Shown: piece by piece, positions 1 through 64,000 of the stretch | How positions within the stretch are numbered: the first letter of the stretch is position 1 | How the letters are laid out: every line of letters begins with the position of its first letter | NCBI RefSeq assembly: GCF_002113885.1 | Contig: NW_018404676.1 | Span: 441,453 to 505,452, forward strand | Reading direction: 5' to 3' | From: Mizuhopecten yessoensis | Taxonomy: Eukaryota | DNA length: 64,000 bases | Notes under the pieces: model-generated | The model's database searches: none | The model's input: the letters and a program-made list of their open reading frames with translations, nothing else | What the model was told of the DNA's origin: nothing | Position numbers and translations under genes: made by a program

Positions 1-2250
1 TAACACAGAAAAGGGGCTATACAGGTTTAACCGTCTTGTATACGGTATCGCATCAGCTCTGACAATTTGGCAAAGAACGATGGATACAATTTTTCAGGGG
101 TGAAGTGTATCATATACGACATGATACTTACGGGAAAAACCACTGAACAACACTTGAAAAACGTAAGTTCTGTGTTGGAACGACTTCAACAGTATAGCCT
201 TCGGGCAAATACGGAAAAGTGAATTCTTCAAAAAAACGTGTATCTTTCTGTGGTCATGAAATAGACAGTGAGGGACTACACAAAACGCAAGAGAAAATCG
301 AAACCGTGTTAAAGGCGCCCACACCAACTAACACTACAGAACTAAGATCGTTTTTGGGAATTGTGAACTATTATGGCCGTTTCCCGAAAAACGTTTCCGC
401 GATACTCAACCCACTCCATAAATTGTTGCAGAAAGACTTTAAGTGGGAGTAGGGCGAGGAATGTCAAAACGCGTTTGAGTAGGTCAAACGTATGGTCACA
501 TCAAAAGAGGTTCTCACACACTAAAATCCAGAGTTACCTATGAGAATTGCCAGTGATGCTTCTCCAAAAGGCTAAGGAGCCGTTCTTTCGCACGTCATTG
601 CTGACGGAAGTGAGCGACCCATTGCGTATGCTTCGCGTTTCTTGAATCAAGCTGAAAGAAATTATACACAAATTGACAAAGAAGCATTGGGTATAGTATT
701 GGCGGTGAAACGTTTTCACACATACTTATTCGGACGTCACTTCAGCATGATTACGGACCACCAACCGTTGGTGTCCATCTTCAACCCTCGAAAAGAGATC
801 TCTGTTGACAGCCTCTCGCGTATGCCAGTGAAATCCACAGAAAATGAGGTCAAGGTGGAGGAACTTGATGCGGTAGAGTTGTTGAACCTGTCACAGTTTG
901 ACACACTTCCGGTGAATCATGACCAAGTGAAACTCGACACACTTCGTGATCCGACATTGTCATCGGTCTATGAATGCGTCATGTCGGGTTGGAATCCGGA
1001 TATCCGTAACGGTGAGACGTAGGCATATTTTACAAGGAAAAACGAACTAACTGTACAGCATGGGTGCCTCCTATGGGAAATTCGTATGATAATTCCGCCT
1101 CGTCTGCGTACGCGTGTGCTAGAGGAGCTTCATTCGGGACACATCGGTGTGGTGAAGATGAAGGCACTCGCCAGAAGCTACGTGTGGTGGCCTGGCATAG
1201 ATAAAGACATTGAGACAATGACAAAAAGTTGTAATGGATGCCAGAATGTGAAACATGCCCCACCAGCGGCTCAAATACATCAATGGGAGTGGCCATACCG
1301 ACCTTGGAGTCGCTTACACATAGATTTCGCGGGACCATTTCTCGGTTCAATGTTCTTCGTAGTTGTAGACACCAACTCGAAATGGCCAGAAGTTGTACAA
1401 ATGAACACGACTACGTCCGAGAAAACCATTGAGGTTCTACGCACCAAAATAGCAAGGAACGGAATTCCTAGGCAAATTGTTAGCGATAATGGCCCTCAGT
1501 TTGTTTCTGAGGAATTTCGGAATTTCGTCAAATCCAATGGAATTCGGCATTCAACATCTGCGCCGTACCACCCCAGTACGAATGGCCTCGCAGAAAGATT
1601 TGTACAATCTTTCAAAATGGCCATGCGATCTAGCGCCAAGGACCATGGTTCGATCAACAAGAAACTTTCGAACTTTCTGTTGGCTTATCGGAATGCACCA
1701 CACACAGCGACAAACGAACTCCAGCAAAACTGTTCATGGGTCGAAATTTGTGTACCAGGTTGGACTTGATCAAACCTAACATCCAACGTCATTTGGAGGA
1801 TGCTCAAAGCAGAATGGTCGAGAAAAGGCATGTTACCAAACGATCATTTGAACCTGGACAAACAGTCATGATCAGAGACTATCGATTGAGTTAACCATCG
1901 TGGACGTCAGGAATCATCAGTTCTCGAACTTGTCCAGTATCATACAGTGTAGAGGTTGCTCCTGTCGTACTTTGGCGGCGTCCTCTGGATCAATTAAGGC
2001 ACTCGCACGTCGAGCCTAGTAGCATTGAATACGAGCCTAATGCCAAACAAACTCTTCCGACTGCGGATCACATTGTGTTACCAGAGGCAACAACACCACC
2101 TACTTCAAGTGATAGTATGGTGCAAACTACAAGTGATTCCAACGCCTGTCCGAGCTTACCTGAGAAATCCACTGTGGACACCCCTATCCGGCGTAATCCG
2201 AAGAGACATGCAGAAACTCCCAAACTGTTTGACAACTTTGTCAAGTTCTA
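1..2250 (+). mobile_element. Decayed Ty3/Gypsy LTR-retrotransposon pol (RT 3' part, RNase H, integrase); truncated by the left window edge
   Basis: ORF pieces carry RT thumb (ELRSFLGIVNYY), RNase H (AERNYTQIDKEAL, TDHQPL), integrase zinc finger (LHSGHIG...CNGC) and core (HIDFAGPF, SDNGPQF, NGLAERF) motifs in the Gypsy order RT-RH-IN. Many stops and frameshifts. No LTR pair visible. Confidence 0.93.
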
Positions 2251-2699
2251 GGTTGTTAGGACGTAGTTACACATGTACAGTGCCTGGGGCATAATACTCC
2301 CCAGTGTTGCTACAGGACTACAAGGTTCTATGTAGATATGTTCAAGTTCAGTAGTGAGTTTGTTATTGAATTCAGTATTGCTTTGGGTGACTAAATTGAT
2401 AAATTGAAATTGGTGTTTTAAAGTACTGTTAATTAGCCAGTAGATTAATAGTACCATGAACAGTAATCATGTGAATCCATCGGTAAAGACGTTCTGATTA
2501 AATTGTGGTAAATGGTTTTTCAGACTGGAACAAACAAAACTGTGGTGGAGGAATGTTGTGATTATGTGTTTATGACTTCCGGTCAGCATTCCGGATCCAT
2601 TGTCTGTATAAGTATATGCCTTGCAATGCCTTATGGGATATTCAATAAATACTGTTTTGACCTGAATGGCGGCTCTCCTAGTTTTCCCTGACAAAATTG

Positions 2700-3300
2700 T
2701 GTAGAACACAACAACTCCCATTGTAAGGATTGTAACATGTCAGATACACTGCTGGTGTTACGGTATCTGTTTGTGGGTTAACGAGCTGCCCTCCTTTGAA
2801 CTATTTCCAGCTGGTCAATCTGGTTCTTGGTGTGGGGGCTCAATAGAGCTGAGCAGTACTCCAGGCTGGGGCGAACAAGTGTATAGTATGCACGAGCCTT
2901 TGTTTCTTCGTTGGGAATCTTCAGATTCCTTCTTAGGAATCCAAGTGTGCTGTTCGCCTTCTTACAAACTCTATCGGTATGATGTTTCCACATGAGGTTT
3001 GCTGAGAGATCCACCCCAATATACTTGCTGGTACTGGTATCTTCAAGAAAATGAGCTTTGAGATGGTACTGCGCTTTTGTGATCTTCTTGTTCTTTGTGA
3101 CCCTCAGGACATTACACTTGTCTGGATGGAACTCAATTCCCCCCTTCTTTTCCCAGTCAGCGACTTCTGCTAGGTCTTGTTGCAGTATGTCGCTGTCTTC
3201 TTTTCCTCCTATTACCTTATAAACAATGCAGTCACCTGCAAATAGTCTAACCTTGGGTGGGACGTTGACATCAAAGTCATTGAAACACTGGAATATAAAT
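2700..3300 (-). mobile_element. Non-LTR retrotransposon (CR1/L2-like LINE) reverse-transcriptase C-terminal fragment, degenerate
   Basis: ORF 2778..3347(-): LFAGDC (from catalytic LFADD), LQQDL..W..F HPDKC, KYIGV, CKKANSTLGFLRRNL, LVRPSLEY, LEIVQRRAAR, typical LINE ORF2 post-RT motifs. A catalytic Asp is mutated. Confidence 0.88.
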
Positions 3301-4857
3301 GAGAACCAGAAACTGTGCATGCCCTGTTCTTGATTCAAACGGTGCATCCAATGAATGTGATGGAAATCAATACCGTTCTTGGAAGAGTTGCCAAGTAAGA
3401 AAGTCGTTTTCTTCTTTCTATGTTGCGTGAGACGGACATAGGAATGGACTTTACAAAATCAGTTTCCCTCCTCCTCTTCCTTTCTCCATTTAACCATGTA
3501 GTTATTCTTTACTGACGAGGATCACATCTTGTTGGATCAAACGGTATAAAGAATAACATAAAACCAATATCTGATACAATTTGAAGAAGTGACTTAATTT
3601 TGTATTCATACTTCCTTCCATTGGCTCAACGACTACCACATGTTGTTCAGTTTTACTTCTCCCTTATGCCCGCTATATTGTTTTTACGAAAGGATGTTAA
3701 GACAACTCTAATAAATCAATACCTAAATGCTAATAAAACACACGTGACAACATTTCTTGTGCAGGATAAAGTGAATACCCATCAAGCTTAGTATATAAAC
3801 TAATTGTGTAGCTATGATCTATACGGGATTAAGGCTTTACATCAGTAGTTGACTTTCAATTGATTATAGATGAAATTTAAACCTCACAATATTTGACAGC
3901 TCTCCTGGTGATCAGCATATCCAATAATCGGTCATACACATATTCCACTAAGGTTAAAAGATCCACAGGTGTCATAGTATTTATATTGATTGAAAGTGTC
4001 GCTATTAACTCTAGAAGAATGTAGTATCTATTAAACACGACATTGGGCCTTGTCTTACCTTTACTTAATTCTGTCCAATCGATACCATAACCACGGTCCT
4101 ATGCTAGGGATACCGATACCTAGTCCGAGAGATTAACACTGATCCCCCTTACCTGACACGCCTGGTATTCCCGTACCCCCTGTGTATAGTCTGGCCAGGG
4201 TATTACTGTGATACAAATCTCCACTACACCTCAAACGTAGACAATTAGGGCTTTTAAAGTGACATCTTCTACAAAATTCTGACCAACATTATCATCATTT
4301 TGTTCTTGTGATATTGCAACCTATTTGGACGGCTTTATAAGATTAAAGACTGAAAACACCAAAGAATATAGATTGAAAACATATCTAAATATCAAAATTA
4401 TATAGTTGTACATAACATCCATACTTATTTTGGATTTGTTTCCGCAGTACAAAAAAACATCAATCTACTAAAAACCTAATACATGTTTACCATTCTGTCC
4501 TGCATATGGATTATACGTGTTATTCTTGATTTGCGAATCCAAAGCAAAACTTGTACAAAATCATCAGGATTGATTTTGTTATGTACGCACTGTTGACGGA
4601 AGTGTTTAACATTCGTACTGTATCAACCTCGTTTTACAAGTTTGTCCTTGTATGTTGACGCTTGATATGTGTATGTTAATGATTAATTTTATTGTAAAGT
4701 GATTAAACATATATATATGAACTATGTAGGGTCTCATACGGAACAACGTTTGTGTACACCAGTGTTAGAACGTTTGACTACATCCCTTTAATTGTACAAC
4801 GTATCACTCACTTAGACAGCTTGTGATTGAATGATCGATTTCTACGTTCAAGTTACC

Positions 4858-4938
4858 ATATATAGGAAGCGCGGGGCAAACAAATTAAAGCCTTCCTAAA
4901 GATTCCAAACCGCCAGCATACCAAGACTATATACAAAG
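4858..4938 (+). promoter_or_regulatory. Possible TATA-like element plus short non-coding first exon of the large gene
   Basis: TATATAG near 4858-4865 and a strong donor AAAG|GTAAGA at 4938/4939. An acceptor (tttcgtcag|) at about 5980 precedes the ATG at 6015. Inference only. Confidence 0.3.
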
Positions 4939-6014
4939 GTAAGAGACGAAATGGCATGAGATATGTTTCTCAGTAAAATTTCATTGATTTTGATGGAAGA
5001 ACCAACCCGAGACCTTCTTTCCTCAAAACTGTTTGGATAAATTATTTTATTTTACGTAACAAACATTCCAGCAATAAACAATAAGTTTAAATAAATATCT
5101 GACGCGCGTTAATTCTGGCTGAATTTAATGACTTCGTTAATAATGTATCAATGATATTTAAACGGTTGAATGTGTCTGTCATGGTTTTTCCCCGCTAACA
5201 TTACTAACTTATTTACACAAGTGCAAGCATAAGCAAAACCAATTTTTAGTAGTTGTGTAGGGTCTTATTTCTGACGACAGCGCAGTGATTTAAGTCCGAT
5301 TTTCTATTAAAATATAAGTATTGCATCAAGAACTTCTTAAGAGTTGTGTCAATCTAAAGGATCTGAATAATACAGATATTTAACTCAATAAATAAATCGT
5401 TCAAAATATTAACACATATAAATAAATAAATATAATAGAATAAAATCAAAAGTTTAAATGAATTCGTTTTAGCATATTTTTTCATGGACTTATAAGAGAA
5501 GAACTTAATACAAAGTATAATAAGTTACAAACTGTTGCTATTTTGTTGAAGGAAAAATATTTTTTATGATAAACGTTCAGCAGAAAAAGCAAACATACAT
5601 GTGATCTATTGAAATAGCGCTTTTACTCTGTGACAATACGGACCAATGACAAATACAATGTTACCAATACCCCTGCCAGAAGGAGAGAAGGAAATTCGCG
5701 CAAAAAGAATTACCACGCAAAGAAAAAAGTACCAAATAGAGTACAATATTCCCTAGAACTTACGGAATGTGGTATTATTTTCAGAATTTTGTTAGCGACT
5801 GGTGTCTTCTTGTCGTACTTACGCCTTCTTGCATTGATATACACTACCATTGCTGTTTTTCTGGATTCAGCTGTTGATGTGTCCTTGATTATGTCATTGT
5901 TGTGATTTGTTACCATAGTTTCTCACTGGTTACCTCTTATTGCCTTATATCCACATTATAGTACGTTTATGTTTCGTCAGAAGTCTCCCTTCAACGGGAC
6001 ACAATATAGCAGGG

Positions 6015-6161
6015 ATGAGGCTCCTACGGGAACTTCGTTTATTCCTTCTCCTGATACTCGGTCTTGTGCCTGGGACCGTGGTGGGAACGCTTACCGGGCC
6101 GGAGTTTCTTGGAGGATCCATGAGCTTTGAAGCATTTGATGACCAATCACATAATATCCTG
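6015..6161 (+). CDS. Exon 1: signal peptide plus start of head domain
   Basis: MRLLRELRLFLLLILGLVPGTVVG-TLTGPEFLGGSMSFEAFDDQSHNIL: basic n-region, hydrophobic h-region, probable cleavage near VVG/T. Donor CTG|GTAAGT, phase 0. Confidence 0.85.
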
Positions 6162-9100
6162 GTAAGTCATTTATAATTTCTTATGTTAATTGCGAGAATG
6201 ATATAATTTAATTCAACTAAGGCTTTCACAAAAAACTTCAATTCTTATATATCATGTACATGTATATGTTACAATGGGACTTATTCTGAAGTTAACAACT
6301 GATGAGGATGGGCGGTCCCCTGATGTATATTTAGAAAAGTTGATGATGTGGAATGAGTGAAAAACTGAAAACTCTTATGATAATTTAAACGATCAGAAAG
6401 CGATTCCATTATTAGAGATGTTAAACACTTAAAGATATTCTACGAGTATTGATTGAGTTTGATTTATATCAATTCAAGTGACAAAGAAATACGTGATGAA
6501 TTTGGAACAGTAGTTCTTTAAATTATTAAAAAATAAATAAATCTGTTGTTAAAACTTATTCGCCTTCACGAGTATGTTATACTTAACATTTACTCATCCA
6601 GATGGATTTAAATAAAACAGAATGCTAACCGCTAACCACTATAGATATATTGTGTGTTTATCGTACACGAAAGTGAAGAAAGACCATTCTACGTCACGGG
6701 GCATGAGACAATTTCACAACACTCTCCAAAAACAAACCTATGCGATGAAAACCGAATGGTGAGCAAAATGAGCAAATTATGGAAAAATATACATAAACGT
6801 AATAACTTATGGGAAAAATATATAGATCTATTCTTACAACGGGAAAAAAAGTGAATCAAGTACGATATACAAGTTGATATTAACAAAGGCGAACACATTT
6901 TATAATTTTTATAAGAATTAAGAGAATAACGAGGAAAGGGTAGTAATCTTTTACAATGATTGTTTTTTTTTTACCATATCCCCAAATACTCTAGTGGTAC
7001 AAATGGGAATACATAATTATATTTGTTCTGATATTGTTTTTACCACGGTAAAGTAAATAGATAAAAGCAACTATTCAAGTTATATCAGATTAACGTGAAC
7101 GGTAGATACAATTGATAATACATATGAATTTACGTACATATTTGACTCTAGTCTCAAAACGGGATATAATAGCTGCTAAATAACTTTTTTTTATAATCTA
7201 AAAAGCCCATTAGAATCACAAAATATCTGCTAAAATACGTTTTTTGACAATATAATCACTAATTGTCAGAATTTAATCAGAAATGCATTCAGTTGTTTCA
7301 TTTTCATCTTCCTGACAATCGAGATGTCAGAACAAACTGTTTCACAAAGTCCTGACACATACGAAATCAGAAAGTCACTACACACACGGAATCAGAAAAA
7401 CCTTACACATACGGAATCAAAAGTCCTTACACATACGGAATCAAACAGTCCTTACACATACGGAACCAGAAAGTCCTTACACATACGGAATCAGAAAGTC
7501 CCTACACATACGGAATCAGACAGTCCTTACACATACGGAATCAGAAAGTCCTTACACATACAGAATCAGAAAGTCCCTACACATACGGAATCAAAAAGTC
7601 CTTACACATACGGAATCAAAGTCCCTACACATACGGAATCATAAAGTCTTTGCACATACGGAATCAGAAAGTCCTTACACATACGGAATCAGAAAGGCCT
7701 TACACATACGGAATCAGACAGTTCTTACACATACGGAATCAGAAAGTCCTTACACATATGGAATCGGACAGTTCTTACATATACGGAATCAGAAAGTCCT
7801 AACACATACGGAATCAGAAAGTCTTTTCACATATGGAATCAGAAAGTCCTTAAACATACGGAATCAGAAAGTCCTTACACATACGGAATTAGAAAACTTA
7901 ACACATACGGAATCAGACAGTCCTTACACATACGGAATCAGAAAGTCCTCACACATACGGAATCAGAAAGTCTTTTCACATATGGAATCAGAAAGTCCTT
8001 AAACATACGGAATCAGAAAGTCCTTACACATACGGAATTAGAAAACTTAACACATACGGAATCAGACAGTCCTTACACATACGGAATCAGACAGTCCTTA
8101 CACATACGGAATCAGAAAGTCCTTACACATACGGAATCAGAAAGTCCCTACACATACGGAATCAAAAAGTCCCTACACATACGGAATCAGAAAGTCCTTA
8201 CACATACGGAATCGGACAGTTCTTACATATACGGAATCAGAAAGTCCTCACACATACGGAATCAGAAAGTCTTTTCACATATGGAATCAGAAAGTCCTTA
8301 AACATACGGAATCAGAAAGTCCTTACACATACGGAATCAGACAGTCCTTACAAATACGGAATCAGAAAGTCCTTACATATACGGAATCAGACAGTCCTTA
8401 CACATACGGAATCAGAAAGTCCTTACACATACGGAATCAGACATTCCTTCCACATACGGAATCAGAAAGTCCCAACACATACGGAATCAGAAAGTCCCTA
8501 CACATACGGAATCAGAAAGTCCTTACACATACGGAATCAGACAGTTCTTACATATACGGAATCAGAAAGTCGTCACACATACGGAATCAGAAAGTCTTTA
8601 CACATATGGAATCAGACAGTCCTTACACATACGGAATCAGAAAGTCCTTACACATACAGAATCAGACAGTTCTTACACATACGGAATCAGAAAGTCCTCA
8701 CACATACGGAATCAGAAAGTCTTTACACATATGGAATCAGAAAGTCCTTACACATACGGAATCAGACATTCCTTCCACATACGGAATCAGAAAGTCCCTA
8801 CACATACGGAATCAGAAAGTCCTTACACATACGGAATCAGATAGTTCTTACACATATGGAATCAGAAAGTCCTCACACATACGGAATCAGAAAGTCTTTA
8901 CACATAAGGAATCAGAAAGTCCCAACACATACGGAATCAGAAAGTCCCTACACATACGGAATCAGAAAGTCCTTACTCATACGGAATCAGAAAGTTACTA
9001 CACACACGGAAACAGAAAGTCCTTACACATACGGAATCAGAAAGCCCTACGAATACGGAATCAGAAAGTCCCTACAGATACGGAATCAAAAAGTCCCTAC

Positions 9101-12100
9101 ACATACGGAATCAGAAAGTTCCTACACATACGGTATCAGAAAGTCCTTACACATACGGAATCAGAAAGTCCTTACACATACGGAATCAGAAAGTCTTTAC
9201 ACATACGGAATCAGAAAATCCTTACACATAAGGAATCAGAAAGTCCTTACACATACGGAATCAGAAAGTCCTTACACATACGGAATCAGAAATTCCCTAC
9301 ACATAAGGAATCACTGTCATCTCTTGTTTTCATTTCTGTTTCTTTGTCCTGCTTTCGCTCTTTAACAATTTAATACGATTGTCCACCTTCTTAAATATCC
9401 AGTCTGATAACCACACGTCACCGCTGATAATTATTATTTCCTTATACCACTTCTTATCCTCTGCTATGGTAATGCCTTTGTAAGCTCTGTGTAACAATGT
9501 TTTGACAAGCTGATGGAATAATGTGTGTGTGATTGTTTGAACTAAATGTTGAGGAATTGGTTGGTGTGTGTCATTCTTCTGTTCAGAGATATACTTTCCC
9601 TTACCAAGTTGCCATCGGAGATACCCCAGTAAAACCTAGTCATGAATGACACATCAAATAAGTGAATGGTTACATAGATTGTATATAGAAAGTTATATGT
9701 TGAAGAAACATCTCAGGAACTAGGCATCATACTTGAGGAACGCCTAAAGGGCATATGTGAATAAATGATTGTCATTAAGAGCAAGTTTAGAGTATCAGGA
9801 AGAGACTAGAGTGATTAACAAACCAGCTATCATAAACCGTGCTTCCAACAAATTGTGTGATGTACAAAATGTACTAGGAACAGCTTCAAGAATAGGACAA
9901 AGAATCCGGACAGAGAGGAGGGAGCTCCAACGAGGACAAACAATATGTATGTCGTGTTTCTGGCGGCGGACCAACAGATCAAGTAGGTTAAGCAGGATTG
10001 GAAGAAATTGGGCAGATTCTGAACCTGTTAGGTTGGCAAATACGATTTGTTTTTTCTTATTTTACTTTTAGAATTAAAACAGTGAGTGCATGATTGAAAA
10101 GAGAGTGTGGTAAATAAAATGGTCATCATATGTTTACTTTCATTACAACCATAATATTGAAAAAATGTATCATTCCACAAAAATAACAAATATATACCTA
10201 CATGTAGGTAAACGCGAAGATATTGACCGGCTGGCGTCTCGGTAAAGGTCAATGTGGATCAACATGTGACCATACTAGTATAGGAACTGACATAACTGGA
10301 AAACATCACAACATCCTGACAGCGAAAGGAAGCCCTACTTACTTCGGAAATTGGCAGGTAGAAGAAAAGATTCCAGGCCATCTTCCTGTACCAAGGGATG
10401 TCACACCGGAGGCAAACAGCAATGTTACTATCCAGGTGGTGGCTGTCAATGACATACTTCTATGGGAGTTGGACAAAGCCGAAGTTACAATAAAGATAAA
10501 CGAAGCAGCAGAATACACGGATTTCATTTGAGTTGCTAAAGATAGGGGTTTGAAATCAGATAAAAGCAAGAAATTAATTAGAAGTTACAATAAGGATAAA
10601 CGAAGCAGCAGAATACACGGATTTCATGTGAGATGCTAAAGATAGGGGTTTGAAATCAGATAAAAGCAAGAAATTAATTAGAAGTTACAATAAGGATAAA
10701 CGAAGCAGCAGAATACACGGATTGCATGTGAGTTGCTAAAGATAGGGGTTTGAAATCAGATAAAAGCAAGAAATTAATTAGAAGTTACAATAAGGATAAA
10801 CGAAGCAGCAGAATACACGGATTTCATGTGAGGTGCTAAAGATAGGGGTTTGAAATCAGATAAAAGCAAGAAATTAATTAGAAGTTACAATAAAGATAAA
10901 CTAAGCAGCAGAATACACGGATTTCATTTGAGTTGCTAAAGATAGGGGTTTGAAATCAGATAAAAGCAAGAAATTAATTATTGAGTTGTTTCCTCTTATA
11001 ATTTTTGTGCATGATAAAATGAAACCAATAGCAGTAGATAACCTTTTTTTTCGAACTGATAAAATTTAATATGATGCTTACACTTCGTTTTCAAATGCAA
11101 ACAATCACACGGTCATATACTTAATGTCTTTCATGAACATTCTCCATTGAAAAAGCTCATCCCATATGTGGTGAGGCAGATTGTAAACTCAATTATAACT
11201 ATTATTTCATAGTTATATTTAGATGTCGCCCAATGTGGCTGTGAGGTGTTGCTTATATATAGTATTTCTTTTTCATTTGTAACCATTTTTTCAATCTGAA
11301 ATCATTAGGGCAAAGCAGTGAGAGATTGCGTAGAGAGACAACATTTTTGTTGCCATCAGTTTTTTTTTCTTTATGTCACATGGTTAATTATATCTTTTGT
11401 TTAATTATCAATACATATTAGGGTCGTCAAACTGGACGAATTTCAGTAACCGGTTACTCGAAAAATCAACTGATTGAAAAACAAGTTAATCGGTCTGTTT
11501 TGTAATTATCAAACAATAACGAAAATATATACATTATACGTTTATCATATTTTATAATTCCCAACTTTGCATTTCTTTTAAAATCTGTTCAGGAGTTTTA
11601 TTGTTTTGTCGGCATCTCTTGGTCAGTCCATACTATTAAATACAAAAAACAACACCCTTGTATCTGCCTGATTGTTGTTATTGCAAATAAATCCAATTTC
11701 GGTCTCATGGATAGATAATTTATAAATATAAGCTAGGTGTACAGAGGGATCCCCAAAGAGCTAAATACATGTCCGACTTTTTAGTTAATGGCTGAGTAAC
11801 CGGTTATCCATTGACAATCCTAATACCTATGTACATTATGCTTTTTTAATAAACAGCAATCTTCTGAATGCAAAATATGTTTTTACAGATTTGAGGGTCT
11901 TAGTTGGACTCCTTTGTCAAAGCAGCCAACTATAAAACAATGGCACATGCAGCTCAAAGTTAACGCAAAACAGCGGAGTGACACCAACAGGCGTAACCGG
12001 AGTCCGATAGTGCAGATTACTCCATACATGAGGTCAGTACAAAATAACTGATATATAAATAACTCATTACATCATACATTAGGATTTCATTTTTACAATG

Positions 12101-15100
12101 TCTCATGTATTTAACCAACTAAACTATGCTTTGTAAGGATCGCATTTGAAAAGTTACAGCACGAACAATATTCAACACAATACTGTATATAAGATATTCT
12201 GCTTAGTCCCAACTTGATTATCATTAACCACGCTTTATATATATATTGTTTGTTTCAGATTGGGAATTAACAGAAATTATACATTGAGTGTCCCAACTAT
12301 TGACCAGGATGGGGATTACTTTGAATGCCGTAAAATGGCATTCATCGAGTTTATAGATCTTCAAACAGCCAACAAATTGAAAAATATTGATATACGAAAG
12401 GTAATGTAGTGTTTAATGACACAAGTATAACTTTATATTATGTTTAATCCTGTTCGGGTGGGATGTTGACAATGTTGGTTGTTGTCACCTCAGAGATGCT
12501 CCTGTAGAAAGTACATGTTTATTGATGTGTTCGCAGTATTAAGATACCCATGTCCCATGTTTTAGATATATACTTTATTAAAGATGTGACACGGAAATTC
12601 AATATTCTACCTGTAATATTCACTCACATTAATACATTTCGCACTAATATTCACGCATACAATATCCAAACTATCCACCAGTGCAATAGCCACTGTTGCG
12701 GTATCCAATGGTGTATTAACTTTGCGTGAAATACTCGTAATGCGAAGACAAAGGAGTCAACAGAGCTGTGTCTTTGTGAACCAAGATTATGAAAGCTGTC
12801 TCGCTGTCACATTTGTTTTTTCTAATTTATTATATACTTCCAAATCCTTCCGTTAATGCTTCATATACATATGTTTGAAATCGTGTTTTTTATTTGTGTT
12901 ATTTGGAATGTTGTATCACGGGGCTCAACACTTTTAAGGGACTCATACAATCGATGAATTGACTGACTACAGATTATATCTTGGCCTTTTTAGACCATGG
13001 TTCACTGAGTTGTTTTGCATTACTTATGTCCAACTCATTGGAATTTATATTTTTTGCTTTACAGTTTTTAATAAAACAAACCTCAACAAGCCAAATTTTA
13101 AATTTGGTAATTACATTCACAAGAAATTTGATTAGGAAACATGCTACAGTGAAATCTGTAAAAGAAATTTTTGCTGAGAGATAATGGTGGGTATGTCGAT
13201 TTTATTGCTTTTAGGATTGCTTCATACACATCGACACATCTAGTCCTGAATACCAGGTAGGAGACTCGGCAGTGATAGCAGTGACAATACAGGACTTCAA
13301 CAGAGATAATATCAAACTGGCTGGAGATCCACATCCTTTACGCCAGCGCTACGCTATTGGACGGTCACTTAGTGCCGTCCCTGTGCAGGTAGGCAAGTTC
13401 ATCAGATTTACGTTACGTTACTATTTCCGTTTATCACTTGCTTGTTTTGCAAAAAACAAAAACAAAAACAATAAAAAAAAACAAAAAAACACCGAGGCGA
13501 CCTGTCTAACTACTGATATTTCACGAATATAGCGGAAAACTTCAATATTTCACGAGGGCGTAGTGAATTGTTGTAGATTTTAGCCAAACGAATTAAATAT
13601 AAAAAAGAAACTCGACGGGAAACCATCACAAACACTTCATATTGCGTTTTGGAAATGTTTTAATGAAAAAATACTCCCTTTAACAAACAGCAAGATTGCT
13701 TGAGAATATCAAAATATCTTCATATTGTAGTGCAGGATCTAAATAACGACGTTAAACGGTCAATGATGTCACAATCAAGGTCAATGCCGAACACATACAT
13801 GTCAACCTTTTGATTCGTTTTTATGGCTATTGCATTAGTATTGAGCATCGTAAACATTTGATTGGTTTAAACACATTGCTTAATTATTATTTTTTTATAA
13901 TTTCATACTTCTGTCAGAAATATCACTTTTATTTGATGAAAAAAATCCCGACAGTCAAATATACGGATATATTTGCCAGTTCATGTATCATTCCCAGTTC
14001 ATCACCATACTGATATATTTAACGGTATGATGTATCAGTCTATACCCACATCAATGTGTCGACGAGTAACCTGTTTACTTGTTCAAAGATGTACAAGTTG
14101 CAGTGTACAAATGTGTGAATTTTTGAAAGTCATTCAATAAATGTGTTTATTTCAGTTTTACATAGAGATTGTTCTCAAAGACGATGCACCTGTGATCATC
14201 GATCCGACCCCTCTTGAACAACAGATGTTCACTGTCTTTGTTGGGTCAATATTGAAACTCAAAGTTGTAGCCAAACCCACTAATCCGACCAGGTACATAG
14301 TTCAATACTCAAGTTCAATCAAATGTAAAATAGACATAATTCATTTAGTACATATGGGCTTATAAAGGATGATATGTATTATAATGGTTGTCGTACTCGA
14401 TGACAACAAAATATAGTAACATTTAATGCTACCCATTTGACGTCACTTTTCTGAAAGAGACTATAGCTGTTTTTATGAAATACACTTGTATAGAAAGGAG
14501 AAGATCGACTTTTATGCGTATATGTTGTTAATTAAATCACTGATTTAAATCATTTGTAAGATTATCAAAATGACCCACTGATAATGATTGGGTGAGAGAC
14601 ATGAACTTACTTGTTCACTTAATTGCCAATTAAGCTGTTTGTTTACTCGCATCTACCTTTACATGTTCTAGGACACTATCACACTTTTTCTTCACACGAC
14701 GTGACGGCGTTGTTCCACAAACTTCGGTGGTGACTGACGAAACAGTGATAGATCCACTCGCGAAAAGTCAGTCGGTTCTTTGGACACCTGTAGCCTCTGA
14801 CTTGGGAGATCATATCTTGTGTGTGAGGGTCGAGGACAGTGCTGGGTAATGTAGCAGACATTATCTAAATAACTTAAAGGGGCTGGTATGCCATATTTGC
14901 TAAAATGGCATACACATGTTTAAAATACCTTCTTATGAAATATACCGATTCAAATTTTGCTGAAATTCACTCCCTAAGAGTAAAAAATATAATTATATTA
15001 AAGAAATCCTAAATTGTCACCTGACAGTCTTAACCTCTCAATTGACCCAGATCAGTGATGTAATTTTAACGCATCATCAACAAGGCCACATGTAAACATC

Positions 15101-18100
15101 GCGGCGAAAGAAAAAGATGCATGCAAAAGTCATGACAGGCACGAGGTATCAATACCGTTATATATAACAACAACATAGGTAGGAATACTACACTTGCATC
15201 ATACATGACCTTTGAAAACAATTATTTACGTATAGTATTGCTGTCTTGTCCGCTAGTTGAGTCCGACATGGTATAACAACATATTGCCGTGGTATAACAT
15301 AACGGCGTGCTATTGTTGTTATCTTCACTGCCTCCTTTTCGAAACAACCACGTCACATATATAAATAGATCTGCGCTAAATTTTCGCGGGGCTTCCCCGA
15401 GATTTCAGTTGTCAAAACTGGGTATTGCAAGCAGAACTCGACCATCATATTGCCGTGGTATAACTTTTGGAAGGCCTGAGAACGCATTTAGACCCATTTA
15501 TTTTGTATTTTTTTCCCCGACCAGCCCCTTAAAGCATCCATAATAACTGTTTATAACAAAAACACGTACGTTTTTAAAGCCAATGGAATAAGTCAAAGGC
15601 CAATTATATCTAAACAATAAATAAAAAAACCATGCTATAAAACTATCATTGTTATGATCATGACACATGTACATATAAAGACTCCTATTATTTCTTCAGA
15701 TTCGACGCACTACCACGATGCTTCATCATACGAGTAAAAGGTATGGTTTTAAAAATTCAAGTTTATATGGTTCGTTTAGCTAAGAATCTCAACTATTTGT
15801 GTAAATTTTTTAACTGTACCAATTACTTCTTTGAACCAACCGTATAACGGGATATTTATGCGGGATGAAATGTTCGCGATTTTGACCCAAGTTTAGAAAA
15901 AAAGGTTTACACGGACTATATTTTTGCGATCTAGATATGTTAAGGAAGTACATTTGTGCGGTGTTTTAGCATAGAGACGGGACACTCCGCATTAAAAGAG
16001 TTAAATAGTCAAATGATTAGGCTATATTAACAGTCATAACAACATGCTTGCTATTTCATGACGATAATACGGTGATCCGGTTCACTTGACACGTGTCATA
16101 TTATTCTGCTGATCAAATATTCTTGATCACTTTATTGGCCGGCAAAATAGCGAAAATAGCATCCGGACCATATGATATTACAATGCGCAATTTCAAAATT
16201 CCATCCAATCCGTTTATCGGCTATTCTTAGATGTAAGCATTTCAGTTTTATTTTGCATCTGATGGTACCCATTGTATAAAATAATTAATGCAAACTTGTA
16301 TAAACACTAATGTCTTATAAATAAAATTCAGATCAGAAAAAGAATACAATTTGTAAATCATCTGTCTTTTAGCTGCTCCTGTTGGAGTAGGATCACAGAT
16401 AGTACAGGTAAGATATGATAAAGTACATAGAGGATGCTATACCATTGTATAATAAGTGAATTGGAATACGTTCTTATTAAAATCAAGTGATTCATCCAAA
16501 ATAAACCAAGAATAATTCATAAGTATACATGTAGCGTCAATTGATTGAAACACTCGCATTCATTTGAAATGCTAAACAAAATCTTTCCACAAATGATAAA
16601 CATAAGGTCCATATTATTACAAGGGTTTTCAATTTTTAGATGTCCATATAATATACTGAATGTCAAAACCAAGAATTCTGTAAACACTAGTGGTACCCTC
16701 CACGTGGTCGGTAAATATTTGATGTATCTTGTCTATTTTAAATCAAGGGAAAACCAGCGTTCCTGCGGTTTCCATCTAACGGAGAGATTTCCTGTTTGGT
16801 CGGGTCAAGTTGTCGTTTCCCTATCTACGCTGTTTCCACCTCACCTGGGTACTTACACTGATTTAAATTACCTTAAGTATTAAAATTGGGAAAACTTGTC
16901 ATTTTCTTACCAAGCATGACAAAAGAGAGAAATTAGTCAAGCAACTTTATGCAATGTCAATACGTTTACCGATGAAAACCTTATTGAATACGTCAAATTG
17001 AAAAAATATTTACTTAAAATGCACATTATTTCGCTTCTTTCAGAGGAATTACAGATATATCTCTAACTAGTTCGGAAGCCGCGGGTTGTCATGTTAGTGC
17101 AATCAGAGATGCCAGTGCCATACATATAGGAGCAAAAATGGTTGACATGACATTTCAAGATTCCTCGTTTGGTCGTAAGAAAATTTGTTTAAGAGCAGCA
17201 GATGCGTAAGTATTCAATTCACATTGTATAATTTATGTCTTATATCGGTGAAGCTTTCTGATGGATTTGTTATGTTATATTTGTACTTGTCACGTCCTTT
17301 TTCTATCACCTGTCAAGTATACCTCATGTTTAAAGACAATGCCATTTAAGGTTTCCTGTCGTCTGTATTTATTAGTCGTGATGTCTTTGAAAAAGAAAGC
17401 ATGTCGTACAGAAAATTTCAATAATTTTTTAAACGCTACATTTTTTGCCCACCTGGTCTTAAAGACCATAGTGAGCTTTTGCTATACCGCGTCGTCCTTT
17501 GCCCGTTCGTCCGTCAACTTTTCCTTTAAAACGCTACTATTCCTGAACAGCGTTATAGATTTTGACTAAATTTGGCATGGAGCATCCTTGGGCAAAGGGA
17601 CTAAATTTTGTGTAAACGGAGGGTGTGGCCATTTTGTTGCAGATGGGCATGGCCAAATAGTGAATTTTGAGGTTTAAATCTTCAAAATCCTTCTTCTTCT
17701 GTGCCTTTTCAGGGATTTTATCCAAATTTGGTACAGAGAATTCTTGGGCAAAGACGACTAAATTTTGTATAAACGGCGGGTGTGGCCCCTTTGGGTGCAG
17801 AGGGTAGGGGCTCAAAAGGGGTATTTGAGGTTTAAATCTTCAAAATCCTTCTATTTCTGAACAATTTAAGCGATTTTAACCAAATTTGGCCTGGAGCATC
17901 CTTCGATAGAGGGACTGCATATTGTGCAAACAGTGGTTGTGGCCTTCTTGGGTGCAGAGGGGTTGCGCTCAAAAGGGATATTTGAGGTTTAAATATTTTA
18001 AATCCTTCTCCTTTTGTACCATTTGAGAGATGTTATCAAAATTCAGCCAGGAGCGTCTTTGAGCAAAGGGGGCTGAATTTTGTATGAACGGAGGGTGCGC

Positions 18101-21100
18101 CCTCTTGGTGCATAGAGGCAGGGTCCAATAGAAAAGTTTGAGATTTAAATCTTTAAAATCCCTCTTCTACTGTACCATTGGAGGATTTATAACCAAATTT
18201 GGTCTAGAGCATCCTTTTGCAAAGGGAAGTGATATTTTGTAAATAAAGGGTGTGGCCCCCTGGGTGCAGAGGGGCGGGCCCAATATGAACTTTAAAATCG
18301 TTCTTTTTATGTACCTTTTGAGGGATTTTAATCAAATTTGGTCCAGAGCATCCTTGGGAAAGTGACTCAATTTGTTTTAAGGTAGAGTGTGCCCACACTG
18401 CGGGCAGAGGTGTTTGATTTGAGGGATTTAAAACAAATTTGGTGTAGAGAATCCTTGGGCAAAAAGGACTCAATTATGTATAAATAGAAGGGTGGTTTCA
18501 GGGGGCAGAGTGGCGAGCCCAATAGGGAAACTTGAGATTAATGTTTGAAATTCCACCCCAATTCATGGGGGCAGAAAGAAGGGATCTTCGTGTCATGTTA
18601 ATGAAAAACCATAAAATCGGTTTTCATCTTTTTAATGGTGAAACACGTATTCTATCGAATGCAGTCATTTTCCTGAAACATTACCCATTCTGCTTTATTT
18701 CTTACCTTTCAGCAATTCTGTAATTATGAAATGTTTTGAGGCAGTGGTACAACCAAAGGGTACGTAACAGATTATATATGCATAAGCAATTTTGTTGTCT
18801 GTGAATGAATGTAACAAAATGTTATCTTATTTGACAATCGATCTGTGTTTTAAGCCTGTTTCCTAAACATTTGCTGTTTTATTGAACTTGCATTGACCAA
18901 CCATAAATATCCATACGTGTGATGTTTCTGGAATATGTATATCATAAATTTATCACATTTATAGAATTGATACAACTGAAATTTTCCGGAACATGTTTTT
19001 CAAACAGAAACTTTTACATTTTTCTTTATTCATAATTACGTGTCAAAATTTTATTTACTAGATCCATGTGAAGTACAACCCTGTCGAAATAGTGCTGAGT
19101 GTGTTACGAACGGTGACAGAACATCATATGTTTGCATATGTCCCCCGGGGTATACGGGCATCGCCTGTGATATAGGTACTTTCTATACAATCACCTGGTC
19201 AAAGGCCACGTGAGATTATTCCGTTGCTTGACGTTCTTCGTCTGTTGTGTTTCGTAGTGTTGGTGTGTCTATTCTTTAACAATTGCAGAAGAAATGCTTT
19301 TGGGAGCTTTTTTGGTAGCTTTTTTTTAATATGCATGAGTACTAACGCCTCTATATTCCTTTCAAAAAAGATTAATGTATTTAGTTTGAAGGGAATTGCT
19401 ACGCCAGTTTGTCCATTTAATTGAAAATGCTCACCATTCTACATTTAGGTGTCATGTGTACGACAACCAGAGACAGATTTCATCAAAAGATAGGAATCTT
19501 TTGAGAATGTACAGTCAGCTAATCATCAATTACAATGGGGTCAAAAGGCAGAAGACATTGATAGGCCGCAATAACATTTTCTTGACCCGTTTGCGTAACA
19601 TCTAGGAATATCATATTATCAACATTTACCTGACGACAGAATAGTGGAATTGAATATAGAAGACGTCATTTTCGGGGCTTAATCTTTAGAATTTTATCCT
19701 ATTCAACCACTTTCCAGAGTCTAGGGGGATCTGATGTGCAAACCACTTTGCAATCGTTTAAATCAATCTTCCGAATTTTGTTTGATGTTACCAAGATACT
19801 ATCATGTATTTGACAAGACAGGCATACAACATTGATAAACAAAACGCCCGCCCCTCTGAAGCACCTGGCTGCATCTGATTATTGTACATGTTACATGATA
19901 TCTACAATTTGTTCGAGTTGATGTATTTCTTTGTGACTACAGGAATTATTATTTTGTGTCCATGCTTTGTTATACTTGATATATATATTCTAAGTATATT
20001 TCACATGGAGAGCTTGACTCAAGTTGATAAAACCACTATATTAAACGACTACAAATCGTGTCAAGAGTGATTGAATGGATTTATAGCATGCCTGTTTCTG
20101 ATGTTTGTTTTGCTTCAATGTATTAAAACCGAAACAATTAAAGCAAAATTAAGTGAGCAGTGTTTTCAAAACACCACATAAACTATTAGGCCATCGTACC
20201 ACTTTCACTTTGGACTTTGATGCTCCATACATCATACTTTGCTGCTGAGAGTATAAATATAACACACTGATGGTAAGGATTAACTCATTTTATTCTGTAT
20301 TTCAGCTCCTGATAAATGCAATCCTAACCCTTGTAAATTTGGAGGCATTTGTATTCCTCATGGAATTCAGGTCGAGTGCCGGTGTACGAGTGGATTCTTT
20401 GGCACATATTGTGAAAATGGTATGTATTCACAAGCTACAAAATGAAGTTTTAAATTAGTCGCGTTGTCGTGGTTTGCTATTAATGATGCTTTACTAAGTT
20501 TTAATACATAATTATAATGCATCTCATCTTACGTAGCTATGGATACGTTTCTACATGACCCGTGTTTGTTCCATGTTTTATATGACTTAACTGTGGCTAT
20601 GTTTGTCTCCCTGATCCGTCTGTAGTTTAGTTGTTATATAACGTAGCCGTTAATGCCTATCACCCTGACACGTCTGTAGTAAATGAATCAGATAGCGTAG
20701 CTGTTGATACGTATAACACCGAAATGTATATTCTCACCTGTATGTGGAACCTGTCTTATGTTGTGTTACCTCTATGTAGCTTTGATTGTGTGTATCAAAG
20801 AGCTGTGAAAAGTAGATTTTTATATTAATGTAGCTTTAGAAACGTGTAGCATTGCATAACTGGATGAGTGCATATTTCTGACCTGTATGCAGAACGTGTT
20901 TTATATTAAATATGTGTATCCCAGACCAATATGTAGTTTGTACTTAGCTGTGGATGGGTGGACATCCTGTAGTATGTGTGTGTGTTTTAAATGTTTTAAA
21001 ATATGTATATCACATAGCCGTGGATAAGTGCAGACCTGACCCTTGCGGTAAACATGGAGTATGTGAAGAAACACCAACTGGATACACGTGTCATTGTCAG

Positions 21101-24100
21101 GACGGCTACTCTGGGAACAGTTGTACAGGTACGCAGTTAGTAGCAGAAATTTAAGTATCATTAATGTTTACTAATCGCAAATAGCAACGAACAATATTGT
21201 TAACATCGTTAAGTGTAACTCGCTATACGAAAAGTTATATATTTTTTTTTTCTTTCTAAAATACATTTTTATTGTCTGCAGGTCCTGTCAGTCCTCCAGT
21301 TAACGCTTGTAATCTAAATCCAAGAGCTGTTGGATGCAGTAAGTATTCTGCTTTAAGGCTAGAGTAATAGATTGGTAAATAGGTTTACATTGAGTATGTT
21401 CCAATATAGGCACTTGATCGGAACAAACGAAAGTTTTTTGGAGCGTATTACCTAAAATAGATTAAATAGATATATAACCTAAGAAGTAACAGAGACAGTC
21501 CACGCAAGGGCATTTGTAAAATATTCTAGTCAATCCACCCCTTAATCAAGACACAAACAAGTTATTTTTATATATGTTACCACGTTTCAGATGTAACGTC
21601 ACTTTTTATTGGTTAATAACCATGAATTGCATAACGATGGTATCGCCCTTAGCCTTTCACCCCTTCGGAGGTTCTTCAGGATTTTTTTTGAAGATAATTT
21701 TTACATGAGTAAAATCTGCTTGCTCTCATTGAATTTAATGAAAACATAACAGAAATGATCTGATATAATTCAAAAATGCTTGTGGTAAAGCATTGGATAT
21801 CAGAATGCTTTGGGGTTTTAAGTTAATAAGCGTTTCCATATAAATTGTTTCCGTTTGGATTGTCTGAATGAAAACAAGATAAAATTGTCCATCCGAAAAT
21901 GGTTTAATATTAAATGTATATTAACATATATATTGTAGTATTGTTTCTCCATTATTGGAATAACATATAAAATAAAATGTCGCCGTCACTAATAAATTTT
22001 CATTTACGTTGTATATCAAATGGCTGGATGATGCACTGACAAAATTAGGTAACACTCTTTATTTATGTTAAGGAAATAATAATAAAAAGAAATCCGTAAC
22101 CATAATGATTCCTTTATTTTAAGACTGTGGTGCACAATGTGTTGCCCCAAACGGAATATGTGTAGGGGCGCCTGGATCAGGAACATGTTTATGTTCAAAA
22201 GGCTTCACTGGACCCGATTGTCAAAGTGAGTATAGTAAGCCCGGTATAAAAATAATATTGCCTCTCCTTATTTCGTCTTTATACGTGGGTATTTTTTCAC
22301 TATATTTACTGACATGAATGTGCCACTATGACCTTCATTTGATGGCACCATTTAAGTACCGTTTTTCCGTTAAACAACTGATATATTTCGATGATTGTAG
22401 AATTATCGTCATTATTGAAGTATATAACATATAACAACTGTTTAACGATACCACTTCCTTGCTTCGTAAATGGATGAGATGTGATTATATAAGTAGGCCT
22501 ACTGGTCGTCATATATTGATTTCCCTCTGCGGTTTTGTGCTCCTTTTATCTGATTAAGTCTGATACACTAGATACGCTATGCATATGAGGTGGAGATACG
22601 TAGTTTGTTTGAATATACGCCAAATGTCTTCAAAACATTAAATAAGCACACCGGAATGATAAGTAGACAATGTTAAATGCATTGGAAGTTCGTGTATAGA
22701 GTGAAGTAATATTATTTATATAGATGAAATTATTTGAAATACAATACCAACATGTTTATATTACAGGTCAAAGCTCTCTTGGAGGACAAGATGTACGTAG
22801 AGTTCAGTCATTAAATTACCGTTGTCGTAAAACTCAGATGCTTAATTGTCATACGATCCTTGGTAATAAAGATTTCGAAGAAAATACTATTCTAATGATT
22901 AAGCCATTTGAAAGCATTGTCGAATTATATTTGTTACAGATACCATTTTTGAAGAATTTAAACCAAAAGGACTTTTTTTCCCACGGCACACTATTAAAAA
23001 TAAAAACAAATATTTAACAATGTTTTGTTTTTTATAGCTGATATGTGTTTAACAAACGCCCGAAGCTGAAGATTTGATGAAATGTGAACAAAATTAATAC
23101 TTTTCATACGCATGTATTTTCTATGATAGAGAGAATAAGTCCGATACTTCTACAATTTTTACTGACAACTTATCTATCAATTCATTTCTAATCAAGCTTA
23201 GTGCTATGACGTTATTGAAAGCCTTTTTATACCGAGATCATGACCATGGCGGTTTATAGGACGTTAAACAATACTAAACCAAACTAAACCAAACTAGACC
23301 AACGTAGGTCGTGCGGATCTACATTTCTCTTTTAGAGGCTGTGTAGAGGCAAAAACGTCCCCAAATTAGAATAAATTATGAAGAGAAATTGCACTTATTA
23401 TACATGTACATCATGGTCAATCTCTGTGACGATTTTCAAAGTTGGATCACCGTATTCTTCATTCATTACTGTTACTTAGTAAAACATGTGAATGGGAATA
23501 CATGAAGCCTTTATGAATAAAAAATACATGAAACATTGTTTTCGCTTTTTATAGCCGATATTTGTTCCACCAACACCCGAAGCTGAAGATTTGATAAAGT
23601 GTGAGCAAAATTCATACTTGTCAACCACATGTATATTTGCGGTATATACATCGCCTGACACTGGTATGAGGTACGTAAAAACACCTTACAGTATAACAGA
23701 GAAATAACACCAAAAATACTTTGATCTTAATAATTGTATCACACCAACTTTCCTGAAAACTTGTTTAGGCAATCATTTTAAGAAAACGATAGAAATAGTG
23801 GATATACTGGAACATGTAAGTGTTTGGTTTGATTTCTATTTTTGGTATAACTAGCTGAAAGGTTATATCGGGTAAAACGGCAATCTTCATTACCAGTATG
23901 TTTTCATTACAGTACTGCGCCTCTGGTCAAAACCATTTTGCCACCTAGCAAAGTACGAATTTCCGTTTCTCCTGCGGCCGATCCAAAGATCCCCGGTATC
24001 CTCAACATATACCGTTTTGATATAAAGATACAGGCCCAACCCAAAGCAGCTCCTAAACTGCATGTTTGCCTGCAAGTAGCAAAATCATCCGAGTAAGTAC

Positions 24101-27100
24101 GTTTGAGGTTTTTTCTTTTTAGAAAATGCTTTAAAATCATATGAATTGAAGCGTCTACTGGCATTTTGTTTAAAATAAATCAAATGCAGACGTGTACTTT
24201 TCGTAAAAAAGTTTAATATTTCATTCATCTTTATATGAATGGTTTCCAATTTAATGCCATATATATTTCACGTAGGAGTAGGACCCAATACCGATACTTA
24301 AACGATAGAGTTCATTATATCACTGGCATGAAAGTAATAATAAGTGCAATTGTGAAGTATATGCACAGAATTAGGTATGATTGTTATTTCCATATTTCAG
24401 TAGTACACATCCAACAGACACTAAGTGCTTCAACGTGGAATATGTTTTCAAGCGTAAGTACATTGTCATTTATGTATGAAGTTGAATTAAAATCACATAA
24501 ATATTTTAACCAAAGAGTAGTTTGCGAACAATGTCTGCTAAATACTAAAGCATCCAGAATGTAACAATTTTGTTGTATGGTTTGATTCTGTCCCTTATAA
24601 TCCTTTATGGTGTCAGTAATAAACTAATAATCCAAAAAAATAATCATGATGCGTTATATCAATTTGTGTCATAGCTGTCATATTTTGGATATAGTTAAAC
24701 CTATGTTACTTGTTGAATATCTAATAATGTTGTCATAATCCTTTCAGATGGAATTGATCCATGGGGCACATCTATATCACCGGCACCTGTAAGTACTATG
24801 AAGTGTATGTCACCAGAGCAGATTATGAACAGGGTGAAACATGCGTTGTATAATATAATATGCGGTATTGATAAATTTACATACTAATACTTGCAAGAAA
24901 TAATTATCATACACTCAAAGCTTTAGTGAGAGACAAACCTAGGGAGACCATAAACCAACTTGTACTATCATAAAAAGTTAACATGGCTATACGGAAAGTA
25001 GCAGTCCCACTAAACAACGGGGGTCAGTGGCGCTGTAAGTCAAAACAAAAACAATTTGAAAAGTCCTCTGCAATCTTTACAGAAATACTTCAGTTGCAGA
25101 GCATATTCGGATGTATCAGTTTTCATTATTGAATACTTATCCGTGAATAATGTGCAGGAATCTCTATAGAGCTCGCATATAGGTTATGAAAATTACCTCG
25201 TCTATCTCTATATATCTAAAAAAAATCAATGCAGGTGATTCAATTTTTCCCTATAATTGTAATAAGGTAACATCTGATGTGCAAACTGTAATTATCTACC
25301 AATAATGACACATTAAGACAAAATTTTGGTACTTATGATATTATTTTGTATTCAGCTAACAGTGTATGACTGAATCATTTTGAATGTTTTAAAGCTGTAA
25401 CGCCTAATGTTGTTGGATCCTACCAACTTGCCAGATACTACGTGATCCTTATAATATGACAACGCCTAAATGTGATAAATAACCAAAACATCATGCTTAA
25501 TTTGTTTGTTTATCTATAAACAAGCATATTTATATCGCAATATAATAAACATGATATAGTTCCTAAGCTGTAACAGTGCAATATTTACACTTTGACGCTA
25601 AATATATATTGTTATTATGACTTGGATTTACCGCTTCCTTGTTTTTTTATCTTCTCTGTTTGTCGCTTTGTTATATTTACAAACACCGATTGTTGGTATG
25701 CTACATTTAATTGATTATTGAACTTTCGATTACAGGCCAATACGTTTGTAGATCCCACTTTACCAGACCAAAGTGAGATTGTATGTGAAATTGGAAAACC
25801 ATGTCATTTCTTCGTTTTTGCATCTAAGGTTGCCAGCATCTGGTAAGTGCTTCACGTTGCTTTCTGTTTCAACGGTTTGCATTTATATGATGTACTGTAA
25901 GTCTTAGAACGTGTCAATTATTCAAAACCGTGTGTGTGTACCTCTCTGTGTTGGTAAGCGGGATAGACATTGGGTTAAATTGTCGTCAGACTTTAGATAG
26001 ACGCGTTCTGGCAGTGTTCTCTCGTATGTCCTTTAACCTCAGTTGAGTGTTGTGAAAAATCATACATGAGTTATTCTTGACACTCATACGGTTATAAGTC
26101 TGCCAATGTATCGGGAAGATTCTATATTTTATTTTACCATTTCGCGTCACATAAAAATGTGATCTGTTATTGGAACAATTAGATAAAGAAAGATAAGAGC
26201 GATACCATCAAAAAGTTGATAATCAGTTGTTTTGTTTTCGTTTATTATTTTGAATGTATGTGATAATTTATATGTTTACAAACAAAAGGGAGATTTTAAT
26301 TTGACAATGAATTAATTCGATTCAATTCAATTCAAATAAAGAGAACAGTTTGTTTCGACCATTTGTAATTTATTAGTGTAAAGTTTTTGGTTTGGATATA
26401 AAATCTGAAACAGTAGAAAAATAAGTTTTTTTATGAATAGTGAAATTACCTTGGCAACAATCCTATCAATTTTACCCATGCATACGGCTGTCGAAGCATA
26501 CACTTTTACAATATCACTTTGAAACTGTTTACATGTAGTCGTGTCTCTTGAAATTTAATTTACTGTTGTCATTAACTACTTTTTAAAGAAGATTTGTATC
26601 GATTATGTTTGGTTATGTATGTATAAACTATATTGTAGCAAACATGTGTTGGCCAGTGACACGGTGTCTACTGCAGTATTCGATCCGTCTGACGTCGGCA
26701 CTTCATGTATGACAAATATTGTATGCGACTTCAAATCGTCCGCTATAGCCGGCACCAGGAAGAAAATTTGCCTTAAATCAGGGTTAGTAATGTTATTTTT
26801 TATCAACAATTATTTGAATACCTATTACGGCGGTCAACTTTCTATCTAATATAATTCCCGCGCATGACAATAATTGTTTTCTATATAGTCAAATATATCA
26901 TCAAGATGTTGCATAAAGGGGGTTCATAGTTTTCACTTTAGTAAATCTTTAATATGATGTGCAGCGATATATTTTACGTTCACCTAGACAGATCTTAGAA
27001 TGATTTTTGTAATCTTTTTGAAATTCTGTGATCAACGCGCTACAGGTAATGTATTCTGGAGTGGCCACCATTTACGGATGGTTTTAAATACCATTTTTAT

Positions 27101-30100
27101 CTTATTATTAATTCTGCCATTTTATGTTCACAGTGATTTAGGTGATGTACGATGTTTTTACTTGAGGAGTGTTACAAGTATTGTGGGTACGTAATAGTAA
27201 TGTACGACTGTTTTCTACCATCAGTTATACACGTTATTTAAATGATATTTTATAAAATTGATCCTTTCGAAAAGAAAACTTTCAATGAGTCAGTTTGTCA
27301 AATGATGATGATTACCGTTGTAGATCACTGTGCCTCCAGTCCTTGTAAGAACGGAGGAGTGTGTGGGTCCACACAGGGTACCTATGTTTGTACATGCACA
27401 GCTGGCTTCACTGGACAGTCATGCGAAAAAGGTGAGTTTCATAGCAGAAAGGTTGAAGGAATAATGTAATAAGTTTTTGACTTTAAGATATACCTCATTC
27501 AACATAGACGATAGCTTTGCTGTATGCTTTTGTTTTTCATTTGTTCGTTCATGTGATCGGCATACATTTTTAGCTCACCTGGCCCGAAGGGCCATGTGAG
27601 CTTATGCCGTACTGCGGCGTCCGTCCGTCTTTCGTCCGTCGCGAATCCGTTAACTTTTTCTTTTGAACGACTTCTTCTGGAGAACTGGAGGACCTAGGGT
27701 CATAATATTTGGCCATTAAGAACCTGGGATGGATTGCTATAAAGTTTCCTCATTAAAATGACATTGACCTACTTTCAAGGTCACTGTGGTCAAATATGTT
27801 CAAAATTTCAAACAACGATAACCTAAGAACCATTTGAACTAGAGTCATGATACTTGGGTATGTTATGGAGAACAGTAGTGCAAATCGTTTGCTCATTACA
27901 GTAATGAGGTCAAAGGTCAACTTTAATTGCTAGTTGAGGGTCAAATGTCAACTTTTGTTAAAAGCTTTAACAATATCCTTCTCAAGTTCCAAAGGGCCCA
28001 GGGTCATGATATTTGGCCAATAGGTACTTTGGATGGAGTGCTATAAAGTATCCTCATTTAAACGGTCAATGTGGGTTAAAAGCTTAAAAATTAAAATTTT
28101 AAATTTCAAACAACAGTATCTTCAGAACCGTTTAAGCGATGTTAAAATGTCTTGTGTTCTAGTTTCCAAATTTAGTCTTAAGTTGAATATATGTCAGTTT
28201 CATTTACCAAAAGAAACAGGTGAGCGAAACAGGCCCTTTGGGCCTCTTGTTTAAGGTAGATTCTCTTATCTGGACAATTAACAACGTTCGATAATTGGGG
28301 ACCTAATGCTATAATGATTTCCGTTTTGCATTTAGGTCCGTGCCCGCCTACAGTTCCACCTCACTGTAACAATGGCGGATATTGTTACTCCATTGGAGCT
28401 ACCAGAAATTGTTTCTGCAAACTTGGATTTTCGGGACAAACATGCGCAGATAGTAAGTTTCGCATGATCTGAAGTTTCAAATATACCGTAGTTCTTCTCT
28501 TATAAAAATCAGCACACTTTGTGTCTTAGCCAGTTGATATACTACAGACGTTTTTGGAAATGACCGGTAATTCGGTAATTATCCATAATATTGTAATTAA
28601 CGATTATGGAAAATATGCAGAATAACTTCCTCTAATTGTTGTTCCCATTTCTCTTTTAATCACTGTAAACCGTACAGCCTTCCTTAATTTTTACAATTAT
28701 ACCGTGGTATCAGTTGTCCAGTAACAATGTAACATTTATATCAACAAGCAGAAAATGACTTCATGTATATGACACATAACAGCATCGGTTGTTTATAGAA
28801 TTGTCCATTTCATTTATTTTTCTAGATTCGAAAGATACCGTCGTGAATCCGCAAGCTAATGGGGTAAATGCCTTTTATCAAAACATATGCAATTACCACA
28901 GAAACAAATATGCATTGATCAACATTTAGAAGTATTGGTTTAAAAGCGGCTTCTTTTAACTTATAAAGCTTTTTTAACAGTAGTGATGTTTACCAAAACA
29001 CATTTGTGTAGCAATGGGTATCCTAATAGACACAAGTGTAATATACTTTCATTTTTAAAGGCTAAATTCAAGGATGGGACCATCCCAAAAGAAGTTAAAT
29101 GTTACGTAGGCCAACCATGTCAAATACCGACAACGCTCATAGGTGATCCTGGGACCAGGTAAGGTTCACACTGATTGTATAGGTAATAGGTAACTTTTTG
29201 AGCGATAGGATTGTCTATTATTGTATATTTCTCGTTAGTGTGGCATGTTGATTTGTTGTCACCCTCCAAGTTTCTCGCTATGAGGACGTTACATTATTTG
29301 ACCTAGATTTATCAGTTGGTTGTTGCCGATGAAGCAGAAAGATTTTGACCCTTCCGTTAAATCTTCCTCTTCCTTTGTTAAGGTTTTGCCATACTATAAT
29401 CGATTTTTCGAATTCTTGCAACATATATTTAAAAATTGATTAGCAAGTTATGACTTATGACGAAAACGTATTTTATCAAATAACATATGTGTTCCCGATA
29501 TCCTCATTGGTTGGATCGTACATACGTGGGATGCGGATTTGAGATATTTACTCGGTGTTTTTTGAAACAGAGCAGAAGGTCAATATTCACCTATGACGTC
29601 ATTTCAAGTGTAAAGTCACAATGATCTCTGCCGAATGCAGTGCTTTCCTTCATGTAATTTCCCTATATGTACATTCCGTTTATCACCTTATGAAATAGAT
29701 AGACATTTTATTTCGGTGAATATGTGGTTAAATGGATCTGAGAAAATTATGTTAACCTTGACTTTGTCTCGGTTAATATCACTGTCTCAGGTCCGTATAA
29801 CCACATATACCCCTGAACAAAAGTCCATAATTGATACCTATGTAGTGAAAGCAATGTAAAAAAATAAAGAGACCACTTTGTTACCAAGTGTTGTATACTT
29901 CCAATTATTAATCACAAACACGTAAAAAGACCGAGCTGTTCAGGCTCATTCAATCACTCAAAGTATAAAATGACAGTTTCAAACGAATGAACATGTTATG
30001 TTTACGAATATACATAATAAATGGGCTGACATTCACCTCTCATGGTGTAATATCAGGGGTGTAAGGGCGCATGTTGATGTTTGTATGTGAATGTATCAAA

Positions 30101-33100
30101 ATATTTTTGATGATGTGAGTGTTTACATTTTATAACTAGAAAAAATAAAAACACAAATTTTGATCTCATTGTTATGATTAAATTCTTCAGACCCGTTGTG
30201 AGTCCAGGGTACGTTAACGGAAATCTTGATGTACACGGGACCACTGTAACCAAGGACCCTTCCTCCCCAACCGATTACCATACCAGTGTGGAGGTGGTTA
30301 GTAAGACCAGTGGCAAACACCAAATATGTATCCAAAGCAATAACCCAGCGGGGTAAGTTATTCTGAAGGTATTATTTATCTATGTTTGAACCAAAGAGTA
30401 ATATCAAATTTAAATGTTTTAACCCTCCCTAACAGCAGCTTATTTGAGGTGCATGTGATTTGAAAAATATATCTTGCTTAGATAAAATTTATCTGAATAT
30501 CATGAGCTACATTTTCAAATAAAAAGATATGAATTGCAAACTGAGCAGTGTAGAGCTGAAAATGTATATATACTGATAAAGAGATCAAAATAAAACTAAT
30601 GCTTAAATCCTTTTGATTCTTTGCAGAAAAAATCGAAAATGTACTTTTCTATTTTATATTCCAGACAAAGTGCCGATGAAATATGTTTTATGGTAAATGC
30701 AGTCAATGGTAAGTATACATGCATCTTATATAAGTATTATAATCAATAATTATCAATACGTTTTAAATAACATTCCAATGATATACACTCACTATGAAAA
30801 GCTTTTTGGTGTAAATAACATGGTAATTGTATATCTTTTACAGGACAACTCAACCTGCCGAGCAAGGTAAATAAAGCAGATAAAATAAAAACAACAATAT
30901 ATGTATACTACCAACTTTAACCATACTTACCATCAACTAATGCTTGAACAATTGACTGACTGAAGCATTATCTAATATGTCACTTGAAATGTGTTAAGGT
31001 GGTTCTTTTAAATTAACCCACTAACTCTGTAGTTCATGGTGGTACCATCAGTAACTAAATATATCGTCTCTTATAAAGTACTTTTATAAAATATGACACA
31101 GGGTCGTCTGTATACATTTCGATCCGATGTGAAGAATGACTCATAACATTATTCGTTTCAGTCGCATGCGTATTTTATTGATCCCTCCCTACCGGATGGC
31201 TCTTCTGTGGAGTGCAAGACCGGTAAAGCCTGTCACCTCAGTCTCTGGGTTCACAACTACGATGGCGAGGACGCATGGTAGGGAGAGCATTGTTCGATGT
31301 TTTTGGCAATCTTTTTTTAAAGAAAGCTTTGTCCAGTTTTCCAGCCAAAAAAATGAATCACAGTAAAGTATTTTGACTGAATAATTTGTATAGCCTTAAT
31401 TATTTTGATATATAGAGGTTACCCAACGAGTACTGTTTGGTTATTATGATTATCTAACTCTAGTTAGATAACTTTGATAATCAACCATTACGAGTTTGTG
31501 GACCTTTAAATTCCTCACACAATAGTCAGGTTTTATATCTAGATTATCATAAATATCTCTTGGGAACACACTTTTCCTGTTTCCGATTGGGGAACTAGTT
31601 ACCATGAACATGATTGTTACTTGACGTCATAATTAGAAGATTGGCCAATAAAATGACGTCCAAGATGTTACTCACCAGTGAGTACCAAAATATTCATCAA
31701 CATTTTGAGAGTTTATCATCAGATTCCCTTTATATTTAAAATCACGTACCTATTATGATATTTCCTTATTTTTATAAGACTCACTTTTTTAAAATATAAC
31801 TTTATGTTTCAAATTAGACTCATCGATCAATTATCTCACATGATATTCAGATTGTATCAGTTGATTCATCTTGGTTGCTTTCAGTCCATCAGTTAAATCG
31901 TCACAAGACATCTACTCAGGAGTATACATCCACCAGGCTACTGGCACATCCGCGTCAGGTCCATGTAAGGTGGATGTGGTCTTTCACAACGATCAGCCAA
32001 AAACTTACACAGGCATATGTTTCACATCAACGTCTTCCAGACAAGATGTTTTCGGGTAAGACATTTTTTTATTTTTTTTTGTAAAGCTACAAAATGTATC
32101 AAAAGAAGATAAAAACCCAACTTTATATATGTTTCTTCACGAAATGCGCTTCAAAATAGTTTACAACCATACATGTATGTGTATCTTCGTTCAACTTTTT
32201 TTTTGAAGAAAGCTCCAATAATAAGGTAACGATGGCGTTCCGTCAGTTTAGTATGTGTTTTAATCATGTACAGATTGGAAAAGTGACATGTTCTAAGAGA
32301 TGAAATATTTTTGATAAGGACACTGATAGATGAAAAGATCTTCGAAACTCACTTTCCAACAATTCCACTTCTTACATGTCAGGACGATTATAGTCCTCAT
32401 TTCACCAAGATTGGTAGTATAAAGTTAAGATGATGGCTTGGATGAAGAACTTGCAGAGACAAGGATAAAACGTTGGATGATCCTCCTGGATAATATCTAT
32501 ATATAGCCAAGTTGCAGCTGTATGGAGCTGTAGAGCAAGGACATGCTGAAGAAGGAGCTTTTCTAATGTCATCTAAATCTAACTGCTATAGCGTTTGCTT
32601 GTAGTTGGAAAGCTTGGAAGTAAGGGTTTAGAATAGCTGTAAGACACGAAGTACGGTGGTATGTTAGCTTTGACAGACTTTTAATTTTGGATATAACGAA
32701 TTTTAATGGCATCTAACATGAGAGTTTAATAGAATGTCGAGTTACCGAAGAGTCGTAACATTCAGCACAGAATACAAGAGTCAAATTTTATGACTGCATT
32801 TTCTGAGAAATGATTAAAGACATATTTTAATGCCGTAAGCTATGCCAGTTTACAATGGACATGTTTTATGTCTTTTCAGAGGTGACGGAGAGGTCCGCTG
32901 CTATGACGTCACTATCGTTGATACGTTGTCAGGTGAGGTTACTTTGTTTCTGTCTAAACTATTGGGAAATTCTAGCCACAGTTTGATGCCACTGAAAGTG
33001 ACTTTAAATTTGTGTGATATTCGTACTCTTGTAACTTTGCATATCCAGGTAATTTATGAAATATGTTTATGCAAACCGAAAGCTAAACAAACTGACTTAA

Positions 33101-36100
33101 ACGTTAATTTAGAAATTTGCAACGGTTATAATCAACTTAAGGTAACTTCTCACAATTCAGTATATGTGGAATCATCGGAACATGTAGCAAGAGGAACACT
33201 TTTTTCCTGAAAACTATAAATAAGAATAAAATGGGTAAAAGTCAGATTAAAAAGGAATTGATGAAATGAGATACTGCAGGATTAATAAATACGATACATT
33301 TACCTTTGTTGCATGCTCACTAATATTGTGCTGTTTTTTTTTTATTGTAGTCGTTGGTTCTTGTTCCTCCACTTTGTGCGAGAATGGAGCATTTTGCGAC
33401 GGTCACCGAACAACACCGAAGTGTGCCTGTCTGAGTGGGTTTTCAGGCCCCCTTTGTCACCAAAGTATGTACATTTATAAACTAAACAATGGAATCCTAA
33501 TGTGTTCAACTACAAAGAGCCACAGTGTTGTTAAGGTTAGGATAGGAAACCTAATTTGCAATTTATAAAAAATACATGTATGTCCTAGATCTTTAACCTT
33601 ATATCAGTTTTTGAATAGCCAGTATGTTCATCGATTTAACATACTGAATATTTATTATATAACAATAGTTAGAAATAGTCATACATAACTTTATTTTTCA
33701 AATTTCATGATATTGAGATTTAACAGAATCACACAAAAATGGCATGAAAAAACATGAAAAGTATGAGAGAAAAAGACATCATCCGGTCAATATAAACACC
33801 CTTAAACTTTCCTTTCAGTAATAATTAAACTATTTCTTGCAGCTCATGGTGAATCACTAACCAGTCCTGCACCAGTTCCGGGCGTTACACAAGTAAGCTG
33901 CAAATGCACAATAACAATACTGATTTATATGTACAATTATAATTGAAAAGAAATTACTCGGCATTGAGCGACAAAAAGAAACAAAGATGTGAGAACGGAA
34001 ACATATCTTAACAAAATATGAAAAGTAATCAACATAACAGTGTAAACGGACTTATCGACAAATCATGTGTAAGAATTAAATATGTTATACCATTACAGAG
34101 TACTTTCGGAGACCTTGCTGTTCCAAAGGAGATAAAATGTACCCTACATCAGGAATGTGAAGTTCCATTCACCTTTACAAAACCGGGTGGAGGCACCGGC
34201 ACACAGTATGTCATTGACATTTTGATATATCTTCTGATGATTCTTCAACAATTTAAAATTCTTATTATACATGCAGGACAATATTTATATTTCTGTTATA
34301 ATTTCATAACAGTGGTCTCCGCAATTTTATGTGGGATAACTTTGTGTCCCTAGTGTGGAGATGAGGAGATTCCAAAATCATAACAAATGTATGGCGTCAT
34401 GTTAACAATACATTTACGTCACGCCAACAATGCATTGAGACTGTAACGTCAATATTGCATAAATAACAGGGTCAACAGAGTAAGACAGATGAAGATTAGT
34501 TCTCCACATTTGGGATGAAATGAAAAATTGCGATTCAAAATAGGTTAGGGGTACTAAAATTGCTAAACAACTGGCAAGTCTTGTGAATTTGTGTACTTGT
34601 AAATCTTTCCCCTCGAGATGAAATCCCTTAAGTGAACAAATATTATAAGTCTAACAGTCATGACTAACTGCTCTTATAATGGGTTGATTTCATCGAAATT
34701 CGTTATACACATACATATTGACAAGTCTAAAGCTGAGTTTGATAGTAAATGTTGTCCTTTGATGTTTTAAGGTGAATAGCTTGCACGTTATCTGGAAAAT
34801 TGAACGAAATTTGTTTTTGCATTAGCAATGTCGGTGCCAATATTTGATCAAAGGCAATTTGGCCCTTTTGGTAGCTATCACCGATAAGTTATATTTTTTT
34901 GTATATACATTCCTTAGGGTTATGCCATCATGATATGAAATGAAATTTAGGTCAACTTGGAGACCATTCCGAGATATGAGGGGGTAAAATGGGCGACCAA
35001 AATCCCAAATAGACACTTTTTTTTACAAAACCATATGATATTTTTTGAAAGTTTCTTAATCATTTTTGTGTTTTGCCGAACACTAAAGCTGTAAATTTAA
35101 AAATGGCCGAAAAGAGTAGCACACGGTTGATAAGTAGGTCACTGTGACCTTCTTATATATTTGCTTAATTATGTCAACAATTCTGTCTTTTCTGTGCCTA
35201 AATTCATATTAGAACCAAACAATAATATTATTTTTTATCACCCTTTTTAACACTTTTATTGATAAGTATAGCGTTTTAAGCACAATAGTCACAATTTTAA
35301 AAATGAATAAAATGGTTAAAAAAGAACAAAGAAAGTGGTCTTAAAGCTGACCTTAATTTCATTTTATATCATGATGGCATAACCCCAAAGTATGTATATA
35401 GCCACCAGAAGGCCATAATTGGCACCCCTCCTTTCCGAGAAAAAAGGATTGATTTGGTCAGTATTAGTTAAAATTCCTAAGTTACATACTGATAAAATTT
35501 TGATAGCTAAGAACATAAATTTGACACTGCTTAGAAAGTCTTAAACTGCTGTTGCCATCATCGTCATGCTGAGAGAAAATGACTTTAACTAATATTGCAT
35601 TAATAACTTTTTTAATAATTTTTAATAATGGGATGTTTTTGCAGCCATAATTCTCATAATAAAACATGTAATATACAATCGCCTTTTGAATGACGTGTTT
35701 TGTGTTGTCTTTTTCCAGACCTTCATTGAATCTTGGACAAATAGATAGCGGTCTTACTGTTACTCCAGCTATTGTGTCCAAAGATCCCCACTCTCCGGAA
35801 GGGACGTACCAAGGCAAAGTAAAGGTCGTGGGCAATACACCAGGAAACAAGAAAGTCTGCGTTCACACCCCGACTAGCTCGCCTGAGTATGTAATTTCGA
35901 AACGAGTTTCATTGTGCACACGATTTGGTGTCATTAGCGTTGTGTATTTGTTTTCATGTGTGAATCTTACGATTGTTGTCCGGTTTATCCGAATATGTTA
36001 CTCTAATATATAAAAGTAAAACATTATAAATATTATATGATATCATAGAAATAATCTAAAGCAAAATTCCTTCCAATTTTCAGCGTTGTTGGCGATGACA

Positions 36101-39100
36101 TCTGCTTCAACGTTGACGTAACCAACCCAACAGGCAGTGAGTATTATGGAACTGGATGATGATTGATTTATTGATTTTTGGCAAAATGAAATATATATTG
36201 CCCTTGCAGTAGGGAATCACCTTGTTATTACTCGATTAATCTTGTTTCACACATGCCACGCCCTTGTGAAATATGATTATTACCTCGGAGGAATAACCGT
36301 GCTCCCCTATGGTAAGGGCGATAAACGTATATAGTAATCTAACGATTTCGCCAAAAGATCCATAAAACAAATAATAATGATATTTACCCTGTTTTTTTCT
36401 GTGTTAAGAAGTTATACAGTTTGTAAGAAAAAAACACTGACACAAATAAGTAAATCATACTGAAATCAAAACGCATATTGGTCTGTAATGTAAGCGTTCT
36501 TGCTATCATGATTGCTAAAATATTTTACCTTAACTCCATTTTAAGGCCTAGGATGTAAGATGCGTTTCCCTAAGCGTTAGATAACAATATGTGTAAGCGA
36601 TACGCTATATGTACAGTCTCGTTTGATTTCTCGTTAAATACTTGTTCCCAGTGGCATTTATTGTAACTCAAGAAAATTATCGATGTCAAAATGATGGACA
36701 TTCTACCCCAAATGATTCAGTGTAAATATCGTGACTCTTAATTCTGTAGATTTCCTCACATAGATGTCGCTTTTGACGTGGAATTTAGGCCTGTCATAAC
36801 GACATATTGAAAGCCAACAACTCCATCCAATATCAAATCTCGCTTTGATTGTCGCTCTTAATGATAATCAATGCCCACATCATTCTGAGAACAAGAGTAA
36901 GAACGAGAAAGGGTATATTATAGCACTACTGAAAGTACCGCATATACATTCTATATGTATACACTCTGTATCATTTTTTCTTTCTTTTTGTAGGTTCAGC
37001 TGCTCCCAATGTTGCCCAAGTAAGTGTTTAAATCACTTTTACTTCGTGAATTAATTAAAATGGACAACTTTGATCGGTCTGACATTTTGAACAAATTTAG
37101 CTCAGTCTTCTTTCCTTTTTTTTTACAGCCACATTTTATCGAGCCGACGGTCCAACCTCAGTCTACTCTTCAGTGTGAACCAGGGAGGATATGTCACGTA
37201 ATTCTTCAAATGTCACCTGGAATTAATCATGGATGGTTTGTATTTACTATAAACAATTAATGATGCCAAAAACTGAGTTTTTGATATCGTGAAATAGACT
37301 CCATCTTTAGCTGACCTAGTCTTACCCCAAGAGCCAATTTAACTTAATGTCGTAGTGCGATGTCCGGCGTCCGCCCAACGTCAACGTTTTACTTTTTACG
37401 ACTAAAACCAAAATATTGATAGTATTTGGTCAGTTGTATGCTTGGATAAAGGGCTATCAACTTCATTCTAATTAATAACTTTGACCATCTGTCAAATCAA
37501 CAGGGATCAAACATGGTAAAATCTCTTAGCGACTTCTTATCAATAGCCAAAAGGCCGAAGGTGATGACATTTTGCCAGTATCTAGATTGTGTGAAGTACT
37601 ATGAAGTTTTAAACGTGAATGAATCAACCAGACCAATAACGATGGTATTATTATTAAAATTATTAGAACTTCTTATGGTGTAGATGATTAAAATCTTTCA
37701 GAAAGGACCCATTACATATTGTGTAATTAATTTGAGTAAATTTAAATAAAATTGACTTTCAAACGATTTGAAGGTGACAGACGTAAGTCAATAACCAGTG
37801 AGCGATACAGGTTCATTGGGCCTTTTGTCTACTTATGTAAGAGATTGAGTTTGCTTGTGTAACACTATTTAAAAGAAAGATTTTCTATGAGATGGTTCAG
37901 CACACGTACAATACTATAAATTATATATGTTTCATCTCGTTGTAGTCCTTCTGTAGTTCAGGCCCAGGGCCCATCGGATGACCTCCACCTATTTCACTCC
38001 GACTCAAACACTGTTATTGGTTCGTGTGCTGTTGACGTCACACTCACACCACCGGCGAGTAAACATGGAACGGATACGCTTTGCTTTGACACATCCTTAC
38101 CTTAGTAGGTTCAATGTTAGATTTTACAAATTTACGTATCTTCCCTTCAATGATAGTGAGATAGGCATGTGCAAATAGAATAGAAACTTATCGCTTCAAT
38201 CGCTATCATTTATCAGCAATGTAACTTCGTGAGGCCCAGGCAGGGTTTACGTCAAAATTGTCACTATTTGTCTTTTATATCACGCATTTACATGATAACA
38301 CATTTCCCTCAAAGTTAGTTTAGAAAAAACTTACATCATTTATTTTGATATCTTGAATCAAGTTTATTTGAATGTGTTCGAACATATGTTTAGCAACCTT
38401 TGAAATCCACTTATAGATAAAATTTTTTTACTAATTATACTTTATAAATTGAAAAATGATAAACTCGGTAACTTTTAACACATTTGAATAGGATAGTATT
38501 TAATACTCAAAACCATATTGTTTGCCAAGATCATACTTTAACATATGATTTATAGTACATATTTAACGTGAAAACACGATAATCATTACTTCTAATTGAT
38601 GATGACGATTCTATTGTAATAGATCAATTTCATACTTTTGCATTTGTATACTGACGCTGTGGCTATTCTATTTTACTTTTTACCTTGATCATCCATCCGC
38701 AGCATTCCCGGGGAACACAGATGCTTCAAAGTGGATTATTCCCATATCGGTATGTTGTACATAGCTCGTTAGGGTAATTATGTTTACTTGAAACGAAGCG
38801 GCCGAGTTTAAATGCACTATAAAATGACTTTTTTCCTTGATAAATATCCCTTTATAAAGCCTCTGTTTTGGCACAGTTCCCGTTGTCCGTCCATGTTTCC
38901 GTCAATTTTTCATTTGAAATGCTTCTTGTTCAGAACAGCTGGTTATCAGCATAATATGATATTACCTTCTGCATGCTCAAATTCATGTTTTGTATGTCAT
39001 TAAGATTTGGTGACCTAAGTATTTCCGGGAGGCATTATAATTGAGTCCATGTACCACAGATGGTGCAAGAAACTCTTGTCCTTCTGGAACACTGCTGTGG

Positions 39101-42100
39101 CCGTTGGTTTATTGTTGGATTCTGTCTTTTGTTTTCCTGACTCTTCTCTAAATATTGATTTATTATTTTGTCACCTTTAAATTCATTTTTTTCCTTGCGT
39201 GATGTAGATGTGTTGTTTGTTCACTTCTATATAACACTGATTGAAACACATACTAATTTGTATTACTGACCTAGCGGCCGCCTAAAATAACACAATGATT
39301 ATATTTAACTTTACTTTCGGTAAAGAGATGCATATAGGCACAAAGTAGTATTGTATTTAATTAACGTTAAATTACATAAACGTTCAGCCCCGTTGCGTTC
39401 CTATACACAGTAGGCAGTACGGAATTGAAGTTCCTGATTAGGCACCTAGTAGAAAAGATATTTACGTAATCTTGGACTATTCTTTGTTATCAGTATCCGG
39501 GCCTTGTACTGGGATTACATGTCATAATGGCGGAGTGTGCGGGGCTAATGGCCAATGCGTTTGTCCCATCGATCGAAGTGGACCAAACTGTGAGAACTGT
39601 ACGTTTGTATATATATGAAAAATATTTATACTGACATAAATGTTCGAAATCACATAACTTTCACAGTTATACATTTAAAATTACCTGGAAAAAAGTATTC
39701 AAAATTCATAAAGAATTTATGAATGTTTTACAAACAAACAGTAAATAAGAGGTTTGTGTATGAATATATATATAATTACAAACATAAGAAAGTAGTAAAC
39801 TTGATAAGGGACAAGCGTTTCTATAAAGCTGATAAAGTAATAAAGGTTAGAATTGTTATTTAAATATCAATATATCCCTTTCAGACCTGGCAACAAAATT
39901 CTAAATTTTGTTGAACTTGAGGTAAGTCGGGCTTCGTTAAATATTGAGTAAAGGTTATTGCATTTATTTTTCAGCCGGAAACCAAGGACCGGCCCACACA
40001 GCTGTCCCACCAAAGTTCACAGATATGGCTTTGCCAACCGACGTTAAATGTGAAATAAATACAGAGTGTGTAATCCCTTTAATGGTAAATGGAGCCCAGG
40101 CTACGCTGTAAGTAAGGTTTAAATCATTCTATAATAATAAACACGCTTGTTTCTTCTTATTCAGTGAGACATGTCTAAATTAAAAACAAGAAATCCGGAA
40201 TTCTGTATAAATAAGACATCAGATGCCACTGCTTATATGTGTATGTATCTTGAACCATTTTAATCATATTGATCAGACTAAAAAAGGTACTCACCTTCCC
40301 GACGTGTGTTTTCCAAAATTAAGTCCAATTAAGAGCTTCCAACCGGGACAACAAGAGTGATAAATAGAAATTGAAAAGCAAGTTGTTTCAAAACTGTTGT
40401 AAGATGAAAATATTTATTATAATAAACCTGTTTATTCCGATAAAAAAATGACCAACGAGGTAATCAAATTTGACATCTTCCTTAGGCCATGTAACATTGT
40501 ATAAACTGTATATTAGGGAGTGTCTTTTTAGAACGTATTAAGCTAGGAATAACCTAGCTTGCCTTCATTCAGACTGTTAACATGTTGACAGGTCGATGTC
40601 TCGTTCGGGGCCAGAAAATACTACGGACCGTGGAATTATACGGCCCCGTTTGTTGGCAAATACAATCCGCTTTGCCATAATACGTACCTTCCATATATCG
40701 AAAATAATTAGCTATTATCAATCAGAAACAAACTCTGTTTTCCGAGGTTCAAAAGTTGCCGCATAAACAACGCAATTTTAACGATTTTTTGCCAATTTCT
40801 TGGTTATATGCATCATCGGATACAACTAATCAGGTCCAATAAGTAATATGTAAATTGAAAATAATGTGCTAAAATATATTTTCATATTTTATTAATCAGG
40901 TTTCATGTGGTTTAAAGTGTTTATTCGTGTTCATGCTAACTCAAGCTTAAAAATAAGAAAAATAAGAAAAATAAAAATTGATAAGGTTAGTCTCGGTCCC
41001 TTTCATTTCTTCGTTGTTTCTTCTTAACGATTAATAACACACGCACACTCATTACATGACACCTATATAATTTTTATTTAAACCAATACATAACAATTCA
41101 TGGCACATAGATAATAAAACGCCTTTTCATGTCAACAAATAACAATTTATCACAGTTTATATATTTGCCGGATATTCTTAATTTTAGACAAATCACATTT
41201 ATATCGGCAGAACTATTTACAATTGATATTTTCTTTTTAACCACTTTATCTTTGTAAAGAAATATAGCAATGATCGATCGCTTAAATGTCAACTAGCTTT
41301 GTGTATGGTTTAATGGCATTTAATTGCATTAAACCAAAAAACTGCTAAATATGAATATATAATAAAAAAAACTCACCATCACATTTACATCAGTAGTTCT
41401 TCATGACCATATAATGGCAAATGCAATATACGGTCGGTCATTCAATCAATCAATTAATTGATCAATCGATCAATCAATCAATCTATATAGCATATCCCAT
41501 ATCGAAAACGTACATATCGAAGCTCCACACAGAATGCGTCATGGAATCAAAGGATAAAATTCCATGACATAATTTGCGTATTATGATATAAAACATGGGT
41601 GTATTTTGTGTTTGAGATGTAATAGGAAAGTGTGATTCTATCAAAAAACATTTAACAATCCGTTTCTTTCATGTTGTTTTTTCTCTCTTGATGGACGGCA
41701 GCGTATTATTCTTAAATTGTTTCTTTTTTTATTTTGTTTTCAGGCCACACATTCACGTTGGACATACAGACAGTGGTATTGAAGTTAAAAGCCCAGAAAT
41801 AGGCAAAACAGGAAATCTTCCACCTGGGACCAACCAGGTTGTACTCCCTATTACAGGGAAACAACTTGGAAATAAAACGGTCTGCGTACAGGCACTGCCA
41901 ACCACAGGGTAAGATGACAGCATTATGCAATAAAACATTTAAGCTTATATATAAAATTCTTTTATAGATAAAATGTTTATACCTTGGAATGTTTGTTTAT
42001 AAAAAATATAAATATTCATATTTCACAACAATCTGCAAAACGTAAACCATTTCTAGCTTGCACTGTCAATTGCTGCCTCAGTCCAATTCCTCAATTTCAC

Positions 42101-45100
42101 GAACAACTGTCGGTGTATTATTACTTTCGTCGGTTGTTTCTTCTGAAGTGCTTATTACAATCGTACCAAAAGCTTCCCTAAGATGACTGGGGTCGCCGGC
42201 CGTGAACGTTGGAAGGTGTAGGTCGGGGTACTGCGGGTATACGGGAGGCTGGGGCAAGTTCTTGGTCGTGTGTATTATTTCCTCTACGGTGCCCTCGTCG
42301 ATTACATGCTGCACCTGGCTAAGCTTCTGCCTGTATTCGGTCAGGATGTTCTCCATGTGCTCTTTATATACGGTTAACTTGGATTCGTTCTCAAACGCCA
42401 TTTCTTCGCATTTACGAACACTCTTATTTATGACTTTATCCAGTTCTGACTTCAATTTTGTAGATCTCTCCAGTACTGCTTTCCTAGCTTCCTTAGCGTC
42501 TATTTCGTTTCTCGCCAACTGATTTTCAGTGGCTTTCATTTGCTCTTTCAATAATGGTAGTTTCGTCTGCTCCAACAGTGTAATGTAGTTTTCAATGCTC
42601 GCTCGCTTTTCGGCCATTAACACAGATAATTTCTTGAATGGATGACATTGGTGTGTGGTTACTACACAGTCCTCACAGCACAATGTATCCTTACATTGCA
42701 TGCAGGCAAACACTGCCTTTATTCCATGTGGCTTGCACACCAGATCGTTCTTTGGATCGTTCTCAAGTTGTCCATCGGTTTGCAGAGCGCATGCCATTTC
42801 TGAATAAAAGTAAAAATAAAAAATAAAAACTGTAATCAAACAAAAATGCAAAATATAAAGAGAGCAATCAAAAATTACATTCTATTTCACTACATACTCC
42901 TAAGTATCGAATATTGTTTTTGATATTTCGCTAATCTATTGAGTTATAAAAACTTGGACAGTGTCCGAGCTTTTTAAACCGCGGTACTAATCATGATGTA
43001 AAGACATGTTTATATCCTTACCGCAAAAAGTCTTTTAGAACATACATACACAAATACATCTATATTATTGATCAAATGTCATACTATACCGGTAACAACC
43101 AATCCTATAGTGTTTGTTTTAATGACACTCTCCTCATTATCCTAAATCATAGCAATACTGTATTTTCTTCTATGAAGGATCATACATGTATATATATGGC
43201 AACTGTAATTTCTTTTAATAAATGTGAAATAATAATATAGTTACTATCTTCATCCCAGTGTAAAATACATTCAAACTAAATACGGATACGGTGGTTATAT
43301 AAAGATACGGTTCGATAAGAATATACTGAAAAGATTAAAGAGATATTTATCACATAATAAGGAAACGAGGGCAAATAATTTCAGATTACATAACGACCTT
43401 ATAATGGAGACAATATGCACAGAGGAAGATGGCTGAATTATAAGATGAAATAGATTGTCCAAACTAGGCTTAGTTTAACAGCTGTTAAGATATATTTAGA
43501 TTTATATAGAAGGAAATTTTATCAAGCGCTTTGTGACCAAGCGTGCAGAGACATGATATACACACGTATTACATGTAAACATTTCGCACAAATATCTCTT
43601 TGTGACAAACGTTAAACATTGTATAATGGACTAATACTGCTGTTAAATATAACGTGTACTAACTACGCAGGAAATTCAATATGATACAGCAGATTTATGT
43701 TCACCTGCATAATCAACAGTTGTTACCCAATATTAGTGGTGCCTTTGTTGATTCTATTAGGCAATTGCACACGTACACTACCTTAATCATTATACTACTT
43801 TGACCTATTCGTCTATGGCTATTAATAGAACAAGGATAGTAAATTATATCGAGCGGAAGTACTCCGTAATAAATTTGTCTAAAATATTAAGTACATTAGT
43901 TATATCGACAACAAAATCTGGAATAAGATTATGAAATTGTGATTCAATGAAGTTAACCAGGTCAATGTACACATATCCTTACATAAAACAGTCTAATTAC
44001 CTGAAATCGAACCGTGTTATATCAGTGCGTCAAGGCAGATTGTTTACCTTCCGTGTGGCGTTAAGGACAGTCTAATACATAAATCAACACGTCGCCTTTA
44101 AAGTCCGGATTCGTATCTGAATAGTGAGTTCGAGAATAGTGATATAAAATTGTGTTTCAATAGAGTTATCCAGGCCAAAGAACACATATCCTTACATAAT
44201 TACCTGATATCAAATCGTGTTATACCAGTGCGTAAGACAGATTATTAAAACTTCCGTGTGTCATAAGGTCATTCTAATACATAAATCGACAGGTCGCCTT
44301 TAAAGTCCGGATTCGTATCTGAATAGTGAGCCAGTGTGTATATACAGCGGTCTACAAACATGAACAAAGTATACTTACGTCTGATATATATATTGATAAA
44401 ACACGCTTAAATCCTTATCGACGCGTCCTTTACAAATCATAGTAGATTATGGTATTGATATTGGATTTTTTGTTTATATCTAGTCAGTGAGTAACAGCGT
44501 TATCTTAAAATAATTATAGATTTATTTCGAATAATTTTCGGATTTTATTGTGAATTATAATATGCGAATAATATTTTAGTTAGGTTTTTGTTTCAATCAA
44601 GTATGGCATTCGCATATAGTCATTGTTTAATATATTTTTCAGTTGAAATAAAGATTACTCACTGCGTTTAACGTAATATTTAAGACGTCTTTTATTAATT
44701 TTCTGCTTCATTGGTACATGTATTGGTGAAACAAATGAAAAAAATCCTTATATGTGTTGTTGTTGAAGGACTGGACTTGACGAACACTGTTTTACAGTGC
44801 ATATCACGAACCCAGGTATGTCATTTATTGTAAATCTACATTCATATTAAATGTTCTACATATTTCCGTGCTTGTACATCACAATTACAGAGAAGAAAAA
44901 TTACTTACGTTATTTTCCATGTGTCACAGATTGATAAAAACAATTTATCTAATAGGACAATATTTATTCATCACAAACCATTTCATTAACCTAATTGTAT
45001 ATCATTTAACATTATTTATGTATCGCAAACATCTAACATAGGTTATGTATACTCTGTAAAGAATGTGTCATTGATAAATATCTGTAAAGTGTAAATGGAT

Positions 45101-48100
45101 AACTTGTAGGTTCAACGCCAGTCGTCAGTACAGTAAGTACACATGTAACAATTCTATATTCATTTAGGATTTTCTTTAGTCTTGTGTCTGAAATACATTA
45201 AAGAGATGCATTGGTTTGAATTTGGGACATCGCTATACAATGATATCTATATGATTTTACTTTATATAACTGAGATGTCAGAAACACCGATGATGATGTT
45301 TTATACCTGCTTGTTATTCACTAATTAATTTGACAAAATAGTACATGTTACATGAATAAAATTTATACAACAATATACCGCGTTTCTTTCGTTAGATGCC
45401 GTGATTGAATTTTTTTTCAAACAAAAATAAAATCAAACATCCATTTAAATACACACACAAAAAACCCCATATAAAATGGCGATGTGTATAATATGATTTT
45501 TTTGTAATATGTTAAAATTATAACGATGCATTTAAATATTTTTACTTTCACAGAGTAACCCACATTTCAAAATACCGACACTTCCAGATGGATCGACGGT
45601 ATCATGTGATATCAACAAAGCCTGTCACATGATCTTACATCAAACACCTGACCCTGTAGCGGGATGGTAAAACATAACCTACCTTATATATTCATGTGTA
45701 TAGAAATCTTATTTTTCGTCGAAGCAACGATTTTTAAGTTTCCCAATAATAAACAATAGAAATCAAACAGCATGTTGATTTATGATTGCACAAACCAGAT
45801 TGCTTGCGATTTTCTTCACTAATGGACCAGTTTCTATTAATGTTATTAAATGTATTTTGTCGTTAATAACGTGAAAATTGGCTTACTACTTACACCGTTT
45901 TTTGAGGACGCTTTAAAAAAATCTGCCGTAAAGAGTCCAATCTTACTTATGAGACACAAATTGTAAACGATATGGAAATACCATTTGACAATAAGAAATC
46001 TTAACACTGTAAATTAAGTCCATGTAGCAAGCAGTTTTATATGTATATTCAGCGAAAATATAGCAGATGTTTCAATGTTTTTGATTGTTATGATATGCAA
46101 TAATCATAAATCATTTTTGAAGAAATAATATTTCCAAATTTGTTTTTATAGTATAATTGAATGGCAATAACAAATCGACTTCAAATTGTCTGCATTGAAG
46201 ACAAACTAATCACATTTTAACAGAATAAAAAAAGATAACCATATTTCAATGTTATTCAACAGCCCCTCTGTCACAGCCGATGCTATTCCTGGTGGTCTTC
46301 ATGTTATGAGCCCTACTTTACCAACAAACGGAGAGTGTAGAACGGACGTTTCCTTCACTCCGAGTGGACAAGGGGATAGGCATATCTGTCTGACGGCTGC
46401 ATTGCCAAGGTAAATATCAAACTCATTCACAGATATTTATCTAGTAATAAACAGGCAAGGGTCTGTGTTTTCAATATTTGCATTGTTTAATAAAAGTATA
46501 CAAACTGTATAACGCTCTATAATACTTTAAAGAAAAGAAATCGACAGCGGTTTACATAGATTAGATCTAAAACAATAACATTTGGTAAGAAAAAACATGA
46601 CAACAATGTTCAAAGTCATGCACAGTAAAAAAAAAAAAGGACATAGTAAAACATGAAAGGTTCATTTGTAAGTATGAAGCTTAATTAAAAGCAGTTGTAA
46701 ATATACATTGTATAGGCTTTCAAGGACTTCTCAAATACACTTAACGATTCACATGTCCCGAGGAAAGTTGGATCTCTTCCATAACTCAGTGATATTACTG
46801 TAAGTGATAGTGCATGGTCATCTTGGTGATAATACTCAAGTGACTGATCAGCCGGATAAGTATTTATATTCAGTTTTGAATTGCATTGTTATCTATATTT
46901 ATATTAATTGAAATAATACCAATTACAATAAATTATAAAGATAGTAATGTGCCTTCAGTATACCTTTATTACCACTTATATTCACCATTCGAATAATTAT
47001 GCTTTTGTATTCTTTCAGCGCTACAGGTGAAAAGCGATGTTACAATCTACATGTTCCCGTAGGATCTCCAGGTACATTCAAAGGCGATCACCAATATATG
47101 TGAACATTGTCTATTTAGTGTCTACCTCGGTCGGCTTATATTGCTTTGTATAGATCACTTTCAACCATTCAGCTTAAAACATAGGGGAAAATGACGTTGA
47201 TAAATACGTCTTGTTTTAATGACGTTCCTTAAAATGTACTTTTCACCTAAAGAAAATGCAAGGAGTTGGGTGAAATTTAGTCTACAAAATGATGTTTATT
47301 GAAAACGAAAATAGAAAAACAAGAAAGATTTTAAATGTTAATAACACAATACATTTCTAGTCATCTTTTTGACCATACCGATTTGTCAATATTTTTGTTG
47401 TTGTTGTTTTAGTTTTCCTTTTATAATTATAGCAGCAACGCCCTGTGAGAGTCAGAACTGCCAACATGGTGGACTATGTACAGGTGATCCGTCAGGTAGT
47501 ACCGCCACGTGTTCCTGTGCCGCCGGGTACTCTGGGACGGACTGTAGTACAGGTAAGTTATGCGGCCCACAATGTGAATAAAGCTTTACAATATAGCTAT
47601 AGTACATTACTTGGTTTGAGGTTATCAATATTAAGCATTTGAGGGTAATGATTATTAGATATTATAGCGTTTAAACATTGGATGAAAGTGTCAATTAATA
47701 ACAAAGCATTATTTGTAGTTGTATTTAAAAGTGTGTATGTTTTCTATTTCAATCAGTGATCAAAGATACAAATTAAAACTTTTTCAGAAAATATTGAATT
47801 ATAAAGTATTCTTCAAGCTCTGCTTGTGTTAGATAGATTACGGAGGAAATATCTAATTAATCATGACTCTCCCATATAGCGCAGTTTTTTTCTTTCTAAT
47901 TTTCCAAGCTGTTAATACTTCAACAGAGAAATACCAATGCAGTGATATTCCTAATGTTGCTAGTGTGGGATTCTTCACATACCTTGCAAAAAATCGAATA
48001 CTAAAAATCCAGTTAATAATCCCATTTATTTTTTTATTGAAGTTGGAGCTCATAATGTCGGCGATACGGCTGGAAATTCGATACAACCGGTAAATACGTA

Positions 48101-51100
48101 AATTTCTTTTAATAATTAATTATTATTGATTCGCCAAACTAAGATTCGTCATCGATAGGTTTACGTTTCCTTTATATCCCGCAGAGTTAGTTCTTGATTC
48201 ATGGTAATATTAATTTTCTTATCTTACAAATCAATAAATACATAAGTATCAAAATATCCAAACATGGGATTTGCAGATTGAGAATAATCTTTTGGCTCTG
48301 GAAATGACAGTTGATCAAATTAGAATCGAAGAGGGTCACGGGACCTAACGTATCTTCACGTAGGCCTATATTACGGTTTTTGATCGTTATTACGAAACAT
48401 TGTATCCCCTGTACTGTAAATCTCAAATCTTGTCCCCACTTTCTACTGCTGAATTCGACTTTTTACATTCAACGGTACTCTTGAACTATTTATTTCACAG
48501 TTTTCGCCAATTTTGATTTTAACGATGACAAAATATGAAAATAAATCAAACATTTCCCGTTTTACAGTAGTATGTATATACAATTCAAATCCCCTTTCAG
48601 AACGCCCCCCTCACCTCACTCTTATGGTTACTGACACTGCAATGCCCAAAACCTTTTCTTGTTTTGTATATATATCACACTGATTACCATTTCAGAGTGC
48701 TGGCTCCCCTCCTGTAGTTACCGACACCGTTGTGCCCGATACCATATCATGTGTTGTCAACACCGTCTGTCATGTACCTCTCCTAGTAACAGGAGATCCA
48801 AACAACCCGTAGGTTTAAATCAACATGGAAAATATATTTAAGGATGTAGTCTTCTGTGATGAAAACATTTTTATATAAAACTATTTTTCTTGGGGTTTTT
48901 TTAGGGAAAAGGAGTTACTGGCAAAATAGAAAATGCAATGGGTACTATGCAAAACAAATTATAACAATAGTGTGTTAACAGAAATCTACAAATGTTAGCG
49001 AAATTGATAAAAAAAACCCCACAGTTTTTACTTTTAAATCATGGAATTGAAACTTCTTTAATTTTTTCTCAAGAAAACAATTTAACTTTCCCTTACCCCT
49101 TATTTTTTAATATTTGATTAAAAATACTTATTTTTCTACCCTTTTCCATATTTAACGAATGAAATAAAACGTTCTACAATTAACCTTTTTGTATTATTTA
49201 ATTGTTTAAAATCAAGTGTGTTTCTCTTCCTAAGGCAGGGGAAACAAATGGTCGGGAAGTTCTGTTTTAACCACATTACTTTTTGTGTTATTTTTCACTT
49301 TTAAAGGATAAAAATTGAAAAAGAGCTTCAGTAAATAAGTATTGAAATATGTTGTACACTTTTCCGCTTTATTGCATATTATTTTAATAATTGTAACATT
49401 TGAAACTTTAAAATCAACTTGCTACAGTGGAAAAGGTCTATGCAATGCTACTGCTATTGATAAATCTAACTTTCAGAATCGCAGTTTCCAGATATTCAAA
49501 TGGTTGCCAGTCTGTTCGTTTTTTAAACATGTGATAAAACATCTGCAAGCAATAGGCATCTAGTTTTTTGACATATCTTAAGATGCAAGTTTGCTTTTAA
49601 AATTGATAATAATTTGTAAACGTTCATGAAATCCGTAAACCTAGATCAAAACGAAATTTGACCCTATTTGAAATGTCAGAAATGTACAAAAATCCTTCAG
49701 GTTTTGATAAGTTGAAAATTATTTACTTCTGAGGTTTCATTTTAATGTGTATTTATGTAGAAATCTATATAGGATATATAAACATATATATATATTCTAT
49801 GGGAATACTGCCTGCCTAATAACAGCTTTATCCTATTTATTATGGGCTATTTCATCGTGGTTAGTGCAATTCAATTAGAATTACAAATGTAAAAAACAAA
49901 TATCTTGTACTGTTTTATCGCGTAGAAATACAATCGTCGTATGTTTGTTAACATTATTGATAATGCATGTTGATAATATAATATCTCTATATAAAAAAGA
50001 ATGTTTATTTCGCAGACCCACTCTTACCCCAGTCTGGAATGACCCAGGAACACAGATTGGAAAGGTGTCAGTTCCCCAGCCTCCACACCAGCTTCCAGGA
50101 AGTCCACCAGGAACCTACAAAGGTGACGTCACAGTGACAAGTACGACAGTGGGAAGCCATACTTCATGTGTTCAAACTGCTGCCGTGACAGGGTCAGTCA
50201 GTACATTCTGTTCATTTATGATAAACAATTTCTTAAAACAATAACAATACAGATATATTGCAAAATTGGTCCGATAAGGCTGAAATCACAAGCCAATAAT
50301 ATCTAAACAATCAACGAAATTGTTTATATTTTATTTCTGTCTCTTTCTTACATATTTTGGATTCCATGTAAACAACAAAATCATGAACACTCCTTTTTAA
50401 TGATTAACCATTGATTTTTTTATTGATTTTTTCTTAGAAACACTGCACAGACTGTGTGTTTTAATGTGAACGTGATTGGTTCGCTTCCACCTGGAAGCAC
50501 TGCAACGTCTTCTGGACAACAGGTATAGTTACACGTACTTGTCACTATAATAGTACATATATTATAAAAGTGAAGGAAGTGTTTTGTGTTCACAATTTAG
50601 TAAACAATTCGTTATTTGTTACTGCGAGTCACATCTAGGCTGGTTGTTCTGTTATACATGTATTTCGTTTAACAATTTGAAAACAGTTAATTTTATAAAA
50701 GCGATAAACTGATAGTGTTTTGTTTTATTCGTCTTCGGGTTTTTAGGTTTTGTTTTTATATAAATGCGTGTGTTCATGCTGTCTTTGCCTTTTTTATGCT
50801 TCGTCGCTTCGCATTGTTTGTCTTTTCGTAATTATTTATGTTTCGAACTCTCATTTTATTTGTACTGTGATTTTTTCTTCAAGATTGTAGAACCCACTCT
50901 TCCCGATGGGTCGGTGGTCAAATGCTCAAAAGGCAAATCCTGTCATATCCTCATCCATACTGCTCCTAAAGGATCACAGTGGTACGTAACACTACTGTTG
51001 TCATATCCTCAACCTCACTGCTCCTAAAGGATCACAGTGGTACGTAACACTACTGTTGTCCTATCCTCATCCATACTGCTCCTAAAGGATCACAGTGGTA

Positions 51101-54100
51101 CGTAACGCTACTGTTGTCCTATCCTCATCCACACTGCTCCTAAAGGATCACAGTAGTACGTAACACTACTGTTGTCCTATCCTAAACCACACTGCTCCTA
51201 AATGATCACAGTGGTACGTAACACTACTGTTGTCATATCCTCATCCACACTGCTCCTAAAGGATCACAGTAGCGTACGGTGGCCTTGGGTGATATTTCTG
51301 TACAATGAATAACCCCTGTAATATTACATGTATCAAAAGTTTAAAAAAAAAATCAGCTCTGAAATTGGCATAATCATGATGAATTGGACTATGTGGGCTT
51401 CACATTTAAAAAAAAGTCGAATTTGACTTGAGACCACATTTTTGGCATTTACGAATCTGTGTCAACACAACAAAAGCTAGCTTTTCATGTAGTCTATTTT
51501 TGTACTCAGCACATGTGTAAATATTGTGAAAAATCCAGTTTGACGACCTATGTTAAAACGTGGGTGTCTGTGACCGAGTAGGTGATATTTAATTTAAGAC
51601 ATGTTTTTAGAAACAAATTTCTACTTGCGTGGGTCAAATTTTGGGTTAGAAATCATGTTTTTTGCATTGTTTGGCGTTTTTTGATGTGGTAACCATAGTT
51701 TTCACAAGTCCCAAATCTGGGGAAATCACTTTTTGAAAAAATATTCATTCTTCTAAAAAACCGTATTCAAATGTAGGTGTGTTGTGCAGGATGAATCCAC
51801 TATCCATGATTATCCGAGACATGCCCTTTATTTTTAGGGTCAAGCCATTTCTTCTGTACTCTGTTACCTGAGTGCGATACGAAACAAATTATGGTACAGT
51901 TCCATAGTTCACATACGTGGATGATGGTGGGCTGGTGGGCTATTCTTATCGCCCTGCGTCCCCGGTCCGTGGTCCGTGGTCCGTCCTTAAACAGTTCTTC
52001 TCAGGAAGAGCCAAAGGGATCTTTTCAAAGTTTATATGTAGTCTTCCCTTGGTCCCTAGTTGTGCAAATTTACTTTTGAGAATGATCAGATAAACGAAAT
52101 GGCCGACAGGCAGCCATCTTGTATTTTTAAAGTGAAAGTTTGTTATCGCTATTTCTCAATAAGGACTGGGGAGATCTTTCTCAAATTTAAAATATATGTT
52201 CCCCTTGGTATGTAGTTGTGCATGTTTTCTTATGAGACTGATCGGATAAACAAATCTTTGAAAAGATTTGTACACTTGAGGTTTGTTAGTGCTAATTCCC
52301 AGGAATTACTTGAGGGTTCGTTCTCACATTTATATATGCAGGTTCCCCACTGTTCTTTTTTGTCCATGTTTACTATTGAAACTGATCAGATAAACATAAT
52401 GGCCACCACTCTGCCATTTTCGATTTTTGACATTGAAGGTTTGTTAGTACTACTTCTCAGGAATTACTTAAGGGATCTTTCTCAAATCTGATATGTAGGT
52501 TCCCCTTGATCCCTCGTTGTGCATGTGATATATTGTGTCTGATCATTTAAACAACATGGCCGAAAAAGAACTTAACAGATTTTTCTCATATTCAGTAATC
52601 GGTTCTATTTCTTTCACATTAAGTACTGTACTAGTAAATATGTGATATGATAAACTCACTTTGAAGGTTGTCATGTATACACATCAGAATTAAGTTTAGA
52701 TCAAAAGTTACCTCAAGTTGCATTTACTGTTAACATGACAAGATCAAACAGATTAAAGAAAAGAAGAGAAAAGATCGAACTGACAAAGAACTAATGAAGA
52801 TGGTACAATGGTGGGCGCCAAGATCCCTCTGGGATCTCTTGTTTGTTTTTGTTTTTAAATTTGTAACTTTGAACTTAAGTGAATATAAAATATGCCATAC
52901 AATAATTAAGAGGACAATTTTTGACTTTAACTAAGCTTGATTGTATTTGCTTGCCATAGCGATCCCAGAGTCGCCGAGAAACGAAAAATTTCTGGTGGTA
53001 TCAATGTGTTCGCCCCAGTAAAGGACACTGACGGGACGTGTGTAACGGACATCAGACTCCCATCAGACACTGTAGGCAATCAACATATTTGCTTCCAAGT
53101 AGCACCAAACACTATTGGGTAAGGGAGAACGCAATGTAATTATCTTACTGAAAACAACATCGTCCTAACAAAGTAGAATCTACTCCTATACCATGTATAT
53201 TTACTATCAATTCAAAAATTGAAGTATCATTTAAACATCAAGAGGAAATACTGATTACGTTACTGTATCTAAGTTCTCTTTAACAGAATAACTCGGCAAA
53301 AGACTGTATGGTTTGAGCCTTTGGATATAATTTATTTTCAAATCAATAATTCATCTAAGTTTTAACTGGCCAGTGGTTTGAAATGTTGTTCAAGATTTGG
53401 ATTTGACGGATTCGATTGCTTCAAAAGGCTAAAACCATTATAGTCCCTAATTATGACTGTAATATTAATATTTTGATGTTTTTTATGATTCATTTCTAGG
53501 GGAAATACGGAGTCTCGTTGCTACGATTTACATATCGGTAAGTCTCGTGTTTATCATATTCAATTTAAATTTCAATTGATCAATCTTGGAAAAAATATAG
53601 GAATTGTGTGTCGAAATAATTGTTTTAGTAATTCAGTAATCAGAGATATATAAAACTCTTAATTCTCAAGATTGCAAACCGGCTTTCGAAGCAAGAGAAT
53701 GGAAGATTAAATAGAAAGAAAAGGGTGTGAATATTGACACCTGAGTTTTGGAACAAGCAATTGTGTCGTGAAATTGAATAAAAATATGTTCTTTATAATG
53801 TTTGATCAACTTCAATTTCAGGACAGGACCCGTGTATCACATTGCCATGTCCAACAACAGGAACATGTATTCCAGGATCAGGTTTTCCAAAATGCCAGTG
53901 TAAACCAGGATATATAGGTCTAACATGTAACACACGTAAGTGTATGGAAAACACTGAGGTATCTGTCAATATTTCACAATAATTGCAGGTAAATGAAGAT
54001 CATTAAGAAACATGGAGGACATCTTCCATTAGTGATCGGAAAGAATAATCACTAGAAATACGAAGAAATGAAAGTTTGTTTTTAGCTGCAGATCCCTTCA

Positions 54101-57100
54101 CTCACCACCAATAAAAAATAAGAAAAAAATAAACACACAAAGTAAAGATTTTATTGCGCCGTATTGCCATTTCGTCCTTAAAAGACTCATCAAGGTTAAA
54201 AATCTGATAAAAAAAACATGTTAAAAGTGTTCCGATCATGAAGAAAACTGCGAGATGTATAGAACCCTTTGCTACAACAGACAATATATACCAAAAATAC
54301 GATTTCATGTTAACTCTGCCAAAATAAATTCGAGCTACAAGGCCAACCTCAGAGAATATATATATATCTGATAAACCACAAGCAGAGCCAACCACCGTGT
54401 TACGTTGAATAATCACTACAAAGCCGAAATAAGATGTGTTCTTATTTTTTCCTGTAATGCATATAATAACACAGTCGTAGCACCTAAAACAGATTGCCCT
54501 TTCTATGACACACTTTTTCATGTGTTAAGATAAAAATACAAAACGCTTATCCCGATTTTCACTCAATAGATGATCTGTGTGCATCAAAAACATGTAACAA
54601 CGGTGGTGTCTGCATTATACGAGACAGCAGTGCCTTCTGTCTGTGTCCCCCGGGTAAACAAGGGAGTGACTGTGCTGTTGGTAAGTAAGTTTTTCTTACT
54701 ACATACAAAATGTGACATGACAGTTTTTCCTTGTTTGTATTATTGCTTTAAACGTATAGACTTATTCTTTCATGATACAAATATTCTGAAAGCACAACAT
54801 TTCTCCTCAAGTTCTTCTTTGCTTGTTAAATTGCTTAGTATCATGAAATTACCACCGTAATAAAAGCAGGAATTGTATCATCTGATGTTAAACCTATTAT
54901 ATTGATTTCTTTAATGTTGAATACAACTAGAAAGTTTTAGATAGATCTATTCACTTAAGATTTCGAAATCGATATGTCTGTAGCTTTCTTTTTTAATGTT
55001 CATTGTCTTGTTGATTAATGATTCAATATTCCAAAACAATAGGGAAAAGGGAACACACGTGCAAAAAAAAAGTATAGATATGTATATGGAATCCACTTTT
55101 ATTAAGTTTCTCAAAACTAACAATTGTTTCAGATGCCTCTACTCCTATACCGGGATCACCTTCCGGAACAAACGTAAGCGTTCTACCTTACCAACCGTTA
55201 ATAAAGCAAATAATAGGAAATGTATGGCAAGCCAACTTAACATTTATTCAAGGAGCAATGTCGATCCTGTATTTCAAAAAAAAAGCATATGAGATATCTT
55301 ATATACTATATAAGATATCTTATATCATATATAAGAAAAACGAAACAAAATGTCGAAAATGAAGTCTCCCCGTCCGGAATATCTCGAGGATCTACATAGG
55401 GACAGTAGGCTTGTTGTAACAACACGTGTTCCTTTCGCCGCCATTATGTCTGAGCCCACTTCAAGAGTGCGGGAAATGGCAGCCTCTGCTTTGGCGCTAT
55501 AAGAGAGACAAGGCGAGCTCAATGCAATCCTGATTGTGCTCCGAATGATTCTCGAGGGAGAAATTAGTTTCTGGTTTTTAATGCCACGAAATCTCATTCT
55601 ATATCAGATATCTTATATAGCAACGAGATTTCAATTATATAAGATATCTTATATAATATAAGAGATATCTGATATATATGAGATATCTTATATAGAAAAT
55701 TAAATGAGATATCGTATATGCGATATAAGATATCTTATATAGTATATATGATATCTTATATACTTATATAAGATACCTCATTTAATTTCTATATGAGATA
55801 TCTCATATAGTATATAAGATATCTCATATAGTATATAAGATATCTTATATCGTATATAAGATATCTTATATCTTACAACAAGTGTTTTTTTGAAATACAG
55901 GATCGGCATTGCTCCTTGAATAAATGTTAAGTTGGCTTGCCATAGAAATGACTTCGATATCGCTTGTTCGTCGTCATTTGAAATATTTGTATAGACAGGA
56001 AACAATACGCTATGTAAATAACTATTTGCAATTTTTTGAATTCTTTGTTGATGGCGTAATAACTGATAACATTCTACATTGTAATATATATAACAGTGTA
56101 TCTGTATTAATGGAAAAAACCCAGTAAAATTAATATGATAAAAAAAAAAATCATGTATCTGAACAGAAAATGTATAAAGGGGCTTACTCTTGAAGTCTAG
56201 AATTATATCTTTTGCCGAGTATGATATAATTTTGGCGTATCGACATTAACATAATACAAATTATATCTAAACTCAACTCAGAAAGACCAGAGCATGACAT
56301 ATCTTGCGATCATACCATTATGTTCAATATATTGAATACAGTGCATTTAAATAGGCAATACAACCATATACTTGAGAATGTTGCTTGTCTTAAATGCTAA
56401 GATATACCATGCTATGTAATAGGAGAACACATTGTTTCCAATAGATAAATAGTGCATGTTAGTAAACATATTGGTCATCTACACGTAACTAAGAGCTGTA
56501 CGATTAATGTTACGCCGTGTTTCTTTATAAGACTGACCCCAGATTCGTCGATACAGTGCTACCAAAGAGAATATCATGCACGGTTGGTGAAGAATGTAAG
56601 ATTCAAGTACCCGTGGCAGGATCATCGGTGACATCGTATGTATTCAGTTAAATTATGGATTAAAATTCAGTGTTTCTTGTTGCTTTTATAAAGTAGATGT
56701 TCAATGGGATTTTTCTAAAACAATCAAATAATAAGCCTATCATCGTATATAAAGTACAATTTTGTCTCACTTTCGAAACTGTAGAAGTAATGTTCAGTTT
56801 GGACATCTGGACAATGGAGTGACTCCTGGATCCGCCACTGTTGACCCGTCTGTAGTTTCCACTGACCAACACCTAGCCACATTTCCATTCACACCGACTA
56901 GTGCTGGGGATAAACGTGTTTGTCTGCAGACAAAAGAAACATTACAGTAAGTTATTAATCTACACGTTTTCACATATATATAATATTTATAACTATATTA
57001 TATTTACTTCTTCAATTGGTTTTTAAAATGTCTTAAACAACACAGTTTATCGCTAAGCTACACATAATTAAAATGTACCTGTATATTACTTTATCTACAC

Positions 57101-60100
57101 TTATAATCTCTGCTGCATCATTTATTTGCTGTTGATGTTGTTATTTGGAGTGTTTTCTTTGTTAAGGCATCTGTATATTAAATTCCCGTTGTGAAATAGA
57201 ACGCTAATTATGTTGTGATGTAAGGTAGTTACATAACAATATATTGTATAAATTCAATAGAAATGTGGACGAGATGTGCTTTATCGTGGATGCCAAATCG
57301 CCGCCTGCTGGTGAGTAGATTTAGACATAGTATTATTTTCATTCATTGTGAAAATAACTGACGAACAATGTACCTACCTTAAATGTAAACTGGAAAAATA
57401 GGTTATCACTAGGAAACATCGATCGACAATGTGTATTGTGTGTTTTGGTCTCATATCTGGTATATTTGTCTCTTGTGAAGTCGTTTTGCAGACTTTCAAA
57501 GTAGTTAAAAAACGTCTAAGCTGTTACGAAAATCAATATATAGCTAAATTCAAACCGATGAGTTCCGGAAAAAAGCAGCAAAACAGTCTTTGTTTCATGA
57601 ATCTTTATTTACTGTACATTTAAAAAATAAAAAGACATCATGTTTATTTGATCATATATGTATACTTGTATATTTTAGGGATAACGACACATCCTGATAT
57701 TACAAAGGTAATTATAGCTGTACAATGTGTTTCGTGAGGATCATACGATTTAACTTTGAATAACATGTATTTAACGAAAACAAACATAGCAATTAGGGTG
57801 TACATTTGTTATACCGCAGCCTGAAAAATGATATAAAAAGAATCAATGCTTGTATATTTTTACATCAAGAAATTGAAATTATACACTAATTCAGAAACAA
57901 ATAAAAGTGTTTTTCCGTATTATTTCACAGCCGCAATTTTCATCTCCATCGCTACCGGACAATTCTGTTGTGGAATGTAAGGCTGGTGCTACATGTCATA
58001 TTCACCTTTCGACAAATCCTGGAGGTTCAGGAAACAACTGGTAAATATTCGGCAGGATTCATAACATCTCATTCTGTGCAAGTTATAGTGTTTGCGCATT
58101 CTGTTGTTTTATATTGTATCGTCTGCAAGCAAGATTTTTCAAGTTTATTAGTTTAAACTGTATTTATTTCTGGTAATATACAATACATTATATTTTTGAT
58201 ATATATAATCAACAACGAATCGGAAACAAGTACTAGGTACCTATACAATGTCCGTTTCGTTAGGTTAGATATACGATACTGACAGCAGATATAGTAATCA
58301 TTAAATCATATTGAAATAATTAAGTTCTAATGCACATACTTAAAATAATTTCGTAGAATGGCAGAAATATAAAGTATATTAGTTCATTTAATGTGGTTGT
58401 ACAAGGTATGACCAAACTCTTCACATTTTACTGATATAATATTCAAACAATTTGTCATTTTAGATTGAGAAACGATCATTCATTTCATTTTATCGAGAAA
58501 TGTTGTGTTCCACCAAGACATGATGCAAATTTAAATGGAAAAAACAACAGGTCAACTTCGACCGCTACTGTGTATGTGCTTACTACATAGCATTTCTGAT
58601 TAAATTATATGCCCCGTTTAAGCATAGGCACGATGCGCAACTATTTTTATAACTACAACGGGACACGTGTAATGGAGACACCGGTTTAGAGAGTTCTGTA
58701 CCTTTCAGTGTGGAGTTAAAAAAAAAGGGCATAAACAGTAGCTTTTCCAGATTGCAACAAATGACTGCATACTTTGTGGTGTTTAATCAATTTATCGTAT
58801 CATTGTAGTCCTGATATAGTGCAAACCGTCAACGGACAGATGCATAATGTCCACGTATTCAAGACAACCCAAGCTGTCAGTGTAACAAACCCTGTATGTC
58901 AATCTACTGTAACCCTTGCGCCAACCAATAGTCAGATAGGAGACCAACATATCTGTTTGAAACCAACAACAAGCAGGTACAAACACTTTTTTGTCTTTCC
59001 CATTATATTTCAGTGTCTTTGATATCGGTGTATTGAGTCCTGAATTCGTGGTATGTTAATTTTGTGCTGTCACTATTATATTATGTTCATCGATATTTAT
59101 AGACACATCTCTGTTGTATATCACATTTGTTTCTGTCTTACATTAAAAACTGAAATATTCATGCATAAATAAAAGTATAGAGAGGAATAATTATTGCCAA
59201 AATAACACTTCTAAAAAATAACACTGAAACGTGTTTATTGAATAAGATCAATTCATTTTCAGTAAACAAGGCAAAAGCAAATGTTTTACTATCAAGGTGA
59301 CAGACCCAAACAATGGTGCATCAACAGGTAAGTGATGTCGTTATATGTGACACATATTTATAAACTACAAAAGTAAGATTCCATAAACAGTAATCGGACC
59401 TGTCAAATACCCAAGGAATTCTGGTTTGAAATTACTATTAACTTTTCATATTACGCAAAAAAACAACAAAAAACCCCCAAAAAACATGACATTACTTTAG
59501 AACACATGTGAACAAATTAGAATAAAAGTAAGTTACACGTTTGAAATAATGTTTTATTTCACTTGATTACCCGTCTTCATCACTTTATACGTTTTGAATA
59601 TTAGGGGGGCCATGTCAGTCTACCCATTGTCATAACGGAGGAACATGCGAGATTGACTTCACAAGATCCACGCCTACAGCAAAATGTGTTTGTACGGCTG
59701 GCTTCCAAGGGCCGACCTGTGATGCTGGTATGATGTCGATTTCTCATATACACACTTACAATCATATCCTTATCGCTCCCATTTGTTATTACCACAATCT
59801 TCATTATCAATAAAATCGTTTTTTTTAACAGGAATTGCCTGCGGTAGCACGAACTGTCAAAATGGTGGAGTATGTGTCGTACAAAATAGCCAACCTGTTT
59901 GTGTGTGTCCTCCAGGAAAAATCGGAACACTATGCGCCAATGGTATTATTGTTATACAATTAATGGATGTCTGTAACATTTAATTATCAGATTCGCGTAA
60001 TTATTTTATGAAGCTTTTTTATTATTTTTATAAAAAATGTTAAAATGAGCTTAAATGTTTGTTTACCATTGCAGACGGATCAACCCCTATTGCGGGATCC

Positions 60101-63100
60101 CCTTCGGTACCCTCGGTATGTGTAATACTTGCCAAATTACCTTATTAATTATTTCCTGAATTCTTCCATAATGTGTAGTGTCTGGTGTCATAATATGTAG
60201 TTTCTGGTGTCATAATGTGTTGTGTCTGGTGTCAAATTAAATATTCTTTAACCAACAACTCTCATGTTCGAAGATACAGATTTACTGACGTCGGTCACAT
60301 CTTGTGTTGTGAATTAACCATACATTTGGTTATTTAGTTTGTTTATTTATTTATTTACAGGGGGTCCCCATTTTTGTTGATACAGCGTTACTGAAATCAA
60401 TCACTTGTGTTATCAATCAACCGTGTGCTATACCGCTTCCTGTTACAGGTTCTGCCATCACACCGTAAGTACGGGTACATTATCAAGGTCTCGAACTACT
60501 TTATAGTATGTGATTTAGACAATTAGCAATCTTTCTTTATTCGACTAATGAAGAAAATAAACTGTTAAAACTATTTCTGTAATCGGATATATCTTTTTCA
60601 TTATTCTGTATTTCTACAAGAAATACAAATTGATTGGAGCTTTAGCATTCAAAGAAACACTTTTATCCGTCTGACGAAAGAGACGTTGCTCATTTTGAGT
60701 TAAACTGATTTCAATGATATACCTGATATTACGAACATTTTAAACGTTTGATAACCTTCATCTTCTGTCATATATTTTGGTAGTTATATAAAAATAATAA
60801 AGTATAATCTGAAAGGTAATCAAACATAGCGTGTATATCTATAGCTATTCAAAGTTGATTTTTATCCGATTTTAACAACATTGACTAAGCAGACGACAAC
60901 TGATGAAATTATCATTATTAGATTTAAATGTCATATTTCAGTGTGTCTAAATTTTGCTTGTCAACTGTCTGTTCAATACAGATTTTTTTTTGTCACAGAT
61001 CTGATTTGCAGTTTGGTCAAGTTGACACTGGTATCTCAACGGGACCAATATCTGTTGGCCAGACACTCGGTAATCAAAACATGGCAAGCTTCGTGGTCAC
61101 TCCGACAATGTCAGGAAAAAAACATGTCTGCATGCAAACAAAGACGACAACATCGTAAGTACAGCACAATCGCAACAAAATCTAATCACCGTTTCTAATA
61201 CTTTATACCTCGTATTGAAAGGATGATCATATTTGTAAATATTCGAATTAAAAATATATAGATATAAATGCAGGTGGTGTCTTTGACCTCAATTTTGTTA
61301 TCAATTTGTTGGTGACAACCTACTAAAAACATCGCTACTATTTATCAATCTTAGTTCAAGCCATCGAAAATGCTTAAAAAATCCTGTTAAAATATGTAGG
61401 TGGCGACTATTGGTGAATGGCCTAAATAATATTTAGTGCAATATTTTTCCTTTTTTCTATTTATTATTTTTATCAAAAAAAAAAAAGAACAACAACAACA
61501 ACAACAATGATGAATGGCTCGGTGCCAAGCACCATATATACGATATAGAGCAAAAAAAAATTATATATACATATAATAATAAATTCAACAACCACATGCA
61601 TTCTAACTACTCACAAACTAACAAAAAAAAGGAATGCTAATGAATTATAATAATTGTAATAATAAGACAAAGTGAAGAGCCAAACCTGAGTACAAAAAAC
61701 AAAAACAAAAACAAAAATGTTTTAAGTTTAAACAAATTTATTTCAGGTTGTAAAACCAAAAGAAATTAAATTTTAAGAACATTTTACAAAATAAAGTTCA
61801 AGAAAAGTATGAGAGACATCGTTTGTATTGAAAGACAAAATGTATGAGAGACATCATCTGTATTGTGAAAAGTTGTAGAAAATTATTTAAGCTGTACGTC
61901 TAAATGAAAAGAAAAGTATGAGAGACAACATCTGTACCATGTACTCTAGTGCTTCTTAACAGTTTGTTCTGAAAACATGTATAGAACATGTGGTGATCAT
62001 ATAAACTTGTTAGTACAATGTTGTAATTCATCTTAAGGTTGTTCTTAAACGGTTACAAATTTCACTTATGTTTCATTGATGTTTAATCTATTTATTGAAG
62101 TTTTGTATTCATTTTTTCTCAATATGAATGTTAATAATAAAATTATAATTAAACAAAAAAACAACAAAAAAAACCCATTTTTTTTTAATGCAATAACGCC
62201 ACTATAATCCTGATATCTTACCTGAGTTAAAACTGTCAATTTTTTTTTCTCTATCTTTTCTTTCCTTTTTTATATTAACATATTTGTGACGAAACTTGTT
62301 GTTATATAGTGTCAGTAAAGTTATATGACAGGATAAAATGTGCCGGGGACTTGTCTGGTACACCGTACCTATGTGTTATACGTATATTTGTAGTATGAAT
62401 TTTGCGTTAAGCACACGCACGGTAATCGATAATTAGCTACCTCAAAATTGTTTAGTCCTAATCAATCAAACAATCGTTGGATGCTTTAAATTACACACAT
62501 AAAAACATACTCTTCAACATTGTAACAACGTATATACATTGTAGAAATGTAGATGAGGTGTGCGTGGAAGTGAATGCTGTATCGCCTCCCTCGTTGGGTA
62601 AGTCTGATAAGTTGATTCCATGTAAACATATTTAAGACATAAATATTATCTTGTATCGTTTTTGGGTAACCTATGTTTATCATAATATGGTGTTGTGTAC
62701 ATTCAAATATCTTTGTCAATGTTTTTATTTCAATTTGTTAATGTTATTTTATAAATGAAATTTGGAAGAAAATTAGATTATTACTGGCGCTAGGTAAAAA
62801 CAAAAAAACGTCCTTGATCCAACACATCACTGCACAAACTATCTCTGTCTTTATCTATAATATAGGTAGTCTTCCGCCGGGCCCAAGTTCCAGTAAGGTA
62901 TGTACTATAAAATTAACAGTCTATAGCCTACATTATTATTCACTGATATATTTAACTCTTTTATATTCAGGAATAAACTTGCTGCTCGAATGTTTTTCAT
63001 GATTTCTATTTTCTTGATTTATTTGATAGCCCCAGTTTACGTCGCCGTCTATACCGGACAATTCTATTGTTGAATGCAAAGCCGGATCTACGTGTTACAT

Positions 63101-63945
63101 CCACCTGAAAACAACCCCTGGGACCACTGTCAATACTTGGTAATTACAAATAGTCACGTAACCAAAGTATATTTTGTATATAGTGCTGTTACAAAAAGGA
63201 AATATTTCAGCGATACCGCTAAGTCATTGCATAAAGGTGAAAATACAATAAATGTATTACAAATTTCATTTGCGCTCCAGCAAAATTATATTCAAGAAAA
63301 CAAAATGCTGTTTACCAAAGAGTGTCCCAATAGGTGCATTTTATTTCCTTTCTTGAACCTTTTACACCTTTTCTTTTTGCACGTCAATCATTAACTCATT
63401 TTCTAATGAGATACTTTTTTTGCAAGCGAATAACTGATTTCATACCTAACGTCTATCCTTTCGCCTACTAAATGACTGCAAAGAGGACTCTATCTTGTCG
63501 CCCTTCTATTAACTTATTTCCTTCTTAATGACTTTCTCTCGGCGTGTAAATAAATTATTCCTTTCTAACTTGGTAACTACATGTACTTAGTCTGGTATTC
63601 ATTTGTTAAGGGAACGTTTTTAGACTTTGTGTATATATGTATTTGTTTGAAACAAATGAAAATATGGAAATACAAATCGATTGTTCGACGTCGCATTATT
63701 GCATTTTGAAGGCGACCGTAACACGTTAGATGTTAAAAATAATACACCAGTATTGATTTACAAGGTTTTTTTTCCAGTCCTGATGTCATTCAAACAAATG
63801 GGGTGAATCGCATGCAGAATCTCGTGGTGATTCCCTCCAGTAGTGGTGGCTCTTCATCGTCTACCTGTTCATCGACAGTCGCAATTAAACCTACAAATAG
63901 CCAGCACGGAAATCATCATGTGTGCTTGTCACCCACACAGCTAAG
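6015..63945 (+). CDS. Giant secreted multidomain protein (Sib/integrin-beta-like head + tandem three-exon Cys modules + EGF repeats); 79 coding exons in window, 3' end outside
   Basis: Exons read by eye with matching phases: 6015-6161, 10208-10527 (donor reads TT), 11889-12032, 12259-12400, 13215-13388, 14156-14292, 14672-14845, 15700-15740, 16373-16407, 16748-16848, 17044-17205, 18713-18759, 19062-19175, 20306-20419, 21018-21128, 21282-21338, 22124-22225, 22767-22792, 23555-23670, 23913-24092, 24401-24453, 24748-24788, 25736-25842, 26639-26782, 27134-27186, 27324-27431, 28336-28452, 28826-28863, 29061-29158, 30191-30352, 30665-30708, 30844-30866, 31162-31277, 31885-32055, 32880-32932, 33351-33464, 33843-33892, 34099-34205, 35719-35886, 36084-36136, 36994-37019, 37129-37235, 37946-38104, 38703-38749, 39494-39598, 39975-40107, 41744-41908, 44769-44815, 45110-45132, 45554-45666, 46263-46409, 47019-47071, 47433-47552, 47909-47964 (uncertain linker), 48696-48808, 50016-50192, 50438-50522, 50884-50981, 52960-53118, 53500-53537, 53822-53935, 54570-54680, 55133-55173, 56532-56635, 56785-56946, 57261-57310, 57679-57707, 57931-58040, 58809-58976, 59263-59327, 59605-59727, 59832-59942, 60075-60115, 60361-60464, 60999-61154, 62545-62597, 62866-62897, 63030-63139, 63778-63945. 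Sum about 8,087 nt, frame open throughout. Confidence 0.88.
7345..9312. repeat. 25-bp minisatellite, about 78 copies, in intron 1
   Basis: Unit CACATACGGAATCAGAAAGTCCTTA repeated head-to-tail with point variants and no unique spacers. Confidence 0.97.
10208..13388 (+). CDS. Exons 2-5: N-terminal head domain (Sib/'integrin beta-like' family-like)
   Basis: Translation has TGWRLGKGQCGSTC, VVAVN..WE, FEGLSW, QRSDTNRRNRSP, SVPTIDQDGDYFECR, IAVTIQDF, LSAVPVQ|F. The motif order matches my recollection of the HFRGG...RSD..N.SP...D.DGD..CR...IEDF...VP.QF family. Not database-verified. Confidence 0.7.
10481..10980 (+). repeat. 5 x 100-bp tandem repeat spanning the exon-2 3' end and its splice donor
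   Basis: Units start at 10481, 10581, 10681, 10781 and 10881 (GAAGTTACAATAA...AAATTAATTA). Confidence 0.97.
11419..11822. mobile_element. Non-autonomous hAT-like MITE
   Basis: Imperfect TIRs TAGGGTCGTCAA / TTGACAATCCTA, subterminal GTAACCGGTTA motif at both ends, and an 8-bp flanking duplication ATACATAT / ATACCTAT (7 of 8 match). Confidence 0.7.
14156..18759 (+). CDS. Modules 0 and 1 of the three-exon Cys repeat, with linker exon 16373-16407
   Basis: APVIIDPTP...WTPVASDLGDHILCVRVEDSAG|FDALPRCFIIRV and GKPAF..EISCLVGSSCRFP|...GRKKICLRA|..MKCFEAVV. Exon phases 0-2, 2-2, 2-1. Confidence 0.82.
14878..15529. mobile_element. Kolobok-like non-autonomous DNA transposon
   Basis: TTAA-AGGGGCTGGT at the left end and ACCAGCCCCT-TAA at the right end: a short TIR in a TTAA context. 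Confidence 0.5.
17441..18560 (+). mobile_element. Helentron/HINE-like non-autonomous element carrying a ~155-160-bp internal tandem repeat; 3' end not seen
   Basis: Start TTTTTTGCCCACCTGG...GTGAGC...CGTCCGTC, then about 6-7 diverged copies of TTCAAAATCCTTC...CCAAATTTGG..GAGCATCCTTGGGCAAAGGG...GGCCCC. Confidence 0.75.
19062..22225 (+). CDS. EGF-like domains 1-4 (phase 1-1 exons) plus a 19-aa two-Cys exon (21282-21338)
   Basis: DPCEVQPCRNSAEC..CICPPGYTGIAC; DKCNPNPCKFGGIC..CRCTSGFFGTYC; DKCRPDPCGKHGVC..CHCQDGYSGNSC; CGAQCVAPNGIC..CLCSKGFTGPDC. Confidence 0.93.
22767..28452 (+). CDS. Super-repeat 1: linker, module 2 (4-Cys), linker, module 3 (6-Cys type), EGF5, EGF6
   Basis: PIFVPPTPEAEDLIKC..C|..LHVCLQV|..TKCFNVEY; FVDPTLPDQSEIVCEIGKPCH..C|..KKICLKS|..VRCFYL; CASSPCKNGGVC; CPPTVPPHCNNGGYC. 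Confidence 0.88.
23000..23122 (+). pseudogene. Decayed duplicate (pseudo-exon) of exon 23555-23670
   Basis: tttatag|ctgatatgtgtttaacaaacgcccgaagctgaagatttgatgaaatgtgaacaaaattaatac vs tttatag|ccgatatttgttccaccaacacccgaagctgaagatttgataaagtgtgagcaaaattcatac. Two in-frame TAA stops and no donor. Confidence 0.85.
27567..28252 (+). mobile_element. Complete Helentron/HINE-like non-autonomous element
   Basis: 5' TTTTTAGCTCACCTG with GTCC microsatellite; 3' CAGGTGAGC (inverted copy of GCTCACCTG) followed by hairpin AGGCCC-TTT-GGGCCT and CTTGTTT; sits in a T run. Confidence 0.8.
28826..33464 (+). CDS. Super-repeat 2: linker, module 4 (4-Cys), linker, module 5 (6-Cys), EGF7
   Basis: AKFKDGTIPKEVKCYVGQPCQIP|..GKHQICIQ|..DEICFMV; YFIDPSLPDGSSVECKTGKACH..C|..GPCKVDV..GICF|..VRCYDV; CSSTLCENGAFC..CACLSGFSGPLC. 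Confidence 0.88.
32330..32790 (-). mobile_element. Possible heavily decayed Penelope-like retroelement remnant
   Basis: Minus strand gives scraps resembling PP..SYSYSKP...NYK....C.C.S, which I recall from the pre-RT region of mollusc Penelope-like elements. Heavily interrupted. Confidence 0.3.
33843..39598 (+). CDS. Super-repeat 3: linker, module 6 (4-Cys), linker, module 7 (6-Cys), EGF8
   Basis: STFGDLAVPKEIKCTLHQECEVP|..GNKKVCVH|..DDICFNV; PHFIEPTVQPQSTLQCEPGRICH..C|..GSCAVDV..TLCF|..HRCFKV; CTGITCHNGGVC..CVCPIDRSGPNC. Confidence 0.88.
34833..35426. mobile_element. Foldback/MITE-like element with long imperfect inverted repeats
   Basis: About 34905-34966 (TATACATTCCTTAGGGTTATGCCATCATGATATGAAATGAAATTTAGGTCAAC..) is the reverse complement of about 35337-35398; outer GGTGCCAAT / ATTGGCACC. 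Confidence 0.7.
37306..37828 (+). mobile_element. Older Helentron/HINE-like copy, same family as 27567-28252
   Basis: TTTAGCTGACCT start, GTGAGCGATACAGG..GGGCCTTTTGT end, shared internal motifs (CGACTTCTT, TTTGACC). Confidence 0.65.
39975..47552 (+). CDS. Super-repeat 4: fused linker + module 8 (4-Cys), linker, module 9 (6-Cys), EGF9
   Basis: PKFTDMALPTDVKCEINTECVIP|..GNKTVCVQ|..DEHCFTV; PHFKIPTLPDGSTVSCDINKACH..C|..GECRTDV..HICL|..KRCYNL; CESQNCQHGGLC..CSCAAGYSGTDC. Confidence 0.88.
41441..41482. repeat. (TCAA)n imperfect microsatellite
   Basis: ttcaatcaatcaattaattgatcaatcgatcaatcaatcaat. Confidence 0.7.
42078..42797 (-). CDS. Nested antisense B-box type 2 + coiled-coil (TRIM-like, RING-less) protein, 239 aa, single coding exon
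   Basis: CKPHGIKAVFACMQCKDTLCCEDCVVTTHQCH is a B-box2 zinc finger, followed by a ~140-aa heptad-rich region and the PTFTAG...LREAFGTI linker. A polypyrimidine tract plus AG (minus strand, 42800-42830) lies 2 nt before the ATG, so the 18 upstream ORF codons are intronic. Confidence 0.88.
   Translation of the reverse strand: MACALQTDGQLENDPKNDLVCKPHGIKAVFACMQCKDTLCCEDCVVTTHQCHPFKKLSVLMAEKRASIENYITLLEQTKLPLLKEQMKATENQLARNEIDAKEARKAVLERSTKLKSELDKVINKSVRKCEEMAFENESKLTVYKEHMENILTEYRQKLSQVQHVIDEGTVEEIIHTTKNLPQPPVYPQYPDLHLPTFTAGDPSHLREAFGTIVISTSEETTDESNNTPTVVREIEELD
43951..44330. repeat. ~170-180-bp direct duplication upstream of the nested TRIM-like gene
   Basis: 43951-44128 and 44164-44330 share ACACATATCCTTACATAA..TTACCTGA..GTCGCCTTTAAAGTCCGGATTCGTATCTGAATAGTGAG. 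Confidence 0.9.
47909..54680 (+). CDS. Super-repeat 5: linker (uncertain), module 10 (4-Cys, last exon fused to linker), module 11 (6-Cys), EGF10, EGF11
   Basis: VTDTVVPDTISCVVNTVCHVP|..GSHTSCVQ|..TVCFNV; IVEPTLPDGSVVKCSKGKSCH..C|..GTCVTDI..HICFQ|..SRCYDL; CITLPCPTTGTC; CASKTCNNGGVC. Confidence 0.85.
50941..51272 (+). repeat. About 5.7 x 58-bp tandem repeat spanning an exon 3' end and its splice donor
   Basis: Unit TGTCATATCCTCATCCATACTGCTCCTAAAGGATCACAGTG|GTACGTAACACTACTGT starting at 50941, 50999, 51057, 51115, 51173 and 51231. Confidence 0.95.
51922..52843 (+). mobile_element. Helentron/HINE-like element of a second family, with internal tandem repeats
   Basis: 5' GATGGTGGGCT..GTCC-type microsatellite, repeated GATC(A/G)GATAAAC..ATGGCC units, 3' GGTGGGCGCC plus hairpin AAGATCCC-TCT-GGGATCT and CTTGTTT. 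Confidence 0.72.
55133..59942 (+). CDS. Super-repeat 6: linker, module 12 (4-Cys), linker, module 13 (6-Cys), EGF12, EGF13
   Basis: PRFVDTVLPKRISCTVGEECKIQ|..GDKRVCLQ|NVDEMCFIV; PQFSSPSLPDNSVVECKAGATCH..C|..PVCQSTV..HICL|..SKCFTI; CQSTHCHNGGTC; CGSTNCQNGGVC. Confidence 0.88.
55223..55944. mobile_element. Non-autonomous DNA transposon with ~60-bp TIRs and a 6-bp TSD (IS3EU-like)
   Basis: GAAATG|TATGGCAAGCCAACTTAACATTTATTCAAGGAGCAATG(T)CGATCCTGTATTTCAAAAAA ... TTTTTTGAAATACAGGATCG(G)CATTGCTCCTTGAATAAATGTTAAGTTGGCTTGCCATA|GAAATG; internal ATAAGATATCTTAT repeats. Confidence 0.85.
60075..63945 (+). CDS. Super-repeat 7 (incomplete): linker, module 14 (4-Cys), linker, first two exons of module 15 (6-Cys)
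   Basis: PIFVDTALLKSITCVINQPCAIP|..GKKHVCMQ|NVDEVCVEV; PQFTSPSIPDNSIVECKAGSTCY..C|..STCSSTV..HVCL. Donor at 63945/63946, so the gene continues past the window. Confidence 0.87.
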
Positions 63946-64000
63946 GTGTGTAGAAAGTCGATTACTTCATTCGGTTGGACATAAAAAACACCAGAGCTTT

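What the first reader, a model, noticed from the sequence alone, without database searches (positions are those of the whole stretch)
10481..10980. Exact 100-bp tandem array multiplies the exon-2 splice donor, and the in-frame copy has GT>TT
Seen: the array begins inside exon 2. The phase-2 donor needed to join exon 3 falls at 10527/10528. Copy 1 reads AT|TTGAGT, with no GT and an in-frame TGA on read-through. Copies 2-4 read GTGAGA, GTGAGT and GTGAGG; copy 5 again TTGAGT. Copies 1 and 5 also share a second variant (TAAAG vs TAAGG). Using downstream donors would include the stop. So this haplotype is either a recent null allele of an otherwise intact gene, uses a weak upstream phase-2 donor (GA|GTTGGA near 10467), or is mis-assembled. 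Unequal crossover or gene conversion in the array could switch the gene on or off (inference).
Basis: partly seen in the sequence, partly recalled or inferred. Interest (0 to 1): 0.7.

Follow-up and report, generated by a model that had tools for sequence, protein, structure and literature searches.

The report
Scallop splice-donor repeat, likely assembly error
A real 100-base duplication copies an exon's splice signal in a scallop gene, but the letter that seems to break the gene is likely an error of this assembly, because four other animals carry the normal letter and the gene's RNA is spliced correctly.

Summary
The 5 x 100-bp array at 10481-10980 and the TT at 10528-10529 are in the window as described. 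The gene is a scallop EGF-repeat gene with a signal-peptide-like start. Exon 1 is 6015-6161, exon 2 is 10208-10527, exon 3 starts at 11889. Orthologues read straight across this junction.

In 4 of 4 DNA runs laid (four studies) the unit assembles as one 100-bp contig with G at 10528, plus a unit-to-unit junction contig; depths suggest about 1.3-3.4 copies, and none of the window's other copy variants appears. Both RNA runs that cover the exons (2 of 4 laid) splice 10527 to 11889 in frame.

So the duplication is real and of a known kind (F7, LMNB2, amphioxus 'mirages'), while the broken donor is most likely an assembly error (about 0.8). It has split the gene in two in public protein sets. A private null allele in the sequenced animal is not excluded: its reads were not identified, and the contigs can drop minority variants. 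The scan found donor-spanning repeats before at two other loci of this genome.

The parts
6015..6161 (+). Exon 1 coding part (49 codons, hydrophobic signal-peptide-like start), donor GTAAGT at 6162, phase 0
   Evidence: Sequence; tblastn of the Ylistrum orthologue 66%; RNA contig in X11 runs from the end of this exon into 10207 (table 7)
10208..10527 (+). Exon 2 (106 codons + AT), its last 47 bases are the start of repeat copy 1
   Evidence: 71% to orthologue; covered by RNA contigs of X11 and X13, which end at 10527
10481..10980 (+). Tandem array as assembled, 5 x 100 bp; unit = last 47 bases of exon 2 + first 53 bases of intron 2. Real in animals at about 1.3-3.4 copies by depth
10528..10533 (+). 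Authentic phase-2 donor of intron 2; TTGAGT in the window, G at 10528 in all four DNA runs laid; the site used by both RNA contigs
   Evidence: table 3 (T>G at full depth in 4 of 4); table 5 (joint 10527-11889)
10529..10531 (+). In-frame TGA just inside intron 2; any read-through or use of a downstream donor stops at codon 157
   Evidence: the public 156-aa model P0001 ends here
10581..10980 (+). Downstream copies with duplicate donors at 10628, 10728, 10828 (GT) and 10928 (TT in the window); not seen used; carry 8 of the 9 deviations from the unit seen in other animals
10465..10473 (+).
   Evidence: 3 of 9 letters match the U1 consensus (consensus recalled, and given in PMC1557585)
11889..12032 (+). 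Exon 3, phase-2 acceptor
   Evidence: 89% to orthologue; RNA joints 10527-11889 and 12030-12257
11947..40111 (+). Rest of the annotated reading frame (public model P0053, 1439 aa, starts at a Met inside exon 3); EGF-like repeats and repeated cysteine-containing modules
   Evidence: 1428 of 1439 residues map exactly in 44 blocks; Pfam EGF hits for the orthologue and for P0053

Best explanation
A real 100-base tandem duplication spans the exon-2/intron-2 boundary of an expressed scallop EGF-repeat gene, transcripts use the first splice donor, and the GT>TT seen in this window is likely an assembly error. Shown: in four other animals the unit is one sequence with GT and is joined head to tail; two RNA assemblies splice 10527 to 11889 in frame; orthologues keep this junction. 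Inferred: short reads could not resolve identical 100-base copies, so the array was rebuilt locally with wrong bases and probably too many copies; the wrong T removed the donor and led gene callers to split one gene into a 156-aa and a 1439/1466-aa model. Inferred by analogy with human F7: the most upstream intact donor wins, and the downstream copies stay silent because they are passed over (any use would include a stop at codon 157).
For:: 4 of 4 DNA runs (four studies) give one 100-bp contig at 10481-10580 with a single difference, 10528 T>G, at full depth (25, 23.8, 32.1, 23.7). The left flank contig ends at 10510 in all four, and a 60-bp junction contig is listed for X1, X3 and X4 (for X10 its depth was derived from the bin table). 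With 31-mer graphs (PMC12424806, passages) this means first and later copies share unit positions 1-30, so the window's G14 (three copies) and T22 are absent from the majority path. No contig is laid on 10639-10850 in three runs and only the edge of the junction contig in X4. Unit/flank depth 1.9, 2.8, 3.4, 1.3, not 5. X1 and X4 match the window's flanks almost exactly; for X1, 0-2 substitutions in 1,648 bases against 9 deviations in the 440 array bases not covered by flank contigs (Fisher P 8e-7 to 3e-5; counting 6 distinct variants 9e-5 to 1.6e-3). One unit site has three different bases within the window; joint 10527-11889 in X11 and X13 (two studies); 3 of 3 scallop homologues with an N-terminus that were aligned read TD(F/L)(I/M)YEG across the junction. 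G000 is fragmented (82,659 contigs). Precedent: an amphioxus mirage was 'aberrantly assembled' in the draft genome (PMC3087553, passages).
Against: The reads of the sequenced animal were not identified, so its genotype is not tested. The contigs are simplified with SPAdes-like heuristics and can drop minority variants; no single-base bubble is listed, so a minority TT copy could be hidden. G14 recurs in three copies and T48 in two, which independent read errors would not give; it needs reuse of the same wrong path or real variants in that animal. RNA support is thin: two contigs at depth 3.9 and 6.9, and 2 of 4 RNA runs (raw reads, about 19% read) had no exon coverage. A scan of 864 kb of the same contig found no general assembler signature in other arrays.
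Confidence: 0.8

Rival explanations
1. The T is real in the sequenced animal but sits in a downstream copy, and the assembler placed it in copy 1 as well. The gene is still intact; the array has real internal variants.
For: T48 occurs in both copy 1 and copy 5, and G14 in three copies, which looks like reuse of real variants. Minority variants can be lost from the contigs.
Against: A G14 majority would move the end of the left flank contig from 10510 to about 10524; it ends at 10510 in 4 of 4 runs, including X1 and X4 whose flanks match the window. Four further singletons in 500 bases remain unexplained.
Confidence: 0.09
2. The sequenced animal carries a true private null allele: donor 1 is TT, the next donor in copy 2 is used or exon 2 is skipped, and the transcript stops early (as in the F7 patient allele).
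For: The window shows TT. In F7, loss of the first donor activates the second monomer's donor (PMC1557585, Introduction and first Results section). The RNA runs come from other animals and do not test this allele.
Against: 0 of 4 animals show T. It needs six distinct new variants in 500 bases on a haplotype that otherwise matches X1 and X4. The remaining 1439 codons are open, so the allele would have to be very young.
Confidence: 0.08
3. The allele is real and rescued by a non-standard site: the upstream GT at 10468, or a TT..AG intron.
For: The 10467 join is in frame. The RNA joint maps to TT..AG ends on the window.
Against: The 10467 site matches 3 of 9 consensus letters and deletes 20 residues kept in three homologues; neither RNA contig uses it. 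The TT..AG label only reflects the window's base; DNA of other animals has GT there.
Confidence: 0.03

Closest known systems
Human F7 intron 7 37-bp VNTR (PMC1557585; abstract, outline, Introduction and first Results section read)
   Same: First monomer spans the exon/intron boundary; identical downstream donors; variable copy number; only the most upstream donor used.
   Different: Here the unit is 100 bp with 47 exonic bases, there are only about 1-3 copies by depth, and a stop codon lies directly after the donor; selection of the first donor is shown only by two low-depth contigs.
Human LMNB2 100-bp, PDGF 81-bp, CBS and IFN-inducible 6-16 donor-spanning minisatellites (as cited in the Introduction of PMC1557585; the primary papers were not read)
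   Same: LMNB2 has the same unit length and uses only the authentic donor.
   Different: Those arrays have 10-25 copies; CBS and 6-16 also use two downstream sites, which was not seen here.
Amphioxus 'mirages' in Adh3 and globin genes (PMC3087553; passages)
   Same: Invertebrate tandem duplications of an exon/intron boundary, length variable between haplotypes, normal splicing; one was aberrantly assembled in the draft genome.
   Different: Units there are 10-72 or 150-160 bp and up to 19% diverged; here the unit seen in animals is a single sequence, so the duplication is young.
False gene losses from assembly and sequence errors (bioRxiv 10.1101/2021.04.09.438906; passages)
   Same: Repeats in short-read assemblies produce false fragmented or broken genes.
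   Different: The passages seen do not treat splice-site errors (the word 'splice' does not occur in the main text); this case is a single-base donor loss inside a repeat.

Membership tests
Donor-spanning tandem repeat (F7-type VNTR / mirage) | First unit spans a real exon/intron boundary | tested here: met
   RNA joint at 10527/11889 lies at unit position 47/48
Donor-spanning tandem repeat (F7-type VNTR / mirage) | Donor sequence is repeated head to tail in the intron, in real DNA | tested here: met
   Unit contig with GT in 4 of 4 DNA runs; junction contig listed in 3, inferred from depth in the fourth
Donor-spanning tandem repeat (F7-type VNTR / mirage) | Copy number varies between haplotypes | tested here: inconclusive
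   Depth ratios 1.3-3.4 across four runs suggest variation, but rest on low contig depths; no allele was spanned
Donor-spanning tandem repeat (F7-type VNTR / mirage) | Most upstream donor is the one normally used | tested here: met
   2 of 2 RNA contigs that cross the junction use the first donor; no RNA depth on 10585-11058; low depth
Donor-spanning tandem repeat (F7-type VNTR / mirage) | Downstream donors are functional when the first is lost | not testable with these tools
   Needs a minigene or an animal with a mutant first donor
Splice-donor null allele | Loss of the GT exists in raw DNA reads | tested here: not met
   G at 10528 in 4 of 4 runs of other or unknown animals; the sequenced animal itself could not be tested
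Splice-donor null allele | No correctly spliced transcript from the allele | tested here: inconclusive
   Correct splicing in X11 and X13, but their genotypes are unknown
Assembly error in a tandem repeat | Assembly differs from reads inside the repeat but agrees in the flanks | tested here: met
   9 deviations in 440 array bases against 0-2 in 1,648 flank bases for X1; these are contigs of other or unknown animals
Assembly error in a tandem repeat | Assembly disagrees with its own source reads | not testable with these tools
   Source reads not identified among the 20 runs listed

The most novel reading that the evidence does not exclude
The array is a young, length-variable dosage dial: each extra copy adds a donor whose use includes a stop at codon 157, so longer alleles leak more transcript into decay, and TT copies, if they exist in some animals, can be moved into the first position by unequal crossover or conversion to give true on/off alleles of a large secreted EGF-repeat protein.
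Probability: 0.1. Interest if true: 0.45.

Novelty: new member of a known kind. Interest (0 to 1): 0.15.

Why it matters
The practical value is an annotation fix. One likely wrong base splits a gene of at least 1,614 codons into a 156-aa model (XP_021347325.1, OWF53398.1) and a 1439- or 1466-aa model that lacks the signal-peptide-like start (XP_021347326.1, OWF53399.1). It is also a warning that differences between copies of short tandem arrays in this assembly should not be read as biology without reads. The biology that remains, a small donor-spanning duplication that splicing ignores, is known from human and amphioxus genes. It would matter more only if copy number changed the amount of productive transcript.

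Tried and rejected
1. Upstream donor at 10467: in frame but weak and unused.
2. Substitution spectrum as a sign of read error: five of the six array variants are transversions, but real differences in X10 at this locus are also rich in T>G and G>T (table 1), so it does not discriminate. Dropped.
3. Assembler signature in other arrays: 222 arrays found in 864 kb (80 stretches of G000:C1349 plus the window, output partly cut). For the 52 with at least 4 copies and 250 bases, the longest exact repeat ran from 29 to 2,535 bases, with no cap; 8 of the 48 with at least 5 deviations had unusually even spacing at P<0.05 (rows overlap and are not independent). Inconclusive. The idea that the fill avoids repeated k-mers fails here (longest exact repeat 104 bases).
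4. In this array no stretch over 69 bases matches the unit seen in animals (P about 3e-4 under random placement), but recurrence at the same unit positions breaks that null, so it is not counted as evidence.
5. Raw RNA reads X19 and X20: no coverage of any exon; uninformative, not evidence of silence.
6. Protein search for other junction-spanning peptides of 85-273 aa: only P0001 among 241 candidates.
7. A second copy or other haplotype of the region in G000: none found by DNA or protein.
8. Pseudo-exon use inside the array (an AG forms at each unit junction, 10580-10581): the upstream tract is purine-rich, a 46-base exon would shift the frame, and no RNA depth lies there.
9. Function of the N-terminal module: no Pfam family for P0001; Atlas hits for the Argopecten homologue are unnamed clusters at 0.91-0.92. 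Not pursued further.
10. Literature: no paper holds the five accessions or locus ids from the calls, nor one neighbouring locus id that I guessed; none holds scallop + minisatellite + splice site + intron + copy number. Searches were searches for methods and precedents; of their hits only the four papers cited were opened. No supplements were read.

Full report
Observation. Tandem Repeats Finder gives 10481-10980, period 100, 5.0 copies, 97% matches, no indels. The five copies differ at five unit positions: 14 (A,G,G,G,A), 22 (G,G,G,G,T), 44 (T,T,G,T,T), 48 (T,G,G,G,T) and 53 (T,A,T,G,T). The array ends sharply on both sides with no clear microhomology at the breakpoints. The unit occurs nowhere else in G000, and exon 2 has one match.

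The gene. Exon 2 (10208-10527) found 47 proteins at E up to 0.001. The best, P0001, is exon 1 plus exon 2 read up to the TGA, letter for letter; its source names it uncharacterized protein LOC110446477 of Mizuhopecten yessoensis, 156 aa. The second, P0002 from Ylistrum balloti (1236 aa, 71%), continues past that point and has EGF-like domains. Laid on the window, P0002 finds exon 1 at 6015 and further exons to 40108. A search with its first 420 residues found P0053, a 1439-aa model with the next accession number that starts at a Met inside exon 3; 1428 of its 1439 residues map exactly to the window in 44 blocks. A second annotation starts its model with eight unrelated residues before exon 3 (P0057). 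So two public annotations split the gene at this donor. The Ylistrum protein and two Argopecten proteins read TD(F/L)(I/M)YEG across the junction, which is what the 10527/11889 join gives (IFEG). Joined, the frame is 1,614 codons.

Donor logic. Exon 3 begins with the third base of a codon. Of eight candidate donors tested, only 10467 and 10527 give an open frame; the four downstream ones stop at codon 157, because TGA follows the donor's first base whether that base is G or T. The 10467 site matches 3 of 9 consensus letters and would remove 20 conserved residues.

DNA of other animals. Twenty runs were listed, 16 holding part of the stretch, from 8 studies. I laid four DNA runs, one per study. 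All four show the same graph: a left flank contig ending at 10510, one 100-bp contig at 10481-10580 with one difference, 10528 T>G, at full depth, and a right flank contig starting at 10951. A 60-bp contig that joins the end of the unit to its start is listed for X1, X3 and X4; for X10 its depth (8.3) was derived from the bin table. These contigs are built from 31-mers (PMC12424806, passages), so the branch at 10510 means that first and later copies share unit positions 1-30. The unit in these animals is therefore copy 1 with G at 48. None of the window's five copies equals it; they carry 9 deviations, 6 distinct. Depth on 10639-10850 is zero in three runs and only the edge of the junction contig in X4, and the depth at copy 5 is fully explained by the right flank contig, so no variant-bearing contig was laid. 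Unit-to-flank depth is 1.9, 2.8, 3.4 and 1.3; the junction gives 1.8, 2.6, 2.9 and 1.5 copies. These are rough. X1 and X4 list 10528 as their only substitution away from contig ends; for X1, 0-2 substitutions in 1,648 flank bases stand against 9 in 440 array bases (Fisher P 8e-7 to 3e-5; 9e-5 to 1.6e-3 for 6 distinct variants).

RNA. Of four RNA runs laid, two contig sets from two studies (X11, guessed RNA; X13, on record as RNA) join 10527 to 11889 at depth 3.9 and 6.9, continue to exon 4, and X11 also runs from exon 1 into exon 2. There is no RNA depth on 10585-11058. The two raw-read runs covered no exon and say nothing.

Limits. The sequenced animal's own reads were not identified. The contigs are simplified and can lose minority variants (the tool says the same); multi-base bubbles survive in X10 but no single-base bubble is listed. 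The recurrence of G14 and T48 is not what independent read errors give. A scan of other arrays in 864 kb of the same contig found no general assembler signature. Rare use of downstream donors would be hidden by low depth and, by established knowledge, by nonsense-mediated decay.

Mechanism. Shown: a head-to-tail duplication of the last 47 bases of exon 2 and the first 53 of intron 2, with GT intact in the animals laid, and in-frame splicing at the first donor. Inferred: the array was rebuilt with wrong bases and probably too many copies in a fragmented assembly (82,659 contigs), and the wrong T at 10528 split the annotation. Inferred by analogy: the first intact donor is chosen and the later ones are passed over, as shown for human F7 (PMC1557585). 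I give this 0.8, a real T misplaced from a downstream copy 0.09, a true private null 0.08 and a non-standard rescue 0.03.

Known kind. Donor-spanning repeats are described for F7, LMNB2 (100-bp unit), PDGF, CBS and 6-16 (Introduction of PMC1557585) and as 'mirages' in amphioxus, where one was noted as aberrantly assembled in the draft genome (PMC3087553, passages). Earlier notes of this scan describe two such repeats elsewhere in this genome; they gave me the F7 and lancelet leads, which I read myself, but I did not check their loci. No paper in the library holds this locus's accessions or the scallop term set.

Verdict. A new but ordinary member of a known kind, with the striking part, the broken donor, most likely not real. 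Interest 0.15. The boldest reading left open, a copy-number dial with occasional on/off alleles, has probability 0.1 and would deserve 0.45.

Noticed in passing
window 40106-40117 and 41737-41915: The annotated protein P0053 ends at CTG TAA, which overlaps a perfect donor (CT|GTAAGT, phase 2). The next exon-like block at 41744 has a phase-2 acceptor and continues the same repeated modules, with more such blocks up to at least 63107. The gene may be much longer or have a short form ending at this donor; the Ylistrum model P0002 ends at the same place. Not tested with RNA.
   Followed up: partly
window 7342-9313: A 25-bp minisatellite of 79 copies (88% matches) fills much of intron 1.
   Followed up: no
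window 198-2251 (+) and 2778-3458 (-): Decayed retroelement frames with stops: reverse-transcriptase/RNase H/integrase-like on the plus strand and a reverse-transcriptase-like piece on the minus strand (names from recall of the motifs, not from a family search).
   Followed up: no
window 14850-15560: A dispersed repeat in an intron attracts deep, 90-99% alike RNA reads and contigs in all four RNA runs, with joints between opposite strands at 14888/15509 that suggest inverted ends.
   Followed up: no
window 11418-11467 and about 11720-11830: Short dispersed repeat pieces in intron 2 break the contigs in all four DNA runs.
   Followed up: no
window 11360: The window has one more T in a T run than 4 of 4 DNA runs show at 11360/11361 (in X10 one of two contigs), possibly another small consensus error.
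   Followed up: no
P0058 (XP_021339768.1): A 166-aa partial protein identical to residues of P0053 is annotated on a separate 4,445-base contig, perhaps an unmerged second haplotype of the gene's middle.
   Followed up: no
G000:C1349:710478-711307 and 390299-393250: Arrays with perfectly or almost perfectly identical copies (101 bp x 8.2; 45 bp x 65) in the same contig; they may be collapsed or filled sequence.
   Followed up: no
window 17558-18273 and 50941-51270: Intronic arrays of 157 bp x 4.6 (72%) and 58 bp x 5.7 (93%).
   Followed up: no

What the first reader, a model, noticed from the sequence alone, without database searches (positions are those of the whole stretch)
14156..63945. Apparently unnamed ~100-aa three-exon module, 16 copies in two alternating subtypes
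Seen: every copy uses exon a (P-x-F-x-[D/P]-x-x-x-P..C-x5-C, normally phase 0-2), exon b (..V..TP...G-x-[H/K]-x-[I/V]-C-[L/V/F], phase 2-2) and exon c (..[R/K/E]-x-C-[F/Y]-x-[V/I/L], normally phase 2-1). Type P (F-x-D-x-x-x-P..C-x5-C-x-[I/V]P) has 4 Cys. Type Q (F-x-x-P-[T/S]-x-P-D-x-S..C-x-x-G-x-x-C-H) has 6 Cys. From module 2 on the two types strictly alternate, implying an obligate two-domain unit. Modules 0-3 are the irregular ones (2, 5, 4 and 7 Cys). Inference: alternating hydrophobic residues suggest an Ig/cadherin-like beta-sandwich with extra disulfides.
Basis: partly seen in the sequence, partly recalled or inferred. Interest (0 to 1): 0.75.

Follow-up and report, generated by a model that had tools for sequence, protein, structure and literature searches.

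The report
Unnamed paired Ig-like domains, bivalve giant protein
The repeated three-exon module is real: it encodes two sister types of small disulfide-braced Ig-like domains that alternate, with EGF domains between the pairs, along the stalk of a giant membrane protein so far seen only in bivalves, and the domain has no entry in Pfam.

Summary
On the + strand, 13 modules (25736-63945) are clear. Each has exon a (phase 0-2), b (2-2) and c (2-1). Spliced contigs from two runs confirm ten GT..AG junctions. HMMs built from other bivalves' proteins hit 27 plus-strand exon pieces and none on the minus strand. Modules 0-2 are much weaker copies.

P has 4 Cys and Q has 6; the extra junction Cys is a codon split across the a/b intron. 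P and Q separate on trees (100/99 for 37 natural modules; 91/87 and 97/95 for the window's exons a and b).
- The true repeat is EGF(1-2)-linker-P-linker-Q.
- A 29-nt linker exon sits between P and Q in the one unit checked.

No Pfam family matches. Relatives were found only in bivalves, under automatic names ("notch-like", "mucin-2-like"). Every match in this genome lies in this one gene, which ends in a transmembrane helix.

Disulfide pairs and the P-Q interface could not be checked because model coordinates are not exposed. The scan's notes hold nothing similar on other DNA.

The parts
14156..14846 (+). Module 0 (degenerate, P-like position): exon a 14156-14299, exon b 14634-14846; exon c not located
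   Evidence: tblastn of the Ylistrum model P0003 gives 84% and 69% identity. Not hit by independent module HMMs at i-E<0.05. No Pfam hit.
16748..17205 (+). Module 1 (diverged, Q-like): exon a 16748-16848, exon b 17044-17205; exon c not located
   Evidence: AG/GT sites and phases. Clusters with other copies in BLAST. Falls on the Q side of both exon trees, on a long branch. The a/b junction codon is GGA, not Cys.
19040..22314 (+). Four EGF-like exons (about 19040-19186, 20284-20442, 20954-21151, 22123-22314 as open pieces)
   Evidence: EGF Cys pattern in the translations. Exon ends not determined.
23555..24452 (+). Module 2 (degenerate, P-like position): exon a about 23555-23670 (C-x9-C), exon b 23887-24093, exon c 24402-24452
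   Evidence: tblastn of P0003 gives 62% and 88% identity. The c-exon HMM gives E 0.002-0.004. The a exon is read from the sequence only.
25736..27186 (+). Module 3 (Q, extra Cys): exon a 25736-25842, exon b about 26657-26782, exon c 27134-27186
   Evidence: Independent Q HMM: exon a i-E 1.8e-8, exon b i-E 0.017. Exon c core DVRCFYL. Exon a ends in TG.
27281..28445 (+). Two EGF exons (27281-27433, 28335-28445)
   Evidence: tblastn of P0003 gives 72% and 81% identity.
29061..30708 (+). Module 4 (P): a 29061-29158, b 30191-30352, c 30665-30708
   Evidence: Splice sites and phases. P HMM hits at 3e-9, 1e-12 and 0.01.
31162..32932 (+). Module 5 (Q): a 31162-31277, b 31885-32055, c 32880-32932
   Evidence: Junction codon TGT = Cys. 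Q HMM hits at 1e-11 and 9e-7.
33350..33466 (+). EGF exon
   Evidence: tblastn of P0003 gives 82% identity.
34099..36136 (+). Module 6 (P): a 34099-34205, b 35719-35886, c 36084-36136
37129..38749 (+). Module 7 (Q): a 37129-37235, b 37946-38104, c 38703-38749
   Evidence: Junction codon TGT.
39493..39597 (+). EGF exon
   Evidence: tblastn of P0003 gives 83% identity.
40016..44815 (+). Module 8 (P): a 40016-40107, b 41744-41908, c 44769-44815
45554..47071 (+). Module 9 (Q): a 45554-45666, b 46263-46409, c 47019-47071
   Evidence: Junction codon TGC.
47432..47551 (+). EGF exon
   Evidence: tblastn of P0002 gives 83% identity.
48696..50478 (+). Module 10 (P): a 48696-48808, b 50016-50192, c 50438-50478
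50884..53546 (+). Module 11 (Q): a 50884-50981, b 52960-53118, c 53500-53546
   Evidence: Exon a bounds corrected (acceptor 50884, donor after 50981, last letters TG). Exon b starts with C..
53824..54673 (+). Two EGF exons (53824-53940, 54569-54673)
   Evidence: tblastn of P0001 and P0002 gives 82-88% identity.
56532..57310 (+). Module 12 (P): a 56532-56635, b 56785-56946, c 57261-57310
   Evidence: GT..AG joints 56635>56785 and 56946>57261 in contigs of runs X1 and X2. Joint 57310>57679 in X2 only.
57679..57707 (+). 29-nt linker exon between P-c and Q-a (phase 1 to 0)
   Evidence: Joints 57309>57678 (cut +1; X2 only) and 57705>57929 (cut +2; X1 and X2).
57931..59327 (+). Module 13 (Q): a 57931-58040, b 58809-58976, c 59263-59327
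   Evidence: Joints 58039>58808 (+1), 58973>59260 (+3) and 59325>59603 (+2) in X1 and X2. Junction codon TGT.
59605..59942 (+). Two EGF exons (59605-59727, 59832-59942), followed by a Pro/Ser-rich linker exon starting at 60075
   Evidence: Joints 59726>59831 (+1) and 59941>60074 (+1) in X1 and X2.
60361..62597 (+). Module 14 (P): a 60361-60464 (contig pieces lie on 60363-60464), b 60999-61154, c 62545-62597
   Evidence: Joint 60464>60999. The loose end after 61154 reads into the c exon..
63030..63945 (+). Module 15 (Q): a 63030-63139, b 63778-63945; exon c lies beyond the window
   Evidence: Junction codon TGT. The gene continues downstream.

Best explanation
The stretch is most of one transcribed gene of about 73 kb. 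It encodes a giant type I membrane protein so far seen only in bivalves.

Protein layout: a signal peptide (window about 6015-6167) and a head of about 310 residues come first. The ectodomain after that is a long stalk of repeated units, EGF(1-2) - Pro/Ser linker - P - short linker - Q.

The module: P and Q are sister families of one ancestral domain of about 100-110 residues. Each is an Ig-like beta-sandwich of 7-8 strands, encoded by three exons with fixed phases.
- P carries four invariant Cys.
- Q carries the same four plus a Q-specific pair. One Cys of that pair is a codon split by the a/b intron.
- The P-Q duplication predates the split of the bivalve lineages sampled. The whole EGF-P-Q unit was then multiplied.

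Shown here: the exons and splicing, the two types and their alternation, the fold class, the absence of a Pfam match, the restriction of detected relatives to bivalves, that every match in this genome lies in this one gene, and the C-terminal transmembrane helix.

Inferred only: P and Q pack into a fixed two-domain unit (pTM 0.78 and linker pLDDT about 85 are the only support). The disulfide-braced P-Q pairs and EGF spacers make a stiff, protease-resistant rod that holds the head tens of nanometres from the cell surface, for adhesion or ligand recognition.
For: Exon families and phases.

Splicing: ten GT..AG joints in contigs of two runs from two studies.

Control: 27 hits on the + strand against 0 on the - strand, using HMMs built from other species.

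Conservation: collinear 62-89% identity to Ylistrum and Pecten gene models.

Relatives:
- Only 23 hits at E<=1e-3 among 1.84 billion representatives.
- 12 of those 23 also match whole-module HMMs.
- The 9 of those 12 that carry a source name are all bivalve: Pecten, Ylistrum, Saccostrea, Crassostrea, Solemya, Mactra, Sinanodonta. P0013 was not looked up, and P0012 and P0019 carry no name.

P/Q split: support 100/99 on 37 natural modules; 91/87 and 97/95 on the window's exons.

Alternation and Cys patterns.

No Pfam match.

One gene: all 23 genome matches lie at C1349:467182-516064.

Gene end: one more P-Q unit, a lone P, then a last exon with a juxtamembrane Cys motif, a transmembrane helix and a basic tail. 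The same tail motif occurs in oyster P0026 and Solemya P0009, and a helix is predicted at residues 529-549 of P0026.
Against: - Modules 0-2 are not recognised by the independent HMMs.
- No two-domain template matches the P-Q arrangement (TM about 0.3; rmsd 10-29 A in all 40 rows shown for whole-model alignments).
- The oyster replicate, built on a 7-row alignment, was poor (pLDDT 58.9, pTM 0.45).
- The interface and disulfides were not inspected.
- Two raw RNA-seq runs of the same species label had no reads on the exons, so expression is restricted or low. The runs that show splicing are labelled RNA only by guess.
- The function is inference from architecture alone.
- The taxonomic range rests on a profile of one exon. 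The two later word-based searches were blank or found only the query, and such blanks mean little.
Confidence: 0.72

Rival explanations
1. P and Q are not a new family. They are very diverged members of an existing cadherin-like or bacterial-Ig-like family (the He_PIG / Big_9 / Cadherin_5 / dystroglycan-type group, or HYR) that Pfam's HMMs simply fail to reach.
For: - ESM Atlas feature search on P0002 422-650 lists clusters with He_PIG, Big_9 and Cadherin_5 at 0.87-0.88.
- The exon-b profile also pulled in a bacterial repeat protein, P0007, which carries Big_3 and Y_Y_Y; six further hits matched the exon-b profile only and were not scanned against Pfam.
- Module 0 ends in a motif (LWTPVASDLGDHILCVRVEDSAG) that looks like the F-G strands of such domains. 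That resemblance is recalled, not tested.
Against: - No member of this group appears at E<=10 in six contiguous P-Q pairs or 15 exon pieces, nor at E<=0.01 in five whole proteins.
- Atlas scores under 0.9 are leads only, by the tool's own note.
- The four invariant Cys and the C-x5-C hairpin are not features I know from those families (recalled).
- The P-Q linker has no acidic Ca-binding motifs (read from the sequences).
Confidence: 0.2
2. The P-Q pair is a diverged zona pellucida module: ZP-N with 4 Cys plus ZP-C with 4-6 Cys, two Ig-like halves. Here it would be multiplied and would act as a polymerisation unit.
For: - It is a two-domain Ig-like unit with 4+6 Cys, next to EGF domains, in a membrane-anchored molluscan protein.
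- The Atlas structure search's first row is a ZP/ZP-N cluster (TM 0.40 over residues 535-650).
- Molluscs have EGF+ZP shell-matrix proteins (PMC9290575, outline and abstract read).
Against: - No Zona_pellucida or ZP-N Pfam hit at E<=10.
- No ZP chain appears in the 50 rows shown by either VIA search.
- TM 0.40 is below the usual same-fold line.
- P and Q are clear sequence homologues of each other. ZP-N and ZP-C are not, as far as I recall.
- The Cys spacing (C-x5-C, about 58 residues, about 13 residues) differs from ZP-N as I recall it.
- The unit is repeated about 8 times, not single and C-terminal.
Confidence: 0.04
3. The array is a decaying or mis-assembled repeat (a pseudogene or an assembly artefact), not a working gene.
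For: - Tandem DNA repeats sit in and beside exons, for example 58 bp x 5.7 copies at 50941-51270.
- Two raw RNA runs show no reads on the exons.
- The deposited gene models of relatives are fragmentary.
Against: - All 28 checked exon a and b pieces are open, with AG/GT sites in the conserved phase (exon a of module 11 after the correction).
- The copies are only 10-42% identical to each other, so they are old and maintained.
- The invariant Cys are kept.
- Spliced contigs exist in two runs.
- The exons are collinear with orthologues in two other scallop genera.
Confidence: 0.03

Closest known systems
Cadherin EC repeats and cadherin-like (dystroglycan-type / He_PIG) domains
   Different: No Pfam match. 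There are 4 or 6 invariant Cys. No acidic Ca-binding linker motifs are seen in the sequences. Two alternating subtypes are interleaved with EGF.
I-set / filamin-type Ig domains (titin, filamin, FGFR)
   Different: Sequence identity is 8-17%. No Ig-family Pfam hit. The Cys pattern is C-x5-C near the first hairpin plus two Cys in the last two strands. The relative orientation of the pair is not matched (TM about 0.3).
Zona pellucida module (ZP-N + ZP-C), including molluscan EGF+ZP shell-matrix proteins (PMC9290575, outline and abstract read)
   Same: Two Ig-like halves with 4 + 4-6 Cys acting as one unit, next to EGF domains, in membrane-anchored molluscan proteins.
   Different: No Pfam ZP hit at E<=10. 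The halves here are plain sequence homologues of each other. The unit is repeated about 8 times. The Cys spacing is different (recalled).
HYR (hyalin repeat) domains flanked by EGF, as in SVEP1 and hyalin (recalled, not tested beyond Pfam)
   Same: An Ig-like module of about 80-100 residues next to EGF, ending in a C-x-[FY]-x-V strand. One oyster relative is automatically named 'SVEP1-like'.
   Different: No HYR hit in any Pfam scan. The N-terminal half and the Cys number differ.

Membership tests
   - 10 single exons at E<=10: only 3 chance-level hits.
- 5 whole relatives at E<=0.01: EGF families only, plus sub-threshold Y_Y_Y and FLAD1_M in P0005.
- 21 members of A4 at E<=10: 5 single unrelated hits.
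Cadherin / cadherin-like (He_PIG, Cadherin_5, Big_9) | Sequence match to the family HMM | tested here: not met
   No such family at E<=10 in six P-Q pairs.
Cadherin / cadherin-like (He_PIG, Cadherin_5, Big_9) | Seven-strand Greek-key beta-sandwich superposable on EC domains | tested here: inconclusive
Classical cadherin | Acidic Ca-binding motifs at the inter-domain linkers | tested here: not met
   The P-Q and EGF-P linkers are Pro/Ser/Thr-rich, with no acidic cluster. Read from the sequences. The motif definition is recalled.
Zona pellucida module | Match to the Zona_pellucida or ZP-N HMMs | tested here: not met
   None at E<=10. The only sign is an Atlas structural lead at TM 0.40.
Zona pellucida module | C1-C4 / C2-C3 disulfide connectivity in the N half | not testable with these tools
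   Model coordinates are not exposed, and no co-loss of Cys is informative.
Ig-like (E-set) beta-sandwich fold class | Two-sheet sandwich of 7-8 strands, predicted with confidence and matched to solved Ig-like domains | tested here: met
EGF-like domain (the spacers, not the module) | Pfam EGF at or above the gathering score | tested here: met
   PF00008 scores 31-72 bits in P0002, P0003, P0005 and P0009 against a cut-off of 21.5; P0001 falls just short at 20.7 bits.

The most novel reading that the evidence does not exclude
P-Q is a previously undescribed, bivalve-born obligate tandem of two co-evolved Ig-like domains with its own disulfide architecture. On this reading it works as a unit: a self-associating or ligand-binding 'double domain', comparable in logic to ZP-N/ZP-C. 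The single-copy giant protein that carries it, with a conserved small-residue-rich transmembrane helix and a juxtamembrane Cys motif, would be a lineage-specific adhesion or recognition receptor of bivalves.
Probability: 0.2. Interest if true: 0.55.

Novelty: new variant of a known kind. Interest (0 to 1): 0.4.

Why it matters
These bivalve proteins reach the databases under misleading automatic names taken from their EGF domains: 'notch homolog', 'mucin-2-like', 'SVEP1-like', 'delta-like'. About two thirds of their length has no domain annotation.

Defining P and Q as one or two domain families would correct those names. It would also give a marker for a gene that appears to be bivalve-specific and was found in protobranchs, scallops, oysters, unionids and clams. 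It adds a clean example of how a two-domain unit, with intron phases preserved, is amplified into a long stalk.

It is not a new fold or a new mechanism. The fold is the common Ig-like sandwich.

Tried and rejected
Attempts that gave nothing:
- Pfam on single exons gave nothing usable.
- The search for homologous proteins with P0002 found only P0002 and P0001, because EGF words fill the 8000-candidate limit. With the P-Q profile A4 it found nothing among proteins of 126-400 residues. With P0009 region 568-787 it found only the query. These blanks say little.
- Profile A4 against PDB sequences gave only E 0.047 (TRI-1) and 1.8 (TMED9), taken as chance.
- Alignment A3 placed short exon fragments on the wrong half of the pair. 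I dropped it and remade it as A4 with 21 of the 32 rows.
- The second AF2 job (oyster P0026, 7-row alignment A5) was too poor to search with (pLDDT 58.9).
- Co-loss of Cys as a route to disulfide pairing failed, because the four core Cys are invariant.
- Two paper searches found nothing on this protein: one on bivalve, EGF and Ig-like terms and one on six accession or locus names. Supplements are closed, so proteome or expression tables that might list these accessions could not be seen.
- Only one paper was opened: PMC9290575, outline and abstract.

Rejected readings:
- ZP module, classical cadherin and pseudogene: see the rival explanations.
- The bird 'AHNAK2' hit P0004 and the ten other hits that matched only the exon-b profile are treated as unrelated repeat proteins; only P0007 and P0008 among them were scanned, and P0007 carries bacterial families.
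Full report
WHAT IS THERE

The window is AT-rich eukaryotic DNA (33-37% GC over the finding).

All-vs-all BLAST of stop-free translated pieces finds four repeated exon families, all on the + strand:
- an EGF family;
- family a, which holds P-x-F, then C-x5-C;
- family b, which holds G-x-[HK]-x-[IV]-C;
- family c, which holds C-[FY]-x-[VIL].

Splice-site scans give these phases:
- exon a has its acceptor in phase 0 and its donor after two extra bases;
- exon b is phase 2-2;
- exon c is phase 2-1.

My first bounds for exon a of module 11 were wrong. They are corrected to 50884-50981. The copies are old: 10-30% identity among b exons and 15-42% among a exons.

IS IT MORE THAN CHANCE, AND IS IT EXPRESSED

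HMMs for P and Q built only from other species' proteins hit 27 plus-strand pieces at i-E<0.01 and none on the minus strand. The better-scoring type alternates P, Q, P, Q from 29061 to 63030, with module 3 (25739) scored as Q.

Gene models from two other scallop genera map collinearly at 62-89% identity. They are P0003 and P0001 from Ylistrum balloti and P0002 from Pecten maximus.

I laid four runs on 56450-62449. Contigs of X1 and X2 (two studies, labelled RNA by guess) skip the introns with GT..AG ends exactly at the predicted borders of P-a/b/c, Q-a/b/c, two EGF exons and the next P-a/b. The two raw RNA-seq runs (X18, X23) had reads only on an intronic repeat at 58148-58196. Expression is therefore not general.

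- A 29-nt exon (57679-57707) links P-c (phase 1) to Q-a (phase 0). This explains how '2-1' and '0-2' exons can follow each other.
- Another linker exon starts at 60075, before the next P.

THE TWO TYPES

In the window, P exons carry 2+1+1 Cys. Q exons carry 2, then one Cys made by a TG|Y codon split across the a/b intron, then 2+1.
- The split codon is seen in modules 5, 7, 9, 11, 13 and 15.
- Module 3's exon a also ends in TG.
- The six P junction codons are not Cys.

In 89 unique near-complete modules of natural bivalve proteins, the pattern is CC..CC in 44 of 44 P and CCCCCC in 42 of 45 Q.

Trees separate the types:
- A maximum-likelihood tree of 37 natural modules puts 19 P and 18 Q on either side of one branch (100/99). 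One truncated row was left out, and the Q-specific two-residue insert columns were removed.
- The window's own exons split the same way when treated separately: exon a at 91/87 and exon b at 97/95.

THE REAL REPEAT

EGF exons lie between every Q and the next P. In natural proteins the architecture reads (e)PQ(e)PQ and so on.
- P is followed by Q within 40 residues in 45 of 45 cases.
- Q is followed by P after 40 or more residues in 42 of 44 cases.

Some of these proteins are overlapping models from one oyster species, so the counts are not fully independent.

Downstream of the window the gene goes on with an EGF exon, one more P-Q unit, two further EGF exons and a lone P. A last exon encodes a Cys-containing juxtamembrane piece, a transmembrane helix rich in Gly, Ala and Ser, and a short basic tail. 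The pair is therefore the rule, but the membrane-proximal P stands alone.

MODULES 0-3

Module 3 is a clear Q with extra Cys.

Module 1 joins the family in window-internal BLAST and sits on the Q side of both exon trees, on a long branch.

Modules 0 and 2 are supported only by position, by collinearity with P0003 and by a weak c-exon hit. None of modules 0-2 reaches i-E<0.05 with the independent HMMs.

I therefore count 13 clear and 3 degenerate copies.

WHAT IS IT

Pfam-A gives nothing for the module in any form. Only EGF families are found in the whole relatives. P0005 also has two sub-threshold hits, one of them to the Ig-like Y_Y_Y domain (16.8 bits against 26.6).

An exon-b profile searched against 1.84 billion representative proteins finds only 23 at E<=1e-3.
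- Twelve of them also match whole-module HMMs.
- Nine of those twelve carry a source name, and all nine are bivalve: scallops, oysters, Solemya, Mactra and Sinanodonta. Their names are automatic ones driven by EGF.
- Of the other three, P0013 was not looked up, and P0012 and P0019 carry no name.

In this genome all 23 matches of the P-Q profile lie in this one gene. That count is a lower bound by the tool's own note.

FOLD

Instead I folded a contiguous P-Q pair from the Pecten model (P0002 residues 422-650). This pair is the orthologue of window modules 12-13. The alignment had 21 rows: five other natural pairs plus window exons as fragments (A4).

AlphaFold2 gives mean pLDDT 87 and pTM 0.78, with two all-beta domains of 7-8 strands and a linker at pLDDT about 85.

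Structure searches give the following:
- Foldseek against the PDB returns tandem Ig pairs (PTP-delta, titin) at E about 4e-8, but with TM about 0.3, so the mutual orientation is not matched.
- These values are tied with many other Ig-like domains.

The ESM Atlas gives leads to He_PIG, Big_9 and Cadherin_5 (0.87-0.88) and a ZP/ZP-N structural row at TM 0.40. All are below the tool's own trust line.

A second model of an oyster fragment, on a 7-row alignment, was poor (pLDDT 58.9). It shows the same strand pattern and a C-terminal helix.

Which Cys pair with which, and whether P and Q touch, I could not test, because no coordinates or PAE are given to scripts.

HOW IT MOST LIKELY WORKS (INFERENCE)

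This is a type I membrane protein. Its N-terminal head is carried on a long stalk of disulfide-braced Ig-like pairs and EGF spacers, joined by short Pro/Ser/Thr linkers. The architecture is that of adhesion or recognition receptors. The high pTM suggests that P-Q is a fixed two-domain brick.

The transmembrane and juxtamembrane motif is conserved from Solemya to oysters and scallops. That argues that membrane anchoring, and perhaps helix-helix association, matters. No experiment or expression pattern supports a particular ligand or tissue.

COMPARISON AND NOVELTY

The module works like any Ig-like or cadherin-like spacer domain. It failed every sequence membership test I could run. It lacks cadherin-type acidic linkers, and its Cys spacing is unlike ZP-N or HYR as I recall them.

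I file it as a new sequence family, in two sister types, within a known fold and a known kind of protein architecture. It is a new variant of a known kind and not categorically new.

Two literature searches found nothing on it. Supplements could not be read. The scan's notes hold nothing similar on other DNA. Two notes on the same window concern the head domain and another tandem array that multiplies a splice donor.

LIMITS

- The taxonomic range rests on one exon profile.
- SMART, InterPro and HHsearch were not available.

Noticed in passing
window 50941-51270: A 58-bp tandem repeat (5.7 copies, 93% matches) starts inside exon a of Q module 11. It copies the last roughly 41 bases of the exon, its splice donor (CAGTG|GTACGT) and 17 intron bases. 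Several extra donor-like sites therefore follow the real one. 58 is not a multiple of 3, so using a later copy would shift the frame.
   Followed up: partly
window 57679-57707 and from 60075: Small linker exons: 29 nt between P-c and Q-a, and a Pro/Ser-rich exon between EGF and P-a. They are seen only through spliced contigs. Equivalent exons in the other units were not mapped.
   Followed up: partly
L002 5731-6021 (G000:C1349:520731-521021): The last exon encodes a juxtamembrane motif (K-M-G-R-x-x-C-x-C), a Gly/Ala/Ser-rich transmembrane helix (AAGIGAGSVSGAIAIATIIY) and a basic tail. The same motif is in oyster P0026 and Solemya P0009, so it is conserved across bivalves.
   Followed up: partly
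L001 9639-9755: The Ylistrum model P0001 (residues 1010-1048) matches this exon in a frame that reads as non-EGF text. The neighbouring frame reads as a normal EGF domain. The deposited model probably carries a frame error there. It also lacks exon b of the last P, which this genome has (L002 909-1052).
   Followed up: no
window 219-3347: Open frames with reverse-transcriptase/integrase-like text on both strands, upstream of the gene. This is a retroelement remnant.
   Followed up: no
window 7234-9370; 17540-18540; 58148-58196: Intronic repeats. The first is a long satellite that is open in several frames, the second a roughly 1-kb array readable on both strands. The third is a short element that is the only place where the two raw RNA-seq runs laid reads, with loose ends on both sides. 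It is therefore a dispersed repeat and not expression of this gene.
   Followed up: no
window 6015-6167 and 10208-13418: Signal-peptide exon and head-domain exons of the same gene, collinear with P0003 residues 1-321 at 66-89% identity. Pfam finds nothing in the head of P0003 either.
   Followed up: no
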